This document shows positions 1 through 64,000 of a DNA stretch of 64,000 bases, in pieces. The translations under genes and the position numbers were made by a program. The number at the start of each line of letters is the position of its first letter. The stretch's first letter is position 1. The stretch lies in sequence record OQ718158.1; one strand, 5' to 3'. This DNA is from Escherichia phage vB_Ec-M-J. The notes under the pieces are model-generated. The model had not been told where the DNA came from. It saw only the letters and a list, made by a program, of their open reading frames with translations, and did not search any database.

Positions 1-2
1 AA

Positions 3-149
3 GAAGAATTCTTCCAAATGCAATGTGTGCTTGACACAAAAGGATTTGATGTGCTATTATTAAAGAATATACAGAAAGCTGTTAACGAATTAATATCCAA
101 TGACGAGTTAGGCAAAGTGAGGCTGTTCCATGATCTCGAAGTACAATGA
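3..149 (+). CDS. family-A paralog, 5'-truncated at window edge
   Basis: frame-3 ORF open from window start to TGA 147-149; translation begins EEFFQMQCVLD (family motif). Confidence 0.5.
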   Translation, partial: EEFFQMQCVLDTKGFDVLLLKNIQKAVNELISNDELGKVRLFHDLEVQ

Positions 150-705
150 AAGCAATGAGTACAATGAAATTCAGTACACCTACGCTAATGCAATCCTTAT
201 GGGACAAAAGTTAGCTTGTATTGTTGCAGCCTTATATAATGCACAGAAAGATTACAAGCGTCACATCCACAAATGTATTGGTATTATTCCATCGAAGTAC
301 AATACATATATTGCGTGCACGAGACATTTTGATAAACGATTCAATACACCTGATACCCCAAATGCCCATAGTGTTATTGGTCTTTTGGATTTTGCCCCTG
401 GTGCTGTTATTGGAAAGAATGATTTAGAGTACGCATGGTATAATAAAAATGCCCCGTTAGTAATGGTAAAATATGATACAGAAACGAACAAAGCAATAGA
501 GTACAATACATATAAATCAGAGGAAGAATTTTTCCAAGGTTCATTGCTTGTGCCAGTGCGTTTGTTATTTTATAATGTCATAATGAGTACAGTACACGAT
601 AGTCCATTACACAAGAATCACAAAATTAATTTCAATTTTTGTGCTTATGCGATTGATGGTGTTTATGAGTGCTTAATGGAGGTATTGAGTTATGAAGCTG
701 AATAA
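130..705 (+). CDS. hypothetical protein, family A
   Basis: 191-aa ORF; GAGG RBS upstream; motif EEEFFQGSLL. Confidence 0.65.
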   Translation: MISKYNESNEYNEIQYTYANAILMGQKLACIVAALYNAQKDYKRHIHKCIGIIPSKYNTYIACTRHFDKRFNTPDTPNAHSVIGLLDFAPGAVIGKNDLEYAWYNKNAPLVMVKYDTETNKAIEYNTYKSEEEFFQGSLLVPVRLLFYNVIMSTVHDSPLHKNHKINFNFCAYAIDGVYECLMEVLSYEAE

Positions 706-1033
706 TACATTTGATATTAAGAAGTTAAGAGAATGGTTTAATAGTATTGAAATTGACGCCATTCCTTATCATACATATGAACAAAGTGATTTACAAAGTA
801 TTGATATCAGTGAGTTGTACAAATATTATCAGAGTGCATTAGAGATGCATAAGTTATTTTTGAGTACAAATTTCATTCTAAATTACAATTTTGAGGAATT
901 TAATAATTATAATTTAGTACAGAAATATGTAGTAGCAAAGTACATGTACAATCAAGGAATTAAAGATTGCCTCGAATTCAATACCGTTCTTATTTTAGTT
1001 GAGGTAATTTTATGCACCGCATGTCTGATTTAG
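692..1033 (+). CDS. hypothetical protein
   Basis: 113-aa ORF overlapping the upstream stop; no family motif seen. Confidence 0.5.
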   Translation: MKLNNTFDIKKLREWFNSIEIDAIPYHTYEQSDLQSIDISELYKYYQSALEMHKLFLSTNFILNYNFEEFNNYNLVQKYVVAKYMYNQGIKDCLEFNTVLILVEVILCTACLI

Positions 1034-1509
1034 AGTTCAGTTTAGATGCAGCCTTTAAATTTGTTCACAAAATAGAAACAATATATCGTACATTATGTGC
1101 AATAACATCAGTATCAAAAGAGTTTGATGTTGGTGAAAGGTATCAGGTGTGGAATAATTCATTTTATAATAAAGAACATTCTGCGACGGCATTTTATATT
1201 TTAGCATTTAATCCCAGCAATTGTTACCCAGAGAAGCATGAACGTTATCCAAATGACGACATGTGGTTTGAGTACAAAGAAGATGCTGATATGTCGTCAA
1301 TTGTAGTTCCTGATGATTTTAATGCACAAGATTTAACAGAAGAGTGGTGGTTCCAGCAGAATTTAGTACATGATGATATTGATTTATTTTTCTATATTGC
1401 ATTTAAAATGCTTTATCACAACAATATAGTTAAAGAAAGTTTATCGTTTTCATGTCTATATATTGATGATTTGTACAATGAAATTCAAATAAACATGCCT
1501 GTATCGTAA
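1012..1509 (+). CDS. hypothetical protein, family A
   Basis: 165-aa ORF; GAGG RBS; motif EEWWFQQNLV. Confidence 0.6.
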   Translation: MHRMSDLEFSLDAAFKFVHKIETIYRTLCAITSVSKEFDVGERYQVWNNSFYNKEHSATAFYILAFNPSNCYPEKHERYPNDDMWFEYKEDADMSSIVVPDDFNAQDLTEEWWFQQNLVHDDIDLFFYIAFKMLYHNNIVKESLSFSCLYIDDLYNEIQINMPVS

Positions 1510-1581
1510 GATATGGGCTTTTTTTGTTTGACACGAGTACAAATGCATGGTACAATGTGTAATCATTTTAAGGAGATACCT

Positions 1582-2157
1582 ATGGAAAATTTTAAAATAC
1601 CAGATGATTTCAATTCAGTACAAGAGATTGTACACAAGGTTCATTATATTTTTAATGAATTAATTATTGCCAATTCATCCGGTATGCAAATTGAGTTAAA
1701 GGATATTGATAGAGAAGAAGTTTTTTTGGGTTCCCCAAATTCAATCATTCCTTTTTATGGTCAGGACCGTTTATGGTTCATGAGAGATACCCCAATTGAC
1801 AAATACAAAATACAAACAAAATCAGAGTTTTATTCTATTTTTGAATATCTTAATATTACATTACAAACACAAGATATAAATGCAATAAGTGCCATGAGTG
1901 CTGAGGAATATTTTCAGTACAGTACATTGCATAGTCCAGAAGAAATCTTTGTTGTTATGCTCGTTGCAAAATTGAGTACAGTTGATTTTGGGACGTACCC
2001 AAATAAATCATTCAAGATTATTATTCCTGCATTCGTTGATCTTTATGATTTCATTGTGCACAAGAAAGAAAGTACAGTGTACGATATGTATCGTTCAAAT
2101 ATCAGTTTATTTGCATCAAGTGCAGTAAATGCAGTGATTACAGGGGAATTAAAATGA
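1582..2157 (+). CDS. hypothetical protein, family A
   Basis: ATG 1582 preceded by AGGAG at 1571-1575 (ORF-track start 1513 lacks RBS); motif EEYFQYSTL. Confidence 0.65.
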   Translation: MENFKIPDDFNSVQEIVHKVHYIFNELIIANSSGMQIELKDIDREEVFLGSPNSIIPFYGQDRLWFMRDTPIDKYKIQTKSEFYSIFEYLNITLQTQDINAISAMSAEEYFQYSTLHSPEEIFVVMLVAKLSTVDFGTYPNKSFKIIIPAFVDLYDFIVHKKESTVYDMYRSNISLFASSAVNAVITGELK

Positions 2158-2762
2158 ACATAGATCAATTAATGAAGTACAGTACAAATACAATTCCAGT
2201 GCTAAGTAAAGCATTAGATGCATTCAATGCTAAGTACCCTGAAGGTTCAGAGTTAAATATTCCTTTTACCACAGAAGGGATTGTTGATACGTACATTGTA
2301 AACATCAGTAGTACAGGTATTGTTTTGAAGCAAAAGTACGGCGAAAGTGAATATTATGGATTGAAGCTGGATAATATTTCAGGAGAGAAGACACCTTATG
2401 AGTTTTGGGTTCCGAATAACATTGAGTCATGGAAAACAAATATTAATAAGAGAGACGAAAGAAATTTACCTCTTGTACAAAATAATGAAAAAAGAATTGA
2501 TGTATTTTATTATTACAGTACAGCCCAGTTTCCAGAAGAGATTTATTTAAATTCAGAGGTGCATGAAGATATTGAATCATTTTTCTTTCAGTTATCATTG
2601 GTACAGGATATCATGCCTGTGCAAATGTTCAGGGATGAAATAAATTTAGCGAAAGAGATTTCGGATATGTTACCTGAATTTAGTGTTCTTTATGGTAGTA
2701 GAGCTTTACCTGAAAATGTTTACAAAGAATTTATTTCCATTGTTAAAGGGTTGAATATATAA
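2154..2762 (+). CDS. hypothetical protein, family A
   Basis: 202-aa ORF, ATGA overlap with upstream gene; motif ESFFFQLSLV. Confidence 0.6.
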   Translation: MNIDQLMKYSTNTIPVLSKALDAFNAKYPEGSELNIPFTTEGIVDTYIVNISSTGIVLKQKYGESEYYGLKLDNISGEKTPYEFWVPNNIESWKTNINKRDERNLPLVQNNEKRIDVFYYYSTAQFPEEIYLNSEVHEDIESFFFQLSLVQDIMPVQMFRDEINLAKEISDMLPEFSVLYGSRALPENVYKEFISIVKGLNI

Positions 2763-2763
2763 T

Positions 2764-2958
2764 ATGACCGCCTATGATATCAAACAAAGGCATACGAAGT
2801 TTGATTTGTTCACATACCAATTCCACAATGATATAGTGAATTTTAACATCAATGCGTCCTTGCATCCTACATCACAAGATGATTTTGACAACAGAGTGCT
2901 TAACATCGTGGTGCTTTTGTGTTATAATCATTTCAGTGAATATTTTAACGCCAAATGA
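2764..2958 (+). CDS. hypothetical small protein
   Basis: 64-aa ORF filling the gap between family-A genes. Confidence 0.4.
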   Translation: MTAYDIKQRHTKFDLFTYQFHNDIVNFNINASLHPTSQDDFDNRVLNIVVLLCYNHFSEYFNAK

Positions 2959-2965
2959 GGCACAC

Positions 2966-3484
2966 ATGTATCAGGCCAAGTACAATACATCATATGCATT
3001 TGCACACAACATTTTGAAGATCATCAAAGCGTTAGAGGGTGGATTGCTTAGTCATAAGTACACCAAAGTAGGTGACAATTGGTTCAGAAATGATGATGAG
3101 TTCAGAAGTCATAAGATTGTTTACAGCAATAATTACAGTGCCAATTACCTTCAGGATGTTGCTATGTGCTTCGAATACGTGTTACAGTTCAGGGGTTCCA
3201 TCAGTCCTGATCTAAGAGAACACATGTACATTCGATACCTACCAATGCTTAAGGATGAGAAATCAATATTCAATTCAGTACACCACAGAGTACGAGAGAG
3301 AACATTCAGGGATATTTTAGAAGATGAAGCTGCATATTTCCAGCAATCATTGATTGATGCTCCTGATGTGTTACAGATGCAGAATTTGTATAATGTATTA
3401 GATGCGAACATCGATACGGATATCTTTTTTTCCTTAAGTGATTATGAAACATTTTTGGAAGATTTAAAGGAAATAGGATTATGA
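2966..3484 (+). CDS. hypothetical protein, family A
   Basis: ATG 2966 with GAGG RBS at 2957-2960; motif EAAYFQQSLI. Confidence 0.6.
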   Translation: MYQAKYNTSYAFAHNILKIIKALEGGLLSHKYTKVGDNWFRNDDEFRSHKIVYSNNYSANYLQDVAMCFEYVLQFRGSISPDLREHMYIRYLPMLKDEKSIFNSVHHRVRERTFRDILEDEAAYFQQSLIDAPDVLQMQNLYNVLDANIDTDIFFSLSDYETFLEDLKEIGL

Positions 3485-3825
3485 GTAGATTTTCAGTTTA
3501 TATAGTAAACGTCAGTAAAGATGGTAGTTTAATTGAATTTGATGTAGTTGATAACAATGATAATTCATATGGTATTAAGGTACAGGACAATGATGTACAG
3601 TTCAGTACAAGGACAAATTTTGAGAATCCAGTCCAAGTTCCGAATTTCATAGAAGATGAAGCTGCACGATTCCAACACGAAACGGCCTTTGATAATTTAG
3701 CGATGCATATTATTATGCAACAGAGTTTAGTTCAATTGCTTCAGGTATTCAGACAAAATATATATGTACATGAAGTGTCGATTAATGGCATTCAAAGTTC
3801 CGTTTTGTTCGGTACAAATATGTAA
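3481..3825 (+). CDS. hypothetical protein, divergent family A
   Basis: 114-aa ORF; degenerate motif EAARFQHETA. Confidence 0.5.
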   Translation: MSRFSVYIVNVSKDGSLIEFDVVDNNDNSYGIKVQDNDVQFSTRTNFENPVQVPNFIEDEAARFQHETAFDNLAMHIIMQQSLVQLLQVFRQNIYVHEVSINGIQSSVLFGTNM

Positions 3826-3835
3826 GGAAAGTACA

Positions 3836-4390
3836 ATGAGTTCAATGAGTTTATTAGATACATTAGAAAAAGACAGAAGTGCCATTAAGAGATTAAAAAA
3901 TCTTGTCCAGAGCATTGCGAACAACGCTGAGAAGTTCAGTGACAATCTTAGTATAGGTGATATAACCAGTACAGGAATAAAAACCCTGAAGTCAGATTTA
4001 TTAATTCATAAGGAAGATAAATTATTATTTGTATTGAGTTCAGATTTAATGGTTGCAAGTAATGGTTTCAATTCGATATCAACACAAGATGGTAGCACAG
4101 GATTATATCTATCACAGGGTGTCCAGACGAACGAACAAAAGTGTTTTAGTTCAGGAGTACAGAATCCCTTTAAGTTCAGTACAGAACAAGCTACAGAGCT
4201 TTTAGATGCTTCAGAAGAGATGTTATTTCAGTACAAAACGGTTCATACAGATTTTGAATTACGATGCATGTACGCTGTTAAGCATTATGTTCAGGAGTTC
4301 GAGAATTTAAGTTATCTTTTAGTTCGAACGAATACAAAGAACATTGGTGCATTAGAAGATTACATTTCAAAAGTTGTTAAAGGGTGCTAA
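3836..4390 (+). CDS. hypothetical protein, family A
   Basis: ATG 3836 after AGGAAAG; motif EEMLFQYKTV. Confidence 0.6.
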   Translation: MSSMSLLDTLEKDRSAIKRLKNLVQSIANNAEKFSDNLSIGDITSTGIKTLKSDLLIHKEDKLLFVLSSDLMVASNGFNSISTQDGSTGLYLSQGVQTNEQKCFSSGVQNPFKFSTEQATELLDASEEMLFQYKTVHTDFELRCMYAVKHYVQEFENLSYLLVRTNTKNIGALEDYISKVVKGC

Positions 4391-4399
4391 AGGGTGCTG

Positions 4400-4561
4400 A
4401 TGAAAGAGTTATTTGAAGAACAGTTCGATACATATGTGGATAATATTCTTTATTCTAGTCGTGCTAGTCAACGAGGAAATCGTGCTTACAACATAGATTA
4501 CCTATTAACGGTGCTGAGTTCACAGTACACCTACGCTGTGCAGAGGACATATTATGGATAA
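4400..4561 (+). CDS. hypothetical small protein (53 aa)
   Basis: short ORF not in the ORF track, ATG 4400 directly after a 9-bp tandem duplication; weak support. Confidence 0.3.
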   Translation: MKELFEEQFDTYVDNILYSSRASQRGNRAYNIDYLLTVLSSQYTYAVQRTYYG

Positions 4562-4757
4562 TTTTAGAGATGTTGCAAAGGAGAAGTTCAAGTGCAGTTT
4601 AGATTACGGTTTAAATGATTTTCTTACATGCACAATGTACAGGAATGATGATTATGAGCAATCCGTAATTTCGTTGCACAGATATTTCGAAATAATTTAC
4701 GCAAGATATCTTAGAAGGTTAGATGGGACAGGGGATTGGAATTATGATTACGTTTGA
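4554..4757 (+). CDS. hypothetical protein
   Basis: 67-aa ORF; GAGGA RBS 4543-4547. Confidence 0.5.
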   Translation: MDNFRDVAKEKFKCSLDYGLNDFLTCTMYRNDDYEQSVISLHRYFEIIYARYLRRLDGTGDWNYDYV

Positions 4758-4968
4758 AGAGCCGGAAGTGGTATATTGCTTTAGTGTGAAAGGTTTTGAA
4801 TACATGATGGATTCGATTTTGAAGGATACATATTTGGTTCAGATTGAAGTTACAGATAATACAGATAATGCATTACAGCGAGTATTGAATATATACGAGA
4901 GGACGAGTCGAAGGCTTTGTGCGATGAAAAGGATTGAAGAAATCAAGCTTTCTAGGCTGAATAAATAG
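4744..4968 (+). CDS. hypothetical protein
   Basis: ATG 4744 (MITFEEPE...) overlapping the upstream stop; GGGGA RBS-like. Confidence 0.45.
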   Translation: MITFEEPEVVYCFSVKGFEYMMDSILKDTYLVQIEVTDNTDNALQRVLNIYERTSRRLCAMKRIEEIKLSRLNK

Positions 4969-5174
4969 AGACGTTTCATTTTCACAGGCCGCAGGAGGGG
5001 GGGTCAAAAAAATTTTCGCTGAAAAACATGTTAAGGTATATGTTTAATATAAAGTTTTAAAATGTGTTCACAGAGTACAGTTCATGTTTCCTTAAACAAA
5101 AAAATACCCAGCCGCCGAACGTGCTCCTTATATTGGAGTTTACCTTATTAATTACAGTAGAGATTACAATTGAA

Positions 5175-5558
5175 ATGAAGATGCAAATAAAATATAATGA
5201 ATTTTGTGCAAGGACATTCATGTACACTGGTGAATTAGTTACGCACTGTAACTTATACAAGGGTGATTTAAACTACACAAGGGACAAGCTTATAAAATAC
5301 GAAAATGCTGACTTTTATTTGATGGATTTTAGTACTGGGTTTCATGGGATATCTATCGAGATGCCGGACTATACCGTACTTGATGATGCTGCACTGTTTC
5401 AGGAGGCATTAGTATTTGATAAGAAGTACATCTGTACATTAGAAGAGATAGTTGAAATCCAGCGTAGAATTAAATGTATTCACAGGGAATGTATAGATAT
5501 CTGGTGCAGGACTGGTGAGGCTGATTTCTGGAAATTTTTTAATCTAGGGGAAGAGTGA
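5175..5558 (+). CDS. hypothetical protein, family A (ELFQESL subfamily)
   Basis: start chosen by alignment to the next two paralogs (CNLYKGD); motif PDYTVLDDAALFQEALVFDKKY. Confidence 0.6.
   Translation: MKMQIKYNEFCARTFMYTGELVTHCNLYKGDLNYTRDKLIKYENADFYLMDFSTGFHGISIEMPDYTVLDDAALFQEALVFDKKYICTLEEIVEIQRRIKCIHRECIDIWCRTGEADFWKFFNLGEE
5361..5462 (+). repeat. nucleotide-level paralogous repeat, copy 1 of 3
   Basis: ~85% identical by eye to 5726-5827 and 6103-6186 (atgccggactata...gataagaagtac...). Confidence 0.6.
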
Positions 5559-5914
5559 TGGAATTTGATTTTGTAATATCAGTACATTCTTTTAAGAACA
5601 GTTTTCAGTACTTTTGTAATTTAAACAAAGGTGATTTAATGCACAGTGCAAATGAGTATATTCATTACACTCAGGGTAAATTTACATTCATTGATTACAA
5701 TTCATTACAGTATCCACATCAAGATATGCCGGACTATACAGTAATGGATGCCGCTGAACTATTTCAGGAGTCATTAGTATTTGATAAGAAGTACTTGTGT
5801 ACATTTGAAGAAGTAATTGCAATACAAAATGAAATGAAAGAGTATGACTCTTTGAATAAAGGCAATGTCAGTATTAATCAAGAATACAAATTCAATATAG
5901 GAATTCCAGAATGA
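5555..5914 (+). CDS. hypothetical protein, family A (ELFQESL subfamily)
   Basis: tandem paralog; motif PDYTVMDAAELFQESLVFDKKY. Confidence 0.7.
   Translation: MMEFDFVISVHSFKNSFQYFCNLNKGDLMHSANEYIHYTQGKFTFIDYNSLQYPHQDMPDYTVMDAAELFQESLVFDKKYLCTFEEVIAIQNEMKEYDSLNKGNVSINQEYKFNIGIPE
5726..5827 (+). repeat. nucleotide-level paralogous repeat, copy 2 of 3
   Basis: matches 5361-5462. Confidence 0.6.
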
Positions 5915-6255
5915 CATTTGATTTTTCTATGTTTATACCTAAGATTAGTACTTCACTGGAAGTGTATTGCAATCTTAACAAAGGTGATTATGAACACAAA
6001 ATGGATCAGTACATTAAATTTAATGGTTCTTACTTTAGCTTCATTGATTATCAGGCCAAAGGAACAGTTGTAGAAAATATGAAAGACTATGCAACTGTAC
6101 ATGGTGAGGCTGAAATATTTCAAGAGTCATTAATATTTGACAAGAAGTACTTGTGTACACTAGAGGAAGTTATTGAACTCCAACAGAAGATGAAAGAATA
6201 TAGAAGAATCTGCATAGAGACTGATTCCAAAGATAGGTATTGTTTTAAGCTATGA
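5911..6255 (+). CDS. hypothetical protein, family A (ELFQESL subfamily)
   Basis: tandem paralog; motif AEIFQESLIFDKKY. Confidence 0.7.
   Translation: MTFDFSMFIPKISTSLEVYCNLNKGDYEHKMDQYIKFNGSYFSFIDYQAKGTVVENMKDYATVHGEAEIFQESLIFDKKYLCTLEEVIELQQKMKEYRRICIETDSKDRYCFKL
6103..6186 (+). repeat. nucleotide-level paralogous repeat, copy 3 of 3
   Basis: matches 5400-5462 region (ttcaagagtcattaatatttgacaagaagtac). Confidence 0.5.
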
Positions 6256-6437
6256 ATAAAAAAGAACAAATGGAATCATTCATGAATACAATACTTCGAC
6301 GATTCGTAATTGATATTAGACATAACAACAGCATTAGGAATGATATGTACTTCGGTACATATGATATTAGTGAATTGTATATAGCTAATATTCACATGGT
6401 GTACCGAGATTATATCAAGACACAACACAGGAGTTGA
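6252..6437 (+). CDS. hypothetical small protein
   Basis: 61-aa ORF with ATGA overlap to upstream gene. Confidence 0.4.
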   Translation: MNKKEQMESFMNTILRRFVIDIRHNNSIRNDMYFGTYDISELYIANIHMVYRDYIKTQHRS

Positions 6438-6438
6438 T

Positions 6439-6909
6439 ATGAGTTTTTCAAGAGCATTAGAAATTGCTAAGTTAATTGATTTATGTAAAAAGGAAATAGT
6501 ACTCAATCGTCTCAATGGGTATCTATTCAAGGAAGGTAAAGCTTATTGTCGAATGATATACGATGACAGTAGTGAGTACATTCACATGTACGAAGAAAAC
6601 TTAGATTCTTCTGAAACAACACTCACTGGGTGTGATGTTAATCTGGAAGATAATTACATGTACTTCTGTCGTGATGCTGATATTTTAATACAATATACTG
6701 ACATTATAACTGGTGCAGCAGAAAAACATCTTCCGTATTCAGTACTGGATAATGACTGGGGAAGTGAAGAGTTCTACTTCCAGCAGAATACTATCTACGA
6801 GGAATATGTGCTTGACAAGCTTGTCATTCTGTGGTACTTTAATAATACCGATTGTCCTAGCTTCTATCTGGACTTGGATCTACTACGAGTTATTAAAGAG
6901 GATATATGA
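6439..6909 (+). CDS. hypothetical protein, family A (MSxxSAL subfamily)
   Basis: AGGAG RBS; N-terminus MSFSRALEIAK; motif SEEFYFQQNTIY ... LVILWYF. Confidence 0.7.
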   Translation: MSFSRALEIAKLIDLCKKEIVLNRLNGYLFKEGKAYCRMIYDDSSEYIHMYEENLDSSETTLTGCDVNLEDNYMYFCRDADILIQYTDIITGAAEKHLPYSVLDNDWGSEEFYFQQNTIYEEYVLDKLVILWYFNNTDCPSFYLDLDLLRVIKEDI

Positions 6910-7346
6910 GTTTAGCAAGTGCACTTAAACTGGCACACAAAATACATCACTTCCACGATAACATAAAAAGTGGTTTCTATGGTGATAAAGTAAGTGCATT
7001 TGGTAATGAGTATTATCTATCAGGTATAAAGACATACTCTGATGATATTTTACTTATGGGCCATGATAAAGACAATACTATACAGTACTCTTCATGTAGT
7101 CAATATACTAGTTTTTTTGTATATATTCCAGGTACTAAGATTACTTTTGACACATCAAATACACCTGTTGACTTCGGGATACTTGATGGGCCGTGGGGTA
7201 CTGAAGAGTATTACTTCCAACAGAGTCTTATTTTTAACCAAGAAATGCTTGATTCCTTGGTTGTTTTGTGGTACTTTAAGGAATTGAATTTTGAACCCTT
7301 CTTCCTTGACTGGGGAGCATGTGAATATTTAAGTACAGGGGATTAG
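6906..7346 (+). CDS. hypothetical protein, family A (MSxxSAL subfamily)
   Basis: N-terminus MSLASALKLAHK; motif GPWGTEEYYFQQSLIF ... LVVLWYFK. Confidence 0.7.
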   Translation: MSLASALKLAHKIHHFHDNIKSGFYGDKVSAFGNEYYLSGIKTYSDDILLMGHDKDNTIQYSSCSQYTSFFVYIPGTKITFDTSNTPVDFGILDGPWGTEEYYFQQSLIFNQEMLDSLVVLWYFKELNFEPFFLDWGACEYLSTGD

Positions 7347-7348
7347 TA

Positions 7349-7837
7349 ATGTCATTACAAAGTGCATTGAAAGAAGCAAAGAAGATTCATGAGTACATGA
7401 TTATGGTACAAGAAGGTTCAGTGCCTGGTGTGTATAAAACATCTGATACTGAATTTTTTGTAAAAGACCGCGACGATTATGATGAGTCAGAGATACATGC
7501 AGAAACGTTAGTACTACACACTGATACGGGTGATACTGATGACTGTGAATATCATATGTACAATCAATACATTAGTTATTGTAGAGATGAAGATATTATA
7601 ATTTACAGCCCTGATTACGATGATTATGACACAATCATTCCGTATTCAGTACTGGAAGGTCCGTGGGACAGTGAGGAATATTACTTCCAGAACAGTACTG
7701 TGTACAATGAAGAAGAATTAGATGTTATTGTAATTATGTGGTACTTTAAAAGTATTGGTTCTGGTAGTTTCTATTTCGATTATGAATACGTAGAGAATAC
7801 TGTAGGGGAAGATAATGTCATTACGAAGTGCTCTTGA
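7349..7837 (+). CDS. hypothetical protein, family A (MSxxSAL subfamily)
   Basis: N-terminus MSLQSALKEAKK; motif GPWDSEEYYFQNSTVY ... IMWYFKSI. Confidence 0.7.
   Translation: MSLQSALKEAKKIHEYMIMVQEGSVPGVYKTSDTEFFVKDRDDYDESEIHAETLVLHTDTGDTDDCEYHMYNQYISYCRDEDIIIYSPDYDDYDTIIPYSVLEGPWDSEEYYFQNSTVYNEEELDVIVIMWYFKSIGSGSFYFDYEYVENTVGEDNVITKCS
7631..7775 (+). repeat. nucleotide-level paralogous repeat, copy 1 of 2
   Basis: ~80% identical by eye to 8094-8233 (ggtccgtgggaYagtgaRgaRtattacttYcagaaYagtact...). Confidence 0.6.
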
Positions 7838-8258
7838 TAAAGCAAAAGAACTACAGGCATATATTGAAGATATTAAGGCTGGGAAGTTCGAAGAAGTATA
7901 CAAAGCCGAGAATGGTAACTACTACAAGGATTGTGATTTTGCTACAACTACAGTTATTCTTGGGTTGAATTCCAAAAGTCCCGCAGATTTTTCACAATAC
8001 AATCCAGATGCAGAATTTATCAGTTATGCTTATGGTGGTGAAATCCGTTTTTATAATCGCAGCAGACCTTTAAAATTGAACTTTGAAGTACTGAAAGGTC
8101 CGTGGGATAGTGAAGAGTATTACTTTCAGAATAGTACTTTGTATGATGATGAAGTACTAGATACTTTAGTTATTATGTGGTACTTTAAAAGTATTGATAG
8201 CACAAGATTTTATTTGGATTATGAATATGTACGTGCAGCACATAAGGGTAAACGATGA
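7815..8258 (+). CDS. hypothetical protein, family A (MSxxSAL subfamily)
   Basis: N-terminus MSLRSALDKAKE; motif GPWDSEEYYFQNSTLY ... IMWYFKSI. Confidence 0.7.
   Translation: MSLRSALDKAKELQAYIEDIKAGKFEEVYKAENGNYYKDCDFATTTVILGLNSKSPADFSQYNPDAEFISYAYGGEIRFYNRSRPLKLNFEVLKGPWDSEEYYFQNSTLYDDEVLDTLVIMWYFKSIDSTRFYLDYEYVRAAHKGKR
8094..8233 (+). repeat. nucleotide-level paralogous repeat, copy 2 of 2
   Basis: matches 7631-7775. Confidence 0.6.
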
Positions 8259-8569
8259 AATTCTTATACAGTATTCAGTACATTCCAGGTACAATTAGTT
8301 TAATGTATTTCTTCGATCATGATAATTTCCAGCACCTTGCCGTTAGAAGATGTAATGAATCTTTAATGATTGAATATCTTCACGATTGTGATTATATTCC
8401 CGACTTTCTTGAATGTGATTACAGAGATGATCATGAAACATTTCTTTTTCAGGAATCACTTATATGGGATAAGAGAATTAATTTTCATGCCTTAATTGAG
8501 ATACAAAAACAAGTGAAGTACTACTGGGATTACTTAATTACCCAAGAATATATAGAGATTGAAATATAA
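8255..8569 (+). CDS. hypothetical protein, family A (ELFQESL subfamily)
   Basis: 104-aa ORF; motif ETFLFQESLIWDK. Confidence 0.65.
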   Translation: MKFLYSIQYIPGTISLMYFFDHDNFQHLAVRRCNESLMIEYLHDCDYIPDFLECDYRDDHETFLFQESLIWDKRINFHALIEIQKQVKYYWDYLITQEYIEIEI

Positions 8570-9012
8570 TGTACGAAAGTGATCTTAAGCACGCTGAAGA
8601 ATTAGTTAATATAGTAAAGTTCTTTCAAAATAATATAAAGTACTTAGACTATAAAGGGGCATATATTAGTACTATAAGTGTTGGTACTGATATTCTAGGA
8701 TTAGGTAATGAATATAAGTACGAGTCACATGATTATGATTTGGAATTCAAGTACTTCGTATGGGATTCTGGAACTTTCTATTATATAGAGGAAGGTGGAA
8801 AATATTTTGAATTCACAGAAGAAGAAGTACTATTTTTAAATTCAGAAGATGCTTACTTCCAGTACAGTACTATATACCCAAATGGGGCGTTAAGAGCTTT
8901 AGTAGTTTTTAATGCATTCCTGAAAGAGAACTTTAATAATTCTATATTCATTGATTTAGATTATGTATATGAACTAAATCAGGTGATATATATGGAGTCC
9001 AGAGAAAAATGA
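8569..9012 (+). CDS. hypothetical protein, family A
   Basis: 147-aa ORF; motif EDAYFQYSTIY. Confidence 0.65.
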   Translation: MYESDLKHAEELVNIVKFFQNNIKYLDYKGAYISTISVGTDILGLGNEYKYESHDYDLEFKYFVWDSGTFYYIEEGGKYFEFTEEEVLFLNSEDAYFQYSTIYPNGALRALVVFNAFLKENFNNSIFIDLDYVYELNQVIYMESREK

Positions 9013-9455
9013 GTTATGAAAGTGCACTAAAAAAGGCTAATGATATTCTACGCGTTGTTCAGTTCTTAAAGGACTATCCTGATTATGTAGATGATGAACG
9101 AAGAGAAGTTTCTAATGGCACGAAGATTACAATTGATTCTTTATTTGACACTAGCAACGACAACTGTAGTACTATTGAATTAGCATACGATTATATTTCA
9201 TTGAACAGAAAATATGATGAAGTTACGATAGAGCGTCATGAGAATGAAGAATCTTTTAAAATTTCTGATATTTTATCTCTGAGTACAGAAGAAGGGTACT
9301 TCCAGGGAAGTACTGTTTATAATGAAGGAACACTTGACAATCTATGTACATTTAGTGTACTATATCAGAAGTCAGTACTGGATATATTTTATCTAGACAC
9401 TGAAAAACTTGATAGGTTAGTTGATTTCGTTACTATAGAAGAGGCATCCTTTTGA
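9009..9455 (+). CDS. hypothetical protein, family A
   Basis: N-terminus MSYESALKKAND; motif EEGYFQGSTVY. Confidence 0.65.
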   Translation: MSYESALKKANDILRVVQFLKDYPDYVDDERREVSNGTKITIDSLFDTSNDNCSTIELAYDYISLNRKYDEVTIERHENEESFKISDILSLSTEEGYFQGSTVYNEGTLDNLCTFSVLYQKSVLDIFYLDTEKLDRLVDFVTIEEASF

Positions 9456-9985
9456 GAAAAATTAACATTAATGATTATGATGCATTACAAGATTTATCAA
9501 AAAAGATTCGCACTATCGTACCAGTACTGAAAAAATGCAGTACTGGATTAATTGATCCTAGTACAGTTATTAGTGAGAAGTACGATTTCCATAAACTGTT
9601 ACAAGGGAATGGTGCATTCCAGAAGTGTGAGATACGTGAGAAACACGTCATTGATACATCATTGCTTTCAATTGGTTCAGCCGTTCATAAGAATGTTGTA
9701 TACCTTGAATCCAGATCTGAAACTATTCGACAGATGACTTTTAAGAAAAAGTGTACTGAAATTGACGTGTACACTATGATATGGGGTTATCCAGAGTTAT
9801 ATCGTACTATTAATATTCCTAAGTACAATTACAATTCATTTGAAGAACAGTGCTTTCAACTATCTTGTACTGATCCTGACTATGCTATTATTCAGTTCTA
9901 TATGGAATTACAGATGGCATTTAACAGTAATTTAAATATCAATTTATTAAAGGTTGATTTCGATGAAGTATTCAAAAACATTTAA
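9452..9985 (+). CDS. hypothetical protein, family A
   Basis: TTG start overlapping the upstream TGA, GAAGAGG RBS; motif EEQCFQLSCT. Confidence 0.55.
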   Translation: MRKININDYDALQDLSKKIRTIVPVLKKCSTGLIDPSTVISEKYDFHKLLQGNGAFQKCEIREKHVIDTSLLSIGSAVHKNVVYLESRSETIRQMTFKKKCTEIDVYTMIWGYPELYRTINIPKYNYNSFEEQCFQLSCTDPDYAIIQFYMELQMAFNSNLNINLLKVDFDEVFKNI

Positions 9986-10181
9986 TCGAATTGAATACAT
10001 GAGAACTGTGAGTGCAGTGTGGGACATATGGTTCACTACTAAACCAAAAATGGATTACCATGACTTTAAGCTATTGTTCTTCGTTGGCTCTAACAAACAG
10101 GATGTTGCAATGAAGGGTTATATTCAGCACTTACAGGAACTAATCCAGAAGAGAATATATGAAAATAATAGACCAAGATGA
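9954..10181 (+). CDS. hypothetical small protein
   Basis: 75-aa ORF; weak similarity to the next small ORF. Confidence 0.45.
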   Translation: MISMKYSKTFNRIEYMRTVSAVWDIWFTTKPKMDYHDFKLLFFVGSNKQDVAMKGYIQHLQELIQKRIYENNRPR

Positions 10182-10350
10182 TATTGCTAAACTATTCAAT
10201 ATATATTCTTCTAAAATGATGCAAACCGACTCATATAGTACTGAATTCAAAGAATTAAAAGTACTGATGTATTTGGGCACACAGTATCAGGAACAAGTTG
10301 TTAAAGAATATATTGATTCTTTACAGAAGGATATCCGTTATGTACAATGA
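10159..10350 (+). CDS. hypothetical small protein
   Basis: 63-aa ORF. Confidence 0.45.
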   Translation: MKIIDQDDIAKLFNIYSSKMMQTDSYSTEFKELKVLMYLGTQYQEQVVKEYIDSLQKDIRYVQ

Positions 10351-10894
10351 ACTTGACTTAGCATTTGAGCGTGTAAAAATCTTCATTGAAACTTATCTTA
10401 TGCATGAAACTATACTGAAAACAAAAGGAATATGGTTCACTGATAAATTTCTTACTATGGCTATGAGAGGTGGAATGAAACATCTGTACTGCACAGATAA
10501 TGCAAGAATTTCAGTACTGAATTATGATGAAAGTGTAGCATCCAGTACCAGTTTAATTTCTACATACAATGATAATGTTATTAGTATTATGTGCAATATG
10601 AATGTCCCATCTATTTCTGTATATAAAAACTGTGATAGTTCATTGGAGTACAAGATTGAGCAGTACTTATATCCTAACACAGAAGAAAACATCTTTCAAA
10701 ATAGTCTTATGTGGGATGATACATCTACTAAGTGCATATATCTTTATAATAAATTAAAAGAGTACATTGTTGATAGTTCAATTAGTACTGCTGTATTCAG
10801 TGTTACTGTTTTTAATGATAATCGTGAAGATATGAGTTATTACAGAGACATTGTAAGAATACATGCAATGTATAAGGATCTACTATGTTATTAA
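10340..10894 (+). CDS. hypothetical protein, family A
   Basis: ATG 10340 after AGAAGGA; motif EENIFQNSLMW. Confidence 0.6.
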   Translation: MYNELDLAFERVKIFIETYLMHETILKTKGIWFTDKFLTMAMRGGMKHLYCTDNARISVLNYDESVASSTSLISTYNDNVISIMCNMNVPSISVYKNCDSSLEYKIEQYLYPNTEENIFQNSLMWDDTSTKCIYLYNKLKEYIVDSSISTAVFSVTVFNDNREDMSYYRDIVRIHAMYKDLLCY

Positions 10895-11487
10895 ATGCAA
10901 ATAAATGTTGTAGTACTGAGGTTCATTTGTATTTTAAGAAATTAGTAAATGATATTATCTATATGCAAGAAATCATTTATCACAAAAGAATGGACTTAGA
11001 AAAAGCATTAGTTCAGTTCTCTTTTAATCTCGATGGTGATATATCGTTAGATGGTGATGGATTGCGTATAGCATTTGACGGTAATACAAATAGGGTTTTC
11101 TTTTGGATAGATAATAAATTATGTTCATCAATATGTCGTACTTTTTATAACCCTATTTCGGACTTATATCAATTGGTGTATTCTAAAGGTGCAGTTGAAG
11201 CATCATACGGTGATAGCTTTGCACTAGGGAAGAGTATCCCATATATGCAATCATTTGATATTGAATTAGTCAGTACTGATGAAGATGCAATGTTCACAAA
11301 TGATATAACAATGCAGCGTGAATCTGCAATGAGATATATTACAAATTCTATGCATACATTCTTCGAAAGAGCAGAATTTGATAATGTGTACATAGCAAAT
11401 GTAAATATTTTTACTGACCTTTGTCAGTTCTTGAGAAGTATTTTTGATTTCGATGAAAGCTATTGTAAGCTTTATACTGAGGTTTAA
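10885..11487 (+). CDS. hypothetical protein (possibly degenerate family A)
   Basis: 200-aa ORF; weak motif DAMFTNDITMQ. Confidence 0.5.
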   Translation: MLLNANKCCSTEVHLYFKKLVNDIIYMQEIIYHKRMDLEKALVQFSFNLDGDISLDGDGLRIAFDGNTNRVFFWIDNKLCSSICRTFYNPISDLYQLVYSKGAVEASYGDSFALGKSIPYMQSFDIELVSTDEDAMFTNDITMQRESAMRYITNSMHTFFERAEFDNVYIANVNIFTDLCQFLRSIFDFDESYCKLYTEV

Positions 11488-11492
11488 ATGCC

Positions 11493-11852
11493 ATGAATAC
11501 CATTAGTATTACGTACTACACAACGAAAAAATACGTTTGTTGTTTACTTTCATTAAAGACAAATGATGATATGTTTGAAATGGCGGCATATACATTAGGA
11601 TTATCCGAGGATGGTTTTCAATGTCATGAAGCGTACTCAAATACACGTGAAGATACAATTGATACTACTTTAATGCAAGAAGATGAGTTGTTTCAAGAAA
11701 GTTTAGTATGGGATAAAAAATACTATTGTGATTTTGATTTTCTTTGTTTAATCCAGAAAGAAATGAAAAGGATCTTCGACAATTATCCGGTGAAGAGATT
11801 GAGTACTAAGCCGGAGCAGTACAGGAGAATTTTATTCCGTTATGAAGACTGA
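11493..11852 (+). CDS. hypothetical protein, family A (ELFQESL subfamily)
   Basis: motif EDELFQESLVWDKKY. Confidence 0.65.
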   Translation: MNTISITYYTTKKYVCCLLSLKTNDDMFEMAAYTLGLSEDGFQCHEAYSNTREDTIDTTLMQEDELFQESLVWDKKYYCDFDFLCLIQKEMKRIFDNYPVKRLSTKPEQYRRILFRYED

Positions 11853-12180
11853 ATTAGTAAAAATAATGTACGCAACTCACACCAAGTTATTATTGGTTAA
11901 AATGGATTACAACAGAAAACATAATGAATTCTGTACATTAATCCGAAATGAGGAATCATTTACATTGCGTACAAATGATAAGCCAATGCTAACTATAAAT
12001 GATTTTTCAGGTTTAGATACAGGTGAATTGTTTCAGGAGTCATTAGTACTGGATAGTAGTATACATTTGGAAATTGAAGTACTACAACAGTACCAGATAC
12101 TTTTGAATCGTATTATGGAAAATTATCCATGTGAAGTTGGTGGACCAATGCAATTCAAATCAAAGATGTATGAACTATGA
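11842..12180 (+). CDS. hypothetical protein, family A (ELFQESL subfamily)
   Basis: motif TGELFQESLVLD. Confidence 0.65.
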   Translation: MKTELVKIMYATHTKLLLVKMDYNRKHNEFCTLIRNEESFTLRTNDKPMLTINDFSGLDTGELFQESLVLDSSIHLEIEVLQQYQILLNRIMENYPCEVGGPMQFKSKMYEL

Positions 12181-12187
12181 GGTTAGT

Positions 12188-12721
12188 ATGTTAGATAAAA
12201 TAAAGAACGAGGGAACTCTATACAATCATCTTAAGTTGGATACGTTCGAGGCAGCAATCAGTACTGCACAAGATATAATTGATATTATCAAGTACATTAA
12301 AGAAAATAAGTTAAAATGTGTGAAAACGCCAGAACGTACAATGTACAAAGATGACGACCTTCACGTATCAGTTGTTAAGCCAAAAGATAAGGATGGTAAT
12401 AGAGATTTCTATAATAACAGTGCACAGTATGAATGTGAATATGATCCCGAATTTAGAGGTGGATTCATGTGCTTCAGTAAAACAGATACTTCACATGTTG
12501 AGATACGTACATTAAAAGGTCTAGGTAGATTTGAGTTCATGGATATAGAACTAAATGAAGAAAACTACTTCCAACAATCATTACTTAATACTGAATACAA
12601 TTTAGGTGTACTATTCATGTACAAGTACTTATATGAGCACTTAAATGAAGACTTCTATCTGGACTTAGAAGATTACCATTTAGTATGGAAAGAAATGGTA
12701 GAACTTCGTGAGAACTCTTGA
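12188..12721 (+). CDS. hypothetical protein, family A
   Basis: ATG 12188 with GAGG RBS 12179-12182; motif EENYFQQSLL. Confidence 0.65.
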   Translation: MLDKIKNEGTLYNHLKLDTFEAAISTAQDIIDIIKYIKENKLKCVKTPERTMYKDDDLHVSVVKPKDKDGNRDFYNNSAQYECEYDPEFRGGFMCFSKTDTSHVEIRTLKGLGRFEFMDIELNEENYFQQSLLNTEYNLGVLFMYKYLYEHLNEDFYLDLEDYHLVWKEMVELRENS

Positions 12722-12747
12722 CACCCTCCAAATCTTTGTGATATAAT
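12718..12747 (+). promoter_or_regulatory. sigma70-like promoter (TTGACA-N18-TGATATAAT)
   Basis: -35 TTGACA 12718-12723, extended -10 TGATATAAT ending 12747, 34 nt upstream of the gene at 12781. Confidence 0.6.
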
Positions 12748-12780
12748 CTCTTTATATTAATTGTAAAGGGTTATATCACA

Positions 12781-13263
12781 ATGTCCAAAGACCTATCATT
12801 TAGCAATGCACAAAAAATCGCACAAAATATCATTAAACTTCATAAGTTCCTTTTAACAGTTAAAGAGAATATAATTCTCCCACGATGCACACTTTATGCG
12901 TACAAAAATTATTTGTCAATGAATAGCAATTTGTTGCATACTACAGATGAGAATTTCTGTGGTATTCGTGTACTTGACGATGCACCAACAGGGGATTTTA
13001 TCTCATATTGTTTCCATACATCTGATAGTTTTAAGTACTATCATCCTAGATTTAATGATGATGAATATGAATATGACACATTTAATGTTAGATCAGAAGA
13101 AGAATTCTTCCAGTACAGTACTTTGTACAATGAGAGAATCGTGTTTAGTTCTACAATTTTTACAGTACTTAAAGATGAACTCAATGACGCAGATGATAGA
13201 TTCTATATGGATTTAAACTTCGTAGATGAAATCATTGAGTACATGGAGAAAAATGGTCTATGA
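12781..13263 (+). CDS. hypothetical protein, family A
   Basis: motif SEEEFFQYSTLY. Confidence 0.7.
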   Translation: MSKDLSFSNAQKIAQNIIKLHKFLLTVKENIILPRCTLYAYKNYLSMNSNLLHTTDENFCGIRVLDDAPTGDFISYCFHTSDSFKYYHPRFNDDEYEYDTFNVRSEEEFFQYSTLYNERIVFSSTIFTVLKDELNDADDRFYMDLNFVDEIIEYMEKNGL

Positions 13264-13742
13264 TTACAACAGAATATGATTACGATGGTGTTTTAGAATT
13301 TGCATCTAACATTCATCGCATTGCAAAGGAGTTCAGAAGTCCCCAACCTTTCGGTGGAATGCCTTTTGGTGGAATGTTCCAATATGACCAATTCAGTTCA
13401 ACCAAAGGAAGACTTGCCTTTAAAAATAATAAGGGCAATCAAGTATATGCTGAGTTCTTTGACGATAATGACTTTCACTACAGAGCTGAATATATTTCAT
13501 ATTGCCAAGGGTCTGATTTGAAGATTAACATTGATACATTTAGAGATTCAGTGTTTATCCCTTATAGTGAGTTAGTTTTCATGACAGAAGAAATGTACTT
13601 CCAAGGGTCTTGTATTCATGATGCAAAAGTACTTAATGCTATATTACTTTATGGTGCACTACTTCATCATTACAAATACAAACAACGATTCTTTATAGAT
13701 TTAGTTGTATACCATCAATGCGTGGATTATTTGAATGCATAA
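13260..13742 (+). CDS. hypothetical protein, family A
   Basis: motif TEEMYFQGSCIH. Confidence 0.65.
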   Translation: MITTEYDYDGVLEFASNIHRIAKEFRSPQPFGGMPFGGMFQYDQFSSTKGRLAFKNNKGNQVYAEFFDDNDFHYRAEYISYCQGSDLKINIDTFRDSVFIPYSELVFMTEEMYFQGSCIHDAKVLNAILLYGALLHHYKYKQRFFIDLVVYHQCVDYLNA

Positions 13743-14097
13743 TACAACAACAATTCAGTACATGACGGATGGCAATGATTGCTTTGCTTCAAGATATGAA
13801 TTCATCAAGAACCATTTTGTAACCTATATCCCTGAATATAATCAGTTTTATCTACAGATTTACCAAAATGATTCATATATGAATGAGATATATTCTGAAA
13901 TAAAAATCCCTGATTATAGTACTTTATCAGAAGAGGAATTGTTTCAGGAGAGCACTGTCAATACTGAAGATGTGTACGAACTAATGGAATACCAGAAGGT
14001 ACTTAAATATTTCCATGAAGTTCAGGATATACAAATGGATAGTGTTAAAACGTGGAATTATAACACATACGAGGTAAATTATGTTCGAAATGATTAA
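13735..14097 (+). CDS. hypothetical protein, family A (ELFQESL subfamily)
   Basis: motif EEELFQESTV. Confidence 0.65.
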   Translation: MHNTTTIQYMTDGNDCFASRYEFIKNHFVTYIPEYNQFYLQIYQNDSYMNEIYSEIKIPDYSTLSEEELFQESTVNTEDVYELMEYQKVLKYFHEVQDIQMDSVKTWNYNTYEVNYVRND

Positions 14098-14494
14098 AAT
14101 TATGCAACGATGCATTGTTGACCAACATGGAATATATGGATATAGTTTAAGTGCAGCTATTGACAAAAACAAAACAACCTATGTAAGCTATAATTCAGTA
14201 CTTGGATTTGATATATTCATTGATGCCAACAATAAAATCAAACAAGCCAAGGATGTATCTATAATGACCCCTGATGAGCTATTTCAGTACAGCTTAGTTC
14301 TGCCCACCTGTATTGATTTACAACGCCTAGGAGCTATACAGAAGGTTTTACGCGAACATAAAGTACAACCAAATAAAATTACACACATTCCAGAAACATT
14401 CTACAAACCCATAGAAGTAGAAACACCTGATTATATGTTAAGTGATGATGAGTTCTACAAGAAACACTTCCCTGGTAAAGTTTGGAGAGATTAA
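14081..14494 (+). CDS. hypothetical protein, family A
   Basis: GAGG RBS; motif PDELFQYSLV. Confidence 0.6.
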   Translation: MFEMIKIMQRCIVDQHGIYGYSLSAAIDKNKTTYVSYNSVLGFDIFIDANNKIKQAKDVSIMTPDELFQYSLVLPTCIDLQRLGAIQKVLREHKVQPNKITHIPETFYKPIEVETPDYMLSDDEFYKKHFPGKVWRD

Positions 14495-14976
14495 TGAACC
14501 GAAAGTACAGAGAAACTATGAAGTTCGCTAAGGAGTGTTTAGAGACAGTTGATTTCATTTTCGATAACAAAGACTCATTGGGTCGCCACTTCGTAATTAC
14601 AAAGAAAGAAGATAAGAGATACAAATGTCAACGATTAGGATACAGTATTGAGTTCTCCTTAATGATTGATGGCATGATAAACTCCTTATATGAATGTGGT
14701 AAGACTGATTACATTTCATTTAGATCTTGGAGTGAACGTGTCATGTTCTTGACTCCAAATGGAGTTGTATATCCTTTTCTTGATGATTTATCAGAAGAAA
14801 GTTACTTTCAAAATAGTTTAATTTACACAGAAAAAGAACTCAAAATGCTATTCATTATGTCGTACTTTAAAAAGTACTGCAATTTTAAATCATTATCTTT
14901 TGAGATCTCTGCAATGAAAGTATTCATTAAAAATGTAAAAGAATTAAAGAGGATTTACGATGTACATAGAAAATGA
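14494..14976 (+). CDS. hypothetical protein, family A
   Basis: ATG 14494 overlapping upstream TAA, GGAGAG RBS; motif EESYFQNSLIY ... IMSYFKKY. Confidence 0.6.
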   Translation: MNRKYRETMKFAKECLETVDFIFDNKDSLGRHFVITKKEDKRYKCQRLGYSIEFSLMIDGMINSLYECGKTDYISFRSWSERVMFLTPNGVVYPFLDDLSEESYFQNSLIYTEKELKMLFIMSYFKKYCNFKSLSFEISAMKVFIKNVKELKRIYDVHRK

Positions 14977-15502
14977 TAATGTAAAATGCATTGCCGACAT
15001 TTGTATAAAATTAATGAAAATTTTCATTAACCCAAAATACAAGACTCGTTCTTTACGTCATAATATTGATGATCATTGTGTAATTACTATTCTAGGTAGT
15101 ATGCTTGATGTAAAGTACGATGGTAAATTGTTATTCGGTGTCCGAGAAGAGAAGATAGATGATGTCTTCTTTTCTCCTAAAGATAAGTTTGAACCTTCTG
15201 ATTATAAAGTAATTATTCGTGATGATAGTATCTACATTAGTAGTGACTATTCAAATTACGTCGAACAGATATACACTGAAAATGTTGACTACAACCATGA
15301 ACTACTAGATTTACCAACATCAGACATAGATATGGAGAGAATCAAATTTTCATTATCAAATAATGAGTACTTAGGTATACAAACATATTATGCACTTCAG
15401 GGAAAGATTCCACCTGCGATGTATATAAGAATTGAGATTGGTAATGTATTCAGTGATACGGTTATATCAATTGCTGATAAAATATTGAAGGTACAATTAT
15501 GA
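14960..15502 (+). CDS. hypothetical protein
   Basis: 180-aa ORF; AGAGGA RBS; family motif not evident. Confidence 0.5.
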   Translation: MYIENDNVKCIADICIKLMKIFINPKYKTRSLRHNIDDHCVITILGSMLDVKYDGKLLFGVREEKIDDVFFSPKDKFEPSDYKVIIRDDSIYISSDYSNYVEQIYTENVDYNHELLDLPTSDIDMERIKFSLSNNEYLGIQTYYALQGKIPPAMYIRIEIGNVFSDTVISIADKILKVQL

Positions 15503-16056
15503 ATTTTACTAATTATAATTTACATAGACTTGAATTACGTCATTGTATTGCATTTGCAAAAACATTAATGTGCATCATTGATACACTATCATCTAAAACT
15601 TTTCGAAAGGATAATGATTTATGCCTTAAAAAAGGTAAAGTACAAAAATACGATTATACAGATGAAACGTATTTTGATATCTTTTTGGGAACAAATGATA
15701 GTACAAGAGTAGGATGTTTGGGAACAGTTGGAACACATTGCTTTACATGGAATCCAAATTCAAGTAAAGTACGAATTGACACCAACGATACATGTTATGC
15801 TGACCTTAGTACTGAATCTGATTTAGAATCAGTTATGTTCCAACACATGTTAATTCATAAACCAAATGAAATTCTTTATCTTGTTGCTTTTAGTTATCTC
15901 TTACAAAATTATAAATCAGGTTTTACTATTGAAACTGATATCGATGAGATTATGGATGAGATTCCTAGTTTAAAAGATATTCTTGAAGAAAAAGATTTCT
16001 ATCAGGACTTTAGAGATTTATACAACATGCACAGGGAGTTATCTGATAATGAATAA
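15499..16056 (+). CDS. hypothetical protein, family A
   Basis: motif ESVMFQHMLIH. Confidence 0.55.
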   Translation: MNFTNYNLHRLELRHCIAFAKTLMCIIDTLSSKTFRKDNDLCLKKGKVQKYDYTDETYFDIFLGTNDSTRVGCLGTVGTHCFTWNPNSSKVRIDTNDTCYADLSTESDLESVMFQHMLIHKPNEILYLVAFSYLLQNYKSGFTIETDIDEIMDEIPSLKDILEEKDFYQDFRDLYNMHRELSDNE

Positions 16057-16567
16057 AGATGATATTCTAATCAGACTAATCAACAGTCTGTTAAAATTCG
16101 TGAATAGTGATAGTGATACACACAATGTAGGTGACATTGAATTCAAATCATTTGGAATGTACGGTGAGGACAAAACATATTATGCATCAATGAAATTCCA
16201 AGATTATTATGAAATGTTAATTGCGTTAACATACGAAGATGTGGACCCAAGATGGAGTTCCAGTATTTCTCTGTCGAGAATGGTAATTCGTAGTAAACAT
16301 CGTTACATTTCGTCAAAGAATACTCCTAATTTGTTTGATATTGTTTTGAATGAAAATACCAACCCCCCATCTAAACATGATATCGTACCTTTAACTGATG
16401 AAGTACAGTTTCAATTGAGTACCATTTGTGATGAAGATGTGATATCATGTATGAAAATTTACGAGAAGATTGGTAGTGATATCCCTAAGAACTATTACAT
16501 AACAATAGATGGAACGTACCTCCGAGATGAGGCTCTAGCGTACATTGACAGCGTTTTACCAAAATAA
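16049..16567 (+). CDS. hypothetical protein, family A
   Basis: ATG 16049 overlapping upstream stop; motif DEVQFQLSTI. Confidence 0.55.
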   Translation: MNKDDILIRLINSLLKFVNSDSDTHNVGDIEFKSFGMYGEDKTYYASMKFQDYYEMLIALTYEDVDPRWSSSISLSRMVIRSKHRYISSKNTPNLFDIVLNENTNPPSKHDIVPLTDEVQFQLSTICDEDVISCMKIYEKIGSDIPKNYYITIDGTYLRDEALAYIDSVLPK

Positions 16568-16590
16568 AGACCCTTATGGGTCTTTTTGTG
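16568..16590 (+). terminator. rho-independent terminator
   Basis: hairpin AGACCC-ttat-GGGTCT followed by a T-run. Confidence 0.65.
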
Positions 16591-16598
16591 TTTAGTGC

Positions 16599-16627
16599 TT
16601 TACATGAGCATTCAGGTGTGTTATAAT
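16599..16627 (+). promoter_or_regulatory. sigma70-like promoter
   Basis: -35 TTTACA, 17-nt spacer, extended -10 TGTTATAAT; 28 nt upstream of the gene at 16655. Confidence 0.5.
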
Positions 16628-16654
16628 CGCTTTTAACAGAGTACAGGAGAAGAT

Positions 16655-17218
16655 ATGAGTACTGAATTAATTAAAGAAATCACATTGTTGGTAAAGCATT
16701 GTTTTAAGTTCATTGATGATAATGGTTCACGCCAGTACATTAAAGTTAATGAGAAATATAACATTAACGTCCTAAAGAATGAAACCGTTAACAGTTATGC
16801 AAACATTGAGTTAGATGTTGAGGACAAATACACAGCATTACACATCATTTCGTCCGGCGATAGAAAACAAGATTATCGTTCTACATTTTATGATGATAGT
16901 GTTACTGTTGGTTATAAATTTCATAAAAATAAAATTGCCTATAAGAATACATACACACATGAAGTAATTGAAGAGTACAATTATAAAATTAAAAAAGACG
17001 AGTACGATGTACTTTTATTCAATGCGAACCTCATACACAACGCTGGTACTGTTCGCAATCTTATGTTAGCATATGAAATTCCAAAGATTATAGAAAGAAA
17101 TGAATTGATAATCTTTAAAACTATATTAAAATTCAGTACAGAAGAATTAGAAGATCTAGTACTGGCTCTTAAGACGTTCATCAATGAACATGTACCTGTT
17201 AAATTAGAGGACTTATAA
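16655..17218 (+). CDS. hypothetical protein
   Basis: 187-aa ORF; AGGAGAAG RBS; first gene after a terminator-promoter pair. Confidence 0.6.
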   Translation: MSTELIKEITLLVKHCFKFIDDNGSRQYIKVNEKYNINVLKNETVNSYANIELDVEDKYTALHIISSGDRKQDYRSTFYDDSVTVGYKFHKNKIAYKNTYTHEVIEEYNYKIKKDEYDVLLFNANLIHNAGTVRNLMLAYEIPKIIERNELIIFKTILKFSTEELEDLVLALKTFINEHVPVKLEDL

Positions 17219-17802
17219 TGCAAGCTGAACACATTCAAATTATGAAATTGATGCATGACATTGCAGAACTATCTGAAAAGCACAACATTACTGAACATGA
17301 GCCTATTGGAAATTATCGTCTTAAAGTTGAATGCAAATCACCATATCGTTTTGGTTCAGTAGTACTGGAGTCTTATAAAGTTTACGATTATGGAACGACG
17401 AAAAAAGGTTCATGGGATACTATGGCAATGTATATCCGAACATCAAGGCATAGTGAGCAAATCGGTTCCATTACTCCAAACATGATATTTGTCAATGCTT
17501 TACACGAAGATATTAATCGAATTGTTGAATCTAATTTTGATGACGTAGAGAATGATACATATTTGGAAATTCCACCAGAACTAGATCAAAGTGAAGACAT
17601 TCGTGAAGCATACATTTTCCAGAGATCAGTACTTGACAACTTCAAGGAGTTTGAGTACATGATGCTTTGCTATGAAACTGCAAAAGCTATTGACACTGGT
17701 GAATTGGTAATGTATAGTAAGTTCATTAACTGTGAATCCGATACATTAAAAGAGCTACACACGGCAATCAAAAACATCAAGGATACATATGAACGCTTAT
17801 AG
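17218..17802 (+). CDS. hypothetical protein, family A
   Basis: motif EAYIFQRSVL. Confidence 0.6.
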   Translation: MQAEHIQIMKLMHDIAELSEKHNITEHEPIGNYRLKVECKSPYRFGSVVLESYKVYDYGTTKKGSWDTMAMYIRTSRHSEQIGSITPNMIFVNALHEDINRIVESNFDDVENDTYLEIPPELDQSEDIREAYIFQRSVLDNFKEFEYMMLCYETAKAIDTGELVMYSKFINCESDTLKELHTAIKNIKDTYERL

Positions 17803-18367
17803 TTATATGACAGCCCGACACCAACAGCTATATGATATCAGTACAAAGATGCTACACATTGTTGGTAGTGCCAAAGAAATTAACAAACATTACCTCATTC
17901 GTGATGTGTCATTTTCATCTAAATGTATGTCCAAAGAATATTACGATCACGGTATTCTTACTATTTCTGGTGCCAGGAATATTTGTATTGTAAAAAATAA
18001 TAGTAAAAGTAATGAAGAGTGCGAGATTAGATCCGATATCCAAATTAATGATGATGGAAGTTTTTCACACCATCCATTTCATATTAGTACTGTTGGTGTT
18101 TTATATAATATTAAAGTACTATTCGGTGATAAAGAGTATGAGTTAAAAGCTATCAATCCAGAATCAAGTACAGTTGATGAAGAACTGTTTCAGATGAGCA
18201 CCGTTATACCTGAAGAGGTTCTTAGTACTGTTATTTTTTGTAGTTTAATTTATCACACATACAAAAAGTTCCAGTTCGATTTCCACATTTTAGGAACGTA
18301 CATCTTCAATACTTTGAATGTTGATCGTTTAAAAGCATTAAATGCAGCAATGGATAAGGTGCTATAA
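17789..18367 (+). CDS. hypothetical protein, family A
   Basis: motif DEELFQMSTVI. Confidence 0.6.
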   Translation: MNAYSYMTARHQQLYDISTKMLHIVGSAKEINKHYLIRDVSFSSKCMSKEYYDHGILTISGARNICIVKNNSKSNEECEIRSDIQINDDGSFSHHPFHISTVGVLYNIKVLFGDKEYELKAINPESSTVDEELFQMSTVIPEEVLSTVIFCSLIYHTYKKFQFDFHILGTYIFNTLNVDRLKALNAAMDKVL

Positions 18368-18795
18368 TGACAAGAGATGAATGCTTATACATATGGGATA
18401 TAATTGAAACTACACTTTCAAATCCAGAAAATTATAAAACAAAAAAAAGACAACGACACAAAATATGGATAGATTTGTTCGTTGAGGGCATACACGCAGT
18501 GACTATTTGGGATTCACCGAGGGCATCATCATCTACTCTGTTGGACAATGAATGCATTGATTGCATTAATTCCAATTTTCATCTCCACGGTACTACATAT
18601 TTCGGCACATTTCTGGATATTGAAAGTAAAGATGATATTGATTCACTTGCGTTACAATACCAAGTACTGTATGATACTAAATTAATTTACGATTTAGTAC
18701 TAGCTTCTTATGTGTATAAATTAATGATGAAATATAATCATATTTCAGTTTCAGTTTATACTAAGGATATTCTTTCATTAAGAGACAAAACATGA
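18367..18795 (+). CDS. hypothetical protein
   Basis: 142-aa ORF; no clear family motif. Confidence 0.5.
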   Translation: MTRDECLYIWDIIETTLSNPENYKTKKRQRHKIWIDLFVEGIHAVTIWDSPRASSSTLLDNECIDCINSNFHLHGTTYFGTFLDIESKDDIDSLALQYQVLYDTKLIYDLVLASYVYKLMMKYNHISVSVYTKDILSLRDKT

Positions 18796-19298
18796 GTTTA
18801 TTAAATGCACGAGAATTAGTTGAGATGTATGAGATCTTATCTTCATATAAAAATTCCCCAAAAGATGTAATTCTCAACAAAAAGTTCCATGTCAATGTTG
18901 ATCATATGAAAAATATAGATATGATTTCTTTAGTGGAAAGTCGTAAATCGGGTCTTGAGCGTGATATCATGCGTTTGATTTATATTAACAAACCATCATA
19001 TACTAATGATAGTTCAATTAGTAATGAGACGTTTTTGTACACTCCTTATACTGATTGTACTTTAGTTTCAATGTCTAATCAGAAACAAGATACTATCCAA
19101 TTCATCAATACCAGTACTGATAACATTGAAGAAAATGAATTCCAAAACAATACATTAAGTTCATGTAGTAGTGTTATAACCTTTATGTCATATCTGTGGT
19201 CAATCAAATCAAATGCAATTGTATATAGTTCTAATTACACACAAGATAGTATTGTTGAATCATTTAAAGTTCTAAAGGAATACTATGAAAATAACTAA
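18792..19298 (+). CDS. hypothetical protein, family A
   Basis: motif EENEFQNNTL. Confidence 0.55.
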   Translation: MSLLNARELVEMYEILSSYKNSPKDVILNKKFHVNVDHMKNIDMISLVESRKSGLERDIMRLIYINKPSYTNDSSISNETFLYTPYTDCTLVSMSNQKQDTIQFINTSTDNIEENEFQNNTLSSCSSVITFMSYLWSIKSNAIVYSSNYTQDSIVESFKVLKEYYENN

Positions 19299-19866
19299 TG
19301 ATTTTATTAGAAGCTTAGTGCACCCTATGCTTGGTGTTATGAAAAAACTACAGACTCTACCTGAAGACAACGATTACAAGTTTAATCGTTTTGATTCGGA
19401 TGTGTTTTGTATTGAAATGGAAATTAATAACAATCGTTATTTTCATTTAAAATTCAAAGAATCGTCGAGTTCGCACTACAACTTTGACATGAATTTTAAA
19501 ATAAGCAATGATATTGAAGAAAACGCAATATCAAATCATATTAGCAGAAATGGTTTCATGCATAGAACTAATATGTTCAATAATAAAAACAGTATTATAT
19601 CTAAATGGAATCATCAATTCACTAAAATTTGTGATATTGATTGCAGTACATTTGGTGAAGAACAATACTTTCAGTTAAGTACAATACATGAACTTCCACC
19701 ATATGATTGTGTAAAAACATGGTTTGATATTCATAATATAATTGATGATGCAATCGTACTTCCATTTGGGTTGTCAATATCATATACTGCACCTAAAACG
19801 TTTGTTTTTACTGAAGATATGATTATGAAAAAGATATGGGCGATGATGCCACTTATGCTTGATTAA
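19285..19866 (+). CDS. hypothetical protein, family A
   Basis: motif GEEQYFQLSTIHEL; tandem paralog of the next gene. Confidence 0.65.
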   Translation: MKITNDFIRSLVHPMLGVMKKLQTLPEDNDYKFNRFDSDVFCIEMEINNNRYFHLKFKESSSSHYNFDMNFKISNDIEENAISNHISRNGFMHRTNMFNNKNSIISKWNHQFTKICDIDCSTFGEEQYFQLSTIHELPPYDCVKTWFDIHNIIDDAIVLPFGLSISYTAPKTFVFTEDMIMKKIWAMMPLMLD

Positions 19867-19877
19867 CGGAGAACTAC

Positions 19878-20429
19878 ATGAATCAAAGTCATGATCTTTT
19901 TAAATTATGTGCATCCAAAGATGTGGAAGGATGGGCAGATAAAATCAATACAATTATTAACCGTTATCTTGGCTTCTGTGCACGATCACGAAGTGAAGGT
20001 TCAATGCGTTTCCAAATAACCATGACAATCGATGGTGTTACGATTTATGTCAACGAAGAACGTCTTGGTATTAATCTCTATGATAGTTGTGTCTTTGCTA
20101 TTCACCAGAAAATGGGGGCAGGTTGGGGTTGTAATAATATGAACACCAATGCATTTTTCTGGGTAGGTCATAGCAACACAGTACTTGATCCTTCAAAGAA
20201 ATCAAACCTTTTAGATGATAATTTGGTATATGATTTAGCTTACTCTGAAGAACAACATTTCCAGTTAAGTACAATACATAGCTTAGTTCAATATGACGAT
20301 TGTATCAAAGCATTAGAATTATGCCATTCACTTGAACTTAAAGAAAAATTGATACAAATTTACCCATTGTTCTTCCATGAAGAAGTACAATGCACACTAG
20401 ATCATATTTTATATGGGTACGACAAATGA
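19878..20429 (+). CDS. hypothetical protein, family A
   Basis: motif SEEQHFQLSTIHSL. Confidence 0.65.
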   Translation: MNQSHDLFKLCASKDVEGWADKINTIINRYLGFCARSRSEGSMRFQITMTIDGVTIYVNEERLGINLYDSCVFAIHQKMGAGWGCNNMNTNAFFWVGHSNTVLDPSKKSNLLDDNLVYDLAYSEEQHFQLSTIHSLVQYDDCIKALELCHSLELKEKLIQIYPLFFHEEVQCTLDHILYGYDK

Positions 20430-21028
20430 GAAAAAGTTATCAAGAAGCTATTGACCTAATTCGAGAAGTTATTAAGGCGGCTCCAGGTGCGATAGCATTC
20501 AAGAAGTCCCTATATAAAAAGTATGGTCCCATGTCAAGTATGTGCTGTCAAAAGAAACGTAGTAAATTTACTACGCAGTACTGGCATGATTCTATTATCC
20601 TGAGTAATGAACATCAGCGTATTTTAACAATCGAATCAGTAGATAATCAATATGGTGAAGGAATGATTTGTGTTCCTGACTATGATGAAATTAATTTCAA
20701 TTGTGGAGATTATGAGACAACATTATTATTACACGAGGGTTACCCTGAAGGTGATGTAATGGCAGAGTATAATCCAAAAACCAAAATACTGAAACGTGGT
20801 ATGCAGTTCAAAATCAATAACAAAGATGATGTGGAAGCAGCACTAATGCAACTTAGTACTAGTGAACCTATCACTATTGATGTAGAAGAGTTATGGGGCA
20901 TCATTTCAGTACTTAATGAGTGTTATAAAATTAAATCATTACATAAGTACTCTATCATTTTACATACTAATTGTGCAATGATAAAATGCAAGAACATACA
21001 AGAGATGGTGGTTCCAGATGAACTTTAA
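20426..21028 (+). CDS. hypothetical protein, family A (divergent)
   Basis: ATG 20426 overlapping upstream TGA; motif EAALMQLSTS. Confidence 0.55.
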   Translation: MRKSYQEAIDLIREVIKAAPGAIAFKKSLYKKYGPMSSMCCQKKRSKFTTQYWHDSIILSNEHQRILTIESVDNQYGEGMICVPDYDEINFNCGDYETTLLLHEGYPEGDVMAEYNPKTKILKRGMQFKINNKDDVEAALMQLSTSEPITIDVEELWGIISVLNECYKIKSLHKYSIILHTNCAMIKCKNIQEMVVPDEL

Positions 21029-21602
21029 AGAAATAGAAAGTAAAATTAAGTACTTCAAAGATATTAAAAAACTTTGGGAAAAGTATAAAATTGATTATCA
21101 GTTCCAAGATGATGATACTGTTCAAAACATTGATATTAATATTCGTGTGAAGTTCAAGAATGGTAGTTATGGTGAAGTTAAATTGAATGCTATTGGTGTA
21201 TTCCTTAAAGATTATGATGGTTCTTCACTTGCTCAATTCGATTTCACACCTGATCCTGATGATATGTTACTGAGTGAAATCAATGCATATGACCTTGAGA
21301 TGTTTAGTGGGAAGCCTTTACTATTCCGCTTATCAGATGAATGGGATGAGGTTTACTACACATACAAAGATGGAGTGATTCGAGACGTGAATGATGAAGT
21401 AGTAAATGATATGGAAGAACGTCTATTTCAAGAATCATGTGTGTCATCGGAGTCATATACATATCAATATCTTCTTGACATGTTCGATTTGTATAGTAAA
21501 ATAGATTCAGAAATGAGTACTTTAAGTATTCAATACCTTACAATCAACGACTATGCACAACTTGAAACAGTAGTGAAAGCTCTGGTCAAAGTACTGAAAT
21601 AG
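21018..21602 (+). CDS. hypothetical protein, family A
   Basis: motif EERLFQESCV. Confidence 0.6.
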   Translation: MNFKEIESKIKYFKDIKKLWEKYKIDYQFQDDDTVQNIDINIRVKFKNGSYGEVKLNAIGVFLKDYDGSSLAQFDFTPDPDDMLLSEINAYDLEMFSGKPLLFRLSDEWDEVYYTYKDGVIRDVNDEVVNDMEERLFQESCVSSESYTYQYLLDMFDLYSKIDSEMSTLSIQYLTINDYAQLETVVKALVKVLK

Positions 21603-21611
21603 GAATGAATT

Positions 21612-22025
21612 ATGAAACTGTATCATGCGAGTACTGTAAAAATTGATAACTTTTATATCCCGTATGGTGGCCTTCATATGGGAGGCAAACACAGTGCTCT
21701 AGAAGCTGCATTACGCAAGCTGAGAAGCCCACTAAACGTCGTTGACGCTGATACAGTATACTTGCATACCTTAGAAGTTGATGTTGATAACGTGCTTCTA
21801 TGGGAAGATTTAGGTAGTGATGATGAGTGGCGTGGGCTGATTGAACATTGTAATTCTAAAGGTTACGATGCTGTTCAGTACACAAATGAATACGAGCCGG
21901 ATAATGTTCCTAGTTATATGATTTGGGATACATCTAAAATTCGTATTATTGAAGTTGATGCGATGCATATGGATGATGCAGAAATGATCATCGAAGATTT
22001 CCTTGATGAATATGAAGGTGTATAA
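21612..22025 (+). CDS. hypothetical protein
   Basis: 137-aa acidic ORF; no family motif. Confidence 0.55.
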   Translation: MKLYHASTVKIDNFYIPYGGLHMGGKHSALEAALRKLRSPLNVVDADTVYLHTLEVDVDNVLLWEDLGSDDEWRGLIEHCNSKGYDAVQYTNEYEPDNVPSYMIWDTSKIRIIEVDAMHMDDAEMIIEDFLDEYEGV

Positions 22026-22543
22026 TGATTGAACCTATGACAGTACTAGCACGTACTAAACTATTATTGAAGATTGCTGAGATATTCACTGTTCTTATGT
22101 ACAAAAATAAAGACATAACTGACTTAGGTATTAAGCAACCTTGGTCTGTGTCAAGGTTCTCTGCATTCTACAGATTATCATATAATGGTGAAACTGTTCT
22201 TGATTTTAATCCAAAAGCCAAGTTTATGAATTACGCTGCATTATATGAATGTAATGGTGGATTAACAAATGACTTCACTGAAATAAAAGTACAATCAGAA
22301 TCATTAGAATTTAATGACTTACTATATCCAGAATTTAAGTTAACTGAAGAAATACTTTTCCAGTACTCTCTGATTCTCAAAGATACCAAAAGTCTTGAGT
22401 ACTACAAAGAGTTAGTAGATATTTTTAAGAATACTCGATTTACAAAAGATATTGTGATATTCTGGTATGCAGAGCATGTTACTGAGGAATTGCTTGAAGA
22501 ATTTCTTCTAAATATGACAGCAATCAAGGAGAAGTTATGTTAG
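22025..22543 (+). CDS. hypothetical protein, family A
   Basis: motif TEEILFQYSLIL. Confidence 0.6.
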   Translation: MIEPMTVLARTKLLLKIAEIFTVLMYKNKDITDLGIKQPWSVSRFSAFYRLSYNGETVLDFNPKAKFMNYAALYECNGGLTNDFTEIKVQSESLEFNDLLYPEFKLTEEILFQYSLILKDTKSLEYYKELVDIFKNTRFTKDIVIFWYAEHVTEELLEEFLLNMTAIKEKLC

Positions 22544-23010
22544 ACATTTTAGGAAACATCGATACAGCAAATTATTTTATTCAAGATGCACTGTTCAATA
22601 CAGTACAGAAAGGGTTGGATGTACGATGTAATATCCATCAGGGAGATGGGTATTTTGTTGATATCACTGAAACACGCAAGAACGTGTTCAATTTAAACAT
22701 TACCACATTGACACGTCAGAACATTGCACGTATTTTGGTCAATAAAGATGAAGTAGTTCTTCGTTATAATTCCAAATTCCTGTTCACATACAAGAAGAAG
22801 ACTGACATGTTCAGTACTAATTTGTTTGATGAACCCTTCAATCTGGAAGACTTAGAAGCAACATTCTTTACACAGAATACTATGCTGAAATTCAATGATG
22901 TTGAATTTTCATCAGAAGTAATGTCTGAAACACTACAAATGGTTAAGGTAGTATTCTATGCTTTTCAACAGTTTAACGAAGAACGAAACAAGGTTAACAA
23001 CAACAGATGA
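22537..23010 (+). CDS. hypothetical protein (degenerate family A)
   Basis: AGGAGAAG RBS; weak motif EATFFTQNTM. Confidence 0.5.
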   Translation: MLDILGNIDTANYFIQDALFNTVQKGLDVRCNIHQGDGYFVDITETRKNVFNLNITTLTRQNIARILVNKDEVVLRYNSKFLFTYKKKTDMFSTNLFDEPFNLEDLEATFFTQNTMLKFNDVEFSSEVMSETLQMVKVVFYAFQQFNEERNKVNNNR

Positions 23011-23371
23011 ACTAATCGCGGCGATGGGAGCCAATGAGAAATACTTCAATGGGATTCATTTTTTTAAAACGTATCTTAGTGAAAGTAAAGTACTATATGT
23101 ATACGGTTCCCAGTACTGCATTGTCGCAAAGCACCCAGATTCGATTTCACTAAAATTTAACACTTATTCAAAAAACTTCTTGACGATTAATAAAAGCAAT
23201 GTTACTATGTCTGGTATAGGGAATCAGGTTGTTGAGATTCCTTTGGACTCAATTGATTCTATTGAGTTCTTTCAATACGAGTGCTTAGGTGTTGATTTTG
23301 GTACTGTCAGTACTGAATCTATGCGAACATTAATTAATTTACTTAAAGGTAAAGTTCATGCTTTTAACTAA
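22958..23371 (+). CDS. hypothetical protein, family A
   Basis: motif SIEFFQYECL; start uncertain (alternative ATG 23024). Confidence 0.45.
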   Translation: MLFNSLTKNETRLTTTDELIAAMGANEKYFNGIHFFKTYLSESKVLYVYGSQYCIVAKHPDSISLKFNTYSKNFLTINKSNVTMSGIGNQVVEIPLDSIDSIEFFQYECLGVDFGTVSTESMRTLINLLKGKVHAFN

Positions 23372-23858
23372 TTCGATGAAGAATTCATTTAAAATTATCA
23401 AAGAAATACTAAATGGGTCTAAAACTTCTAGTGGGTCTTCCTTTACTAGTGACCAGATCCAACACAGTACAAAGGATTGTACTGTAATCTTTGGGTTACA
23501 TAGTCTGCGTTTGACAATAGTAAATAATATTGATAACACAGCAATTGTAATCACCCCATGTCATATTCAGAATGAAACAGGTGCATACTTACACCACATG
23601 GGGACTGTATTCTACATCTTCAATACTGAAGAAAACATTGTTAAAGAATACAACACACTCAATGTTGATGCAGGTGAGTTATTCCAATTGAGTACTGTCA
23701 ATGATTGTAACTTCAGTGACAATGCAGAAGTACTTCCATTGTTTCTAAGTCTTCTCAATAACATGGAAAAACTAACCACTGCATACAACAAAAGTGACGT
23801 ACCGCAAGCAGTATTGAATATCACCGAAGCAATGGAGAAATACAAAGCTGTGACCTAA
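23358..23858 (+). CDS. hypothetical protein, family A
   Basis: motif AGELFQLSTVN. Confidence 0.6.
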   Translation: MLLTNSMKNSFKIIKEILNGSKTSSGSSFTSDQIQHSTKDCTVIFGLHSLRLTIVNNIDNTAIVITPCHIQNETGAYLHHMGTVFYIFNTEENIVKEYNTLNVDAGELFQLSTVNDCNFSDNAEVLPLFLSLLNNMEKLTTAYNKSDVPQAVLNITEAMEKYKAVT

Positions 23859-23900
23859 TATATGTGCACATGGAGTGCCTTTGAAGATCAAGGATAGATC

Positions 23901-24374
23901 ATGGAGATTAAAACTGTTGAGAATGGAAAGATAGATGACATTTTAGAGTTGGACGCATTCAAAGTTCATGATATAATGTTCAATGTAAAGGACATAATTC
24001 AGTGCTTGTTTTTATGCAGTAAAACTATGCACGACTTCTTTCACAATCCAAATACTAATGTTTTCATACTAACAATCAGTACTAGCAATTCGTTTATCAT
24101 GGGTATGCCTATGAGTACAAATGACGAGTACATTGATTGTGTTATTCGTAACAATGATAATATTACCCCACAATCTGAAGTACGTAAGAAAAAGAATACA
24201 TACACTATCAAAGATGATAAAATCATGATGTGTTGTAGTAAAGGGTTTATTTTGGATAATTTTAAAGTGAAAGATAGTTATCATGATTTTAAAGTATCAG
24301 AGACACAAACTAATGTAGTTCTTTACGCAAGTGATATTGAAAGCCTAACAGTTAAAGATCCCGATTTGGAGTAA
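23901..24374 (+). CDS. hypothetical protein
   Basis: 157-aa ORF; AAGGA RBS. Confidence 0.55.
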   Translation: MEIKTVENGKIDDILELDAFKVHDIMFNVKDIIQCLFLCSKTMHDFFHNPNTNVFILTISTSNSFIMGMPMSTNDEYIDCVIRNNDNITPQSEVRKKKNTYTIKDDKIMMCCSKGFILDNFKVKDSYHDFKVSETQTNVVLYASDIESLTVKDPDLE

Positions 24375-24376
24375 GT

Positions 24377-24508
24377 ATGGCTAAAAATGTAAACAACTTT
24401 GTACAAAAGCATATGAATGAGTTTAATAAACCTCAAACACATGTGGACCGTAAAAAAGCAATGAAGAATGGTAAAGTAAAACACAAGTCGAGATTTATTC
24501 TCGACTAA
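24377..24508 (+). CDS. hypothetical small basic protein (43 aa)
   Basis: short Lys-rich ORF not in the ORF track, ending inside a terminator hairpin. Confidence 0.3.
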   Translation: MAKNVNNFVQKHMNEFNKPQTHVDRKKAMKNGKVKHKSRFILD

Positions 24509-24515
24509 TTTTTTA
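24487..24515 (+). terminator. rho-independent terminator
   Basis: hairpin GTCGAGA-tttat-TCTCGAC followed by TAATTTTTT. Confidence 0.65.
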
Positions 24516-24541
24516 TCCGAAATTTAGGAGATTGTATTACT

Positions 24542-25390
24542 ATGGATACAACAGATTTTCGTAATTTCAAAAAGTATTCAGTACTTGAACATATCAACGA
24601 ATTTCTGAATTCCCCAACACCATTTGGTATCAGTACATCAGATACATACGATGGATATAGAATCTTCCCATGCAATGACTTTCAAATTTCTGTCAAAAAA
24701 GGTACTTCAAAAGAAGTTGCAATTCGTGATGTAGTACTGTATAGCGATTCTTCTATTTCTTACTGTCATGATGTGAACAATTTTGAATCTCTTTCAACAC
24801 CTAATTGTTCATACTACAAATCCAATGACACAATGATGTACAAAGAAGAACACATCAATGGGGTTTCGTTTTATAAAACCGCCAGCGATAAATCATATAC
24901 ATCTAGAGATGATTTTGGAAAATATACATGCACTATGTATACGGATGATGAAAAATCAAATCGTATTCATTCATTCGAATCCAAATTCAAAGAGAGTGAA
25001 GTTTCAAATATCACTATACAAGAAAAGGTTACCGAAGATGGTGTTGTGTATCGTAGTACTGCATTCTTCCGAATGAAAGATATTGCAACTGGTCGCCCAA
25101 TGATGTATAATATTGACATATTCATGAAAGGTGAATCATCGGAAGTGGTGATTAGTACTGGTTATCGTGCCAACTACACATTTACAATGGAATCACCTGA
25201 TGCATCGTTGGTACATCTATTCAACAATTTATATACTTTCCAATTCGAACTTGGTTTCGAAACAAATGAATATCAAATATTTGAGATATTAAAAAGTAAT
25301 ATTATTAATAAATTGGAATATTACTTCAAGTTAGGCGGGAAGATGAACATAGTTAATACTATGTTACGCAACATAAAAGAAACAATGTAA
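24542..25390 (+). CDS. hypothetical protein
   Basis: 282-aa ORF; AGGAG RBS. Confidence 0.6.
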   Translation: MDTTDFRNFKKYSVLEHINEFLNSPTPFGISTSDTYDGYRIFPCNDFQISVKKGTSKEVAIRDVVLYSDSSISYCHDVNNFESLSTPNCSYYKSNDTMMYKEEHINGVSFYKTASDKSYTSRDDFGKYTCTMYTDDEKSNRIHSFESKFKESEVSNITIQEKVTEDGVVYRSTAFFRMKDIATGRPMMYNIDIFMKGESSEVVISTGYRANYTFTMESPDASLVHLFNNLYTFQFELGFETNEYQIFEILKSNIINKLEYYFKLGGKMNIVNTMLRNIKETM

Positions 25391-25406
25391 TTATGGAGGA
25401 TTTGGT

Positions 25407-25700
25407 ATGGATACTAAATTCAAACTTATGTTCAAAACAGAGCCGTATATCCCTTATACTGGTGAACGTTTTATTCCACCTGGTGCAGTGGAGATTGAGC
25501 ATCCTGATGGAACAAAATTGTATCTCAGCCCATGTTCGTATGAACGTGCAGTTGAAATGCTAATTATGAATAGTAAACATTGTAGTAATAAGTACATTAG
25601 CTACTTATACAATGAACATATTCTAGAATTTAATGATGAGAATATGTTCATGCTGGCTATTAACGATTTCAATAACTGGCACGAAAGTTTGACTATTTGA
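25407..25700 (+). CDS. hypothetical protein
   Basis: 97-aa ORF; GGAGGA RBS. Confidence 0.55.
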   Translation: MDTKFKLMFKTEPYIPYTGERFIPPGAVEIEHPDGTKLYLSPCSYERAVEMLIMNSKHCSNKYISYLYNEHILEFNDENMFMLAINDFNNWHESLTI

Positions 25701-25710
25701 TAAAATATTG

Positions 25711-25738
25711 TGGACATGACAATTCCTTGTGATATAAT
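25711..25738 (+). promoter_or_regulatory. sigma70-like promoter (TGGACA-N16-TGATATAAT)
   Basis: -35 TGGACA 25711-25716, -10 TATAAT 25733-25738 preceded by TGA. Confidence 0.55.
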
Positions 25739-25771
25739 GTTCACATCTTTTTTTGATAAATGGAGATATAG

Positions 25772-26158
25772 ATGAATACAAGTTCTGTTCTAAAAGCTAT
25801 TGGTGGTGTACTTCTGATTGAAGTCCAGGGTGAACCTAAGCTATGTTGCTTAGAAGACATGAAGAATACTAAACACTTCAGTACTGGACAGATTTTCAAT
25901 GCTATTCGTGTTCTTAACGACAAATCAGTACAAGACTATGGAAAGGTATGGCCTTCGTATGTAAATCCTGAAGGTGAAATTAGTGCTGATTGGAAAACAA
26001 TTGAAGCAGTACGTGTGAGTTGTGAGAGCGATTGGGATTTCATCGTTGAAGTATGTGACCAACTGCAAGAAGATGTGCCAGAGATTGTCGAACGTAAAGA
26101 AGTTCTAGCACAACTTGATAAATTCCGTCACGGTACTCTACCGTATGACGTAATCTAA
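25772..26158 (+). CDS. hypothetical protein
   Basis: 128-aa ORF; GGAGA RBS. Confidence 0.6.
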   Translation: MNTSSVLKAIGGVLLIEVQGEPKLCCLEDMKNTKHFSTGQIFNAIRVLNDKSVQDYGKVWPSYVNPEGEISADWKTIEAVRVSCESDWDFIVEVCDQLQEDVPEIVERKEVLAQLDKFRHGTLPYDVI

Positions 26159-26209
26159 TCTGATTTATTAAAAACTATCTAACTAACATTATATAAAAAG
26201 GAATTTAAA

Positions 26210-26515
26210 ATGGAAGACAACGGAATGAAATTTGATATGTTTGAAGGTGTACCAGAGTTCGATTTCAATAAACTTGAAAATGGTGAAGAATCAGAACTAG
26301 TAAGTGTTACACTAAAATCAGATACCAAAAAGAAATATTCCCCATCAGTTCGTGCTCGTTCTCAAGAAGAATATGAAACCTTCATTGAGAGTATTCATTA
26401 CGAAACGTTCCATCATGCAGATGGTACTCCGTATGAAGTTCGTGTTACAGTACTGAAGCCTGAAGTAAACCCAATGGAAAATCTACGTCCTGTTTACTGC
26501 TGGGCAAGCCACTAA
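26210..26515 (+). CDS. hypothetical protein
   Basis: 101-aa ORF; AGGAA RBS. Confidence 0.55.
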   Translation: MEDNGMKFDMFEGVPEFDFNKLENGEESELVSVTLKSDTKKKYSPSVRARSQEEYETFIESIHYETFHHADGTPYEVRVTVLKPEVNPMENLRPVYCWASH

Positions 26516-26523
26516 TAAACCAA

Positions 26524-26556
26524 AGGACGGGATATAATATCTCGTCCTTTTTTTGT
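26524..26556 (+). terminator. rho-independent terminator
   Basis: hairpin AGGACG...CGTCCT followed by TTTTTTT. Confidence 0.6.
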
Positions 26557-26566
26557 CGGGAGATAT

Positions 26567-27415
26567 ATGAAACTTTATCTAATCGTTGACTACAGTAAGG
26601 GTTATTATGACTACGCAGAAGAATCTGAAGGGTATTGCTCGTCTACTAATGTCAATGTACGCACAAGTAATACACATGAGCATGAATCTATTACAAGCCT
26701 AAAAGATTTCATCGCATATCGAGCATTTGAAAAGAATTTCTGTCGTAGTAGATATTCGAAGTTTGAGTACCCGTTAATTGATGTTCCTGATGAATTGATG
26801 TTCCAGTTAATGCTCACTGGAGTACAAGATTATGATTACATCGCGTACAATCACATTACTAAGAAAATTTATATCGGTACGTCAACACATGACATTTCTA
26901 TGTATGCATCATGCCCCGATGATCGAATGAATGATAGAAAATCATACTATAGTGGATCAGTTGGTTCAAATGATTCATTAAATGAAAATTTATTCTTTGA
27001 GTACGAGTTTGATAATCATCGAGGGAATAAAGACCGAGAAGATTATTGTACTGAAATTGATAGTACCAATGGATATGAAGAAGTGAAAGAAGCGTTAATG
27101 CCATATATCCTTGACAAGTACTACAAAGATTTTCAGTACTGTAGTAATTTTCTAATCAGAAATTCTATCATAATAGGTCGTCAAAGTACTGCATTCTCTA
27201 AGTACTACAATGATTCCCCTGTTGCTGAAAATGAAAACTGTAATGTTCTCTCAATCCCACGTGAAGATATGGTATTCATGTTCACATCTTTCATTGAAGA
27301 TGATGAGTTGTATGTAAAAAACAAGCACAGGTTCATGCCAAGTAAGATTGAGGTTATGAGAAGCTTAAGTGCAGATATCTTAACGAATTTCACTGAAAAA
27401 ACAGAATACAACTGA
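26567..27415 (+). CDS. hypothetical protein with family-A-like motif
   Basis: 282-aa ORF; GGGAGA RBS; motif PDELMFQLMLTG. Confidence 0.6.
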   Translation: MKLYLIVDYSKGYYDYAEESEGYCSSTNVNVRTSNTHEHESITSLKDFIAYRAFEKNFCRSRYSKFEYPLIDVPDELMFQLMLTGVQDYDYIAYNHITKKIYIGTSTHDISMYASCPDDRMNDRKSYYSGSVGSNDSLNENLFFEYEFDNHRGNKDREDYCTEIDSTNGYEEVKEALMPYILDKYYKDFQYCSNFLIRNSIIIGRQSTAFSKYYNDSPVAENENCNVLSIPREDMVFMFTSFIEDDELYVKNKHRFMPSKIEVMRSLSADILTNFTEKTEYN

Positions 27416-27441
27416 GACATACCATAAGTTTATGATATAAT
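27414..27441 (+). promoter_or_regulatory. sigma70-like promoter (GAGACA-N16-TGATATAAT)
   Basis: -35 GAGACA 27414-27419, -10 TATAAT 27436-27441 preceded by TGA; faces the ORF-free island. Confidence 0.45.
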
Positions 27442-27444
27442 GTA

Positions 27445-27478
27445 AGGTGACAGCAGAATATGTTGTCACCTTTTTTTA
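27445..27478 (+). terminator. rho-independent terminator-like hairpin
   Basis: AGGTGACAG...TTGTCACCT followed by TTTTTTTT. Confidence 0.6.
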
Positions 27479-28096
27479 ATCCTGAAAGGTTCCATATGGA
27501 AATGATTGAAGCCTAATCCACTCGAAAAGTAGAGGGTAGATGAGTAGTCCTTTCAGTACGAACAGCAAATGAAACCCGTTAGATGATGGCATAGTTTGAA
27601 CCACTCACGGCAATGCGGCTGTATAAAGAACTCCAATAGGATAAAGAGAGTTCCTCGATAGACATATAAGGATCGCACCTTACCAATTATCTAAGGGAGA
27701 TTTCATGAGAAATTTGCGGTCGTAATTTATACAAAATAGTTGCGTCCAAAATTCGTGAAATCAAATACAAGTACTGGTCATATGGTATTTGTATTATGTG
27801 TCGGGATGTTTAAGACCGACGACCGTTGCTACAAGAACCGCGATAGAGAGAAACAGAGCAACCCGCTTTCGCCTCGTAAGAGAATTCGTGATATGAACTA
27901 TGTGAAGGCCACCAGCGTCAAACTTTTTTTGTTCTTTCCCCTGCGGGGGGATGAAATATGCTCAAGCAAACCCCGTCAATATTAATTAAAACAAATCATA
28001 GTACTTTCGTTGAATTAGACATGCGAAGCGTGTATAATTCGACTGGTGTTGATGAAGTCAACGCCATGTACAGTCATTGATGTTTCCATAGGAATA
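27479..28096 (+). ncRNA. candidate structured non-coding RNA or regulatory island (identity unknown)
   Basis: ~600 bp with no credible ORF in a dense genome, visibly higher GC, palindrome TTCCATATGGAA, long-range complement CCTGAAAGG / CCTTTCAG, GC hairpin CCCCTGCGGGG. Confidence 0.25.
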
Positions 28097-28642
28097 ATGA
28101 TGTCATTTATTAAAAAATCTAAAAGCGTCACTTATAAAACACTAGAATTTGTTGATTCAGACAATCAGAACCAAGACCAGGAGAATTTTACTGGTTTTGT
28201 TGTGATTAAAGAAAAGGGATGTATTTCGTACATCAAAGAGTTGCAGTGCGGTTTTGAATTAACTTCCATTAAGTTATTCCCAACCAAGAAGCCTACAATT
28301 CTTAAAGCTCGTTATGGGAACTACTACGAAGAGCGTTATAGTAATAATCTAATCAGTGCGAAAGCACATATCGTCAATGGTGAACTAGAAGGAGAATATA
28401 GAAAATTCAACCCACAAGGAAAATGTGTTTGGGTTAAATACTTCAATTCAGGAAATGATGTAACATCAGAAATTATTGAGTTTTTAGGTTTAACATGTAC
28501 CCTTGAAACTCTTCATGATTACAAATTTAATACTGAAGAAGAGTTTAATCTGATGATGCGTTATGGATCACATTTTAAATTTTTATATGAATACAACATT
28601 GACAGTAGTACTTTTGATGACATAGTACTTAACTGTCTATAA
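28097..28642 (+). CDS. hypothetical protein
   Basis: ATG 28097 after AGGA; repeated G-x-Y/F motifs; C-terminal EEEFNLMM resembling family A. Confidence 0.55.
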   Translation: MMSFIKKSKSVTYKTLEFVDSDNQNQDQENFTGFVVIKEKGCISYIKELQCGFELTSIKLFPTKKPTILKARYGNYYEERYSNNLISAKAHIVNGELEGEYRKFNPQGKCVWVKYFNSGNDVTSEIIEFLGLTCTLETLHDYKFNTEEEFNLMMRYGSHFKFLYEYNIDSSTFDDIVLNCL

Positions 28643-28658
28643 TCAAAGGAAATTATGT

Positions 28659-29183
28659 ATGTCGAAGAAGGATGCTTCGAAGAAAAAACAATCAGTACAT
28701 TTCAGTACTGGAAAAGATAACTGGACTACTCCAAAGGATTTCTTTGAAGATTTGGATGAACTCTGGGAATTTACACTAGATGCAGCGTGTGTCAAAGAAA
28801 CTGCATTGTGTGATAAGTTCTTTACACCAGAAGACAATTCACTTGAACAGGACTGGGGAAACAATATCGTGTGGCTCAACCCACCGTACAGTGATTTGAA
28901 AACGTGGTTATCTAAGGCAGTTGATGCATATAATAACGGGGCAACTGTAGTTATTCTTGTACCCTCAAGAACCGATACAATTGCTTTTCAGGATTATGCT
29001 GCTAAAATATGTGATTGTATTTGTTTTATAAAAGGTCGCTTAAAGTTCGGCATTCCTGAAGAACCAGATAAAAAGACGGACAGTGCACCATTCCCTAGTT
29101 GTTTAATAGTACTTGATAAGTATTTGACTCCAGCTAAAATCAACTATCTTAAATCTCTTGGTCAGGTGATGAAGAACATATGA
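28659..29183 (+). CDS. dam: phage-type DNA N6-adenine methyltransferase (Dam family)
   Basis: NPPY catalytic motif (WLNPPYSD), 174 aa, layout typical of the small phage Dam family. Confidence 0.8.
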   Translation: MSKKDASKKKQSVHFSTGKDNWTTPKDFFEDLDELWEFTLDAACVKETALCDKFFTPEDNSLEQDWGNNIVWLNPPYSDLKTWLSKAVDAYNNGATVVILVPSRTDTIAFQDYAAKICDCICFIKGRLKFGIPEEPDKKTDSAPFPSCLIVLDKYLTPAKINYLKSLGQVMKNI

Positions 29184-29713
29184 AAGAAACATGTATATTA
29201 TCATTTATGCGATGTAACCCAATACATCACGGACATGGTTTAGTGTTTGAAAAAGCTCAAGCACTACAAGAACAGTACAATGCGGATTTGAAAATATTCC
29301 TTAGTACCAGTACTGATGCCGTCAAAAACCCATTACCTCCTGAACTGAAAATGTACTATACAGAAGGATTTTACCCATCTGTACAAGAAAATATCTATAC
29401 AGAAGATAATCTGTTTGATATAATGAGAGAACTGGATGGAAAGTACTTAGATGTTCTTTTCATATGTGGTTCAGATAGACTTGAACCATTCCAAAAAACA
29501 CTTGACACGTACAATGGGAAGTTATATAATTTTTGTTCAATCAAGGCAGTTCAAGCTGGAATTGACCGAAATGTAAGTCGCTACAGTTCCACACAGATGC
29601 GTGAGTTTGCCAAGAATGAAGATTTTAATAGCTTCAGTACTTTTCTACCTGGTAATGATGATGCACTGAAAATTAAACTATTTGAAGATGTAATAAAATA
29701 CATGAGGAAATAA
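29180..29713 (+). CDS. HxGH nucleotidyltransferase, NMN/NaMN adenylyltransferase-like
   Basis: N-terminal NPIHHGHG (H-x-G-H) and C-terminal SSTQMR (ISSTxxR-like) motifs. Confidence 0.6.
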   Translation: MKETCILSFMRCNPIHHGHGLVFEKAQALQEQYNADLKIFLSTSTDAVKNPLPPELKMYYTEGFYPSVQENIYTEDNLFDIMRELDGKYLDVLFICGSDRLEPFQKTLDTYNGKLYNFCSIKAVQAGIDRNVSRYSSTQMREFAKNEDFNSFSTFLPGNDDALKIKLFEDVIKYMRK

Positions 29714-29715
29714 CT

Positions 29716-30009
29716 ATGTCAGTACTGTTTAAAACTAACCCAGTACTTTGGGATCAGAATGAGGATTCGGGTTTCCGTTCAATCCATGTTGAATTCAAAG
29801 GTAATACGGTGGTTGCAATCATTGCAAACAAAACTTTAGGAAACTGGACTGCACAAGTTGTTCCTATGGGATATTCTTATACATCTGATGAAGTTGCGTT
29901 TCTGGCTGAATTATATAGTCAAACACCATTCATCATCAATGTTCTAGAGCGTAGTGATAAGTTAACACATGACGAAGTAATTGACTTCCTGGCGAACTTA
30001 CATGTCTGA
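29716..30009 (+). CDS. hypothetical protein
   Basis: 97-aa ORF; GAGGAA RBS. Confidence 0.5.
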   Translation: MSVLFKTNPVLWDQNEDSGFRSIHVEFKGNTVVAIIANKTLGNWTAQVVPMGYSYTSDEVAFLAELYSQTPFIINVLERSDKLTHDEVIDFLANLHV

Positions 30010-30289
30010 TGATTCGAATCTAACAGGTTATTTTTTGCAAGAATCAATGATCAAATTCAGTGAACATTTTCCAGTACTAGATGGTGTGGAGATGTGGCAT
30101 GTAAAACCACTCTTCCACACTTTCAGTAAAGAGCACAAAATGTTATTGACTGAGGCTTGTAAATCGAATAAAATATGCCAAATCAAGATTGGTGTAAATG
30201 TCTACAAAGGATTAGTCATCTTTTTTGACAACAACAGCAACTACTTTTATATTGTTAAGGAGCATTACGTTGACAAATACAAATACTAA
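30002..30289 (+). CDS. hypothetical protein
   Basis: ATG 30002 overlapping upstream TGA (ORF track offers 29981). Confidence 0.45.
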   Translation: MSDDSNLTGYFLQESMIKFSEHFPVLDGVEMWHVKPLFHTFSKEHKMLLTEACKSNKICQIKIGVNVYKGLVIFFDNNSNYFYIVKEHYVDKYKY

Positions 30290-30887
30290 TACATACTTTC
30301 GTTATCTTCGCCTAGGGCTTTCCCTACGCCCAATCCGTGGTAAGTGTGATTCACTTGCTGATTTGGATTATGCATATGCATTACATTGTGATGGTGTTCA
30401 ATATGTATTAGGTGACTATGGCACATTCGAAGAATCCAATGACAGTTCAGAAATTATTGCTGGTGTTGCTAACCTTAACAACATTGCCAATAGTTCTCGT
30501 CATGAAATCGTTCTTGAAATTCAGAACTTCATTGAGAAAAATACTGGCAAGCGTACATGGTCATATGTCGGTACTGATGCACAAATGTCAATCGCATTTG
30601 GTAACGAAGATGGTTATGTAGCACAACTTATTATGGATTTCGAATCAGAAGAGAAGTTCCTAGAATACAAGGAAAAAATCATCCAATCCTTGTTGCAAAT
30701 GGGTATTCCTGAAGATCGTATGCCTGAAATTCAAAGCATTGATGAGTTTGTTCTTATCCCATCTGATGAAAAATATGATGCGATGTTTACAGCACTGAAC
30801 ATTCCTGGTGTAGTTGTTGAGTACTTCGATGATGGTGATGCTGACATTTACCTAGATCTCGACGACGATGATGACGATGATGAATAA
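30270..30887 (+). CDS. hypothetical acidic protein with poly-Asp C-terminus
   Basis: TTG 30270 eight nt after AAGGAG (alternative ATG 30225); ends DLDDDDDDDE. Confidence 0.45.
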   Translation: MTNTNTNTYFRYLRLGLSLRPIRGKCDSLADLDYAYALHCDGVQYVLGDYGTFEESNDSSEIIAGVANLNNIANSSRHEIVLEIQNFIEKNTGKRTWSYVGTDAQMSIAFGNEDGYVAQLIMDFESEEKFLEYKEKIIQSLLQMGIPEDRMPEIQSIDEFVLIPSDEKYDAMFTALNIPGVVVEYFDDGDADIYLDLDDDDDDDE

Positions 30888-30893
30888 TACATA

Positions 30894-30923
30894 TAGCCCG
30901 ACATAAGTTCGGGCTATTTTTTT
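30894..30923 (+). terminator. rho-independent terminator
   Basis: hairpin TAGCCCGA-cataagt-TCGGGCTA followed by TTTTTTT. Confidence 0.7.
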
Positions 30924-30933
30924 AAGGGGAAAT

Positions 30934-31203
30934 ATGAATTACAAACATATACAATTCACTTATATGGAATTATTTAAATTACACCATAATCACAGAAGTA
31001 CTAACACAATTAATAAAAATGCGTTTACTCATAAATTATGGTCAAATTACCTAGAAGAATTACGTGAGTATTTTATTGATACTGAAATTTTCATTAATGG
31101 AAAAAAACGAAAGATACTTAGAGTCGATAGTTTTGGTGGTAGATTAGTACTTTCATATAAATTTGATAACGACTTATTCTCTGTTGATTTGGTGAATATA
31201 TGA
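30934..31203 (+). CDS. hypothetical small protein, family B
   Basis: 89-aa ORF; first of a tandem run of ~90-aa paralogs. Confidence 0.55.
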   Translation: MNYKHIQFTYMELFKLHHNHRSTNTINKNAFTHKLWSNYLEELREYFIDTEIFINGKKRKILRVDSFGGRLVLSYKFDNDLFSVDLVNI

Positions 31204-31460
31204 ATTATAAAGATTTCCAATTAACATTCAAGTGCATTCGTGACCTAGCAAATAAAAATAATAGTATATTTTTAGAAGATACATGTATTGAAATGATTAA
31301 TATTGTGCGTGAGAGGATTAAAGAAAAATTCAGTACTGTAATTATCAACAACGATCATGCAGAATTTTCAGATATAATCATTAAGCTCGATGGTAAAGTA
31401 GAGGTACAGTTCTACACTGATTTTGGATTTACGAGTGTTCCTCTGGAGATATTCCCTTGA
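31200..31460 (+). CDS. hypothetical small protein, family B
   Basis: 86-aa tandem paralog (MNYKDFQLTF). Confidence 0.55.
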   Translation: MNYKDFQLTFKCIRDLANKNNSIFLEDTCIEMINIVRERIKEKFSTVIINNDHAEFSDIIIKLDGKVEVQFYTDFGFTSVPLEIFP

Positions 31461-31768
31461 AATTAAATTTGAATGATGTTCAATTCACGTATAAAAATAT
31501 ATATGGTTTGTATGACATGTATCTTTTTAGTGGGAAGATTGGTGAACATGTCGAATCAAAAGAATCACCATTTATTAATAATTACTATGATTACTTAGAT
31601 TCTATTGCTGAATATATAAAAAAGAATTACAGTACTTACACTGATGGAGATGACATATTTGAATATTCAGGTGTAAAATCTTATCAAGGTATTATCCATG
31701 TAGAATTTCTTGAAAAAACTGATAGGGAATTTATGGAGATTAAAGTTATGAAGTTAACGGACCTATAA
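31457..31768 (+). CDS. hypothetical small protein, family B
   Basis: TTG start overlapping upstream TGA; tandem paralog (LNDVQFTYKNIY). Confidence 0.45.
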   Translation: MKLNLNDVQFTYKNIYGLYDMYLFSGKIGEHVESKESPFINNYYDYLDSIAEYIKKNYSTYTDGDDIFEYSGVKSYQGIIHVEFLEKTDREFMEIKVMKLTDL

Positions 31769-31778
31769 GAGTTGACAT

Positions 31779-32090
31779 ATGAATATTAATGATATACAAT
31801 TCACATACAAATTTTTGTATATCCAATACGCTACGGTTGATGCTGGAGAATATCTCTACGGTGAAATCTATCGTTCGGTATGGATAAAGTTTTTGGATGA
31901 ATTACATGAATATTACCATGATTTGTGTATAGTTCGTGATAATAAAATATACAAATTCCGCGATATTGTTAGTCATAGCGGTAAGCTACGATTGGAATTA
32001 AGTACCGATAGTGATGTTGATTGGATTGGTGTAAATTTACTGGAGTTGGAGAATGAAAAACAACTTAAAGGAAATACAAGTATTTTATAA
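31779..32090 (+). CDS. hypothetical small protein, family B
   Basis: tandem paralog (MNINDIQFTYKFLY). Confidence 0.55.
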   Translation: MNINDIQFTYKFLYIQYATVDAGEYLYGEIYRSVWIKFLDELHEYYHDLCIVRDNKIYKFRDIVSHSGKLRLELSTDSDVDWIGVNLLELENEKQLKGNTSIL

Positions 32091-32337
32091 ATTCTTATAC
32101 TTGTCATATGTAAAAGATGAGTACTATGAAAGTGTGTATTATTTTTTATGGCAACATTACCGTACTATAGTAAGAGATTTATATATAGGAAAATCTATCA
32201 TATCCAATGGTGAAAAATGTATATGTACTGATGTTGTTAGTTTTAATGGTTCTTTAACACTGTGTTTCAGATGCGATAATAATAGTGGGTCATTTTCATT
32301 AAACGTATATCAGTTAGAAGGAATAAATTTTGAATAA
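32053..32337 (+). CDS. hypothetical small protein, family B
   Basis: tandem paralog (LKEIQVFYKFLY). Confidence 0.5.
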   Translation: MKNNLKEIQVFYKFLYLSYVKDEYYESVYYFLWQHYRTIVRDLYIGKSIISNGEKCICTDVVSFNGSLTLCFRCDNNSGSFSLNVYQLEGINFE

Positions 32338-32530
32338 ATGTCCATATTGCAACAGTACTCAATTAGCTCGTTTCCGTTTAGATTCAGACTGGGCCACTGG
32401 TGCTGGTGATTTCTTTCCCATCAATGATGATTCGGAATACACTGAAGAACAGCACAAAGATTTTGATAAATCATGGCGACCTGACATTGAGTGCATTTAT
32501 TGCCTTAATTGTGAGCGTATCCATGACTAA
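32330..32530 (+). CDS. small zinc-ribbon protein
   Basis: CPYC ... CIYCLNC cysteine pairs; TTG start after AAGGA. Confidence 0.45.
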   Translation: MNKCPYCNSTQLARFRLDSDWATGAGDFFPINDDSEYTEEQHKDFDKSWRPDIECIYCLNCERIHD

Positions 32531-32786
32531 AGCTGAACTGATCGTGCAAACACTGCGTTTATTGAGGGATTTAGATATCCCACGCATGGATGTGAAACTT
32601 GAAGATATCTACATTGAATCTCTTAGTGAAGATTACACCGATACCGTAATGATGCTGAATGACGTGCTTTATCGTATAGATAGCATCAGTCGTCTTGGAA
32701 GTACTTTAAAAGTGAATATGGAAAGAGTTGATAAACTTTACGTACATATATATAGTCTACCCATTTCAATATTAAACTATAGATGA
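32523..32786 (+). CDS. hypothetical protein
   Basis: ATG 32523 overlapping upstream stop. Confidence 0.45.
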   Translation: MTKAELIVQTLRLLRDLDIPRMDVKLEDIYIESLSEDYTDTVMMLNDVLYRIDSISRLGSTLKVNMERVDKLYVHIYSLPISILNYR

Positions 32787-33073
32787 ATATTATATTGATA
32801 CAAAAAACATATGCGTTATTGATGAAAGAATATACTAATACTTATGATGAAAAGTGCAGTGCAAATCATAATATGTATAAATTCATCACTCAAGAGTACA
32901 GGGATTATATATATGCTGCGTTAGTTGGTAGATATTTCAGTACTAAAAAACGTAAAGAACTCAAAGTTGTAGATATTACTTTTTTCTACAACGGGCATAT
33001 AACAATTCATGGTGTGGAACATAATTCACAAATATATCGTAACTACTCATCCAATGAGGTAACATTTTTATGA
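32783..33073 (+). CDS. hypothetical small protein, family B
   Basis: 96-aa ORF (MNIILIQKTYALL). Confidence 0.5.
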   Translation: MNIILIQKTYALLMKEYTNTYDEKCSANHNMYKFITQEYRDYIYAALVGRYFSTKKRKELKVVDITFFYNGHITIHGVEHNSQIYRNYSSNEVTFL

Positions 33074-33243
33074 GAGCATTATTTTTTATCTGGAGTCTTT
33101 TTTCACTAGCAGTACTGACAGTAAGTGGGATTTGTTTCCTTTCGACAATGAATGTCTGGTACATTAATTTACTATTCCCATTCGTAGGTGTAGGTTTAGG
33201 ATTTACTTTACATAGTGTTTGTAAGGATTTTAATGGCAAATAA
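33070..33243 (+). CDS. hypothetical small membrane protein (57 aa)
   Basis: ORF not in the ORF track; two hydrophobic segments; ATGA overlap at both ends. Confidence 0.35.
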   Translation: MRALFFIWSLFSLAVLTVSGICFLSTMNVWYINLLFPFVGVGLGFTLHSVCKDFNGK

Positions 33244-33517
33244 ATCGAATGAAGTACTTGTTGCTGAAACAATGAAGATGGTTTATGCCATAACAACTAG
33301 TAATGATTTGTCTTACCCAATTAAGTCCAAGTTGAGGGATATAACTCTTCAGGTTATACAGCAGTACTACAAATCTAAACACAAAAGTATTATTAATGTT
33401 TATCGTGACTATGAAAGGATTCGCATTTTGTTCTGGAACAAGAATCGAGTTCGTTCGGAATGTGATATAGAAAACTTTAAATTTGAGAATCTTTATTGTT
33501 ACAAAGCGGGACAATAG
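33233..33517 (+). CDS. hypothetical small protein, family B-like
   Basis: ATG 33233 after AAGGA. Confidence 0.5.
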   Translation: MANKSNEVLVAETMKMVYAITTSNDLSYPIKSKLRDITLQVIQQYYKSKHKSIINVYRDYERIRILFWNKNRVRSECDIENFKFENLYCYKAGQ

Positions 33518-33535
33518 CTCAAGTAGTGATATAAT
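33508..33535 (+). promoter_or_regulatory. sigma70-like promoter (GGGACA-N16-TGATATAAT)
   Basis: -10 TATAAT 33530-33535 preceded by TGA; -35 GGGACA 33508-33513. Confidence 0.5.
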
Positions 33536-33575
33536 ATTGGGTATGGAACAATAACTAACACAAGGAGTGTGTAAA

Positions 33576-34499
33576 GTGCCAAGTAAAAAGCCAGATTCTG
33601 AAGTATTCAGACTGGTTGATGAAAAATTGAGTTCAATTGGTTCATCGGTAAAAATGGATAGAACAACATACACAACCATATCAAACAAATCAACTTTTTT
33701 CTGTGATGAATGTGGGTTTAGTAAAAATATCATAGTTAGGAATGTGTACAAAAATGGAATATTTTGTCATTGTCCCACATTTAAAACTTTATATAATAAA
33801 TTGGGTGAAATTAATTCAAAATTAAAATTAGATATTTCCACATTCACAACTACAAAAAACAAATCTAGATTTTATTGTGACGATTGTGCGTTTGAAAGAT
33901 ATATGACGGTGCATGATGTTAAGTCTAGAGGTGCATATTGTAAATGTCATTCATTATATTGTATGCCGTTAGATATCGACGAAGCATATAACACTATTAT
34001 GAATAAAATAAAAGATTACTCAAATACAATACATATGGATAAATCTACATACCGTGGTACACAATATAAGGTTAGATTTTATTGTACAGAGTGTAATTTT
34101 GACAAATATATTAATTATAGTAGAGTTAAATGTGGAACTCTTAACTGCAATTGTATCAGACCAATCCCAGAAGAAAGTAAATTATATATTTTAGGAATAT
34201 ATGAACAAAATATTTTAATAAAATATAAAGTTGGTATTTCTACAAAGATTGATAAATCAAGACTAATTAGTATTAGGTCAAAAACTAATTTTATAGTAGA
34301 GGAATTATATTATTTTACTGGAAATACCGAAGTTATTAAAAGTGTAGAATATAATATTTTAAATCTGCTTAAAAATAGTAGTAAATTGTCAAAGGATTAT
34401 TTTGGCGATGGGTATACTGAAACATTTGATTTACAAGATATAAATCTTGTTATTGATTATGTATGTAAATGTTTACTCGAAAATAAATTAAAAATATGA
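33576..34499 (+). CDS. T5orf172/GIY-YIG-like domain protein with three N-terminal zinc-ribbon repeats
   Basis: three ~45-aa repeats each with CxxC ... CxC; C-terminal LYILGIYEQNILIKYKVGIS ... FGDGYTETF; GTG 33576 eight nt after AAGGAG. Confidence 0.55.
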   Translation: MPSKKPDSEVFRLVDEKLSSIGSSVKMDRTTYTTISNKSTFFCDECGFSKNIIVRNVYKNGIFCHCPTFKTLYNKLGEINSKLKLDISTFTTTKNKSRFYCDDCAFERYMTVHDVKSRGAYCKCHSLYCMPLDIDEAYNTIMNKIKDYSNTIHMDKSTYRGTQYKVRFYCTECNFDKYINYSRVKCGTLNCNCIRPIPEESKLYILGIYEQNILIKYKVGISTKIDKSRLISIRSKTNFIVEELYYFTGNTEVIKSVEYNILNLLKNSSKLSKDYFGDGYTETFDLQDINLVIDYVCKCLLENKLKI

Positions 34500-34524
34500 A
34501 AATCATAAACACAAGGAATGTGAA

Positions 34525-35253
34525 ATGATAGATAATATAAAATTTGCAACAGAAATGGCGAATCAACTCAATATAGCAAATTTTCAAATGTTAACATCTG
34601 TTATGGCTGAACATGCTGCTGCATATTCATCTAGTGGTATACAATGTGGACAAGCTAACATGTTAGCTGATGTTTATAGTGAAGTTCAAAGCAAACAATA
34701 TAGCGTGAAGACATACAAGGATAAGTTCGTAAGTCTTTATATGAATGAAGATATTTCAGAAGACCGCAAATTCACCGATTTTATTATTGAACGCCGTATT
34801 AGTGGGGTTTCAGACCCAAATGCAGAAAGTGATATTGTATTCGATGAGGTATTAAAAGATATATACGAAAATGAATTGAAAAGTAAGAATCATTACAATG
34901 TACGTGAAACTAACACAGTGCTAGTTGGATATGATGAAGACGAACAATATTTCTATTTTCGTATAACAGAAGTTCCATTTGAATATAAAAAACCAACCAC
35001 TACATCTGTAAAAGAATTCACTGAGAAGAGTAAAAACTTCAAGAAACACGAAGGAAACCGTTGTAGTATTAATGGTTATGATGAAAATGGTGTTCATGTT
35101 TATGAATGGGTTTCACCTAATTGCCAGACATACACCCGTTGCTTGAAGAAACGTTATAATTTAGAAGACAATGAATCCTTCTACTTTAAAGTTAAGAAAC
35201 AAGGTTATACTCGCCCTGAAGATTCAGAATTGATGGGTATGGTATATTTCTAA
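34525..35253 (+). CDS. hypothetical protein
   Basis: 242-aa ORF; AAGGAA RBS. Confidence 0.6.
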   Translation: MIDNIKFATEMANQLNIANFQMLTSVMAEHAAAYSSSGIQCGQANMLADVYSEVQSKQYSVKTYKDKFVSLYMNEDISEDRKFTDFIIERRISGVSDPNAESDIVFDEVLKDIYENELKSKNHYNVRETNTVLVGYDEDEQYFYFRITEVPFEYKKPTTTSVKEFTEKSKNFKKHEGNRCSINGYDENGVHVYEWVSPNCQTYTRCLKKRYNLEDNESFYFKVKKQGYTRPEDSELMGMVYF

Positions 35254-35262
35254 GGAACTGTT

Positions 35263-35544
35263 ATGGATTTTTACCTACACACATGGTCATACGAACAATA
35301 CATTACATTATATCTTGAGATTATTAATACTGATCCCAGATATGGTTGTGATTTCGCTGATATTATAAAAGAGTATGCAGATGAGTTTGAGTTTGTATAT
35401 CTTGGTTCTGAACTATTTGTAAAGAGTGTAGGTAAAACCGGACGCATCACTGAAATTGATTATGATACTGTTAGTGTGAATTTCTATGTTGATTTTCCTT
35501 GTGATGGCGTTGATGGTGTATATTGTCTATATGAAATAATTTAA
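35263..35544 (+). CDS. hypothetical protein
   Basis: 93-aa ORF; AAGGAA RBS. Confidence 0.5.
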   Translation: MDFYLHTWSYEQYITLYLEIINTDPRYGCDFADIIKEYADEFEFVYLGSELFVKSVGKTGRITEIDYDTVSVNFYVDFPCDGVDGVYCLYEII

Positions 35545-35551
35545 ATTTTAA

Positions 35552-35576
35552 GGCCAGCGTTTGCTGGTCTTTTTTC
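35552..35576 (+). terminator. rho-independent terminator
   Basis: hairpin CCAGC-gtttg-GCTGG followed by TCTTTTTT. Confidence 0.55.
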
Positions 35577-35588
35577 GCAGGTACAAAG

Positions 35589-35891
35589 ATGCTCAGTATA
35601 GATTTAATTAACAGTACTATAAAGTTGTTGGCTGATGTAGTAAAAGAATCCAATGGAACTTTATACCCATCAATGTATAAAATCTTTGAACGATACATCA
35701 AGGATTGTAATATATCCTTATATGGACTGGCAGTTGATATAGACGACCACTATGAAATTAATACTTCATATAAAACTGGAATGTTAATTGGTATTAATAT
35801 AAAGATGGGATATTTTCCTTATTACTGTATAGGATTACCAGATAGTACTATGGTAGATTATCCAGCCAGTATTATTAAACTAAGAGGATAA
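35589..35891 (+). CDS. hypothetical protein
   Basis: 100-aa ORF. Confidence 0.5.
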   Translation: MLSIDLINSTIKLLADVVKESNGTLYPSMYKIFERYIKDCNISLYGLAVDIDDHYEINTSYKTGMLIGINIKMGYFPYYCIGLPDSTMVDYPASIIKLRG

Positions 35892-35898
35892 AACTAAA

Positions 35899-36477
35899 AT
35901 GAATGTATTAGAATTATGTACTAAGCTGATTACTATGCGTAATGAGTGGTACGATTGGTTTTATAATGGTACTGATATGGATTTTTCAAAATATCCATTT
36001 ATGGAATCAGGATGTGATGCAAGATACCGCTGGTTGAGCAAAAGTGGTTCTGGTTTATTCATTCGAATTGATGATAGTGGTCAAGGAATTATAAAAGATT
36101 TAATTCGAGTTGAAGAACTCGTCCATGACAATTGGTGTGATAATGATCCATACCTTGGAAATATGATTTATGTAAGTAAAAATGATTGCATATTCGTTAT
36201 CCAGCGTCATGGTGATTCTATGTTTTATGTAGCAGACAACAGTACACCTGACGGTGCAGCAGCCAATGGACTTATGCCTAAGATTGATATATTGAAATTT
36301 GGATTACCTGAGCACTTCCAGATTAGTACTTTATACGATATTCCACCACTTGAGTTCTTTGAAGAATTTAAATTGTACTTCAATGATCTTCAAAAATTGA
36401 GTACTGATCGACGCATGGAAATAACTGTTAAGTACATGGACGGAACGAAATTAACCGATACGGGGATAGAATTTTGA
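35899..36477 (+). CDS. hypothetical protein with family-A-like motif
   Basis: GAGGA RBS; motif PEHFQISTLYD. Confidence 0.55.
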   Translation: MNVLELCTKLITMRNEWYDWFYNGTDMDFSKYPFMESGCDARYRWLSKSGSGLFIRIDDSGQGIIKDLIRVEELVHDNWCDNDPYLGNMIYVSKNDCIFVIQRHGDSMFYVADNSTPDGAAANGLMPKIDILKFGLPEHFQISTLYDIPPLEFFEEFKLYFNDLQKLSTDRRMEITVKYMDGTKLTDTGIEF

Positions 36478-37163
36478 TTAAAGATTTAGATAGAATTTTA
36501 TATGTACTGAGAGGTGTAATTACATTACAACCACAGGTTAATCGTATGGAGAGAGCCTTTGAATTAAAATCAAGAGAAACTCCATATTCACATATATCAA
36601 ATGTAGTTGGATCATTCAGTACTGAAGACTCGCCTTATGATATTTGTGTATGTGAAGTACAGCCAAGTTCGGATCTTGGATTTGCTATTTTTGATAAAAA
36701 TCAAAATCTCATTAGTATGTTTCAGTGCAATAATCCTTTTTGGAAAACATGCCTGTATCCAGAGTGGGCTATGCTTGATCCAACAAAGAGTTCCATTAAA
36801 GTATATGACTCTAAAAATGATGAAGTCGTTATTGATTTGGATGAGTCAATGTCAGAGGAAGAACACTTTCAGCTAATGATGATGCGTGCTATGCCTGAGT
36901 ACAATGCAATGATTAACACTGTGCAATACATTAAGGATACCATGCCATCGTTGCGTACACATGAGTTTTGTCATCCGGTATTGTATGAACATTTGGATTT
37001 AGATTTCAGTACTATTAAATTTAAAGATAATGTTATTAATTACATTCAAGAGAATGTTAAATTTGATTTTATTAGTACAATGACAAATAATCCAAATACT
37101 AATTTCAGGCATCAGTACAATGAATCTTTGTCTGGTGGTCGTGATACAACTTGGTGGAAATAA
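36474..37163 (+). CDS. hypothetical protein with family-A-like motif
   Basis: TTG start overlapping upstream TGA; motif EEEHFQLMMMRA. Confidence 0.5.
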   Translation: MIKDLDRILYVLRGVITLQPQVNRMERAFELKSRETPYSHISNVVGSFSTEDSPYDICVCEVQPSSDLGFAIFDKNQNLISMFQCNNPFWKTCLYPEWAMLDPTKSSIKVYDSKNDEVVIDLDESMSEEEHFQLMMMRAMPEYNAMINTVQYIKDTMPSLRTHEFCHPVLYEHLDLDFSTIKFKDNVINYIQENVKFDFISTMTNNPNTNFRHQYNESLSGGRDTTWWK

Positions 37164-37164
37164 T

Positions 37165-37428
37165 ATGAATATCCAAGATAGATTGCAATTGTTGCACACA
37201 CTTGAAGAAGCTGCTTTTGAACTTGTTAATAAAATTGCACAAGAACTCCCAAAAGGAACCAAAGTTCGTGTTCGTGAAATGGATTATTTAACGGGAAAAA
37301 TTGATGAAAAAGTTCTAACAGTGATCAAAGTAACATACTATGAATCAGAGTTATCAATTCAATGTAATTCAGATAATGGTTACGTTTCCTACTATGGTAC
37401 AGATGTAGATATAGAGGTAATAAAATGA
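37165..37428 (+). CDS. hypothetical small protein, family B-like
   Basis: ATG 37165 after GGTGG; G-T-K-V-R-V ... G-K-I pattern. Confidence 0.5.
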   Translation: MNIQDRLQLLHTLEEAAFELVNKIAQELPKGTKVRVREMDYLTGKIDEKVLTVIKVTYYESELSIQCNSDNGYVSYYGTDVDIEVIK

Positions 37429-38567
37429 CCCTTTTACAAATATATGAAGATTTAATGCACTTATGTAATACCCGTGATGCTTTCTTTTATGTGGATCATA
37501 AAAGTCCTGCTGGTGGAACATATCGTGTATTCAGTTATCGTCTAGCATCATATACCGATTTCATGCAACCCAATGCATTAGAAACCCGTGGTTCTATGTG
37601 GGAAATTGATGAAGACGGTGATATGATTCGTTGTGCTGCTCGTACTATGAAAAAGTTCTTCAATGCTTACGAAAATCCTGCTACAATGTTCCCTGCTGAT
37701 ACCTCATTCGATGACATTGCAGTAGTGATGCCTAAGTTGGATGGTTCAGTAATCAGTACTTACCGTGATAATGATGGTGTAATTCGTTGTAAATCACATA
37801 CTGCATTGTATTCAGACCATGCGATTAACAGTACTCGTCTTCTCAATGAGAACCAAAATTTGTATCAATACATTGACGAAGCAGACCGTTTGGGCTATAC
37901 TGTTAATCTGGAGTATACAAGTCCAGAGTACCGTATTGTATTACCATATCAGGTTGAACAATTATTTGTACTAAACGTTCGCAATCGTAAGAGTGGTGAA
38001 CTATTATGTGGTTCTGCATTACGTAATAAGTTCCCATGCCTTGCACAGTACAGTACTAACATGACAGGTAAAGATATTCATTACACTTTCCCTGCTCGTG
38101 CTACATTCAAAGAAAGTGTTGAAGAAGTTAAGAAAATGCTTGACATTGAAGGTTTTGTGTGCATCCTAAATAATGGTACAATGTGCAAAATCAAAACCGA
38201 CTGGTATTGTTCTTTGCATTTAACGAAAGACAGTATTATAATCGATTCCCATTTATATGAAGCTGTATTAAATGGTTCGAGTGATGATTTAAAACAGTTG
38301 TTCAGTACTGACGAATATGCTACCCAAAAGATATTAAGAATGGAACAACTAGTCTTTTCGTGCTATAATGCTTTACAAGATGAAGTTGAAAGCTTCGTCA
38401 AGGAACACAAGCACTTGGAGCGAAAGGAATTCGCTAAGAAGGTTCAGGAGTGTTTAACTAATGAACTGAATCGTCAGGGCTTGGCCTTTGCAATGTACAA
38501 CAATAAGAAAGTCGATTACAAAGAGACTCTTATTAAGTACATGAAAATTGTACTAAAGGATTTTTAG
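37425..38567 (+). CDS. rnlA: RNA ligase 1 (T4 Rnl1/gp63-like)
   Basis: 380 aa; N-terminal FFYVDHKSPAGGTYRVFSY and lysine-nucleotidyltransferase motif I MPKLDGSVISTY align with T4 Rnl1. Confidence 0.9.
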   Translation: MTLLQIYEDLMHLCNTRDAFFYVDHKSPAGGTYRVFSYRLASYTDFMQPNALETRGSMWEIDEDGDMIRCAARTMKKFFNAYENPATMFPADTSFDDIAVVMPKLDGSVISTYRDNDGVIRCKSHTALYSDHAINSTRLLNENQNLYQYIDEADRLGYTVNLEYTSPEYRIVLPYQVEQLFVLNVRNRKSGELLCGSALRNKFPCLAQYSTNMTGKDIHYTFPARATFKESVEEVKKMLDIEGFVCILNNGTMCKIKTDWYCSLHLTKDSIIIDSHLYEAVLNGSSDDLKQLFSTDEYATQKILRMEQLVFSCYNALQDEVESFVKEHKHLERKEFAKKVQECLTNELNRQGLAFAMYNNKKVDYKETLIKYMKIVLKDF

Positions 38568-38596
38568 TACTATCTAGCCTAGCACAAGGAGAAGTG

Positions 38597-38851
38597 ATGG
38601 CTAAACCTAAGTATAAAAATGACGGTTCCCTTTCTCCGACAGAATTCAGGAAAATACAAGAAGAAATCGATGAATTACAGCACAAACGCTCTAAGAAAGG
38701 TGTGAAGATTAGTAAGAAACGAATCGAGAATACTTTCGGGTGTAGTAGTACTGAATACAAGAAGAAAAGGAAACCAAAAGGTGTTAAGCCGAGAATACAT
38801 GATGTAACTCGCTATACATCGAAACGTGAAAATAAATTCGACCCACTATAA
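38597..38851 (+). CDS. hypothetical small basic protein
   Basis: ATG 38597 after AAGGAG; Lys/Arg-rich. Confidence 0.5.
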   Translation: MAKPKYKNDGSLSPTEFRKIQEEIDELQHKRSKKGVKISKKRIENTFGCSSTEYKKKRKPKGVKPRIHDVTRYTSKRENKFDPL

Positions 38852-38860
38852 GGAGTTCAT

Positions 38861-39097
38861 ATGAAAGTTGAAGTTCAGCATAGTATTGTTCAGGATATGT
38901 CAGTAGTTAAATTTCTTTCCTTGAAAGATTATTTCAGATGTATCAAGTTCCTAGAAGAATCTCAATTACAGTGGACCCCATTAAAGTACAGTTCATCCAA
39001 TGATACTGCTAGTATTCGTTGTGATGAATCTGTACTTGTGAAAATCTCCAAGCGATTTGGGATTGGAAAATACAATGATAAACAATGCACAAAGTAA
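38861..39097 (+). CDS. hypothetical protein
   Basis: 78-aa ORF; AAGGAG RBS. Confidence 0.5.
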   Translation: MKVEVQHSIVQDMSVVKFLSLKDYFRCIKFLEESQLQWTPLKYSSSNDTASIRCDESVLVKISKRFGIGKYNDKQCTK

Positions 39098-39386
39098 TTT
39101 GCTATATATAAAGTCAGTTGAAGCTGAAATTAAAAATTCAGTTCAAACTATCGTCGAGGAAATGATTGACAAATACAAGAGCAATCTTATTGGAAAGAAA
39201 GTCAGATGTTGGGATTACACATTCAAACACTGGTACGATTCCGAGATTGTGAAAGTTGATGTGAATACTGATAGTAATGGTCTAATTAATGGTATTGCGT
39301 ATGTTGGTGTTTTAATACGCAAGGGAACGCCACAGGAATGGCTCACCTATCATAATATAGAGCATGTTAAATTTATAGAGGATTAA
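39075..39386 (+). CDS. hypothetical small protein, family B-like
   Basis: KYKSNLIGKKVRCWDY ... pattern; start uncertain (39057 or 39075). Confidence 0.45.
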   Translation: MINNAQSNLLYIKSVEAEIKNSVQTIVEEMIDKYKSNLIGKKVRCWDYTFKHWYDSEIVKVDVNTDSNGLINGIAYVGVLIRKGTPQEWLTYHNIEHVKFIED

Positions 39387-39389
39387 AGG

Positions 39390-40322
39390 ATGCCAACTAT
39401 CACACTAACAGTTGGATTGCCTGGGTGTGGTAAAACTACATGGGCAGTGCAAGAGATTAAAAAAGCCAAATCCAAGACTATCAACATCAACCGTGATGAT
39501 ATTCGTGAATCTATGGCTGGGTCACATGATGCTTACAAATTCAACGATGCTAATGAGCAGTACGTAACTAATTTACAGTTCAGTGCAGCAAATTCAGCCG
39601 CAGAGAATGGTTGGAACATCATCATATCCGATACGAACCTTAAACAACATTTCCGTAATCTATGGAAAGTATGGGCTATAGATAATGGTTATGATTACAA
39701 AGAAAAGAATTTCTATGATGATTTTGTACCTAATGAAGACCGTGGTGCAGATGTTCATGAATTCTTTAAGATTAAAGAGTTCGTAAAACTTTGTAAGAAA
39801 TATAACCTCCAGCGTGAGCGTTCAGTACAAGATAATATCATTGACACTATGGCAGATACGTACTATTATAGTAAGGCATTACACATTGGTTACTATGGTA
39901 ATTCACGAGAAGCTGCTATTATCGTTGATATCGACGGTACTCTTGCTCATAAATGGGGACGTAACCCGTTCGATGAAAGTACTGTACTCCAGGATACACC
40001 AGACGAAGAAGTTATTTTGTCGATTATCGCAGAAGCAGTTTTTCATAAACGCAAGATTATCGTCATGAGTGGGCGTACTGAAGGGTGTCGTGCTGATACC
40101 GAACAGTGGCTTAAGAATTGGGGTGTTCCTTACGATGCGTTGTTTATGCGAGGCATCGATGATAAACGTCCTGATGATGTTGTTAAATTCGACCTGTACA
40201 TGAAAAATGTGGTTGATCATTACGATGTTAAAAAGGTTTATGATGACCGCAATCAAGTTGTTTTTATGTGGCGTAAGCTACTTGGGTTGAAAGTTTTCCA
40301 AGTGGCAGAAGGAAATTTCTAA
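39390..40322 (+). CDS. pseT: polynucleotide 5'-kinase / 3'-phosphatase (T4 Pnk-like)
   Basis: 310 aa; Walker A GLPGCGKTT, NINRDD, ISDTNL, HAD motif DIDGTLA, C-terminal WRKLLGLKVFQVAEGNF match T4 PseT. Confidence 0.92.
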   Translation: MPTITLTVGLPGCGKTTWAVQEIKKAKSKTININRDDIRESMAGSHDAYKFNDANEQYVTNLQFSAANSAAENGWNIIISDTNLKQHFRNLWKVWAIDNGYDYKEKNFYDDFVPNEDRGADVHEFFKIKEFVKLCKKYNLQRERSVQDNIIDTMADTYYYSKALHIGYYGNSREAAIIVDIDGTLAHKWGRNPFDESTVLQDTPDEEVILSIIAEAVFHKRKIIVMSGRTEGCRADTEQWLKNWGVPYDALFMRGIDDKRPDDVVKFDLYMKNVVDHYDVKKVYDDRNQVVFMWRKLLGLKVFQVAEGNF

Positions 40323-40328
40323 TACAAA

Positions 40329-40358
40329 AGGGATCATATATTGGTCCCTTTTTCTTTT
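40329..40358 (+). terminator. rho-independent terminator
   Basis: hairpin GGGATCA...TGGTCCC followed by TTTTTCTTTT. Confidence 0.6.
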
Positions 40359-40389
40359 AAGGTACATTATAGTGAATGTAACAACACAG

Positions 40390-40548
40390 ATGTTATTACG
40401 AAAAGACTACTTAGAAAATATAGAAAGATACTACAGAATGTCTTTGTATGAAAATAAACATAAAAATTATAATTTTAATAAACTACTAAATTCCAGTACT
40501 GAAGATTATCTATTTTCATCAATGTTTTATGTGAGAGGATTATTGTAA
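40390..40548 (+). CDS. hypothetical small protein (52 aa)
   Basis: short ORF not in the ORF track, stop overlapping next start (TAATG); no clear RBS. Confidence 0.3.
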   Translation: MLLRKDYLENIERYYRMSLYENKHKNYNFNKLLNSSTEDYLFSSMFYVRGLL

Positions 40549-40808
40549 TGGATAAATTTCACACAGATATATCACAGATAGGTAATCTTATCAATAGTCT
40601 AATTACTGATTTAGAAGAAAAGTACTTAGGACGAAATGTATACTTAGAAATGTATGAAACATATGGTGTTATTGATATGATTTATTACAGTGCATTGAAG
40701 TATGAAATACGTTTAACTGTATGTTTATATGAAAAAGGTACATTTAAAAGAAGTACTGCAATTCGTCAAGTTGGAGTTGATGACATGGAATTATACGAGG
40801 AACACTGA
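40548..40808 (+). CDS. hypothetical small protein, family B-like
   Basis: AGAGGA RBS; EEKYLGRNVYLEMYETYG pattern. Confidence 0.5.
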   Translation: MDKFHTDISQIGNLINSLITDLEEKYLGRNVYLEMYETYGVIDMIYYSALKYEIRLTVCLYEKGTFKRSTAIRQVGVDDMELYEEH

Positions 40809-41059
40809 TGTTTGAGCAGGACTTAGAGCTATTCAAAAGTTATGTCGAGTACTTAGTTACATTAGAAAAAGAGCTAACGACAAAGTACAAAGGTATTCGT
40901 GTTCTGTGCTGGTATGATGATTCGGATTATAAACGTGAACTCACCATTGACCGAATCTATTTCATCGACGGTGTATTGAATGTGCATGGTGTAAATGATT
41001 TTGGACATTCATATACTTATTCGAATAATGCTAAATTCAAGAGGATTGACAATGAATGA
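40808..41059 (+). CDS. hypothetical small protein, family B-like
   Basis: KYKGIRVLCWYDDSDY pattern. Confidence 0.5.
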   Translation: MFEQDLELFKSYVEYLVTLEKELTTKYKGIRVLCWYDDSDYKRELTIDRIYFIDGVLNVHGVNDFGHSYTYSNNAKFKRIDNE

Positions 41060-41354
41060 GTACTATCAAAATTTATTCAATTACATAAAACTAATAGATG
41101 ATCTTGCTTTCGATTTTCTTAGTACTGATAAAGTTGGTGAGCCTTTATATTATGATTGTATTGGAACACTTTGTTCAGATGAAAAGAATATATTAGAAAA
41201 TAAATTACCGTCATCACAGTGCTTAATCAATGGTTCCAAAGCAGTAATAACTGATGTTAATTTTTATAAATCTCTTAATACTATTTGTTATGTATTCAAT
41301 AACACTGTGTTTAAACATGTAACAAGTAATATTAAATCTGTGAGGTTCTTATGA
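41052..41354 (+). CDS. hypothetical protein
   Basis: ATG 41052 after AAGAGGA. Confidence 0.5.
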   Translation: MNEYYQNLFNYIKLIDDLAFDFLSTDKVGEPLYYDCIGTLCSDEKNILENKLPSSQCLINGSKAVITDVNFYKSLNTICYVFNNTVFKHVTSNIKSVRFL

Positions 41355-41647
41355 ATTTAAAACTTTTGTTAGAACAGGTACATTTATTGTATAGCTGTGC
41401 TGATGGTTCTGATAAGGAGTATAGTGAAGTTTATTTAGAACTGTTTAGAACGGAAATACACATAATTAGAAGATACTTAATTGATAATAAAACTGAAGTA
41501 AAAGTTAGATACCATAATGGTACTTTAAAGAATGGTATAATTATTGGATTGATAGTTACACGAATGTCTAGTAATATTAAAGTTGCAGTTAGATTAATGA
41601 CTGATGATGGTGTCTACACCATAGAAGTAAGTGAGATTATATATTAA
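41351..41647 (+). CDS. hypothetical small protein, family B-like
   Basis: NKTEVKVRYHNGTLKNGIIIG pattern. Confidence 0.5.
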   Translation: MNLKLLLEQVHLLYSCADGSDKEYSEVYLELFRTEIHIIRRYLIDNKTEVKVRYHNGTLKNGIIIGLIVTRMSSNIKVAVRLMTDDGVYTIEVSEIIY

Positions 41648-41953
41648 ATGGATATACAAACATTCAATAAACTAAAGTACTATGACAATGGTTTTGCTAT
41701 TATCATTGATGAACTAGATGGAATACCATATGAGTATCATAATGATGTAATGAAGATAGTAAAAAGTATTTGTAATGATTTAAAAACTATTTTCGAAAAT
41801 GAATATGTATACGACTTAGGTACAAACAATAAGAAACTATACATAAAGAAATTCTGTGGAACGCATTGTGGTCTGATGGTTGATTTAGGTTTAAGTGCTG
41901 ACAACAATTTCGAAGCATGTAGTTTATATCTGGATGAAATGCGAATCTCATGA
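41648..41953 (+). CDS. hypothetical protein
   Basis: 101-aa ORF. Confidence 0.5.
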   Translation: MDIQTFNKLKYYDNGFAIIIDELDGIPYEYHNDVMKIVKSICNDLKTIFENEYVYDLGTNNKKLYIKKFCGTHCGLMVDLGLSADNNFEACSLYLDEMRIS

Positions 41954-41979
41954 GACATATCTTGATTCGGTGATATAAT
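41952..41979 (+). promoter_or_regulatory. sigma70-like promoter (GAGACA-N16-TGATATAAT)
   Basis: -10 TATAAT 41974-41979 preceded by TGA; -35 GAGACA 41952-41957. Confidence 0.5.
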
Positions 41980-42001
41980 TTCATTACAACACTGACATGG
42001 A

Positions 42002-42340
42002 GTGGTTGTTGTGAATAACGATTTTTTAAAAATGTGGGAAAAAACAATAGTAATTCTATCTAGTTCATTAATGCACATTTTCAGTACTGATAATTCTTAT
42101 AGTTCACATACATTTGATTTAATATGTAATAACTATGTAAATGGTATATCAGATGAAATATGTCCATTCATTGCGTATTCACCGGATGGTATTGAAGAAT
42201 TTAATATATGCAACATCAGTTGTGGTTTTGGTGATTGGCTTGTGTTAAATGATCGAGGTGGAATCTGTTTATACATCGAAGATATTGGTAAATTTATATA
42301 CAAAGGAGTAGAATATGTTAACAATCGCAGCAGTTATTAG
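42002..42340 (+). CDS. hypothetical protein
   Basis: GTG start; Cys-rich 112-aa ORF downstream of a promoter. Confidence 0.4.
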   Translation: MVVVNNDFLKMWEKTIVILSSSLMHIFSTDNSYSSHTFDLICNNYVNGISDEICPFIAYSPDGIEEFNICNISCGFGDWLVLNDRGGICLYIEDIGKFIYKGVEYVNNRSSY

Positions 42341-42911
42341 TGTACTTGGTGTAGTTATTGCAGGTATGCTTGCATACAATTACAATCGTAGTGTTATCGG
42401 CTATGTACTACTTAGTCTAGTACTAACCCCAGTACTCACCATCGTTACTTTATTAGTGCTAGGTGAACGTAATATCAACTTCATGATTAATGATAAACGT
42501 GATCAGGTTACACCAGAACCTGAAAAAGTTATTCCTGAAGAACAAGAAGAACTTAAAGTTGAAGTTCAAATGCAAGTGAATGTTCACAATGCACTTGATG
42601 AAACTGATCCAAAAGTTAATGTTACTGTTGTTCCTGTCGTCAATGAAGTAAAGCCTAAAGCAGCACCGAAAAGTACTAAAGCACCAAAGAGCACCAAGAC
42701 TACAAAGAAAGCTCGCTATACTAAAGGGAAGAATAAAAACAAAGTCCAAGATGAACCACAACAAGGTACACACGACCATACTTCCCATATTATTACAGCA
42801 GCCACCACCGCAGCAATCGTAACGCCATATATCTCTTCTGCTGATACTGGTTCATATGATAGCTCTAGCTGTGATTCAAGCTCTAGTTCAAGTTCCGGTA
42901 GCTGTGATTAA
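42315..42911 (+). CDS. membrane protein with Lys-rich linker and Ser-rich C-terminus
   Basis: AGGAG RBS; two N-terminal hydrophobic helices; KAPKSTK repeats; SSSSSSSGSCD tail. Confidence 0.55.
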   Translation: MLTIAAVISVLGVVIAGMLAYNYNRSVIGYVLLSLVLTPVLTIVTLLVLGERNINFMINDKRDQVTPEPEKVIPEEQEELKVEVQMQVNVHNALDETDPKVNVTVVPVVNEVKPKAAPKSTKAPKSTKTTKKARYTKGKNKNKVQDEPQQGTHDHTSHIITAATTAAIVTPYISSADTGSYDSSSCDSSSSSSSGSCD

Positions 42912-42913
42912 CA

Positions 42914-43246
42914 ATGAAACATCTTGCACAATATAATCAGTACTTGATTGCGTTGCATCAAATGAAAGATGATTTCTATAAAAGTGCAGAAACAGAACTC
43001 GTCGGTAAGATAGTAAAATTTACTGACGAGTACATCAACCGATATGCGGAAATGGACGATGATCCAGAGTATGAATCATACTACCAGTACATAAATCCCA
43101 ATACAAGAATGAGAATTATTGAAATTATGAAATACGGTATACGTTTAATTGCACAAGTAGAATACATCAATCACGATGCAATTGATGCCGCTGCCTTTGG
43201 TGATGAAATAAGTTTAGAATATCTTATTCAAGTTGATGAGGAATAA
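42914..43246 (+). CDS. hypothetical protein
   Basis: 110-aa ORF. Confidence 0.5.
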   Translation: MKHLAQYNQYLIALHQMKDDFYKSAETELVGKIVKFTDEYINRYAEMDDDPEYESYYQYINPNTRMRIIEIMKYGIRLIAQVEYINHDAIDAAAFGDEISLEYLIQVDEE

Positions 43247-43248
43247 TA

Positions 43249-43464
43249 ATGACTACATTTTTTGCAATATATGGATTTGTTGCGTTTTGCTCATTTATAT
43301 GTAACTTTCTAGTACTGAATTGGAAATGTTTCAAAGATGAAATCATAACTGCAATGAGTCTACAATCAGCAGCACTAATGGCTATAATTTGGCCTGTAAC
43401 TATGGTGTATCTTTTTATCTCAATAACAAAAGATATCATATCCCACTTCAAGAGAAAGAAATAA
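43249..43464 (+). CDS. hypothetical small membrane protein
   Basis: 71 aa; GAGGAA RBS; two hydrophobic segments. Confidence 0.45.
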   Translation: MTTFFAIYGFVAFCSFICNFLVLNWKCFKDEIITAMSLQSAALMAIIWPVTMVYLFISITKDIISHFKRKK

Positions 43465-43718
43465 TGTTCAACACCGACTATTCACATTTGCGATATCTTA
43501 TGTCTTTGGCTGATGATTTTATTAATGATTTGAAGCCGAAGTATATTGGACAAGAAGTACGTTTGATAAACTCAAGGGGTTATGGGAAGTACATTATCGC
43601 TGATATGTATATTAGCGGTGGTGAATGGCGTTTCAAAGTTAATACGTATCTTAAAGATGGTTCTTTTGCAGGTACACAAGTTACAAAACACACTAACATT
43701 ATATGGTTGGAACAATAA
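43464..43718 (+). CDS. hypothetical small protein, family B-like
   Basis: ATG 43464 overlapping upstream TAA; KYIGQEVRLINSRGYGKY pattern. Confidence 0.5.
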   Translation: MFNTDYSHLRYLMSLADDFINDLKPKYIGQEVRLINSRGYGKYIIADMYISGGEWRFKVNTYLKDGSFAGTQVTKHTNIIWLEQ

Positions 43719-44461
43719 TGAAACATTTTTTGGAAGTTACAGTACCGGATGATAAAGATTTATATATCGTTGGTGATTTACACGGCAATGGAAAACTGTG
43801 GGATGCTACCAAGAAAGAATTTGGTATCACCAATAATGACTATGTTTTTTGTGTAGGTGATGTTATTGACCGTGGTGACCAGAATTCCAAACTACTATTT
43901 GAATTCCTTTTCGGTGAAAACCGTTTTATGATTGCTGGGAACCACGAGATCATGTGTGTTGATTCTGAAACTCACCGTGACTGGCATCACTGTTGGGTAC
44001 AAAATGGTGGAGATAAGTTCATTGATGAAGTTGGTGAGACAGGTATACAGTTCTTCCGTCAGTACTTAAAGGATCTCCCTATGATTATCCAAATCAATCA
44101 CCGAGGATTGAAGATTGGACTGGTTCATGCTGGTGTTCCTTTGGAATATACCACATGGGAACGTTTCGTTAGTGGGACAAAATCACTTAGTGCTGATATA
44201 ATTGAGAAGTGCTTGTGGGACCGTGATACATTCGACTACTGCAAGAAAAATAACACATATTACGTCCCTAGACTTGATGGCATCCATTGCGTCTTTAGTG
44301 GTCATACCGCAGTATCCGACCCACTCATCTACGGTAATCGTATCTGGATTGATAGTCAGTTTTTAACTGGTGATTTGACTCTTGCAACTCCCCAAAGTGG
44401 CGGGATGAGATACTTACGTAAAGAAAAAGATGAGTATTCATTTAACCGCTTCAAAAGGTAA
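43718..44461 (+). CDS. Ser/Thr protein phosphatase (PPP family, lambda-PPase-like)
   Basis: GDLHGN, GDVIDRGD and GNHE metallophosphatase motifs in canonical order. Confidence 0.8.
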   Translation: MKHFLEVTVPDDKDLYIVGDLHGNGKLWDATKKEFGITNNDYVFCVGDVIDRGDQNSKLLFEFLFGENRFMIAGNHEIMCVDSETHRDWHHCWVQNGGDKFIDEVGETGIQFFRQYLKDLPMIIQINHRGLKIGLVHAGVPLEYTTWERFVSGTKSLSADIIEKCLWDRDTFDYCKKNNTYYVPRLDGIHCVFSGHTAVSDPLIYGNRIWIDSQFLTGDLTLATPQSGGMRYLRKEKDEYSFNRFKR

Positions 44462-44465
44462 TAAT

Positions 44466-44735
44466 ATGCATGATGATATTAAAAAATCATTGTATGATTT
44501 ATATATTATGAAAAAAACCATCAATTCTATACTTGCCGACCAGATCAAACAGGTACGTAACTTCCTATCAAAAAAACTTATTGGTGCAGAGGTTAAATTC
44601 TATTACAAAAAAAATGTCGTGGTTGATGGTGTTATTAGAAGAGTAGTTACAATTTCAGACCAAACAATATATGTTGAAGTTGAATATGATGGTAAATTAT
44701 CACAATTAAGTACTGAAGATTTAACATTTTTATAA
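44466..44735 (+). CDS. hypothetical small protein, family B-like
   Basis: KKLIGAEVKFYYKKNVVVDGVI pattern. Confidence 0.5.
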   Translation: MHDDIKKSLYDLYIMKKTINSILADQIKQVRNFLSKKLIGAEVKFYYKKNVVVDGVIRRVVTISDQTIYVEVEYDGKLSQLSTEDLTFL

Positions 44736-44745
44736 GGAAATAGAA

Positions 44746-44973
44746 ATGAAAGTAATTCAAGTTATGGTAGAAAAATACCAAACCGAAGATGGTCGTATTT
44801 TTGATTCAGCAAAACAAGCTGAACACCATGAACGTATTATTTCTGGAGCACGTAAAGTGTGCCCTACATGTAATGGTACACAACAAGTTCCATCTGAAGA
44901 CTATCGCAGTTATTATGCTTGTCCACATTGTGATGGTAAAGGGTTTGTAGAAAAACAAGAGGTATGGAAATGA
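44746..44973 (+). CDS. small zinc-ribbon protein
   Basis: CPTCNG ... CPHCDG; AAGGAAA RBS. Confidence 0.5.
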   Translation: MKVIQVMVEKYQTEDGRIFDSAKQAEHHERIISGARKVCPTCNGTQQVPSEDYRSYYACPHCDGKGFVEKQEVWK

Positions 44974-45383
44974 AATTATATTGCTTAACAAACATGTACT
45001 GTCAAGGTGTCCAAGCTGGCATTCAAGCATTTCATGCTGGTGTTAAACTAATTAAAGAATATGAAGGTACTGCTTTCAGTACTATTATTGATGAATGGTA
45101 TTATGACCACGAAACTATTGTAGTACTAAATGCTGGTGGTCATGATAAGTTAAATTCTTATTATGATGACCTTTGTAAGCAGGGGAAAGTTCCATTCGCT
45201 AAATTCAATGAAGCCGGATTAAATGATGCAACTACATGTGTAGCAGTACTATGTACATCTGAAATGGTTGAAGACATGTCTGTTATGCGTATGAATCTTC
45301 CTGCTGGGGATCAACTAATGCAAGTAAAATATGGTGCATTGTTTAACACATTAAAAGCAATTAGCACAATGAGGACTGTTTGA
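44964..45383 (+). CDS. hypothetical protein
   Basis: 139-aa ORF. Confidence 0.5.
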   Translation: MEMKLYCLTNMYCQGVQAGIQAFHAGVKLIKEYEGTAFSTIIDEWYYDHETIVVLNAGGHDKLNSYYDDLCKQGKVPFAKFNEAGLNDATTCVAVLCTSEMVEDMSVMRMNLPAGDQLMQVKYGALFNTLKAISTMRTV

Positions 45384-46582
45384 TGGATTTTCCAGAGAAG
45401 TTATTTGTGGCTCGTTCATATGTAAATCATAACCAAGTTACTGGTTACATTATAGATGCCACAAAATCACACACAAAAGCGTTTGAGACTAAAAAAGAAA
45501 AGGCCGAGTACTGGGCTAAGAAAAACAATCTACCGTCACTATGGATTGATAATGTGCCTACAATTGGATTTTCTGTGGTACATAAGCTCACTGTTCATGC
45601 TCGTGAAACATACTTCACCATTCGTCACCCTGAAGGTTTCGAGTTCTTGGTGAGTGCTAAAAACATGAACGACCTTATCATCAACAATGATATTGTTAAG
45701 GGTGTATTTGTTGAACCTATGTTCTTCAATAATAGTTTAGAACTAATTAACGGTAAAACTAAAACCTTTGCTAAATTGGTTGAGAAGGAGAATAAGAAAG
45801 AACAACAAAAAGAAGTTGTTTCTAAATTGAAAGTGGGTGATGGTTTTAGACACAATAAAGAAGATTACTATTATTGTGGTAAAGTAAATGCTATTTGTAT
45901 CAAGAAAACTAAAGAGTTTTCATTTTCTGATAAGAGTTCCAAGTATCACTTAGTATATAATACTACTCGTGGGACATATGCTCTTAATGCTCGTCTTGAA
46001 ACTTATGCGTTAGAACCAAGTGCTGCACTGAATGTAAAAACTACAGTTCAAGATGAAATTGTTAAAGCTAATGCATTTTGGCAAAATATCCAACGAAATC
46101 GCAGTAACCCATTATGTGAAAGCAATATTCCAGTACTGATAAGTGATAAGTCGTTTAAAGCACAAGATTTGAAAGTAAAGTACGAAGAAATCAATCCTGA
46201 TGATATAATGAGTAATGGACGATTCAATGAGAACGTACCGTTCATGTGTAAAGTTGATGAACAGGCATATCGTGTTTTCTTTGGTGTAAAGAACAATACA
46301 ACCAGAAGTTATTATGGTCGTAATGGTGATTATATTCTTCAATACACTGATGTATTTGAACGATACAGTGCGTATCCAGTTGAAATTGATGCTAATGGTA
46401 TTATGACAATGGATGTGGATTTAAACGAACATGTATCATTTGGTACATGGAACGGATACCGTTCTCCTTTCTTCCCACCGACTGAAAATAAAACATCATC
46501 AACTCGTTACTACCAAGAAAAACCTTGTCACGTCCAGCTATCACTAAGTAATAAACTTTATATTGGAAAGTATTATCTATAA
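45380..46582 (+). CDS. hypothetical protein
   Basis: 400-aa ORF; no recognisable motif. Confidence 0.6.
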   Translation: MMDFPEKLFVARSYVNHNQVTGYIIDATKSHTKAFETKKEKAEYWAKKNNLPSLWIDNVPTIGFSVVHKLTVHARETYFTIRHPEGFEFLVSAKNMNDLIINNDIVKGVFVEPMFFNNSLELINGKTKTFAKLVEKENKKEQQKEVVSKLKVGDGFRHNKEDYYYCGKVNAICIKKTKEFSFSDKSSKYHLVYNTTRGTYALNARLETYALEPSAALNVKTTVQDEIVKANAFWQNIQRNRSNPLCESNIPVLISDKSFKAQDLKVKYEEINPDDIMSNGRFNENVPFMCKVDEQAYRVFFGVKNNTTRSYYGRNGDYILQYTDVFERYSAYPVEIDANGIMTMDVDLNEHVSFGTWNGYRSPFFPPTENKTSSTRYYQEKPCHVQLSLSNKLYIGKYYL

Positions 46583-46593
46583 GGGAATATACA

Positions 46594-48012
46594 ATGAGCA
46601 TTTTAGCAATTCTTGAAAGCATTAAAAATACTAGCAGTACTCTGGGTAAAAAAGCTATTCTTGAACAAAACAAAGATAATCAAACATTACAAAAAGTACT
46701 GAAATATACACTAGACCCTTCAATTGTAAGTGGGTATAAAAAGCTACCACAAGCTGATGATGTATACCAACATATGACATTAGAAGAAGCAATTGATAAG
46801 CTAGAATGCATTTACAAACGTGGTGTGACCGGAAATGCTGGGCGTGACTTCATTGCTTCAGTACTGGGTTCAGTATCAGAAGATGACCAAGAAGTTCTTC
46901 GTAAAATGCTCACGAAGAACCTTGATTGTGGTATCCAAGAAAAGAACTGCAATGATGTGTTCGGGAAAGGTTTTATCAAAGACGAACCATACATGCGTTG
47001 TTCTTTGATTGACAAAAAGACTGCAAAGAACATTAACTTCAAAGATTATGGTTATGCTATATCAGAAGTGAAAATGGATGGTCAGTACTTGAACCACGTT
47101 GTCATTAATGGTTCATTAACTTCTACATCCCGTAATGGTAAACTATACGACTTCCTGGGTTGTCGTGATGGTGAAATGGCAGGTCTTGCTCACATCATCC
47201 AAAGTAAAGATGAACGTTTTAGTAGTGGTGTAGTCTTTATGGGTGAAGGTGTAGTACTGGACAATGATGGAGAAACCATTCTCCCACGCACTACTGGTAA
47301 CGGTATTATCCAGAAAGCTGGTAAAGATAGCATCAGTCAGAATGAAGCAATGCGTACTGTATTTGTTCTATGGGATGTTGTTCCATATGATGCATTTTGT
47401 GAAGGTGTATGGAATGTAAAACGTAAAGAACGTCGCGAGATCTTAGTAGATGCAATTAACGAACTCGGTAGTGATTTTGTTCGTATGGTTGGATTCCGTA
47501 AAGTTCTAAACATCAAAGAAGCATTTGAGTACAATAGTGAACTAATGAACGAAGGTGAAGAGGGTTCAGTACTGAAATGTGAAGATGGTATCTGGAAATC
47601 TCACACTTCTCCTAAGCAATTGAAAATGAAACTTAAAATGCAATTGGACTTGCGTATTGTTGGTTTCAATGAAGGTGAAGGTAAGCGTAAAGGTAGTCTT
47701 GGTTCTTTACAACTGGAAAGTGCTTGTGGTACATTGAAAGTTAATGTAGGTACTGGAATTAAAGAGAAAGACGCAGAATGGACGTTTAAAACCATTTGGG
47801 AAAGAATGCAAGAACTCATTGGTCAAGTAGTGACAGTAGAGTGCAATGATATTGTGTTCGATAAGCGAACTGGCGAGCCATCACTATTTTTACCAGTGTT
47901 TATTGAATTTAGATTTGACAAAAACACCTGTGACGACTATACTCGTATCTTAGAAATTCGTGATAGTGCTGTTGAGGTGTTCTCTAATAGTATTCTTGAA
48001 TCACTCGGTTAA
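46594..48012 (+). CDS. ATP-dependent DNA ligase (T4 gp30-like)
   Basis: 472 aa; N-terminal ILESIKNTSSTLGKKAILEQNKDN and motif I SEVKMDG match T4 DNA ligase; AAGGGAA RBS. Confidence 0.9.
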   Translation: MSILAILESIKNTSSTLGKKAILEQNKDNQTLQKVLKYTLDPSIVSGYKKLPQADDVYQHMTLEEAIDKLECIYKRGVTGNAGRDFIASVLGSVSEDDQEVLRKMLTKNLDCGIQEKNCNDVFGKGFIKDEPYMRCSLIDKKTAKNINFKDYGYAISEVKMDGQYLNHVVINGSLTSTSRNGKLYDFLGCRDGEMAGLAHIIQSKDERFSSGVVFMGEGVVLDNDGETILPRTTGNGIIQKAGKDSISQNEAMRTVFVLWDVVPYDAFCEGVWNVKRKERREILVDAINELGSDFVRMVGFRKVLNIKEAFEYNSELMNEGEEGSVLKCEDGIWKSHTSPKQLKMKLKMQLDLRIVGFNEGEGKRKGSLGSLQLESACGTLKVNVGTGIKEKDAEWTFKTIWERMQELIGQVVTVECNDIVFDKRTGEPSLFLPVFIEFRFDKNTCDDYTRILEIRDSAVEVFSNSILESLG

Positions 48013-48031
48013 TCATTTATAGGAGGTAATT

Positions 48032-48823
48032 ATGAAATTTGTTGTAACGTCAGACGTACACGGTGGCACTGATTACCTCCATAGTGGTGATTACAGTGAT
48101 ACAGTTCTGATTATTGCAGGGGACTTTGATGAAGCTAAACGCAGTCGTTATCGTACTGGTATCGAATCCCTGTGCAAGCAGTTCAAGAATGTAGTACTGG
48201 TTCCTGGTAATCATGAGTACTACGGTTCAAACATTCACAAGACTAATAAAGTACTGTCCGATATGCAAGATGAGATTCCAAATTTCATCTTTTTGCAAAA
48301 CAAATTTGTATGGCTGGATGGTGTACTGCTGGTTGGTAGTACACTGTGGACTGACTTTGATAAAGGCAATGCACTGGTTAAGTTTGATGCTCAACAAAAG
48401 ATGAATGATTATAAACACATTCGTCATGGAACAACATCAGAACCGTGGAAACGTAAGCTCAAACCTGATGATGTTGAGTTCATGCATTATCAGGATAAAC
48501 AATTTATCAAAAATTCAGTTAACACAGTTCGTCTAATGAATGATAATGATTTCAAGGTTGTGGTGGTAACACATCATGCACCAAGTTATCAGAGTGTATC
48601 TCCGAGATACAAGAATGACTCACTGAATGGATGTTATTGTTCTGATATGGACCAGTATATCGAAGATTTGGGTGCTGATGTTTGGATTCATGGTCACGTT
48701 CATAGTAGCTTTGACTACATCATTGGGAAAACTCGTATCATTTGTAACCCAAGAGGTTATGAATCTTACAGTGGTGCATGTGAGAACTTCGATTACGATC
48801 CTAAATTTGTATTTGAAATCTAA
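48032..48823 (+). CDS. calcineurin-like metallophosphoesterase
   Basis: DVHGG, AGDFD, GNHEY, THHAP and GHVH motifs. Confidence 0.8.
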   Translation: MKFVVTSDVHGGTDYLHSGDYSDTVLIIAGDFDEAKRSRYRTGIESLCKQFKNVVLVPGNHEYYGSNIHKTNKVLSDMQDEIPNFIFLQNKFVWLDGVLLVGSTLWTDFDKGNALVKFDAQQKMNDYKHIRHGTTSEPWKRKLKPDDVEFMHYQDKQFIKNSVNTVRLMNDNDFKVVVVTHHAPSYQSVSPRYKNDSLNGCYCSDMDQYIEDLGADVWIHGHVHSSFDYIIGKTRIICNPRGYESYSGACENFDYDPKFVFEI

Positions 48824-48832
48824 GGTAATGTT

Positions 48833-49228
48833 ATGATACATACACTTCACATTGATGATAAAATGCTTGTTATATTGGGTAGTTGTTATATGTTTCAACG
48901 ATTGGGTATGCGTATGCTATACTCTTGTGACAAAACCCAATACTACAATCCTGATGGTACTGGTACTGTGATGAAAGATAGGCATCACTTCACCAGTGAT
49001 GTAAAACAAGCAGACGATTTAGATTCATTTGCGGGAAAGGTGTATGTTCTAATTAATGATGATAGACGTGGTGGTGTGTTACCATTCAGTACTTTATCAA
49101 TTAATACGTTCTTTAAATACGAACAATTTTCAAATTCACTAAGAATGATTGAGATTGATTTTGATGACATCCCAGTTGGTATACGATATGAATTTCTTCA
49201 TGCTCTTGCATCAATAGGGGTGTACTGA
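48833..49228 (+). CDS. hypothetical protein
   Basis: 131-aa ORF; AAGGTAA RBS. Confidence 0.5.
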   Translation: MIHTLHIDDKMLVILGSCYMFQRLGMRMLYSCDKTQYYNPDGTGTVMKDRHHFTSDVKQADDLDSFAGKVYVLINDDRRGGVLPFSTLSINTFFKYEQFSNSLRMIEIDFDDIPVGIRYEFLHALASIGVY

Positions 49229-49611
49229 TGGAAAATATCGTTGTGTATGTAATTGAGTACAATGATGAAATAAAGTACGTAATTAATGGTTATAAACATT
49301 ACTCCAGTGCAGCCAGAAAGCTGGAAATATATTCAAAAGAAGCAAGAAACTACTGCTTAGATGATGATTCAGTTGAGGTTTGGATTGATGGAAATGCAGA
49401 GTACTTTGATGCTAACTTCTATGAAGATCTTGACAAATCAAATGAATTATACATTTATGTAGAAAATGAACGTTATTACACAAATTCTTTGTTTGACATT
49501 ACCGACTCTACGGTGTATGATAATGCTATGGTTAAGTTGTTAAAGATTGACCACGATATGTTTAATAAACATACAATTTGCGGTTTACTCGATTTTTTAA
49601 GAAACTTGTAG
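49228..49611 (+). CDS. hypothetical protein
   Basis: 127-aa ORF. Confidence 0.5.
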   Translation: MENIVVYVIEYNDEIKYVINGYKHYSSAARKLEIYSKEARNYCLDDDSVEVWIDGNAEYFDANFYEDLDKSNELYIYVENERYYTNSLFDITDSTVYDNAMVKLLKIDHDMFNKHTICGLLDFLRNL

Positions 49612-49636
49612 ACAAATACGAACACTGTGATATAAT
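49609..49636 (+). promoter_or_regulatory. sigma70-like promoter (TAGACA-N16-TGATATAAT)
   Basis: -35 TAGACA 49609-49614, -10 TATAAT 49631-49636 preceded by TGA; upstream of clpP. Confidence 0.6.
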
Positions 49637-49670
49637 ACTCACATCAATGAAACAATAGAGGAAAATAACA

Positions 49671-50366
49671 ATGGTTGAACAATTCAATTTTGGTGGTTAT
49701 GCTGGTGGTGAAGTTCGCAACATTTCTATTCCTTATGTAGTTGAAAAAGTTAATGGTGCAGAACGTACTTATGATCTAGCATCTCGTATGATGCAAGACC
49801 GTATCATTTTCCTTGATACTGACTTCAATGACCAAATGGCACATATCATCAAGCAACAATTGGTGTGGTTGGATTCTCAGGGTTCTGAACCAATTACCTT
49901 CTACATTAGTTCTCCTGGTGGTTCAGTACACGCAGGTTTGGGTATCGCTGACATTGCTAAGTCTTGTGTATCTCCTATCCGTACAGTAGTAATGGGTTAT
50001 GCAGCATCAATGGGTTGCTATACACAATCAGTAGTTGGGACTAAAGGTTTCCGTCTAGGTGGTAAGCGTTCTTACTTCATGTGTCATCAAGTAAGTTCCG
50101 GTACTCAGGGTCTGATTACCGATCAGAAGATTTCTTTGAAACACTCTGACGCATTGAACACACTATTGACGAAAGAAATTGCTGAAGCAGTTGGTGTATC
50201 ACACGAACAACTACTGAAAGATGCTGACCGTGACCTGTGGTTGAACGCTGAAGAAGCACTCGAATACGGTGAACATGGTTTCATTGATGGTATCATCCTT
50301 GGTCCACGCAACGAAGAAGGTAAGTATCTCGTCAAACGTCGCGGTGGCGTGGAAGAGTGGGTCTAA
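49671..50366 (+). CDS. clpP: ClpP-family serine protease subunit
   Basis: RIIFLDTDFNDQMAHIIKQQLVWL, ISSPGG, catalytic Ser in GYAASMG and His in FMCHQ align with bacterial ClpP. Confidence 0.9.
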   Translation: MVEQFNFGGYAGGEVRNISIPYVVEKVNGAERTYDLASRMMQDRIIFLDTDFNDQMAHIIKQQLVWLDSQGSEPITFYISSPGGSVHAGLGIADIAKSCVSPIRTVVMGYAASMGCYTQSVVGTKGFRLGGKRSYFMCHQVSSGTQGLITDQKISLKHSDALNTLLTKEIAEAVGVSHEQLLKDADRDLWLNAEEALEYGEHGFIDGIILGPRNEEGKYLVKRRGGVEEWV

Positions 50367-50380
50367 TTTGAATTTCATTT

Positions 50381-50408
50381 GATGCCTCATTTGGGGCATC
50401 TTATTTCT
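50381..50408 (+). terminator. rho-independent terminator
   Basis: hairpin GATGCC...GGCATC followed by TTATTTCT. Confidence 0.6.
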
Positions 50409-50417
50409 GGAGATTAT

Positions 50418-50708
50418 ATGAAAGTTCTTGTACGTAATAATACTGAAGTCAATGATGTGTTGGATGATTCAGAGTTTATTAATGTCGCATTAGATCAGAT
50501 TAGTGCAGTAGCTCTTGAATTGAAAGGTGTTGACGAGGCAGAACGAGTACTCAATGGTTTTTCTATTGTTCTCGAACTAATGCAAGAAGTTCTTATTAAA
50601 AAGAACATTAATCCAATTAACGCAGTTCAACACGCAGAAGCTATGCGTCAAGAACATGGCACATTCTCAGATAAAAAATTCATCAGTACTGACGAGGGGA
50701 AAGAATAA
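50418..50708 (+). CDS. hypothetical protein
   Basis: ATG 50418 after GGAG. Confidence 0.5.
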   Translation: MKVLVRNNTEVNDVLDDSEFINVALDQISAVALELKGVDEAERVLNGFSIVLELMQEVLIKKNINPINAVQHAEAMRQEHGTFSDKKFISTDEGKE

Positions 50709-50709
50709 T

Positions 50710-51156
50710 ATGTCTAATGCACAATACAAAGAAGGTTCTGCCGCGTTTAAAAACAAAGTAGTTTTTAACAATGAACAGCTAAAATCACAGCACCCACTAT
50801 TCCGTCAAGGTTATCGTGCTGCACAAGCTGAAGCTATGAAGAAAAACAACGTAACATTCCCAACAACTCTGTATGATATTCCTAAACGTCCATCAGTGTT
50901 TAAAGCAGAATGGACTGACATTATGGCAGCAACTAAACGTCCTCGTTTTGCTAAACTTCACACTGATGAAGGTCGCTGGATGTTGATGGGTATTATGAAA
51001 GCAGTTGAGAAACAGGCACATACCATCGTTCGTTACAAAGACGTTGTAGCTATGGTTGATAAAGCATTTGATCTTATTCTCCAGTACGGTTATGATGAAG
51101 GTGTACTAACTGTATCTGATTGTGAGCAGTACCAGTACACTCCATTCCAGAAATAA
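50710..51156 (+). CDS. hypothetical protein
   Basis: ATG 50710 after GAGGGGAAAG. Confidence 0.55.
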   Translation: MSNAQYKEGSAAFKNKVVFNNEQLKSQHPLFRQGYRAAQAEAMKKNNVTFPTTLYDIPKRPSVFKAEWTDIMAATKRPRFAKLHTDEGRWMLMGIMKAVEKQAHTIVRYKDVVAMVDKAFDLILQYGYDEGVLTVSDCEQYQYTPFQK

Positions 51157-51163
51157 TTACTTA

Positions 51164-51192
51164 GGGAATCTTTCATGATTCCCATTTTATTT
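51164..51192 (+). terminator. rho-independent terminator
   Basis: hairpin GGGAATC-tttcat-GATTCCC followed by ATTTTATTT. Confidence 0.7.
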
Positions 51193-51428
51193 GCTGCATA
51201 TCAAAAATTATTGATCAAAAATTGATCCATACGAGGTAAATACCCAAGGTGTAATTGTTAATAGGGTAGGTGGATATGCAGCAATATAAATTATCTGAAG
51301 ATCAAAGTGATTTATTTTTCAATCACATGTTTTTAATTGATGAATTTGCCGAAAGTTAAAATTCAGAGGCAATAGCTATAGTTAAAAAGTGGTATTCTTG
51401 CTATAACAAGAACAAAAAATGGTATTGG

Positions 51429-51794
51429 TTGAATAGAAATTTAAAATCATTTCTAGGAACAATAACTAGTACTGATAGTATTGAACTAATATATAGTTCC
51501 ATTGGCTATAGTTACTTAACCAAGCATAATAATACGTCAATAGAGTCTGGCTTTAAAATCAAGCGTCTAATGAAATTGACGGGATTGAGTGCAGAAACTA
51601 TACAAAACGATACAGAAAAGTTATGGAAGATTATAGAATTCATGAATAAAAATATGTCATTTATATATAGAAACTATGATATATTCACTGATGTACGACA
51701 ATTTTATAAGAGTCCATATTCACTTAATGAGAAATATTTCCGACACATGGAATTATGCTCAACTATGGTTGATGAATGGAATTTAGAGGATTAA
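51429..51794 (+). CDS. hypothetical protein
   Basis: ORF begins at TTG with no ATG; reading frame is open upstream back to a TAA at 51357-51359. Confidence 0.4.
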   Translation: MNRNLKSFLGTITSTDSIELIYSSIGYSYLTKHNNTSIESGFKIKRLMKLTGLSAETIQNDTEKLWKIIEFMNKNMSFIYRNYDIFTDVRQFYKSPYSLNEKYFRHMELCSTMVDEWNLED

Positions 51795-51795
51795 T

Positions 51796-52323
51796 ATGAA
51801 ATACACTGCTCTTAGCCCAACTGATACTAAAGTATGGTTGAGTAATTTGAACAAAACTATTATTTTAACCAAAAAAGTGATATCAACAGCTAATTCATTA
51901 GATGTAAATATCAAGAAGAATGTTCTTAAATATCATCACCGAAGTAAACTTAGTACTTGGTACTCCAATATTTTTTACGGCTTATATGGGATGGATGATA
52001 TTTTAATTGGTACATCATCTGGGTCATGCTTCAGTGCTGGTGGTATGTGCTTTATGGATTTGGGTTTTTCATTATCCGATGAAGAAATCGAGTTTAAACA
52101 ATTCCGTGACAAGTTACTGGGTTCGGGTGATATCAAGTTCTGTACAGAATTAATGGGAGCATGGGACGTTTATGCAGCGAAACCATTTGACATTGAAGAA
52201 TCAGATGTGCTAAACTACCTTCGTGTTCTTAAAATACATTCGAACTGTAAAACCAAATTACAATCCCTAGGAGTATATGATGAAACACTTGACGTGGTTG
52301 AAGATAGCCGAAGTCGTGGCTGA
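51796..52323 (+). CDS. hypothetical protein
   Basis: 175-aa ORF; GAGGA RBS. Confidence 0.55.
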   Translation: MKYTALSPTDTKVWLSNLNKTIILTKKVISTANSLDVNIKKNVLKYHHRSKLSTWYSNIFYGLYGMDDILIGTSSGSCFSAGGMCFMDLGFSLSDEEIEFKQFRDKLLGSGDIKFCTELMGAWDVYAAKPFDIEESDVLNYLRVLKIHSNCKTKLQSLGVYDETLDVVEDSRSRG

Positions 52324-52759
52324 AGAGAGTAAATGCATTTCACAGAAAGTTGGTTGTGTTATTGTTAAAAATAACCGAGTATTGAGTACTGGTTATAATG
52401 GCACTCCATCTAAACAACCTAACTGCTGTGACGCTAATGAGCACTTAGTTAATGGTGGACGTTTCCAAGACTGGGTTAGCGATGACGCAAAGCATGAACA
52501 CCATGAATGGAGTAATATCCATGAAATCCATGCTGAAATGAATGCATTGTTATACAGTTCACCTACCGAACGTCAGGGAGCAACACTTTACACAACGCTG
52601 CAACCATGCTATACTTGTTCTAAGTTGATCGCGGGAAGTGGTATTGCTCGCGTGATTTATCACAAAAGTTATCCTCGCACTCCACCAGAAGCTATTAAAG
52701 TACTGGAAGATGCTGGGATTATTGTAAATTGCATTTATGATAAGGGGTTGGGACTTTGA
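52277..52759 (+). CDS. dCMP deaminase (T4 Cd-like)
   Basis: N-terminus LKIAEVVAEESKC, then zinc-binding HAE and PCYTC motifs and STGYNGTPS, as in T4 Cd. Confidence 0.85.
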   Translation: MMKHLTWLKIAEVVAEESKCISQKVGCVIVKNNRVLSTGYNGTPSKQPNCCDANEHLVNGGRFQDWVSDDAKHEHHEWSNIHEIHAEMNALLYSSPTERQGATLYTTLQPCYTCSKLIAGSGIARVIYHKSYPRTPPEAIKVLEDAGIIVNCIYDKGLGL

Positions 52760-53016
52760 CTTTCTTGATTTTAGGTATCCCATTTGCAGTTGTGATTCTT
52801 GTACTTTTAGTGATGATGGTATTAAATGATAATACTACTCCACCAGTGATGCGTAATCATGAAGTACGATTTTCAGCACAAAACAACAAGTACTACATTG
52901 TAAATTGTTTAACTTGTAAAGAGTATAAAGTAACTGGTAAATTTGGTTTTACCATTTATTATAAAGACCGTGTTGAAGCTGACATGATTTGTCAGAAACT
53001 TAATACGGTAGAATAA
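52756..53016 (+). CDS. hypothetical small membrane protein
   Basis: TTG start after AAGGGG; N-terminal hydrophobic helix. Confidence 0.4.
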   Translation: MTFLILGIPFAVVILVLLVMMVLNDNTTPPVMRNHEVRFSAQNNKYYIVNCLTCKEYKVTGKFGFTIYYKDRVEADMICQKLNTVE

Positions 53017-53024
53017 AAAAAAAA

Positions 53025-53050
53025 GGAGCCATAAGGCTCCTTTTTCTTTT
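53025..53050 (+). terminator. rho-independent terminator
   Basis: A-run, hairpin GGAGCC-ataa-GGCTCC, then TTTTTCTTTT. Confidence 0.7.
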
Positions 53051-53137
53051 GTTAGTACACAACTTGTTTGAATTTCAGGAAAACTCTTAGATCCAACAAC
53101 GAGTTCAGTACTACCACGTTATTTGTTGACAAAAGCA

Positions 53138-53165
53138 TAGACATTATACATTAGTGTGATATAAT
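53138..53165 (+). promoter_or_regulatory. sigma70-like promoter (TAGACA-N16-TGATATAAT)
   Basis: -35 TAGACA 53138-53143, -10 TATAAT 53160-53165 preceded by TGTGA. Confidence 0.55.
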
Positions 53166-53232
53166 CATTCAAAAGAAGGTAAAAAGGTGGGATGATTCTG
53201 CGAGGGAATTTGTGAAGTGATATAAAAAACAA

Positions 53233-53260
53233 TTTGACTTAAGTTAAATCTTCCTATAAT
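53233..53260 (+). promoter_or_regulatory. sigma70-like promoter
   Basis: -35 TTTGAC(T) 53233-53239, -10 TATAAT 53255-53260. Confidence 0.45.
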
Positions 53261-53300
53261 ATTATTTATGTAATCAACAATCAACTAAGAGGGTTAACCA

Positions 53301-53909
53301 GTGGTACGATTATGTAAAGAAATCATCCAATCTATTATTATTATTTTCTTAATTAACTTTCCTGCAAGTGCAGGTGTTGAAAGAAAAAGTATCATTAGAT
53401 ATGATGAATCTAAACAGACAGTTCAGTTCATTTCAACTTTAACTGAAAATACTGTAAACCGTTTGATGGTTTTTAGAGAAACACACCCATTTGACACTAT
53501 CATCATTACGTCACCTGGTGGTGATTTTGATGCGGGAGTGGCACTAGGAAATTTTGTCAATGATAACAATTTAACAATTATTGTTGAAAGATATTGTAAT
53601 TCTTCTTGCACTATCGCATTCTTTAGTGCTAATATAGAAAACAGATACATGATGAAGGACTCAATTCTAGGTCTACATAATGTGTCAATCGAAAGTAAAG
53701 CACGAAATAGTGATGACACATACATATCAGTTCGCCAAATGACTATTTTTGCTGAACAGCTATCAACTAAGGTTGGTGTTCTATTTGCGTTATATGCAGC
53801 GAATGGTATTCCTCCAGAATTGTTAGTGGAGGTTAGTAAGGTTCGTGGTAATGAAGTTGTGAGACTTACACCAGATCAGTTGCTCGAATTAGGTAGTATC
53901 ATTCATTAG
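53301..53909 (+). CDS. exported ClpP/S49-like (crotonase-fold) peptidase-like protein
   Basis: GTG start after AGAGGG; N-terminal signal-like IIQSIIIIFLINFPASA; ITSPGGDFDAG ... CNSSCTIAFF ... LGLHN resembles the ClpP active-site scaffold. Confidence 0.45.
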   Translation: MVRLCKEIIQSIIIIFLINFPASAGVERKSIIRYDESKQTVQFISTLTENTVNRLMVFRETHPFDTIIITSPGGDFDAGVALGNFVNDNNLTIIVERYCNSSCTIAFFSANIENRYMMKDSILGLHNVSIESKARNSDDTYISVRQMTIFAEQLSTKVGVLFALYAANGIPPELLVEVSKVRGNEVVRLTPDQLLELGSIIH

Positions 53910-53941
53910 TATTAGATACAAAATAATAATATTATAATAAG

Positions 53942-53970
53942 AGGATGATAAAGTGGTACATCCTTTGTTA
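53942..53970 (+). terminator. possible terminator hairpin (weak T-run)
   Basis: AGGATG...CATCCT followed by TTGTTA. Confidence 0.3.
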
Positions 53971-54001
53971 TAAGTTCACATACACTAGGAGTGTATAAAC
54001 T

Positions 54002-54262
54002 ATGACAAATTTACAAAACTTAACATCTCTTGTTTTTTATGCAACAACTATTGTATATTGCATTACATTAGTTTTAACATGTTTCATCTATAAAGACTAC
54101 AAACGTGGTTTTATGGATTCCAGTACACACAAATTTGCATCCAAGTTAGAAGCAGGAATTTACTATGTTCTATCAATTTCTTATGGAGCATGTTTACTTA
54201 CACTAGGGTTGCTGATATACTGGTTGTATACGGCACTTTTTGCACAAGGAGTTATTTCATGA
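54002..54262 (+). CDS. hypothetical small membrane protein
   Basis: 86 aa; AGGAG RBS; hydrophobic helices. Confidence 0.5.
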   Translation: MTNLQNLTSLVFYATTIVYCITLVLTCFIYKDYKRGFMDSSTHKFASKLEAGIYYVLSISYGACLLTLGLLIYWLYTALFAQGVIS

Positions 54263-54852
54263 CTTGTATTATCGCTCACACAAATGGCACATCTTCCTTC
54301 ATCGCTGGTGATAAATTAGGAAGCAATGGTTTCACTAAAGCAGTTCAAACTGAGCCTAAAGTGTTTGAGAAAGAGTTCATTAAACTCAATGAGGATGGTC
54401 TTTCTCGCACTAAAGAAGTAATGGCGTTGGGGTATACTACCTCGTTCCGCATGGGACAGTTGTTGAATTACAACCTAACTCTACCAGAACAAGTTGCAGG
54501 GGAAACCTTTTCACAGTATCTAGTACTGAAAGTTATTCCTATCATTCGTCAAATGTTTAAAGATGAATGGGGTGCTCGTGATGCATCACAAGATGTTGGT
54601 GGTGGTCAGTTCATTATTCTTCATAATCATACGATTTATGAAGTTCAAGAAGACTTTTCAGTACTGCAACCTAAAACACAAATTACTGCTGTCGGAAGTG
54701 GGACTTATCATGCAATTGCATCCATGTCAGCGTATATTGAAGTTCAAGAAGAAACCAATGTTCAGTTACATGAACGTGTTGAGTCTATTTTCAAAATTGT
54801 TAGTGATAATGTAACAAGTGTTAGTCCAGAGTTTGATATTTTGAAATACTGA
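54259..54852 (+). CDS. HslV/proteasome-beta-like Ntn hydrolase
   Basis: N-terminus M-TCIIAHTNGTSSFIAGDKLGSNG aligns with HslV [23 protein letters not shown] (Thr would be residue 1 after Met removal); later ITAVGSGTYHAIAS resembles HslV GSGG region; AAGGAG RBS. Confidence 0.6.
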   Translation: MTCIIAHTNGTSSFIAGDKLGSNGFTKAVQTEPKVFEKEFIKLNEDGLSRTKEVMALGYTTSFRMGQLLNYNLTLPEQVAGETFSQYLVLKVIPIIRQMFKDEWGARDASQDVGGGQFIILHNHTIYEVQEDFSVLQPKTQITAVGSGTYHAIASMSAYIEVQEETNVQLHERVESIFKIVSDNVTSVSPEFDILKY

Positions 54853-54883
54853 GAATAATAATTATAAAGAGAGAGTGTATCTG

Positions 54884-55075
54884 ATGGCATACATAATTTA
54901 CGAGTGGATTTTTTGTTTCATAGTTGTGTTTATTTGTGTGGTGTTATACAATCACACTAAATGTTTATACCGAGAATTCAGGAATGGTAATAAACATGGA
55001 CACAATAAGTGGATGTATGTCTATCATATTGCTATCATTGTATTTTTAGTATTAAACTTGATACTTTTTATATAA
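54884..55075 (+). CDS. hypothetical small membrane protein
   Basis: hydrophobic ~63-aa ORF (alternative GTG 54875). Confidence 0.4.
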   Translation: MAYIIYEWIFCFIVVFICVVLYNHTKCLYREFRNGNKHGHNKWMYVYHIAIIVFLVLNLILFI

Positions 55076-55084
55076 GGAGTAAAT

Positions 55085-55837
55085 GTGATATCAGATAAAT
55101 TTATACAAAATGCTGGGAACAAAAGATTACTTATAATTTCAGGGGCAGGTCTTTCAGTTGAGAGCGGGATGGAACCATTCCGCTTTGATGATGGGTTGTG
55201 GGACAATTTCAAAATTAATGATGTTTGTAACATTGCACGACTTAGTTCTAAGTATCATGTAGTTCATTCATTTTATAATACATTGCGTGTAAAATTAGGT
55301 GAATGTCATCCTAATGAAATGCATTACTTTATTAAATCATTAGAAGATTTGTATGGTGATTGTTTTTTACACATGACTTCTAATATGGATGATCTATATA
55401 CTAGAATTGGTGGAACCGAACTCAAACTACACGGCAATTTATGTGAAGTAATTGAGAACTTTTCTATTAATACCGATGATTACAATGTCATTAATTGTGG
55501 TTATGAACCATATATTCCTAAAGCTGATGTTTTTGCAAAACCAAATGTAGTGATGATTGGTGAGTATCATCGCTACGTTGATGGGGTACGTCTCCCCATT
55601 TATGAAGAACGAAATGAAGTGTTGAAAAGTCTCACAGAAAATGATACAGTTGTAGTTATTGGAAGTAGTGATACAGTACTGGTATGGTCCAGACTAGCTG
55701 GTGCACTTCCATGCTATAGTGTAAATGTTAACATCCGAAAAAATGATAATGATTTTCTTTTTAATGAGAAGGTCATCAAACCTGCGACGAAAGCAATTCC
55801 ACAGATTGAAACTATAATTAAGGAACGAATGCGATGA
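55085..55837 (+). CDS. Sir2-family protein (sirtuin-like NAD-dependent enzyme)
   Basis: GTG start eight nt after AAGGAG; sirtuin motifs GAGLSVESGMEPFR, TSNMDDL (TQNID-like) and catalytic-His context KLHGNL. Confidence 0.75.
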   Translation: MISDKFIQNAGNKRLLIISGAGLSVESGMEPFRFDDGLWDNFKINDVCNIARLSSKYHVVHSFYNTLRVKLGECHPNEMHYFIKSLEDLYGDCFLHMTSNMDDLYTRIGGTELKLHGNLCEVIENFSINTDDYNVINCGYEPYIPKADVFAKPNVVMIGEYHRYVDGVRLPIYEERNEVLKSLTENDTVVVIGSSDTVLVWSRLAGALPCYSVNVNIRKNDNDFLFNEKVIKPATKAIPQIETIIKERMR

Positions 55838-56385
55838 GTAAAGCGGAAGTACCACTGGGGCAAATGGGGAAACGTGCAAATTTTGTATTCTGTTTCTTTT
55901 ATGCAAAAGAATGTACCCCATACGCTGGTTATGAACTAAATGATATCCCAGTGGTTAACTTAGTACTCCTACAAGTGCGTTGGGATGGATTGTTGGGTGC
56001 ATGTGGTGGAACAGTTGAAAGTACTGATAAGTCATTAGAAGATGCGTTACAGCGTGAAGTTCAAGAAGAAATGAACTATATCATTGACAAAAGTCGCCTG
56101 TCTCCATTAAAATCACTTGAATTGTTTCCAGAGGGACACTCACATAGCTATAGTTATGAAATGACTTATGCTGAACTTAAAAAACTTCGTGATAATTATG
56201 CATATGGCAAACATGCTAGTGCAGAGGTGGCTGGTGTAAATTTATGTCACATCTCTCGTTATTCGAAGGGACAAAATCGAGAAGCAGGATATAATAATCT
56301 TATGACACAGAACTTCATCGGAACTGCGAAACAAGAATTAGAGTATCTTGTACAAAAAGAAAACTTACTAATCAGCTATCTATAG
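55834..56385 (+). CDS. Nudix hydrolase
   Basis: Nudix box GACGGTVESTDKSLEDALQREVQEEMN (G-x5-E-x7-R-E-V-x-E-E); ATG overlaps the Sir2 stop. Confidence 0.75.
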   Translation: MSKAEVPLGQMGKRANFVFCFFYAKECTPYAGYELNDIPVVNLVLLQVRWDGLLGACGGTVESTDKSLEDALQREVQEEMNYIIDKSRLSPLKSLELFPEGHSHSYSYEMTYAELKKLRDNYAYGKHASAEVAGVNLCHISRYSKGQNREAGYNNLMTQNFIGTAKQELEYLVQKENLLISYL

Positions 56386-56394
56386 GAGTTTAAA

Positions 56395-56715
56395 ATGTCG
56401 TACTCAATGTTCTTGGATGATATTCGTGATTATCAAAAATATTATCCTGACCAAGAGATGGTATTGTGTCGTGACTACGAAAGTGCATGTGAATACGTAA
56501 TCAAAAATGGAATTCCAGCATTTGTCTCATTTGACCATGACTTGGGTGACTTGAGTACAGATGAGAAAACGGGATACACTTTTGCCAAATTTCTAATTGA
56601 TTATATGTTTGAGCATAATATTAAAGAACCATTTAAATACTATGTACATAGTAGTAATCCAGTAGGGAAAGTTAATATTGAAACTTACTTAACTAATGGA
56701 TTTAATGCACTATGA
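56395..56715 (+). CDS. hypothetical protein
   Basis: 106-aa ORF; AGGAG RBS. Confidence 0.5.
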   Translation: MSYSMFLDDIRDYQKYYPDQEMVLCRDYESACEYVIKNGIPAFVSFDHDLGDLSTDEKTGYTFAKFLIDYMFEHNIKEPFKYYVHSSNPVGKVNIETYLTNGFNAL

Positions 56716-57014
56716 TTTCAACACATATCAAGAGTCTTATTTGCACAACACTGTTAGGTATAGGTGTTCTATGGTTCAGTTCATATCATGAGAACACTAA
56801 ACGTTACAATATTCATTACAATGCAGCGACTGTAACAGGATTAGGTCAATGTAATGAAAATAAATGCTCATTTACTTATAAAACCAGTACTGGTGAAGTT
56901 CGTAATGGGTTATCAAGAGATCCAGTATCAATTGGTCAACTAGTTTACCAGGAATGCTGGGAGGAAAAGGCTCGTGGTTCAAGATGTTATGTTGAATACG
57001 AACCGAGCATGTAA
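56712..57014 (+). CDS. hypothetical exported or membrane-anchored small protein
   Basis: N-terminal hydrophobic segment LICTTLLGIGVLWFS; Cys-rich. Confidence 0.45.
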   Translation: MISTHIKSLICTTLLGIGVLWFSSYHENTKRYNIHYNAATVTGLGQCNENKCSFTYKTSTGEVRNGLSRDPVSIGQLVYQECWEEKARGSRCYVEYEPSM

Positions 57015-57075
57015 TATTCCGAGTCACTAACCATTAGTCGAGTACAAGGATGTACTCATAACTCAAGGATGTTTT

Positions 57076-58515
57076 ATGAAAAAATATACAATTGACACAA
57101 ACGTACTACTATCTGATCCAAATGCTACCATTGCTTTTGATGGAGCAGCTATCATTCTACCGTTCACAGTACTTGAAGAATTGGATTCAATTAAAAGTCG
57201 TAATGTGGATGTTTCCCGTGATGCTCGTGTTGCAATCCGTAACATTGAAGCTATCCTTTCTGATGCATCACATGAAGAAATTAGTAGTACTGGTGTTAAT
57301 ATTGCTGATGTTCATACTAATATGAGTCCTGAAAGCAAATTGTTTGTTATTACAAGCGAAGAAGCTGAAGCACTAATTCGTACTGCTGGTAACGAAGAGA
57401 AAGTTCAAACTCTTCTAAAAAGCACAGTACCAGATGATAAAATCATTTTAGTAGCATTAGCAACTGATTCAGTACTGGTTACCCGTGATATCAATATGCG
57501 TATCAAGGCTCTAAGCTACGGGGTGGAAGTTCAAGATTATCGTCATGATATCGTGATTGGTGATAGTGATTTGATTCACATTGGTCAACATCACCTTGAC
57601 CTACATTTCTGGGATGTGTATAGTAATCTGACTGATGTATCTATTCAGTCTGAACAAGTTGGTCGTCGTTTGTACCACTACATTCCAAAAAGCTTGATTG
57701 AACATATCATGCCACAAAATATTTGCATCGGTGATTACCTATATGATAATGCTGATGTTCTATTTGTGTACGAAGGTCAATCTGCAATTGAAGAAGATGA
57801 TGGTACTTTAACACCAGAAGATATTCTTGTATTCCAAGATATTGGACAATCTGTTGCTCTACGTGCTAAAGTGTGGGATATTAAGGCTAAGAATATTCAA
57901 CAAGCACTAGCAATCAACAGTATCCTAGATCCTGATGTTCATCTAACAGTACTGTTAGGTTCAGCAGGTACTGGTAAAACACTAATCACCATTGCAACTG
58001 CACTAGAGTTAGTTCTAGAGAAGAAAAAATACGACCGTATCATCTTCTCCAAAACACAAGATTCCCAATTCGAAGACATTGGTTTCTTGCCTGGTTCTGA
58101 AGCAGAGAAAGTGATTCCTTTCTGTGGTGCGGCAATCGATGCGTTGGAATTCCTACACAAAGATGATGCTAACCCACAAGGCAGTATCGAAGAAATCATG
58201 AAACGCAATGTTATCCAATTCAAAGCACTAAACTTCGTTCGTGGTCGTTCTTTCACAAATACTATCCTAGTAGTTGATGAATTCCAGAACATCACACCTG
58301 CTCAGGCAAAAACAATCTTGACTCGTGCAGGGATGAACTGTAAAGTGGTTATTATGGGCAACTTGAGCCAGATTGACTCTAAATTCATTAGTCCAGTAAA
58401 CAGCGGCCTAACTTATGTTACCGAGAAGTTCAAGAACTGGGACGGCTGTCGTGTAATCGAACTAGAAGGTGTCGTTCGTTCACCACTAGCAGAATTTGCA
58501 GAAGAAAATATGTAA
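57076..58515 (+). CDS. phoH: PhoH-like ATPase with N-terminal PIN domain
   Basis: N-terminal IDTNVLLSDPNA (PIN-like acidic pocket) and Walker A LLGSAGTGKT; 479 aa. Confidence 0.88.
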   Translation: MKKYTIDTNVLLSDPNATIAFDGAAIILPFTVLEELDSIKSRNVDVSRDARVAIRNIEAILSDASHEEISSTGVNIADVHTNMSPESKLFVITSEEAEALIRTAGNEEKVQTLLKSTVPDDKIILVALATDSVLVTRDINMRIKALSYGVEVQDYRHDIVIGDSDLIHIGQHHLDLHFWDVYSNLTDVSIQSEQVGRRLYHYIPKSLIEHIMPQNICIGDYLYDNADVLFVYEGQSAIEEDDGTLTPEDILVFQDIGQSVALRAKVWDIKAKNIQQALAINSILDPDVHLTVLLGSAGTGKTLITIATALELVLEKKKYDRIIFSKTQDSQFEDIGFLPGSEAEKVIPFCGAAIDALEFLHKDDANPQGSIEEIMKRNVIQFKALNFVRGRSFTNTILVVDEFQNITPAQAKTILTRAGMNCKVVIMGNLSQIDSKFISPVNSGLTYVTEKFKNWDGCRVIELEGVVRSPLAEFAEENM

Positions 58516-58581
58516 TAATGTGTGGGACATTCGTCCCATACATGATATAATAATATTGTTAACAACAAAGGAGAAATACTC

Positions 58582-58779
58582 ATGGCAAAGCAACCTAAGA
58601 AAAAAGAACCAGTAGCAAAAGTTAAGAAAGTTAAAGTTATTCAATCTAAAGAACAACGTAATTACGAACTACGTAAAGCAGAAACCCTATCAGGTCTTCA
58701 AGCTCTACGTAAACAAGGTGTTCTAACTCGTGCTCAATACCGTGAGATCGTAGCACAAAAAGGTTATTGGTCCATTTGA
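58582..58779 (+). CDS. hypothetical small basic protein
   Basis: AAGGAGAAA RBS; Lys-rich N-terminus. Confidence 0.5.
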   Translation: MAKQPKKKEPVAKVKKVKVIQSKEQRNYELRKAETLSGLQALRKQGVLTRAQYREIVAQKGYWSI

Positions 58780-58873
58780 GGCAATAAACTGGAGTTCATG
58801 ATAAATACTTTCATAAGAATAATAATACTTTTTATTAATTTAAAAAGAACTCCATGTGTTATTTCAGTTTTTC

Positions 58874-58903
58874 ATCCCTGTCTTTTGGCAGGGATTTTTT
58901 CTT
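58874..58903 (+). terminator. rho-independent terminator
   Basis: hairpin ATCCCTG-tcttttgg-CAGGGAT followed by TTTTTTCTTT. Confidence 0.7.
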
Positions 58904-58995
58904 TCTAGATATTGACAAAAGGATTAAACCATGAGAACATGTAGTAAAGGAAGAATGACATTCCATTAGGTTAGTTTAACTTAAAGGAGAAATAT

Positions 58996-59553
58996 ATGTT
59001 TTTTGACCAAACATTTACGTTGTACCATGATTCAGGTAAAGTTGAGATTATTGATAATCTGTTAGAGTACATTGCGGAACATGACGGTATAGACCGTTTC
59101 CACAGTAAGATGAAATTCGATTTAGCTGAATTCAACAAAAAGAATCGTGAAACATTTTGGAAGAACCGTTTCTATTACGAAATGTATCCAGAAAAGTTCG
59201 TAGGTTATTATCTTTGTACTGAAAAAGGATTACTTGTATCTCCTGATTTACTTATGGGTGAATACATGATACTCTATAATGAGTACTGGGAACATAAGCG
59301 TAATGCTCGTGACACTGAATGGCGACACAAGCGTTCGTATATGTACAAACATAACCACTCCAGATACAAACGTCCTAAGACCCAACAAGAGCGTCGTATG
59401 GCTTGTGCAGTACTGAAGGATGAGGGGGAACCTGAAATACGTGGAAGACGTAAGATGCGTTCATTGCCATCGTATTGGGATGATATCAGAACAAGACACA
59501 GTACTGGCTGGAAATACAGTACAAAACGTAAACATCAATACAAAGGGAGCTAA
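58996..59553 (+). CDS. hypothetical protein with basic C-terminus
   Basis: AAGGAGAAA RBS; Arg/Lys-rich tail. Confidence 0.55.
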   Translation: MFFDQTFTLYHDSGKVEIIDNLLEYIAEHDGIDRFHSKMKFDLAEFNKKNRETFWKNRFYYEMYPEKFVGYYLCTEKGLLVSPDLLMGEYMILYNEYWEHKRNARDTEWRHKRSYMYKHNHSRYKRPKTQQERRMACAVLKDEGEPEIRGRRKMRSLPSYWDDIRTRHSTGWKYSTKRKHQYKGS

Positions 59554-59569
59554 TGCTCCCTAATTTTAT
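59545..59569 (+). terminator. rho-independent terminator overlapping the stop codon
   Basis: hairpin GGGAGC-taat-GCTCCC followed by TAATTTTAT. Confidence 0.55.
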
Positions 59570-59580
59570 AGGTGAACTTT

Positions 59581-59910
59581 ATGAACAAAATTGACGTTAC
59601 TGTAGTGATTGGTTATATTGAAATTGAACCGTGTGGCATTGATACCTTTATTGACACTCTTAATAAGTATCGTGCTGAATATGACGGTCACATTAGTCTT
59701 TCACCAGACAGTGGTTACGGCGGTTTTCATGGATACAATGTAATTTGGACCAGAGAAGAAACTGACGAAGAATACCATGCACGAATTGAAGCTGAATCTA
59801 AAAGACGTGAAGAAATTGAACGTCAAGAAATGAAACACTTGATGAACAAGAAATCATTAAGTACCGAAGAGAAATCTAAACTTTTAAAATACATCAAGGA
59901 TTACATGTAA
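59581..59910 (+). CDS. hypothetical protein
   Basis: ATG 59581 after GGTGA; Glu/Lys-rich C-terminus. Confidence 0.5.
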   Translation: MNKIDVTVVIGYIEIEPCGIDTFIDTLNKYRAEYDGHISLSPDSGYGGFHGYNVIWTREETDEEYHARIEAESKRREEIERQEMKHLMNKKSLSTEEKSKLLKYIKDYM

Positions 59911-60557
59911 TGAAAAATGTATCACAAGAAAAGATTCTGTACCTTGCAAAGTACAATGGTGGATTTAATATTACCAGTTGTGAATATCATGGTAACATGG
60001 CTAAAATGATTGACGAGCTACTAGAAGGTAAAATGCTCCGTTGGGAGACAAATGACCTTTGGTACGAATATGCGGGTCAACAATGGGAAAGTGACTACGA
60101 TAATGCAATTCATACGTATACAATTACTAAAAGTGGTGAAGTACGTTTGGCTATCATGCGTTGTGCTTACACTTACAAAAATTTCAAAGATGAAGAAAAG
60201 CATATTCGCCGAAATGAAGAGTTAGTACACCTAATGGGTGAAGCTGGCATTACAATGCATGACTTGTTCAATGAACCAAGATGGACTGGGAATCTGACCA
60301 AAGCAGAATACAAAGCATTGCGATACATCCAAGTACCAGAAATCAACAAACCAAAAGAATGTATTGATGATGGTGAACTAAGCCTCAAAAATGTATTTGA
60401 AAGTACCAGTACTGAAAGTATTGCTGATCTTTCAGTTCAGATGGCTATCAAAGCTATGGAACTATTCAAAACACAATATGAAGGACACAGTGCTGAAGAA
60501 GTAGAGCGTGAGTTCATTACGCGAGTACAAATTGCATTACATAAATCAAAAAAGTAG
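59910..60557 (+). CDS. hypothetical protein
   Basis: 215-aa ORF. Confidence 0.55.
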   Translation: MKNVSQEKILYLAKYNGGFNITSCEYHGNMAKMIDELLEGKMLRWETNDLWYEYAGQQWESDYDNAIHTYTITKSGEVRLAIMRCAYTYKNFKDEEKHIRRNEELVHLMGEAGITMHDLFNEPRWTGNLTKAEYKALRYIQVPEINKPKECIDDGELSLKNVFESTSTESIADLSVQMAIKAMELFKTQYEGHSAEEVEREFITRVQIALHKSKK

Positions 60558-60563
60558 GTTCAT

Positions 60564-60743
60564 ATGAAAATTTTACTTGTACTAATCGCCGTTCTTATGG
60601 TATTATCTTGTTCAGTTAGTAATGGTTCATACATTTACGTATCAGTATTTGAAGAAGCACCAACGAACTGTGTATTAACTCACACTGGTATTGTGTTAGT
60701 TAATGGTAAACCATCAATCGAGTACTTATGTATAGGTGATTAA
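60564..60743 (+). CDS. putative small lipoprotein (59 aa)
   Basis: ORF not in the ORF track; signal peptide MKILLVLIAVLMVLSC with lipobox-like LSC. Confidence 0.45.
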   Translation: MKILLVLIAVLMVLSCSVSNGSYIYVSVFEEAPTNCVLTHTGIVLVNGKPSIEYLCIGD

Positions 60744-60746
60744 ATT

Positions 60747-60980
60747 ATGAAATTTATTTCTATTGCAATTGTTTCAGCACTCATGATGTTAGTAACAGGC
60801 TGTGCATCTAAAGTTCAGGAGGCTGATGCAGAGTTCATTCGCCAGAATTTGACTAAACTTAACTACGATGGCACATTGTATGCTTGCCATGAGATGCGTC
60901 ATGGGCAAGATCTTAATCTCATGTGCAGGAAGATTGTGAATCGCAAACGTCTTAATACTGTTCCGAAGGATGCACAATGA
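60747..60980 (+). CDS. putative lipoprotein
   Basis: signal peptide with lipobox LVTGC at residues 15-19. Confidence 0.55.
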   Translation: MKFISIAIVSALMMLVTGCASKVQEADAEFIRQNLTKLNYDGTLYACHEMRHGQDLNLMCRKIVNRKRLNTVPKDAQ

Positions 60981-61147
60981 AAGAAGTAATTGGTTACAAA
61001 TGTAAAAATTGTGGCAAAGATAAGGGTAAGCATTCAGTACAAGGGATGGCTTGTCCGAATCCAGGACGTGGTAATTTCAGAGGGTTCAGTACTGAAAAGT
61101 CTTACGAACTGGATCATACCAAACCTGTAATGGGTTATAAATTATGA
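60977..61147 (+). CDS. small zinc-ribbon protein (56 aa)
   Basis: ORF not in the ORF track; CKNCG ... CPNPG; ATGA overlaps at both ends. Confidence 0.4.
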   Translation: MKEVIGYKCKNCGKDKGKHSVQGMACPNPGRGNFRGFSTEKSYELDHTKPVMGYKL

Positions 61148-61503
61148 GTGATTATGTGGCATTTCTTCATCGCTTTGGTGAAGCTCAAGAAAAACACATT
61201 ATCCGTATGCCAGCTTATGGTGAAGAAGACTGGTACAAAAGTACTATCAGTGTAGGTGCATTTCGTGACCGTGAAGCTGAATTCTTTCTGGGTAAGCAAC
61301 ATGAACGAGAGGTACTTTGCTCACTTTGGCGTTTAGATGAATGGGATAGTGAAAATTCAAGAACGGCTAAATCAATGATGACTATTGTTGGTATTGCGAA
61401 CTATCAGCACCCATATGATCTATTACCTACATTTGAACATGCTTCTTTGTTTGACTTTTACAAAGCAGTAGGGTATGATTATAAAAAGAAACGTTACATT
61501 TAA
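61144..61503 (+). CDS. hypothetical protein
   Basis: 119-aa ORF. Confidence 0.5.
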   Translation: MSDYVAFLHRFGEAQEKHIIRMPAYGEEDWYKSTISVGAFRDREAEFFLGKQHEREVLCSLWRLDEWDSENSRTAKSMMTIVGIANYQHPYDLLPTFEHASLFDFYKAVGYDYKKKRYI

Positions 61504-61548
61504 TATCAGTACTGTTATAGTGGCAGTACTTTTTAATTGGAGATTACT

Positions 61549-62163
61549 ATGACTACATCTGAAAAGTACTGGTGGATTATGGGCCATCCTAAATTCATCA
61601 ACGGAGATATGGTTCCCCCAAGGATTGATATCGAACCACATGATGTGTGTCCAATCACAAACCGCATTGAATCATTTAAAGCTCTGAATACAAAGACACA
61701 ATTTTGGGTAGAATTCATCTCACCTATGTACGTTGAGCAAGATGATGAATGGGTACAAGCACATGATTATGAGTTAGATTGCGGTGGTGATACTTATGAT
61801 GAGGCAATTGATGAACTATACAAAAATGTGCTAAACACTTATGGTGATTACACCCAACAAGAAGCAGACGATACGTTTAATAAGATCCATGCAGTCATTC
61901 CTACATCATCAATTTACAATTCAGCAAAAACAGTTTGGGAAGAACGTCACGGGTGGAGTTCATCTGTAATTGATGCAGAAGCCAAAGAAACAATTCTCGA
62001 AGACATAAAAAATATAAAAAGTACAATAGAAGCCTTGCGTGAATTTATAAAGTCTTGTACAATAGAACAACAGAAAGAGGCAAAGATGCATTTGGAGAGT
62101 GAAGAATGTAAACTTTGGGTTCTAGAGAAATCATTTGAAAAGGGTATAGACTTAGACTTATGA
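61549..62163 (+). CDS. hypothetical protein
   Basis: ATG 61549 after GGAG. Confidence 0.55.
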   Translation: MTTSEKYWWIMGHPKFINGDMVPPRIDIEPHDVCPITNRIESFKALNTKTQFWVEFISPMYVEQDDEWVQAHDYELDCGGDTYDEAIDELYKNVLNTYGDYTQQEADDTFNKIHAVIPTSSIYNSAKTVWEERHGWSSSVIDAEAKETILEDIKNIKSTIEALREFIKSCTIEQQKEAKMHLESEECKLWVLEKSFEKGIDLDL

Positions 62164-62528
62164 ATCGTAAACTTGAGAAACTAATTGAAGAACTACGCCG
62201 GATGCCACCCATCGAGCAAGTGGGGAGCTACAAACGTTATCGTGTGATTGCTCGTGCACTAGATAAGAAAGGTCGTGTATTGGCAACACGTACTAATTCT
62301 TACACACATACTCACCCAGTACAGAAAGGTTTTGCAATCCGTGCTGGGCGTCCACAAGGTGAATTTCTTCATGCTGAAATCTCATGTTTGCTGGCTTCTC
62401 GTGCTGAAGTTCATACTTTGTTGATTGCACGGGTAAGTAAAGATGGTATTCCAGTCCCTGCCAAGCCTTGTGAGATTTGTACGTTGGCAATTCTGGAATA
62501 TGGGGTAAAAGAAATTATTCACACATGA
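62160..62528 (+). CDS. cytidine/deoxycytidylate-deaminase-fold zinc protein
   Basis: HAE ... PCEIC zinc-binding signature in a 122-aa protein. Confidence 0.6.
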   Translation: MNRKLEKLIEELRRMPPIEQVGSYKRYRVIARALDKKGRVLATRTNSYTHTHPVQKGFAIRAGRPQGEFLHAEISCLLASRAEVHTLLIARVSKDGIPVPAKPCEICTLAILEYGVKEIIHT

Positions 62529-62746
62529 AGAAAATTGAACGCTACCAAAACCATACAGTTGTGACTGAAGATGATATATTTTATTATTATATTTTCAGAC
62601 CCACACACTGTTTACAAATAACGACATATGAGAATGGTAAATTCAAAGATGTCAACTTCCATATAACAGATTTAGCAAAATATTCCAGTACTGAATACTT
62701 TAGTAATTTAGTATTTGTGTACTGTATACCACATCATAACATTTAA
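62525..62746 (+). CDS. hypothetical protein
   Basis: ATG 62525 overlapping upstream TGA. Confidence 0.45.
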   Translation: MKKIERYQNHTVVTEDDIFYYYIFRPTHCLQITTYENGKFKDVNFHITDLAKYSSTEYFSNLVFVYCIPHHNI

Positions 62747-62756
62747 GGAGTCAACT

Positions 62757-63116
62757 ATGGCTAAAACTATTTCTTTAAAAAATGAAAATGTAGGACAACG
62801 CAAAGATGGGTTCTTTGGATTCTCATGGACAACATTGTTCTTTGGTCCGTTCCCTGCATTGTTTCGTGGTGACTTTATTACGTTCATCGGTGCATTTGTA
62901 ATTTACTTCATCCTCAACGCAGTGTCTTTTTGGATTGTGGGTACAGTTGCAATGGTCGTGTGGGCATTTCTTTATAATAAGTACTACACTGTGAATCTCA
63001 TCAAGAATGGGTATAAATTCAATGGTACACATGAAGAAAATGCTGAAGCTGCAATGGCGTTACAAATTGATCTAAACAAAAACAATACTGTAGATAAAAA
63101 CAAAGAACCAGAATAA
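62757..63116 (+). CDS. hypothetical membrane protein
   Basis: AAGGAG RBS; two hydrophobic helices. Confidence 0.5.
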   Translation: MAKTISLKNENVGQRKDGFFGFSWTTLFFGPFPALFRGDFITFIGAFVIYFILNAVSFWIVGTVAMVVWAFLYNKYYTVNLIKNGYKFNGTHEENAEAAMALQIDLNKNNTVDKNKEPE

Positions 63117-63335
63117 ATGGATCAATATGAGATAACTTACGATTATTATGGTAAGGCTTATATGAAGTGTGGTCGTTTTATTGAACTATCGAATAGAGAA
63201 GCAATCGACCCACAAACCATTATATCCATCCATAACTCGTACTATAAAAAAATTACCATAGCTAATTTTGCAACATACGTAGATAATCCTATATTTCCGT
63301 ATATTATTCAGTTCTATTGTAGAGCTATAAAATAA
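63117..63335 (+). CDS. hypothetical protein
   Basis: 72-aa ORF. Confidence 0.45.
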   Translation: MDQYEITYDYYGKAYMKCGRFIELSNREAIDPQTIISIHNSYYKKITIANFATYVDNPIFPYIIQFYCRAIK

Positions 63336-63346
63336 GGTAAAACGAA

Positions 63347-63757
63347 ATGTTAGCCGATGATTTTATGTCTCTAAGTATCAAGATATTTGATATATTAGGT
63401 GATGAAATAGATTTCCATCTAAATGATAAAACTATACCACACGAAGATGGTGGGTATTTTTTCGCATTTGGTAATAAGTTCAATGTTGATTTTTCAATTC
63501 CGGTTCCTGATGGAAGTGATTATGCAGCATCAACATATTTTGAATTTCAGTTCAGTGGTCATACCGAGCGTTTACTAACATATAGACGTAAAGGAAATTT
63601 CAGTAGGCCAGAGATTATATTAATGGATTTTGAAAAACGCATAGAACTTGCCAAGAATAATCCATTCATCAGTACTTATGCGTTAAACCAATTCATTGAT
63701 CTATTTGATGGATATCCAGACAGAATACGAGGGTCGTTACGTATAAATGCAGAATGA
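63347..63757 (+). CDS. hypothetical protein
   Basis: 136-aa ORF; AAGGTAAAA RBS. Confidence 0.5.
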   Translation: MLADDFMSLSIKIFDILGDEIDFHLNDKTIPHEDGGYFFAFGNKFNVDFSIPVPDGSDYAASTYFEFQFSGHTERLLTYRRKGNFSRPEIILMDFEKRIELAKNNPFISTYALNQFIDLFDGYPDRIRGSLRINAE

Positions 63758-63932
63758 AATCTTTAAAAAAGAATACGATGGTGAAAGTCTCTATGATATT
63801 CAGCGAGACGTACATGAAGCATTCGATTCAAGATTTAACCCATTAGCTGGACAAATCCCACAAGATGAGTTTGGTTTCCAAGAAGGCACATTTACAGTGA
63901 CTATTACATGGAGTCCAGATGAGACTAGCTAA
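63747..63932 (+). CDS. hypothetical small protein
   Basis: 61-aa ORF. Confidence 0.4.
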   Translation: MQNEIFKKEYDGESLYDIQRDVHEAFDSRFNPLAGQIPQDEFGFQEGTFTVTITWSPDETS

Positions 63933-64000
63933 ACTTGTAATCGGATGCAGTGCAATTGCTGCATATATGTTTTTTGCCGCTCCAACCAATGTAGTACTGC
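63919..64000 (+). CDS. hypothetical membrane protein, 3'-truncated at window edge
   Basis: ATG 63919 opens MRLAKLVIGCSAIAAYMFFAAPTNVVL, running off the window. Confidence 0.35.
   Translation, partial: MRLAKLVIGCSAIAAYMFFAAPTNVVL

Follow-up and report, generated by a model that had tools for sequence, protein, structure and literature searches.

Early takeover gene blocks that use host RNA polymerase include the host-takeover module in the terminal repeat of phage SPO1, the pre-early region of T5 and the "monkey-wrench" genes of T4. Large eukaryotic DNA viruses carry terminal multigene families, e.g., MGF110, MGF360 and MGF505 of ASFV and the ankyrin or kelch families of poxviruses. The terminal-repeat genes of phage PA5oct have been documented (PMC7318152). 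A phage gene accordion at an anti-defence locus has been described for T4 tifA (PMC9391042), and SegB-driven amplification for T6 (PMC13096335).

The locus considered here opens a 64,000-nucleotide stretch of DNA of Escherichia phage vB_Ec-M-J (OQ718158.1), referred to below as the window, and contains a tandem array of small genes of one family, named the FQxS family in this analysis. Like the early blocks of SPO1, T5, T4 and PA5oct, the array encodes small, non-virion proteins of unknown fold on the same strand, at or beside a terminal repeat, with sigma-70 consensus promoters. Those blocks, however, consist mostly of unrelated genes with one promoter per gene, whereas the block of this phage is organised in long operons and is dominated by one family of 40-odd paralogues, alongside a second family of about 30. 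With the ASFV and poxvirus families the array shares paralogues in tandem close to a genome end, ancient duplication, fast divergence and a copy number variable among close isolates, but it is unrelated to them in sequence and fold, its host is a bacterium, and a role in immune evasion or host range is putative. By analogy, the array has the features of a terminal multigene family, namely near-end tandem paralogues and a copy-number difference between isolates; nearest paralogues also tend to be neighbours. The accordions of T4 tifA and T6 SegB also multiply accessory genes in tandem and provide a possible route to such arrays; however, these amplifications are recent and near-identical, while the closest paralogues of the array are 40–50% identical and many lineages predate the genus split.

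Genomic Position and Extent of the Array

The source phage is an Asteriusvirus jumbo coliphage with 96–98% nucleotide identity to phages WPEC3 and fEgEco12. All features listed below are on the + strand. About 53 + strand ORFs occupy the interval 1–24,400, and their layout bears out the dense same-strand array of small genes, running from the window edge to ~23.9 kb, that a preliminary description had proposed. In fEgEco12, the array is located at ~27–56 kb, after a 21-kb terminal repeat; it lies directly 3′ of this left repeat (~21 kb) and of another array, formed by tiny paralogues. This other family comprises about 30 LGTNYQE proteins. Genes of nucleotide metabolism and repair also adjoin the FQxS array.

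The array begins upstream of the window, as had been proposed. Frame 3 of positions 3–160 (end approximate), read directly from the sequence, holds the 3′ end of a short-type member that the window edge truncates (EEFFQMQCVLD...NIQKAVNE), equivalent to fEgEco12 g099, and the fEgEco12 region 27,270–31,901, upstream of the window equivalent, contains eight members detected with a hidden Markov model (HMM) in addition to g099. The window interval represents most of a ~29-kb tandem array of one lineage-restricted multigene family. HMM members total 17.5 kb, or 27% of the window; the figure of over a third given previously applies to the entire interval (37%). The window holds some 35–40 diverged copies of one small protein, which take up approximately a quarter of it.

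Family Membership

The strict FQxS motif is present in 30 ORFs of the interval, with [FY]QxS located 40–81 residues from the C-terminus. Composition alone predicts about one such motif, and the other 40 kb of the window contain one family-like match only. To count as a member, an ORF had to match the family profile with E ≤ 1e-3 and place its F-Q in the invariant columns. Thirty-five window ORFs were assigned to the family in this way with the iterative HMM, and at least 10 ORFs of the interval are non-members, two of these belonging to a different family. Two further members are supported by orthologues and hhalign, and about five more ORFs show a degenerate motif by eye only. The single family described earlier is real, while its count of at least 45 paralogues in the window is reduced to 35 by profile, with the additional ORFs just mentioned resting on these other grounds. 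None of the 84 ORFs elsewhere in the window reached the HMM inclusion threshold; a relaxed later scan of the window ORFs alone retrieved 35899–36477 at E = 9e-4.

The first complete members are found at 130–705 (191 aa, EEEFFQGSLL, HMM E = 7e-12, only 65% identity to fEgEco12 g100), 1012–1509 (165 aa, variant motif EEWWFQQNLV, E = 1.6e-10 after pooling of five phages), 1582–2157 (191 aa, AEEYFQYSTL, E = 7e-13), 2154–2762 (202 aa, ESFFFQLSLV, E = 9e-6), 2852–3484 (210 aa at most, EAAYFQQSLI, E = 2e-9) and 3836–4390 (184 aa, EEMLFQYKTV, E = 4e-10). The real start of the 2852–3484 gene may lie 3′ of a promoter-like site at 2900–2928. Three short-type members with xxELFQESLV (5181–5558, 5558–5914 and 5911–6255; E = 2e-12 to 9e-17) are 49% identical among themselves, and this locus has four copies in fEgEco12 (extra g113) and 121Q. 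Four medium-type members follow at 6439–6909, 6906–7346, 7349–7837 and 7815–8258 (E = 1e-14 to 3e-17), with EE[FY]YFQ[QN][SN], then an LVxxWYFK helix, and mutual identity of 33–41% across 86–150 aa, up to full length. The next four members are located at 8255–8569 (short), 8569–9012, 9009–9455 and 9452–9985 (E = 4e-10 to 6e-13), and a member of 184 aa at 10340–10894 (EENIFQNSLM, E = 1e-9).

In the central part, three members occupy 11493–11852 (short-type, modelled confidently), 11842–12180 and 12188–12721 (E = 1e-16 to 7e-11), and five occupy 12781–13263, 13260–13742, 13735–14097, 14081–14494 and 14494–14976 (E = 9e-12 to 3e-16). These are followed by 15499–16056 (ESVMFQHMLI, E = 1e-9), 16049–16567 (E = 2e-13) and two long-type members at 17218–17802 (E = 2e-7) and 17789–18367 (E = 8e-12). 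The two orthologue-supported members are degenerate: 18367–18795 (SLALQYQVLYD; hhalign E = 2e-5, window HMM E = 0.02) and 18792–19298 (EENEFQNNTL; hhalign E = 6e-4, window HMM E = 7e-4), the orthologues of both in phages Turkey5 and A4 being HMM members. Two members carrying EEQ[YH]FQLSTIH are located at 19285–19866 (E = 3e-11) and 19878–20429 (E = 2e-7), and single ones at 21018–21602 (194 aa, EERLFQESCV, E = 7e-10) and 22025–22543 (172 aa, EEILFQYSLI, E = 4e-8). A possible degenerate member of 115 aa at 23024–23371 (SIEFFQYECL, the motif found by eye; hhalign probability 32%, E = 5e-4) precedes the last clear one, of 166 aa, at 23358–23858 (AGELFQLSTV, E = 5e-9). Weak outlying candidates at 35899–36477 (PEHFQISTLYD, 53 aa from the C-terminus) and 36474–37163 (E = 9e-4 and 4e-3) have a BLASTP link to the family component. 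The seven examples of the preliminary description are all correct in coordinates and motif, and its start at 1582 agrees with the fEgEco12 annotation.

Sequence Conservation and Predicted Structure

All 154 aligned members have both the F and the Q. At the motif, F is encoded by TTT 18 and TTC 16 times, Q by CAA 13 and CAG 21 times, and Ser by TCN 12 and AGY 17 times; the use of both codons for F and for Q, and of both codon families for serine, shows that the protein is what is conserved, rather than an element of DNA or RNA. Homology extends past the short motif: the family profile module spans 63–72 columns, BLASTP alone joins 31 sequences in one component, and full-length alignments are obtained between paralogues (25–49% identity), within the short and medium subfamilies as well as across genera. 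In several long-type members, demonstrable homology is limited to the ~60-aa module. The LxxLVIxWYFK helix, attributed earlier to many members, turned out to be the signature of one subfamily (6439–8258 plus 14494–14976). Members are 104–210 aa long, contain no transmembrane segments after start-codon correction and exceed the other window proteins in acidity (p = 0.003). The acidity excess over the genome background is modest.

AlphaFold modelled the protein of 11493–11852 with pLDDT 84.3 (~96 over the motif) and pTM 0.80, and that of 13260–13742 with pLDDT 71. In the confident model, two helices pack against a beta-sheet, and the motif forms the first of them. The members are predicted to share an alpha/beta scaffold, an antiparallel beta-sheet with two helices on one face, the first helix being the invariant [ST]xEEx[YFL]-F-Q-x-S-[LT]-[VIL] element. 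The sheet region and an extra N-terminal helix vary in the larger members. Motif positions −1, 0, +1, +3, +4 and +5 are conserved, variation being confined to +2 and +6. This pattern points to a scaffold whose core is mostly buried and whose surfaces vary. It suggests that the motif helix belongs to this core and is not an obvious exposed docking motif. The earlier proposal of a shared C-terminal interaction module is weakened by this buried-type conservation, by the packing of the helix on the sheet in the model and by the full-length homology of the medium members.

Comparison with Known Protein Families

No sequence or fold match to the members was found in the PDB, and none of 34 members matched Pfam or NCBIfam. 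In PHROGs, each window member strongly matches one group of "unknown function" (phrog_12674, 9317, 15629, 13866, 19795, 30978, 38467, 34636 or 38478), and several weakly cross-match phrog 12674 or 9317. As first suspected, the family is not characterised in any of these libraries; PHROGs contains the same proteins but splits them into separate orphan groups, whereas here the FQxS helix unites 150 or more sequences as a single superfamily. The favoured reading is a new alpha/beta type of scaffold, generic beta-sheet-plus-helix platforms (the RNA polymerase beta lobe, polo-box and Mam33/p32) being among the closest known systems.

ADP-ribosyltransferases (ARTs), which are recognised by R...STS...ExE in that order with an aromatic-x-S-T-S motif, the ART fold and a Pfam ART match, were rejected: the 34 members have no Pfam match, their acidic pair stands before the Ser and the proteins are as small as 104 aa. 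The ph0011 annotation "ADP-ribosyl transferase" sits on the non-member 21612–22025 without Pfam support. DNA-mimic anti-restriction proteins (Ocr, ArdA) were also rejected, as the very acidic surface and similar fold expected of them were not found.

Promoters, Terminators and Predicted Timing

The few gaps of the array hold strong promoter-like sites and terminators. A terminator-like hairpin at 1497–1518 is followed by a sigma-70-like promoter at 1528–1556 (TTGACA-17-TACAAT with TG), an AAGGAG ribosome-binding site and the ATG at 1582. Besides the site at 2900–2928, a perfect sigma-70 consensus promoter with an extended −10 TG (TTGACA-18-TATAAT, 12718–12747) lies in the 59-bp gap 5′ of 12781, and a sigma-70-like promoter at 16599–16627 (TTTACA-17-TATAAT with TG) lies 3′ of a terminator hairpin at 16566–16585. 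A terminator-like hairpin at 24486–24506 would end the last transcription unit. Overall, promoter-like sites are not enriched over shuffles in the AT-rich DNA of the window, and two of the best-scoring ones (31–60 and 5170–5198) are inside coding sequence. In the terminal repeat of fEgEco12, the same promoter type stands 5′ of nearly every gene. The distant relative PA5oct relies on host RNA polymerase, with TTGAC/TATAATA promoters at its early genes (PMC7318152). Because the array appears to be divided into few operons behind near-consensus sigma-70 promoters, it is most probably transcribed early by host RNA polymerase.

Distribution and Evolution

The HMM for cross-phage detection was seeded from the window only, with upstream and other-genome members unseeded. 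It retrieved the eight upstream members in fEgEco12 and, in other phages, 42 (121Q), 42 (A4), 37 (Turkey5) and no fewer than 27 (Klebsiella phage KP13-7, an Alcyoneusvirus). In other Rak2-like relatives that have the core genes in common, tblastn detects no member of the family. Among 1.84 billion representatives, 79 small standalone relatives were retrieved, none fused to another domain.

The array has collinear orthologues with intact ORFs in every genome examined. Over 33 collinear orthologue pairs, the median dN/dS is 0.23, and the values (0.06–0.55) indicate constraint with no arms-race signature of positive selection. Members share 25–45% identity with those of A4 and Turkey5, compared with 70–90% for several genes directly 3′ of the array. 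Nineteen of the 27 KP13-7 members resemble an Asteriusvirus protein more closely than any other KP13-7 member; on these sequence relationships, many paralogue lineages appear older than the Asteriusvirus/Alcyoneusvirus split. In 12 of 35 members the nearest paralogue is at most two positions away (random expectation 3.9), and copy number differs from that of the 97%-identical fEgEco12 by the extra copy g113. The family would have originated in ancient tandem duplications, each copy then being kept under purifying selection, yet diverging far faster than neighbouring genes.

Possible Functions of the Family

The explanation we favour, with a probability of roughly 0.5, is an ancient, lineage-restricted family of early-expressed host-interaction binders (takeover or anti-defence) whose timing, binding and targets we infer. 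The copies would be small, soluble, mostly acidic, non-virion proteins acting as stoichiometric binders, the variable surface of each binding, neutralising or redirecting a different host protein. Candidate targets are defence, nucleic-acid-handling or takeover proteins of the host, and together the copies would form a broad early host-interaction repertoire. Such an effector role fits the sigma-70-type promoters in the array gaps, the position just after the terminal repeat, the absence of members from the phAPEC6 virion proteome and the rapid divergence accompanied by purifying selection. The location beside the genome end, in operons with host-type promoters, points to a conserved early host-handling toolkit.

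Points against this explanation are the lack of an overall enrichment of promoter-like sites, the modest acidity and dN/dS values that indicate constraint. The strict invariance of the polar Gln also counts against it and fits better with a shared ligand or partner than with purely independent targets. In an adaptor family, the invariant helix pair would dock all copies on one hub (candidates among host and phage machines include the phage ClpP homologue, RNA polymerase and the ribosome), and the variable sheet would recruit different substrates; poxvirus ankyrin/F-box or BTB-kelch families would be a parallel. The conserved acidic pair beside the invariant F and Q of all 154 members, the variable N-terminal and sheet regions and the ClpP homologue at 49671–50366 (Pfam E = 1e-41; a second, weak one at 53301–53909) agree with adaptors, but the motif helix seems to be buried, no known adaptor or degron motif is matched and the ClpP link amounts to presence in the same genome, which makes them a distinctly unlikely solution. 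An invariant aromatic residue with Gln is also a common mode of nucleobase recognition, and this likeness, together with small, soluble and probably early proteins, would suit a ligand pocket in small-molecule or nucleotide "sponges" sequestering different immune signals. This is improbable given the apparent burial of the motif, copies that far outnumber known signal types and the lack of resemblance, in sequence or in fold, to known sponges or any solved structure. Already disfavoured, and close to negligible, is a TEV/3C-like processing site, ExxYxQ/(G/S), read into EExYFQ/xS, with the proteins as substrates sharing it. The likeness is literal in EEMYFQGS (13260–13742) and EEGYFQGS (9009–9455), but the residue after Q varies (G, Y, L, Q, E, N, M, R, H) and is often bulky or charged, Ser comes one position later, the motif is a helix with pLDDT ~96 and not an exposed linker, and the window genes annotated as proteases are of ClpP type only.

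Service to the phage's own programme (replication or assembly factories, chaperoning, temporal regulation) would accord with paralogue lineages kept across two genera under purifying selection and with the neighbouring nucleotide-metabolism and repair genes. It is unlikely, however, as at least 40 diverged copies are hard to justify for housekeeping, core genes diverge far more slowly than the array, the Rak2-like relatives with shared core genes lack the family by tblastn, and copy number differs among near-identical phages. Functionless debris or selfish expansion, suggested by the tandem structure and many "hypothetical" annotations, is hard to reconcile with intact ORFs, a dN/dS of ~0.23, collinear orthologues throughout and lineages predating the genus split. 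Internal virion proteins resembling phiKZ-like inner-body paralogues would agree with the inner body of phAPEC6 virions, but gp404c–466c, the array equivalent, contribute none of the 62 virion proteins identified by mass spectrometry (PMC7247149). Debris and virion roles are, taken together, very improbable.

Carrying the favoured host-interaction explanation further, we tentatively propose a hard-wired repertoire, in which one stable scaffold would provide some 45 specificities and each of these would neutralise its own immune or housekeeping protein of the host; in an adaptor variant, each copy would bring a different target to a common machine via the invariant F-Q helix. If true, this repertoire and the ~30 tiny LGTNYQE proteins would together exceed in size any other gene set known to be dedicated to countering the host in a phage, and would be conserved in jumbo phages of both Asteriusvirus and Alcyoneusvirus.

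The FQxS proteins of the array form one paralogous family

The first 24,400 nt of the + strand of the window contain about 53 non-nested ORFs of at least 45 aa, and in 30 of them a strict [FY]QxS motif lies 40–81 residues from the C-terminus. Judging by amino acid frequencies, the ~7,900 residues of the array should contain about one FQxS by chance. Conservation of the motif acts at the protein level. Its phenylalanine is encoded by both TTT (18) and TTC (16), its glutamine by CAA (13) and CAG (21), and its serine by both TCN (12) and AGY (17) codons.

A profile HMM seeded only with the motif-bearing ORFs of the window (family A) found eight unseeded members upstream of the window in the related phage fEgEco12 (E = 1e-12 to 1e-17). 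The same HMM found 42 members in the corresponding locus of 121Q and 41 in that of A4, both of the genus Asteriusvirus like fEgEco12, and 25 in KP13-7, a Klebsiella Alcyoneusvirus. The pooled and iterated HMM converged on 154 members, 35 of them in the array and none elsewhere in the window at threshold; Turkey5 supplied 37 more. With BLASTP single linkage at E < 1e-3, 31 proteins make up one component. The array was described preliminarily as a single paralogous family, and this holds: homology reaches past the short motif, and for several pairs the alignment is full-length. The proteins encoded at 7349–7837 and 7815–8258 share 40% identity over 150 aa, those at 8569–9012 and 9009–9455 share 25% over 153 aa, and a full-length alignment across genera pairs a KP13-7 protein with one of A4 (33% over 188 aa). 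None of the 154 aligned members lacks the Phe or the Gln; 85% have the Ser, and the frequencies of the two preceding Glu are 75% and 70%. These figures are partly circular because the profile rewards these residues.

All seven ORFs that the preliminary description quoted as examples were correct. Its count of at least 45 members is too high for the window, where profile evidence gives 35, and is approximately right for the whole genome (35–37 in the window, eight upstream and the counterpart of fEgEco12 gene g099). ORFs 18367–18795 and 18792–19298 were added as members, their orthologues belonging to the family in other phages (hhalign E = 2e-5 and 6e-4). About five further ORFs show, by eye and without statistical support, a degenerate form of the motif at the expected position (RFQHET, LMQLST, EFFQYE, LFNAN, FFTQNT), and at least ten ORFs within the array are non-members, seven of them tiny. 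The HMM members span 17.5 kb, or 27% of the window. The remaining 40 kb give five [FY]QxS matches, of which only that in 35899–36477 is family-like. This ORF, ~12 kb beyond the array, is a weak candidate member (PEHFQISTLYD 53 aa from the C-terminus, HMM E = 9e-4), as is 36474–37163 (HMM E = 4e-3 and a BLASTP link to the family).

Genomic setting and neighbouring genes

The jumbo coliphages WPEC3, fEgEco12, WPEC5 and CMSTMSU are 96–98% identical to the window at the nucleotide level, and 121Q is ~83% identical; the genus of these relatives is Asteriusvirus, of the RaK2-like group. Members of the 121Q/RaK2 group of jumbo phages are under development as therapeutic agents against E. coli and Klebsiella, and a function is lacking for more than 80% of their genes. 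Position 1 of the window corresponds to ~32,091 in fEgEco12. In the linear genome of fEgEco12, a direct terminal repeat of 20,993 bp occupies the left end (PMC13070987). The repeat carries small, widely spaced genes and is followed, at 21.1–29.7 kb, by densely packed genes of ~70 aa and then by the larger family A genes. Nearly all genes of the window lie on the + strand. 3' of the array, they encode nucleotide-metabolism and repair proteins, including DNA ligase, PNK, RNA ligase, Sir2-like and NUDIX proteins, PhoH and a ClpP homologue (49671–50366, PF00574, E = 1e-41). A weak second ClpP-like ORF (53301–53909, E = 4e-4) is barely at the Pfam cut-off.

Family B comprises helical proteins of ~65–90 aa with a conserved LGTNYQE motif. 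In fEgEco12, it forms 29 tandem copies at 21,091–29,747, with the terminal repeat immediately on one side and family A on the other; it is also found in 121Q, A4, Turkey5 and KP13-7. Two copies, 9999–10181 and 10159–10350, are embedded in the array of the window and account for two of the seven tiny non-members. The possibility that family B is a truncated family A was rejected at an hhalign probability of 0.4%, and the two families are therefore considered unrelated. Another non-member inside the array, 21612–22025, is well conserved (91% to the orthologue of 121Q, 90% to that of A4 and 76% to that of Turkey5). The label of its ph0011 orthologue, "putative ADP-ribosyl transferase", was not adopted, as the protein has no Pfam match at E ≤ 0.1. 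A third cluster of small paralogues, at 30934–32337, consists of four ORFs of ~90–100 aa linked by BLASTP at E < 1e-3 (30934–31203, 31457–31768, 31779–32090 and 32053–32337).

Distribution and database searches

Matches to family A members in tblastn were confined to Escherichia/Salmonella phages of Asteriusvirus and Klebsiella phages of Alcyoneusvirus; the conserved right half of the window matches phages of Erwinia, Pectobacterium and Serratia as well. An exhaustive HMMER search over 1.84 billion representatives gave 80 matches at E ≤ 1e-3, 79 of which are standalone proteins of 49–202 aa without added domains. The best match (P0043; 773 aa, 14 stretches) was discarded as a tandem-repeat artefact. 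Named cluster members come only from Asteriusvirus and Alcyoneusvirus or from E. coli assemblies holding ~350-kb contigs. A profile derived from the full-length alignment, which is rich in gaps, performed weakly against a 5.8-billion database, where its 13 matches were all close orthologues.

Family A fits no characterised protein family, and the absence of a recognisable one in the preliminary description is thus borne out. None of 34 members matched Pfam or NCBIfam, profile searches of the PDB gave no credible match, and PHROGs scatters the family over at least nine separate groups of unknown function. Foldseek against BFVD returned only uncharacterised proteins of phages of the same group (slurp01, PBECO4, RaK2). 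Literature searched for accounts of the family and for work on transcriptomics or anti-defence in this phage group mentions paralogy only in general terms: the RaK2 paper gives ~10% of gene products as paralogues, and the CBB paper 22 paralogous ORFs.

Protein properties and structural models

Members of family A are acidic (median pI 5.0), and their median net charge per 100 aa is −4.9, versus −2.8 for the other proteins of the window (Mann–Whitney p = 0.003). Hydrophobic stretches are confined to the N-terminal extensions of longest-ORF calls, which the fEgEco12 annotation omits. The most acidic member, 7349–7837, has a pI of 4.05 and a net charge of −28 in 162 aa, values like those of DNA-mimic anti-restriction proteins, none of which it was found to resemble in structure.

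The AlphaFold model of a short member, 11493–11852 (119 aa; pLDDT 84.3, pTM 0.80, 36 sequences in the alignment), features five strands, a helix at residues 63–72 corresponding to the motif ELFQESLVW, a second helix at 81–97 and a last strand. In the model of a medium-sized member, 13260–13742 (pLDDT 71), the same confident helix pair is accompanied by an additional N-terminal helix and an ill-defined sheet region. The motif helix is conserved at positions −1, 0, +1, +3, +4 and +5 and free to vary at +2 and +6; the motif probably forms a mostly buried core helix with acidic residues at its start. The resemblance of EExYFQxS to a TEV-like protease site was dismissed as coincidental, because the residue after Q varies and the motif lies inside a confident helix.

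Evolution and copy number

The window and 121Q orthologues are collinear, with protein identities from 41% to 94% and a median dN/dS of 0.23 (range 0.06–0.55) for 33 reciprocal-best pairs. Most members are 25–45% identical to those of A4 and Turkey5, versus 70–90% for several genes just 3' of the array. Inside the window, even the closest paralogues are only 40–50% identical. For 12 of the 35 members, the nearest paralogue is at most two positions away (random mean 3.9, maximum 11 in 2,000 trials), and 19 of the 27 KP13-7 members resemble some Asteriusvirus protein more than they do any KP13-7 paralogue. The expansion is therefore old and was achieved partly by local tandem duplication, with single lineages kept since.

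Gene turnover in the array continues. The window has three short-type copies (5181–6255), and both fEgEco12 (g111–g114, 5322–6763 of the compared stretch L010) and 121Q have four, which accounts for a length difference of ~314 bp between the window and fEgEco12, phages that are 97% identical. The product of 130–705 shares 65% identity with its fEgEco12 counterpart g100, against 95–100% for neighbouring genes and a background of 97%, which suggests a local replacement or a divergence hotspot.

Signals of probable early expression

The genes of the array mostly overlap or abut, and the best sigma-70 matches sit in its few true gaps. The site at 1528–1556 (TTGACA-17-TACAAT with TG) lies just after a T-run hairpin (1497–1518) and precedes an AAGGAG sequence and the ATG at 1582. 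Similar sites are found at 2900–2928 (TTAACA-17-TATAAT with TG), at 12718–12747, in the gap 5' of 12781 (12/12 hexamer matches with TG), and at 16599–16627 (TTTACA-17-TATAAT with TG), just after a hairpin at 16566–16585. A terminator-like hairpin at 24486–24506 closes the block. High-scoring sites at 31–60 and 5170–5198 were dropped from the count because they are inside coding sequence, and the total of promoter-like sites in this AT-rich DNA shows no excess over shuffles. The terminal repeat of fEgEco12 carries seven perfect TTGACA-16/17-TATAAT promoters in consecutive intergenic gaps. In PA5oct, a distant relative, infection is rifampicin-sensitive, the terminal-repeat genes are early and promoters are of the TTGAC/TATAATA type (PMC7318152). 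From the gap promoters, those of the fEgEco12 repeat and the PA5oct precedent, we infer that the array is probably transcribed early by the host RNA polymerase.

A 28-nt hairpin, AAAGGGATTGACTCCGGTCAGTCCCTTT, occurs in three identical copies in the fEgEco12 terminal repeat (13489–13516, 16758–16785 and 19510–19537). All three overlap promoter-like sites of the form TTGACT-17-TATTAT, so the hairpin may be a regulatory element used repeatedly in the early region. In the longest non-coding stretch of the array, 4969–5180 (~210 bp), a run of G precedes an A/T run (GGAGGGGGGGTCAAAAAAATTTT). Rfam gave no match in this stretch, and Rfam and tRNA scans gave none across the window.

Possible function of family A

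Family A proteins are not structural. The array equivalent in phage phAPEC6 is gp404c–gp466c, and mass spectrometry of phAPEC6 virions, which listed 62 proteins, includes none numbered between gp347 and gp549 (PMC7247149). The best fit, to which we assign a probability of about 50%, is a repertoire of host-interaction proteins, acting in takeover or counter-defence, with a common scaffold and variable surfaces. This reading rests on some 45 anciently diverged, individually conserved and fast-evolving copies of small, soluble, acidic, non-virion proteins, on their probably early-expressed block adjoining the genome end, and on the confinement of the family to two host-specific genera. The invariant Gln is also compatible with two variants in which all copies would share a partner or a ligand class. 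An adaptor role, with one partner common to all copies, seems unlikely, and a sponge that binds one class of ligand through all copies is very improbable. In its predicted function, the array would resemble the early takeover blocks of phages. Its evolution resembles that of the multigene families at the genome ends of large eukaryotic DNA viruses.

About 45 "hypothetical proteins" per genome collapse into one family, or ~75 if the neighbouring family is counted. Family A has a signature by which it can be recognised, a confident structural model and a context that makes early expression probable, and it becomes a tractable experimental target. If its members are indeed counter-defence or takeover factors, the copies would offer a wealth of new inhibitors of bacterial proteins, and the array would be the counterpart, in a bacterial virus, of the terminal multigene families of poxviruses and ASFV.

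Follow-up and report, generated by a model that had tools for sequence, protein, structure and literature searches.

We analysed a stretch of 64,000 bases from Escherichia phage vB_Ec-M-J (OQ718158.1), hereafter the window, which is part of a PBECO4/121Q-type jumbo coliphage genome (Asteriusvirus). It is made up of an island free of the palindrome AGTACT, whose genes have only function-unknown matches in PHROGs, and of a long domain rich in the same word, where an orphan methyltransferase gene is found (Table 1). By exact count the window contains 185 AGTACT against 21.5 expected from base composition, an 8.6-fold excess. The first-pass annotation, made by eye, had estimated about 35 copies in the first 14 kb and more than 100 in total; the real figures are 42 and 185, so the over-representation is stronger than it claimed. 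The extended form CAGTACTG, described there as occurring dozens of times, is present 40 times where less than one copy is expected. Three of the positions quoted for it (6740, 9522 and 9538) are right, while 7624-7631 reads TTATGACA. Likewise, the excess had been assigned to the whole of 1-64000, and it holds for 5331..64000 but is not uniform, as 1-5330 has no copy at all. Among the 6-bp palindromes compared in the window, AGTACT is far ahead in over-representation, the runner-up reaching 2.2x, and palindromes other than AGTACT are not raised.

Table 1. Coordinates of the AGTACT domains, representative sites and methyltransferase gene in the window.
Feature	Position	Strand	Details
AGTACT-free island	1..5330	+	0 AGTACT; 56 GTAC, never followed by T; 33 AGTACA
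AGTACT-rich domain	5331..64000		185 copies, 3.15 per kb, 40 of them CAGTACTG
CAGTACTG example, intragenic	6740..6747		exact match
CAGTACTG pair near the miscited 7624	7647-7654 + 7693-7700		exact match
CAGTACTG pair, 16 bp apart	9522-9529 + 9538-9545		exact match
Orphan DNA N6-adenine methyltransferase gene	28659..29183	+	Pfam PF05869 Dam family, E 1e-32
Intergenic AGTACT pair (61508, 61525), upstream of gene start	61508..61530		exact match

A null model preserving codons or dipeptides had been named as the decisive check, and the excess survives all four shuffles of the window, with z of about 21-29. Shuffling synonymous codons within genes gave 57.4 +- 6.2 AGTACT (z 20.7) and pooled synonymous shuffling 52.6 +- 5.7, while a synonymous shuffle preserving both dinucleotides and protein gave 58.9 +- 5.7 (z 22) and a shuffle of codon order 34.8 +- 5.1 (z 29). 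The shuffled windows hold about 7 CAGTACTG against the 40 observed. Copies are found in the three reading frames (75/39/60) and a further 11 are intergenic. Because of the shuffles, the use of all frames and a twofold density in non-coding DNA, the bias is placed at the DNA level, as the first-pass annotation had proposed, and codon usage or a peptide motif is excluded as its cause by the shuffles and the frame use.

The information flanking AGTACT in the window is confined to positions -1 (C) and +1 (G), with none beyond, which excludes paralogue repeats as carriers of the word. The two halves and both flanks act almost independently, resembling an additive binding matrix, and the 6-mer is just 1.14-1.2x above the independence prediction from 5-mer counts. 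Spacing between copies is near-Poisson (CV 0.89), and in the short range we found no helical or other short periodicity and no regular spacing. A small minority of copies do sit in a repeated F-D-K-K-Y motif.

The island has a local motif of its own, CAGTACAG, confined to the coding strand. Its plus strand holds 37 AGTAC in 5.3 kb, or about 6-7 per kb, of which 33 are AGTACA; the minus strand has none. fEgEco12, 121Q and UE-S1 have the same island. The domain in which one strand carries a one-base variant measures 8 kb.

In fEgEco12, which is 97% identical to the window phage, the word is found genome-wide: 375 kb of this phage contain 1115 AGTACT (8.8x), and the top 8-mer is CAGTACTG (65x). 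The density is 5.0 per kb in intergenic regions versus 2.3-2.6 per kb in coding ones, the excess is present on genes of either orientation, and the 21-kb terminal repeat is the region densest in the word. No strand polarity of half-sites linked to gene orientation or position was found outside the island. Enrichment is missing from two domains of this genome, each several kilobases long, and one of these uses a different word. When compared with fEgEco12, 97.5% of AGTACT sites are conserved against a background of 89.7%, with gains and losses balanced (41 and 40); when compared with 121Q, at 84% identity, 74% are conserved against 42% for any hexamer, a site turnover of 25% over 16% divergence. 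Sites are thus kept or replaced at constant density, about one per 350 bp, which is upheld through codon choice, amino-acid choice and, most freely, non-coding DNA. A sequencing artefact is excluded, since the sites are common to independently sequenced genomes.

RaK2, GAP32, CBB and Yersinia relatives show the excess too, and AGTACT with identical C/G flanks recurs in phages infecting Escherichia, Klebsiella, Cronobacter, Pectobacterium and Yersinia, which points to a reader of the word that the phages themselves encode. E. coli itself avoids AGTACT (4 vs 23 expected in 100 kb), and so do T4, a phi92-like phage, PA5oct and XacN1, the latter with none in 41 kb; carrying the word is thus, as a rule, a liability. 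At about 2.8 per kb, versus about 0.04 per kb in E. coli, it constitutes a near-exclusive label of phage DNA. Additionally, GCGC is wholly absent from these jumbo phages, while the host has one every 130 bp. No earlier description of the AGTACT trait in these phages was found in the literature searched, the GAP32 paper lying outside its scope.

We also found that AGTACT is part of early promoters. In the terminal repeat of fEgEco12, 18 of the 27 strict sigma-70-like promoters contain it (16% expected), 16 of these 18 with the box in register -7/-8 from the -10 hexamer, registers that are partly inflated by duplicated intergenic cassettes in the repeat. Each of these promoters holds one or two boxes, placed with their end 1-2 nt before the -10 hexamer or directly against the -35 hexamer. 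The same dual-box layout, AGTACT-TTGACA-N10-AGTACT-T-TATAAT, is found in annotated promoters of GAP32, which belongs to a different genus. As in an operator, a palindromic box lies at a fixed position over core promoter elements and is kept across relatives. In the window, few of the AGTACT sites fall within promoters that can be recognised.

The first-pass annotation had listed several possible causes, and among them the binding site of a phage protein is the best supported, given the conservation of sites, the clade specificity across hosts and the operator-like promoter registers; for a packaging signal we found no evidence, and a nicking or recombination signal would fit solely as a strand-specific 5-mer. 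We thus propose, with a probability of roughly 40%, that AGTACT, with CAGTACTG as its optimum, serves genome-wide as a recognition box under positive selection, read by a sequence-specific DNA-binding protein that the enterobacterial RaK2/121Q/GAP32 jumbo-phage clade encodes. A small dimeric phage protein would bind the box, one AGTAC half per subunit, in a manner that may be modelled on MetJ-type ribbon-helix-helix repressors and their 8-bp palindromic met box. Occupancy at early promoters would occlude sigma-70 RNA polymerase, so that early transcription may be timed or shut off. The approximately 1000 intragenic boxes might in turn convert the whole phage chromosome into a preferred substrate or sink for the protein, and could mark self DNA, coat phage DNA or make regulation follow the number of genome copies. 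Among the annotated regulators and nucleases, Pfam scans yielded no usable candidate for the reader. A box of 6-8 bp is short by the standard of most dimeric repressors, which counts against this reading, as do the partly inflated registers and the few promoter sites of the window, and a symmetric dimer does not explain the asymmetric, one-strand CAGTACAG of the island.

Another explanation is that AGTACT is the target of an orphan methyltransferase of the phage, the methyl mark being selected as restriction protection, as an epigenetic self-mark or as an early-promoter switch. If the word is methylated, the Dam-family enzyme of the window is a candidate writer, and the genome also carries an orphan C5-cytosine methyltransferase gene; such enzymes are carried by every clade member covered in the literature examined (CBB paper; RaK2 paper). 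Moreover, 1000 ScaI-type sites in hosts whose other phages avoid them seem to demand protection, and the cyanobacterial palindrome HIP1, which holds the targets of two orphan methyltransferases, offers a precedent (PMC4390886). However, protection alone would bring avoidance to about 1x and not to an enrichment of 8-9x. The C5 enzyme is an improbable writer, because the cytosine enzyme of RaK2 was reported to give CpG methylation (RaK2 paper), AGTACT being without CpG, and a 50%-identical homologue occurs in a phage with zero AGTACT. A homologue of the Dam-family enzyme, 45% identical, is present in the XacN1-like XbC2, AGTACT having been counted in its relative XacN1 (zero in the 41 kb). The PF05869 members characterised so far methylate GATC. 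Also, the C5 methyltransferase gene overlaps a gene that lacks a Vsr domain, and neighbour words are not depleted. Methylation seems a rather unlikely explanation of the excess. We consider it somewhat less likely still that the functional unit is a strand-specific AGTAC (CAGTAC), acting as a T4-type primase start or as a Chi-like attenuator or hotspot for a helicase-nuclease, with the palindrome as the cheapest placement on both strands. The near-independence of the two halves is consistent with this, and the island, with AGTAC on the plus strand only and conserved in three species, looks as a polar signal would. Density peaks in terminal repeats adjoining the DNA ends, where true Chi is likewise enriched, and the primases of T4 and T7 begin synthesis at trinucleotides that contain 5'-GT. 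Nevertheless, polarity by gene orientation or position is absent beyond the island, priming would already be served by the chance frequency of the 5-mer (about 1 per 900 nt per strand), the genome annotation has no sequence-reading helicase-nuclease, and the fixed promoter registers are left unexplained.

The presence of AGTACT everywhere and in all frames, its near-Poisson spacing and its substantial turnover are also what a functionless by-product of biased mutation or repair, such as very-short-patch-like repair or quasi-palindrome correction, may leave. This origin is very improbable, as conservation is well above background, other palindromes are not raised, promoter registers are fixed and two domains of the same genome are exempt, one with a different word. 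One-step neighbours stand at 1.0-2.2x (AATACT/AGTATT 1.16x, AGCACT/AGTGCT 1.67x); they are not depleted, so the signature of repair drive is absent. In this sense, repair drive of the very-short-patch type, as for CCWGG in E. coli, is excluded by these neighbours and by the lack of Vsr. Finally, the phage might titrate or activate a host protein through these sites, for example the nucleoid-occlusion factor SlmA, whose consensus, GTGAGTACTCAC, shares the AGTACT core. The under-representation of AGTACT in E. coli itself would suit this idea, but the flanks anti-match: at least 3 of 6 flank matches are found at 78 sites versus 127 expected, below chance, GAGTACTC is the rarest flank combination (1/185 in the window), and no flanking base is disfavoured more strongly than G at -1 and C at +1. 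SlmA sites are therefore excluded, and a host reader in general seems extremely unlikely.

Beyond the recognition box itself, these jumbo phages may write their identity in sequence, with about 1000 AGTACT and zero GCGC. A phage reader would recognise, coat or regulate phage DNA alone, and a phage or host activity against GCGC-containing DNA could destroy or silence the host chromosome and leave phage DNA intact; local exceptions would be encoded in domains with a strand-specific variant like CAGTACAG. This is a doubtful conjecture; if true, it would represent a composition-based discrimination of self and non-self, a functional counterpart of the hydroxymethylcytosine of T4. Hyper-abundant palindromes have been studied so far mainly as a cyanobacterial puzzle, the function of HIP1 being unsolved after 30 years, and a comparable signal is now available in lytic phages open to culture and engineering. 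The system offers a genome of 350 kb, a clear phylogenetic on/off boundary, promoter sites that can be tested directly and, in the 8-kb one-strand domain, a built-in natural experiment. If the reader were found, it would become clear how a very large chromosome is organised, regulated or protected in jumbo phages that apparently have neither global base modification nor a phage nucleus, and the find could provide a new, very short and portable DNA tag with its binding protein. AGTACT and the total absence of GCGC are simple composition markers by which the clade can be recognised in metagenomes.

The closest parallel is HIP1 (GCGATCGC; PMC4390886; PMC5861425), also a short palindrome, whose excess amounts to one to two orders of magnitude. 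It occurs in every reading frame and in intergenic DNA, with a frequency that can reach about one copy per gene, and the genomes that have it carry orphan methyltransferases. Its positions are conserved between genomes, which points to selection rather than repair drive. AGTACT shows the same genome-wide excess, use of all frames and non-coding DNA, and conservation above background. Unlike HIP1, it belongs to viral and not cellular genomes, is a different, A+T-rich word, takes part in promoter architecture and has one domain with an asymmetric variant; the distribution of HIP1 is periodic over 10-90 kb, and at short range the spacing of AGTACT is near-Poisson. The uptake sequences USS (Haemophilus) and DUS (Neisseria) are likewise genome-wide self-labels, at about 1 per kb, with weakly selected sites and turnover, and share with the role proposed here a specific protein reader and rarity in foreign DNA. 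However, they are non-palindromic, measure 9-12 nt and are read in DNA uptake, a step that lytic phages do not have. The genome-coating DNA-binding proteins p6 of phi29 and TF1 of SPO1 also repress early promoters. Their logic resembles the one proposed for the box, with an abundant protein that prefers phage DNA, early promoters in terminal regions and genome-wide binding, but p6 reads bendability and TF1 hydroxymethyluracil instead of a short palindrome, and no homologue was found here. AGTACT is identical to the ScaI-type restriction site and is avoided by the host and unrelated phages as a restriction target would be, although restriction predicts avoidance and the word is enriched 8-9 fold here. 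Chi (GCTGGTGG, with RecBCD/AddAB-type readers) is short and over-represented like AGTACT and tells a processing enzyme which DNA is self, but it is asymmetric and orientation-biased, while AGTACT is symmetric except in one island and shows no global strand bias of half-sites. These phages show an excess of true Chi as well, above all in the terminal repeat.

An exact count found 185 copies of AGTACT, a 6-bp palindrome (ScaI site), against 21.5 expected from composition (8.6x) in the window. This confirms the strong over-representation claimed in the first-pass annotation and extends it, since the close relative fEgEco12, whose whole record was assembled for genome-wide counts, carries 1115 copies (8.8x). 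The full 8-mer form CAGTACTG, with C at -1 and G at +1, occurs 40 times in the window and is the most over-represented 8-mer of fEgEco12 (261 copies, 65x); a copy that the annotation placed at 7624-7631 had a wrong coordinate. AGTACT ranks third among the hexamers of the window, after CAGTAC (13x) and GTACTG (9.5x), and no other 6-bp palindrome exceeds 2.2x there. Flanking information is confined to -1 (C) and +1 (G), and thus AGTACT is not part of a longer repeat. Codon usage does not explain the enrichment: synonymous-codon shuffling within genes gave 57 ± 6 copies in the window (z 20.7 for the observed 185), a dinucleotide-preserving synonymous shuffle 59 ± 6 (z 22) and a codon-order shuffle 35 ± 5 (z 29). 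The larger share of the excess is left unaccounted for by these null models, and therefore the choice of codons and the order of amino acids are both bent towards AGTACT. As the sites are spread over all reading frames (75/39/60), with a further 11 between genes, the bias had rightly been placed at the DNA level. Along fEgEco12 the site occurs at 5.0 per kb in non-coding DNA, 2.3-2.6 per kb in genes of either orientation and 64-75 copies per 10 kb in the terminal repeat, with a spacing near Poisson (CV 0.89) in which no short periodicity was found.

The sequence comes from a jumbo myovirus of E. coli, of the RaK2-like genus Asteriusvirus (PBECO4/121Q group). Its identity is 97-98% with Ecwhy_1 and fEgEco12, and about 80-86% with PBECO4 and 121Q. 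The window lies on the left, in the early part of the genome, with a G+C of 0.34 and every gene on the + strand, and starts about 10 kb past the 21-kb direct terminal repeat on the fEgEco12 map. A T4-like pair for RNA repair is formed by an RNA ligase gene and a nearby polynucleotide kinase gene, and 3' of them are found DNA ligase, Sir2-like, NUDIX and PhoH-like genes (annotation from fEgEco12 and 121Q). Also, fEgEco12 has a tandem array (~5 kb) of some 25 paralogous genes, each encoding about 70 aa, just inside the terminal repeat boundary; in contrast to the rest of the genome, this array is enriched in neither GTAC nor AGTACT.

Alignment with 121Q (84% identity) shows 74% of AGTACT sites preserved, against 42% of all hexamers and 40% of those of the same composition; with respect to fEgEco12, 159 of 163 window sites are preserved (97.5%, all hexamers 89.7%). 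When the three sequences are compared, 118 sites are common to all, 41 are restricted to the window and fEgEco12, and 40 to 121Q. Many sites, each of them replaceable, keep the density at equilibrium.

AGTACT and GCGC counts in sampled stretches of genomes (expected counts or enrichment in brackets)
Genome	AGTACT	GCGC
Yersinia phage fHe-Yen9-03	83 (6x)	0
Klebsiella phage RaK2	100 (7.5x)	0
Cronobacter phage GAP32, early region	217 (16x)	0
Pectobacterium phage CBB	77 (7.5x)	0
121Q	162 (16.7)	0
UE-S1	35 (5.6)	0
T4	3 (10)	normal
PA5oct	1 (10)	normal
phi92-like coliphage PD06	0 (10)	23 (33)
XacN1	0 (10)	64 (149)
E. coli K-12, 100 kb	4 (23)	755 (436)

AGTACT is a liability avoided by other genomes that one phage clade has made its hallmark. 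Because this clade spans five host genera, the protein reading the site would most simply be phage-encoded. The phage genera rich in AGTACT and free of GCGC are Asterius-, Eneladus-, Alcyoneus- and Mimasvirus. Across the phages sampled, zero GCGC co-occurs exactly with AGTACT enrichment: 354 kb of fEgEco12 should by expectation hold 354 GCGC and the window 51, but both have none, and every AGTACT-poor genome keeps it (7.5 per kb in E. coli), though it is under-represented in XacN1 and PD06. In the fEgEco12 genome, 25 G+C-rich palindromes of six bp do not occur even once, and GATC is at half expectation in the window (94 vs 197). In E. coli K-12, AGTACT is about 6-fold under-represented, and three of the four copies are full CAGTACTG, numbers too small to interpret.

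Near-consensus sigma-70 early promoters in the intergenic regions of the fEgEco12 terminal repeat hold AGTACT at fixed places, in three recurrent layouts: TTGACA-N11-AGTACT-G-TATAAT, AGTAC-TTGCAA-N17-TATAAT and TTGAC-AGTACT. Some promoters carry two boxes at a centre-to-centre distance of 22 bp; -10-like and -35-like hexamers show sharp offset peaks around AGTACT. Strict matching gave 27 promoters in the repeat, and 18 of them contain the box, where its local density predicts 16%; across 100 kb of gene-dense interior, only 1 of 63 matches does. In sixteen of the 18, the box stands at register -7/-8 relative to the -10 hexamer. As a caveat, several cassettes between genes in the repeat are duplicates of each other. 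GAP32, which belongs to a different genus, has the same dual-box layout in author-annotated promoters, so the layout is conserved between genera. This arrangement is what an operator would look like.

At the start of the window there is an AGTACT-free island, where neither AGTACT nor GTACT occurs: GTAC is present 56 times and is followed by T in none, while elsewhere T follows in 55% of cases (P about 6e-20). Instead, AGTACA is found 33 times (about 6 per kb) on the coding strand. The top words, CAGTACA and AGTACAG, i.e. CAGTACAG, sometimes as AGTACAGTACA, are always on the coding strand. A counterpart domain of 6-8 kb, 77-94% identical to the window, exists in fEgEco12, 121Q and UE-S1; single AGTACA sites turn over while the domain itself is conserved in the three species, and none of the aligned AGTACA sites is AGTACT in 121Q or UE-S1. 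No function match was found for the island genes. Downstream, three successive small paralogous genes have in common TTTGAYAAGAAGTAC(A/T)T(C/G)TGTACA, encoding F-D-K-K-Y-(I/L)-C-T; the second and third copies read AGTACT where the first, which lies close to the boundary of the island, reads AGTACA.

Coordinates of the island, promoters, Chi copies and neighbouring genes
Feature	Genome	Position	Strand or layout
AGTACT-free island	window	1-5330	+
Island counterpart	fEgEco12	29.0-37.3 kb	
Island counterpart	121Q	11.8-19 kb of stretch	
Island counterpart	UE-S1	5-11 kb of stretch	
Small paralogous genes	window	5415, 5780, 6136	
RNA ligase and polynucleotide kinase	window	37425-38567 and 39390-40322	
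DNA ligase	window	46594-48012	
About-70-aa paralogue array, upstream of island	fEgEco12	21-26 kb	
About-70-aa paralogue array	121Q	6-9 kb of stretch sampled	
Many near-identical intergenic cassettes (promoter, hairpin, ribosome-binding site)	fEgEco12	1-21000	
Dual-box promoters	GAP32	11183-11211, 11575-11603 of stretch sampled	AGTACT-TTGACA-N10-AGTACT-T-TATAAT
Chi GCTGGTGG	window	37509, 45132, 49701, 52036	+
Chi GCTGGTGG	window	27909	-
Ten Chi GCTGGTGG, mainly intergenic	fEgEco12 terminal repeat	1-20 kb	+
Palindromic Chi pair	fEgEco12	578/590	

Our best, tentative reading, with a probability of about 0.4, is that AGTACT is a recognition box kept by selection and bound by a DNA-binding protein of the phage, and that it doubles as an operator at early promoters. 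It is preferred over the alternatives mainly because AGTACT stands at fixed, operator-like promoter places. That the site is a methylation target is less likely. Methylation could account for tolerance of AGTACT but not for its enrichment. A Dam-family enzyme (PF05869, 174 aa) is encoded in the window and a C5 enzyme (286 aa) elsewhere in the genome; a homologue of the latter (50% identical) is present in PD06, a phage without AGTACT, and one of the former (45%) in XbC2, an XacN1-like phage. Methylated CpG was described in RaK2 by bisulfite sequencing (PMC3622015), and fEgEco12 DNA was cut normally by a set of ten enzymes that did not include ScaI or RsaI (PMC13070987).

Somewhat less probable still is a strand-specific 5-mer signal, AGTAC. 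The island is not predicted by a symmetric dimer; it would be predicted if AGTAC were read strand-specifically or if there were a second reader. It offers the best handle for experiments. A neutral drive is very improbable: one-step neighbours of AGTACT are not depleted and there is no Vsr gene beside the cytosine methyltransferase, therefore drive by very-short-patch-type repair is not supported. A host-protein site is hardly credible, since SlmA sites share the AGTACT core but not the flanks.

By its statistics, AGTACT belongs to the highly iterated palindromes, like cyanobacterial HIP1, which is likewise palindromic, conserved, 10-100x over-represented and not confined to one reading frame but found in all (PMC4390886, PMC5861425). 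Unlike HIP1, the AGTACT excess occurs in a virus, involves a different word and is part of promoter architecture, and any methyltransferase link would be hypothetical. AGTACT also has a self-label logic in common with USS/DUS and Chi, without their asymmetry. We found no prior description of this trait in these phages in the searchable literature.

E. coli Chi, GCTGGTGG, is itself over-represented in the window (4 on the + strand plus 1 on the - strand vs 0.3 expected). In fEgEco12, leaving out the second terminal-repeat copy, there are 24 plus 12 copies, with one palindromic pair near the left end.

Follow-up and report, generated by a model that had tools for sequence, protein, structure and literature searches.

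A putative lineage-specific promoter class with a TGRRAC box and an extended -10 element in a 121Q-like jumbo phage

Which factor reads the promoter-like sequences that recur before the genes of this phage, and at what stage of infection? In the 64,000-nt stretch analysed here (the window), an initial annotation had described seven such sites, each with an xxGACA -35-like hexamer and an identical extended -10, and had proposed one co-regulated class, probably read by host sigma70 early in infection. All seven sites are found where it placed them, with the hexamers it named, but the shared architecture holds for six of them only. The remaining one (12718..12747, + strand, 34 nt before the ORF 12781–13263) has a perfect TTGACA, an 18-nt spacer and TGATATAAT, i.e. 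a canonical -35 combined with an extended -10; it is conserved in 121Q (at 177983) and represents a related, but different, promoter. The heading of the annotation, N16-TGATATAAT, is right for the spacer between the two hexamers (16 nt) but not for the gap between GACA and TGATATAAT, which is 13 nt; because of this gap, a literal search with N15–18 matched only the 12718 site. A better formula for the class puts the hexamer TGRRAC in the -35 position, followed by 17 bp and TGnTATAAT.

Exact matches to GACA-N13-TGATATAAT occur seven times on the + strand of the window and never on the - strand, against an expectation of less than 0.6. TGATATAAT by itself has 13 matches (12 of them on the + strand; expectation 3.4 ± 1.8), and at eight sites the exact TGATATAAT places TG one base 5' of a TATAAT-type -10 hexamer. 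Allowing at most one mismatch, the full pattern has 10 matches versus 0.59 expected, a number reached in none of 100 shuffles. A motif search of the window with a weight matrix trained on 29 sites of phage 121Q gave 10 matches of at least 16 bits on the + strand, 0 on the - strand, and 0.0 in shuffles. For generic sigma70-like sequences the window shows no excess (100 observed versus 112 and 88 expected); the enrichment is limited to the specific GACA-N13-TGATATAAT architecture. Another over-represented short word, AGTACT, is abundant in the genome. All seven exact sites are intergenic, lying between annotated genes (P ~3e-8 for such a placement, as intergenic DNA makes up ~8% of the window), and the start codon is typically 23–35 nt downstream (six sites). 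Together with the shared gene strand and the retention of box and -10 in 121Q, the intergenic gaps and the distances to the start codons support well the proposal of a single co-regulated class, and the sites are in all probability real promoters, judging from their sequence and arrangement.

The seven class sites are all on the + strand, and each carries its hexamer followed by N13-TGATATAAT. TGGACA at 25711..25738 (25.7 bits) is 34 nt before the ATG of the ORF 25772–26158; its orthologue in 121Q has the same -10 and the box TGAACA. No ORF follows the GAGACA site at 27414..27441 (29.7 bits), which is conserved in 121Q and stands at the head of a structured RNA (see below). GGGACA at 33508..33535 (30.7 bits) is found 32 nt before the GTG of the ORF 33567–34499 (endonuclease-like), with identical box and -10 but a different spacer in 121Q, and GAGACA at 41952..41979 (21.0 bits) is 23 nt before the GTG of the ORF 42002–42340 (GAGACG with an unchanged -10 in 121Q). 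Two sites have TAGACA: 49609..49636 (22.7 bits), 35 nt before the ATG of the ORF 49671–50366 (ClpP-like protease), where 121Q has TGGACA-N13-TGATATAAT at the same place despite non-homologous upstream DNA, and 53138..53165 (20.1 bits), 136 nt before the ORF 53301–53909 (protease). An eighth site, absent from the initial list, has GGGACA at 58524..58551 (19.7 bits), 31 nt before the ATG of the ORF 58582–58779, and is conserved in 121Q. The two bases preceding GACA are thus GG, GA, TG or TA, and the block (T/G)(G/A)GACA occupies -34 to -29. The statement that several of the promoters follow a terminator is true only of 53138, which is preceded by a terminator-like hairpin (53020–53045); at 27414 the terminator-like site is downstream. 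Most genes behind the window sites have no known function, and therefore give no clue to timing.

Four further sequences on the + strand are candidates. TGGACG-N13-TGATATAAT at 23950..23977 (30.9 bits), identical in 121Q, is within the 5' end of the annotated ORF 23901–24374: either it is an internal promoter or the start codon of this ORF is mis-set. GGAACA-N13-TGCTATAAT at 38342..38369 (27.1 bits; matched in 121Q by a site at 202733) is in the 3' end of an RNA ligase gene, 225 nt before the ORF 38594–38851. A candidate lacking the TG, GGGACA-N13-GGATATAAT at 56268..56295 (16.5 bits), is within the ORF 55834–56385 and 100 nt before the ORF 56395–56715. The weak candidate GGGACA-N14-TGATATAAT at 44174..44202, within a Ser/Thr phosphatase gene, is conserved in 121Q at 208867, but the stretch there is coding sequence.

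The RNA behind the 27414 site is a structured non-coding RNA of ~470 nt (27509..27981, + strand) with 73 predicted pairs, 39 of which have compensatory changes; 95.2% of cells are paired, compared with 78.4% in shuffles and 39–48% in slid controls. A search of Rfam with this RNA gave no match. It belongs to a paralogous family with 4–5 members in each genome of the group; four paralogous structured RNAs in 121Q are also headed by class promoters, and the orthologous RNAs in 7t3, GAP32, XbC2 and Yen9-04 each have their own lineage's version of the promoter. We predict that this RNA is transcribed from the 27414 promoter. A hairpin with a T-run (27444..27478, + strand; 12 pairs, then TTTTTTT) begins 3 nt past the -10 of this promoter and has the expected transcription start in its 5' arm; it resembles a terminator belonging to the gene upstream. 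The same promoter–hairpin arrangement is found in 7t3, GAP32 and XbC2, with different stem sequences.

The source of the window is an Asteriusvirus (121Q/EC.P1-like) jumbo phage, and the 121Q genome has 19 exact class sites on the + strand and 0 on the - strand. Between the window and 121Q the box and the -10 are conserved while the spacer drifts. Information content is high in the box and the -10 and near zero in the spacer, which argues against copied cassettes. Syntenic sites in GAP32, RaK2, 7t3, EJP2 and EC.P1 have the same layout as in the window. The box differs among lineages: GGGACA or GAGACA in EC.P1/121Q, TGAGACA in EJP2 (also a coliphage), TTGGGACA (TGGGAC type) in Salmonella phage 7t3, TTGAACA (hexamer TTGAAC) in RaK2, TGAAAC in GAP32, CBB and XbC2, and TGGAAC in Yen9-04. 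It tracks the phage lineage rather than the host, whereas the canonical TTGAC(A) class is constant across the same lineages. For CBB and GAP32, 'divergent RpoD-like' promoters ('promoter 1') have been predicted (Buttimer et al. 2017, PMC5259590; Abbasifar et al. 2014 as cited there). The CBB sites (Table S6) read TGAAACG-N13-TGnTATAAT and were placed by the authors before DNA-synthesis genes and the gp55-like gene (PMC5259590); the window sites align in register with them and very likely belong to the same class. This kind of promoter has thus already been predicted in related phages, and the window sites are a further instance in a 121Q-like phage; we found no description of the class in the literature on 121Q-like coliphages, and two Asteriusvirus genome papers do not mention promoters.

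TGnTATAAT is the optimal sigma70 extended -10, and extended -10 promoters need no -35. Reading by host sigma70, as the annotation proposed, is plausible for this half of the motif, but the comparison of sequences indicates that the upstream box is something other than a sigma70 -35, because 17 of the 19 121Q sites have a purine immediately before GAC, the position at which sigma70 most prefers T (the other two have T), and because the box varies among lineages whose hosts share essentially the same sigma70. A canonical -35 (TTGACA-like, with T at positions 1 and 2) was considered and rejected for the class sites: none of the seven in the window has T at position 2, and only 12718 has TTGACA. 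The box may alternatively be read as a 4/6 or 5/6 sigma70 -35 (e.g. as GAGACA if the spacer is taken as 16 nt, or as CTGAGA if it is taken as 18). The ECF sigmas Bacillus subtilis SigW and Escherichia coli SigE have TGAAAC and GGAAC as their -35 elements.

A phage-encoded candidate reader is at hand. An RpoD-like sigma (homologue of 121Q gp167/g167) is found in all relatives, including EC.P1, and is encoded outside the window; in Pfam it matches regions 2 and 3 and, weakly, region 4, which is divergent. In a manual alignment the putative recognition helix reads R-x-x-(I/L)-H-R where the box is GRGAC (four lineages), R-G-T-L-H-Y in RaK2 and K-A-T-L-S-R in GAP32, a covariation of helix and box that covers six lineages aligned by hand across an 8-residue insertion. 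In our own alignment the residues by which sigma70 reads the -10 and the TG are lost from the phage sigma (W433/W434->S/T, Q437->M, T440->Y, E458->V).

As for timing, early use is not supported by the comparison. The canonical TTGACA class clusters in 121Q among tiny genes at 135–154 kb (presumed to be the host-takeover region), and TTGAC-type promoters precede the phage sigma gene. In the TTGACA class of 121Q, TG abuts TATAAT directly (AGTACTGTATAAT), whereas the GACA-box class has TGn; the TTGACA class is therefore not an extended -10 class and depends on its -35. The GACA-box sites of 121Q precede genes for SSB, primase, exonuclease, tRNA-Ser, a ClpA-like protein, a nudix protein and the gp55-like sigma (g591), i.e. 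the class precedes replication genes, a tRNA and the late sigma gene. From these neighbours the class is probably not early, but delayed-early or middle. A T4-type late promoter (TATAAATA at -10 and no upstream element) was rejected for the class sites, where TGA precedes a TATAAT -10; in 121Q, other intergenic DNA is enriched in ATAAATA and CTAAATA. A fourth class of motif was not seen.

The best explanation overall, to which we give a probability of about 0.5, is one phage-lineage-specific promoter class of delayed-early or middle use, served by the host's core RNA polymerase and carrying a box for which the probable reader is encoded by the phage. The host sigma70 holoenzyme would very probably need only the extended -10 to initiate at these promoters, and the conserved box would most likely be read by a phage-encoded specificity factor in place of a sigma70 -35; for the latter step by itself the odds appear even or slightly better. 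The first candidate for this reader would be region 4 of the RpoD-like sigma, an identification we hold only tentatively, and the second a MotA-like activator acting with sigma70. The class would lie between the canonical TTGACA promoters (immediate early) and T4-like late promoters used by the gp55-like sigma. It is possible, if rather doubtful, that the whole class is the regulon of the phage RpoD-like sigma, whose region 4 would have co-evolved with the -35 hexamer (TGGGAC/TGAGAC/TTGAAC/TGAAAC). If so, the host core enzyme in infections by these T4-related jumbo phages would pass through a cascade of three sigmas, from sigma70 at TTGACA to the phage RpoD-like sigma at TGRRAC-N17-TGnTATAAT to the gp55-like sigma at TATAAATA, with a middle regulon that includes four or five paralogous 470-nt structured RNAs.

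The strongest rival is that these are plain extended -10 promoters of host sigma70, active from the start of infection, in which xxGACA is a weak -35 or has no reader. The -10 is perfect and makes a -35 dispensable, GACA fits 4/6 of TTGACA at the 16-nt spacer, the phage sigma lacks the residues with which sigma70 recognizes TG and TATAAT, and T4 early promoters show that promoters read by sigma70 in a phage may have a -35 consensus of their own. But within each genome the box is kept and the spacer is not; between lineages with the same host sigma70 the box varies and the TTGACA class stays constant; T is avoided at the position where sigma70 has its strongest preference for it; the tiny-gene region of 121Q is occupied by a distinct class with perfect TTGACA; and the present class lies before replication genes and the gene for the late sigma. 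We consider this explanation a serious but less than probable one. Sigma appropriation as in T4, with sigma70 on the extended -10, a phage activator on TGRRAC and possibly an anti-sigma freeing region 4, is unlikely; it gives the phage sigma no part, and what probability it has is contained in that of the best explanation. The combination of a perfect sigma70 -10 with a non-sigma70 box parallels T4 middle promoters, the split between a -35-dependent TTGACA class and a TGn class is what a -35-blocking factor would exploit, and AsiA homologues have been reported in some group 2 jumbo phages (PMC7824862). However, the window block, which lies at -35 and not -30, does not fit the MotA box, (a/t)(a/t)TGCTT(t/c)A with its centre at -30; for AsiA, an approximate T4 query gave 121Q no more than a weak tblastn match in g502 (E = 0.055, no Pfam support); and the universally conserved RpoD-like sigma would be left without a known promoter set. 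It is very improbable that the motif serves RNA processing, marks where DNA is bound for replication or packaging, or is a repeat that recombination has spread: AGTACT illustrates that motifs unrelated to promoters occur in this genome, but the present one has two blocks at promoter spacing around a variable spacer, strict co-orientation with genes, a fixed distance to start codons and a perfect match to the best-known bacterial -10.

Among known systems, the E. coli sigma70 extended -10 promoters share with the window class a TG one base 5' of a perfect TATAAT, and tolerate a weak or absent -35; in the window, however, the -35 position holds a conserved, lineage-variable, non-consensus box. 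Phage sigmas with lineage-specific promoters have precedents in phiEco32 gp36 (promoter tAATGTAtA) and phage 7-11 gp47 (promoter GTAAtg-N16-aCTA) (PMC8948821). These too are enterobacterial phages with their own sigma70-family protein, which there redirects the host core polymerase, and their consensus shifts as the sigma diverges, in parallel with the lineage-variable box described here. Recognition by the phage sigma is experimental in those systems and conjectural for the window class, and their promoters are not sigma70-like, whereas the -10 half here is the sigma70 optimum.

T4 middle promoters likewise combine a sigma70-type -10 with a phage-specific box replacing the -35 and precede genes of replication and nucleotide metabolism, and they lie between early and gp55-dependent late promoters, the position proposed here. 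They differ in the box, (a/t)(a/t)TGCTTtA at -30 rather than TGRRAC at -35, and T4 is without an RpoD-like sigma, which these phages carry. The CBB/GAP32 class, likewise a prediction (MEME), differs from the window class in its box (TGAAAC(G) versus (T/G)(G/A)GACA); it comes from the same phage group, has the same layout of a hexamer at the -35 position, 13–14 nt and TGnTATAAT, and precedes DNA-synthesis and gp55-like sigma genes, as the class does in 121Q.

A recurrent promoter class is found in the window, in which a hexamer at the -35 position (the box) is followed by 13 nt and the extended -10 TGATATAAT. We infer, with a probability of about one half, that its promoters are used in the delayed-early or middle phase and that the phage itself encodes the factor that reads the box, timing and reader alike being part of the inference. 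The seven sites of the initial annotation (starting at 12718, 25711, 27414, 33508, 41952, 49609 and 53138) were all found in the sequence with their hexamers as described (7/7), and one more, at 58524-58551, had been overlooked. The single architecture proposed for them does not extend to 12718, which has a perfect TTGACA and an 18-nt spacer: the pattern GACA-N15-18-TGATATAAT, taken literally, matches this site only, and the true spacing is GACA-N13, i.e. a 16-nt spacer between the two hexamers. Similarly, several sites were said to follow a terminator, but a terminator-like hairpin lies upstream of 53138 alone, and 27414 has one downstream instead.

TGATATAAT has 13 matches in the window (3.4 expected), 12 of them on the + strand, and GACA-N13-TGATATAAT occurs seven times on the + strand and never on the - strand; when one mismatch is allowed there are 10 matches in the window versus 0.59 expected. 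The weight-matrix search that had been proposed as a check, run on the window with a matrix trained only on sites of the related coliphage 121Q, returned 10 sites of at least 16 bits on the + strand, none on the - strand and none in shuffles, and sigma70 scans of the window gave no enrichment of generic sigma70 promoter matches. All seven exact sites are intergenic (the intergenic share of the window is ∼8%; P ∼3e-8), and at six sites the end of the -10 lies 23-35 nt ahead of a start codon with a ribosome-binding site. A high-scoring class site at 23950-23977, identical in 121Q, lies 50 nt into the annotated ORF 23901-24374; either the start codon of this ORF has been placed too far upstream, or the site is an internal promoter.

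The closest relatives of the window are the 121Q/PBECO4-like jumbo coliphages (genus Asteriusvirus), with Escherichia phage EC.P1 as the best match at 98% identity and 121Q at 86% (megablast, 20 kb of the window). The window has a G+C content of 30-37%, carries nearly all of its genes on the + strand and contains a run of small genes without assigned function, along with genes for RNA ligase, polynucleotide kinase, phosphatase, DNA ligase, ClpP-like proteases and dCMP deaminase. Between the window sites and 121Q the 13-nt spacer drifts, but both box and -10 are preserved; the DNA upstream of site 49609 is not homologous to 121Q, yet TGGACA-N13-TGATATAAT stands at the equivalent 121Q position. 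Over 26 sites the box and the -10 carry the information content, with next to none in the spacer, which, together with this conservation, points to selection on two separate blocks rather than to a copied cassette. The whole 121Q genome has 19 exact GACA-N13-TGnTATAAT sites on the + strand and none on the - strand; class sites there precede the genes for SSB (two in tandem), primase, exonuclease, tRNA-Ser, ClpP-like and ClpA-like proteins, a nudix hydrolase and an ATPase, as well as the gp55-like late sigma gene g591.

121Q has a second class, TTGACA-N16-TATAAT with AGTACTG abutting the -10 and A/T-rich DNA upstream. Since TG abuts TATAAT directly, this class is not of the extended -10 type and should depend on its own -35. 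Near-identical copies (aaaatagtTTGACAa-N8-tAGTACTG-TATAAT...ttacatcaa) are densely clustered before tiny ORFs at 135-154 kb of 121Q (sequence stretches L005 35800-50000 and L006 1-4000) and are probably an immediate-early class; the dense cluster is absent from the window. A composite of terminator hairpin and -35 is repeated at 98.7-112.8 kb of 121Q (L004 48693-48727; L005 9273-9308, 10554-10590 and 12723-12758) and is also found in stretch L016 (3470-3535): its order is GGGTTGAC-TTCG-GTCAGCCC-TTTTT-GCTATAAT, and the terminator stem contains TTGAC, so that the hairpin carries the -35.

AGTACT, a component of these 121Q TTGACA-class promoters, stands well above every other palindromic hexamer in over-representation (8.6-fold; the runner-up is at 2.2-fold), with 185 copies in the window (16.8 expected) and 903 in 121Q, and its extended context is cAGTACTg. 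A literature search found no mention of AGTACT together with jumbo phages. There is no copy in window 1-5330, compared with one per ∼320 bp elsewhere in the window, and this segment may have a different history.

We compared the box across phages in syntenic replication modules and at other loci. It is GGGACA or GAGACA in the E. coli phages EC.P1 and 121Q, TGAGACA in EJP2 (also E. coli), TTGGGACA in the Salmonella phage 7t3 (mostly one base farther from the -10), TTGAACA in the Klebsiella phage RaK2, TGAAAC in GAP32, CBB and XbC2 (hosts Cronobacter, Pectobacterium and Xanthomonas, respectively) and TGGAAC in the Yersinia phage Yen9-04; the form common to these lineages is TGRRAC, 17 bp and TATAAT preceded by TGn. 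In these sequences the box tracks the phage lineage rather than the host. The TTGAC(A) class is unchanged across all lineages compared, enterobacterial hosts have essentially one and the same sigma70, and 17 of the 19 121Q sites have a purine at the position where sigma70 most prefers T. Taken together, a lineage-specific box beside a constant TTGAC(A) class argues for a phage-encoded reader, and leaves plain sigma70 promoters, close to the initial proposal of one co-regulated class probably read by host sigma70 early in infection, as a less likely but still substantial explanation.

If a phage factor reads the box, the leading candidate would be the phage's own RpoD-like sigma, a reading about as likely overall as plain sigma70 promoters; this sigma is a homologue of 121Q g167 whose gene is outside the window (L004 39267-40232; L016 2501-3469). 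Such a protein, with regions 2 and 3 and a divergent region 4, is encoded by every phage of the group and diverges fast (59% identity between 121Q and the window's clade, compared with 92% for primase), and its gene sits downstream of TTGAC-type promoters. A manual alignment places R-x-x-(I/L)-H-R in the putative recognition helix of the four lineages with GRGAC boxes, R-G-T-L-H-Y in that of RaK2 and K-A-T-L-S-R in that of GAP32. ECF sigmas use TGAAAC and GGAAC as -35 elements. There is also a precedent in the sigmas of phiEco32 and phage 7-11, which have lineage-specific promoters (PMC8948821). The -10 half of the sites, however, is the exact sigma70 optimum, and the phage sigma is without the residues by which sigma70 reads the -10 (W433/W434, Q437, T440 and E458). 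The protein has S/T where sigma70 has W433/W434, and an 8-residue insertion ahead of the region 4 recognition helix. The fEgEco12 sigma factor was reported as missing from Ecwhy_1 in a published comparison (PMC13070987), but Ecwhy_1 is ruled out as a natural sigma knock-out: the sigma DNA is present at 98.8% identity (MH791411.1 531-3624), so the reported absence looks like a difference in annotation.

The same mismatch between a sigma70-optimal -10 and a phage sigma without the corresponding residues suggests a possible division of labor, in which the -10 would be read by sigma70 itself and the box by another phage factor, an activator. T4 sigma appropriation likewise combines sigma70 at the -10 with a separate phage factor at the box. 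We regard such a division in the present phage as unlikely: no AsiA-like gene was found (the T4 AsiA query gave a weak match without Pfam support), and the phage sigma would be left without a promoter class. K-mer enrichment in 121Q, combined with a reading of 90 upstream regions that fell into no class, showed no fourth class; this search, which is insensitive to rare motifs, yielded nothing beyond terminators, ribosome-binding sites and variant forms of known classes.

The promoter at 27414 has no ORF downstream and heads a conserved, unannotated structured element of ∼470 nt (27509-27981, + strand). It is found in 61 jumbo-phage records, with 4-5 paralogues to a genome; those of 121Q are at L004 40329-40779, L006 42841-43312, L007 47510-48043 and L009 26680-27144. 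The alignment of nine well-matching copies supports 73 base pairs, 39 of which show compensatory changes; the share of paired cells is 95.2% (78.4% in shuffles, 39-48% in slid controls), and the covariation score is 0.52 versus 0.06-0.12. An Rfam search gave no match beyond a chance-level DapZ (E = 2), and a hammerhead reading of the CGAAAA...GAUGAG blocks was ruled out by an unfit helix layout. The element is a candidate for a new family of large phage RNAs. A class promoter lies upstream in all eight copies examined: in 121Q three of the four follow an exact site and the fourth a GGGATG variant of the box, and the orthologous copies of 7t3, GAP32, XbC2 and Yen9-04 each have their own lineage's version. 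The latter gives independent support for the promoter class, and that the sites are not promoters at all is very improbable; a small share of the probability falls to none of the readings given here. At the 27414 promoter a hairpin with a T-run (27444-27478) begins 3 nt past the -10, which puts the expected transcription start within its 5' arm, and this layout recurs with other stem sequences in 7t3, GAP32 and XbC2; the hairpin may block upstream transcripts and pass those begun at the promoter.

Several jumbo phages of the RaK2/121Q/GAP32 group are therapy candidates. A box that varies by lineage against a near-constant host sigma70 makes it possible to test concretely which sequence is recognized by the phage sigma or by some other phage factor. 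As annotation the class is ordinary (routine, if the sites are plain sigma70 promoters); its interest is moderate and lies in the access it gives to the role of the jumbo-phage sigma. For engineering, its sites would offer strong, compact promoters whose -35 may be orthogonal, and, as a by-product, the class marks the start of the unannotated structured-RNA family.

A literature search turned up neither promoter mapping nor transcriptomics for Asteriusvirus, nor any transcript mapping for the wider group, and two published Asteriusvirus genome descriptions are silent on promoters. Three classes have been predicted in CBB and GAP32: RpoD-like promoters that carry an UP-like element, mostly in the presumed early region; a 'divergent RpoD-like' class in which TGAAACG replaces the -35, before DNA-synthesis and gp55-like genes; and T4-like late ATAAATA sites (PMC5259590). 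The 'divergent RpoD-like' sites in Table S6 for CBB, TGAAACG-N13-TGnTATAAT, have the same register as the window sites (PMC5259590). Judged by this correspondence, the window class is a lineage variant of a class that is itself a prediction, made for sister genera.
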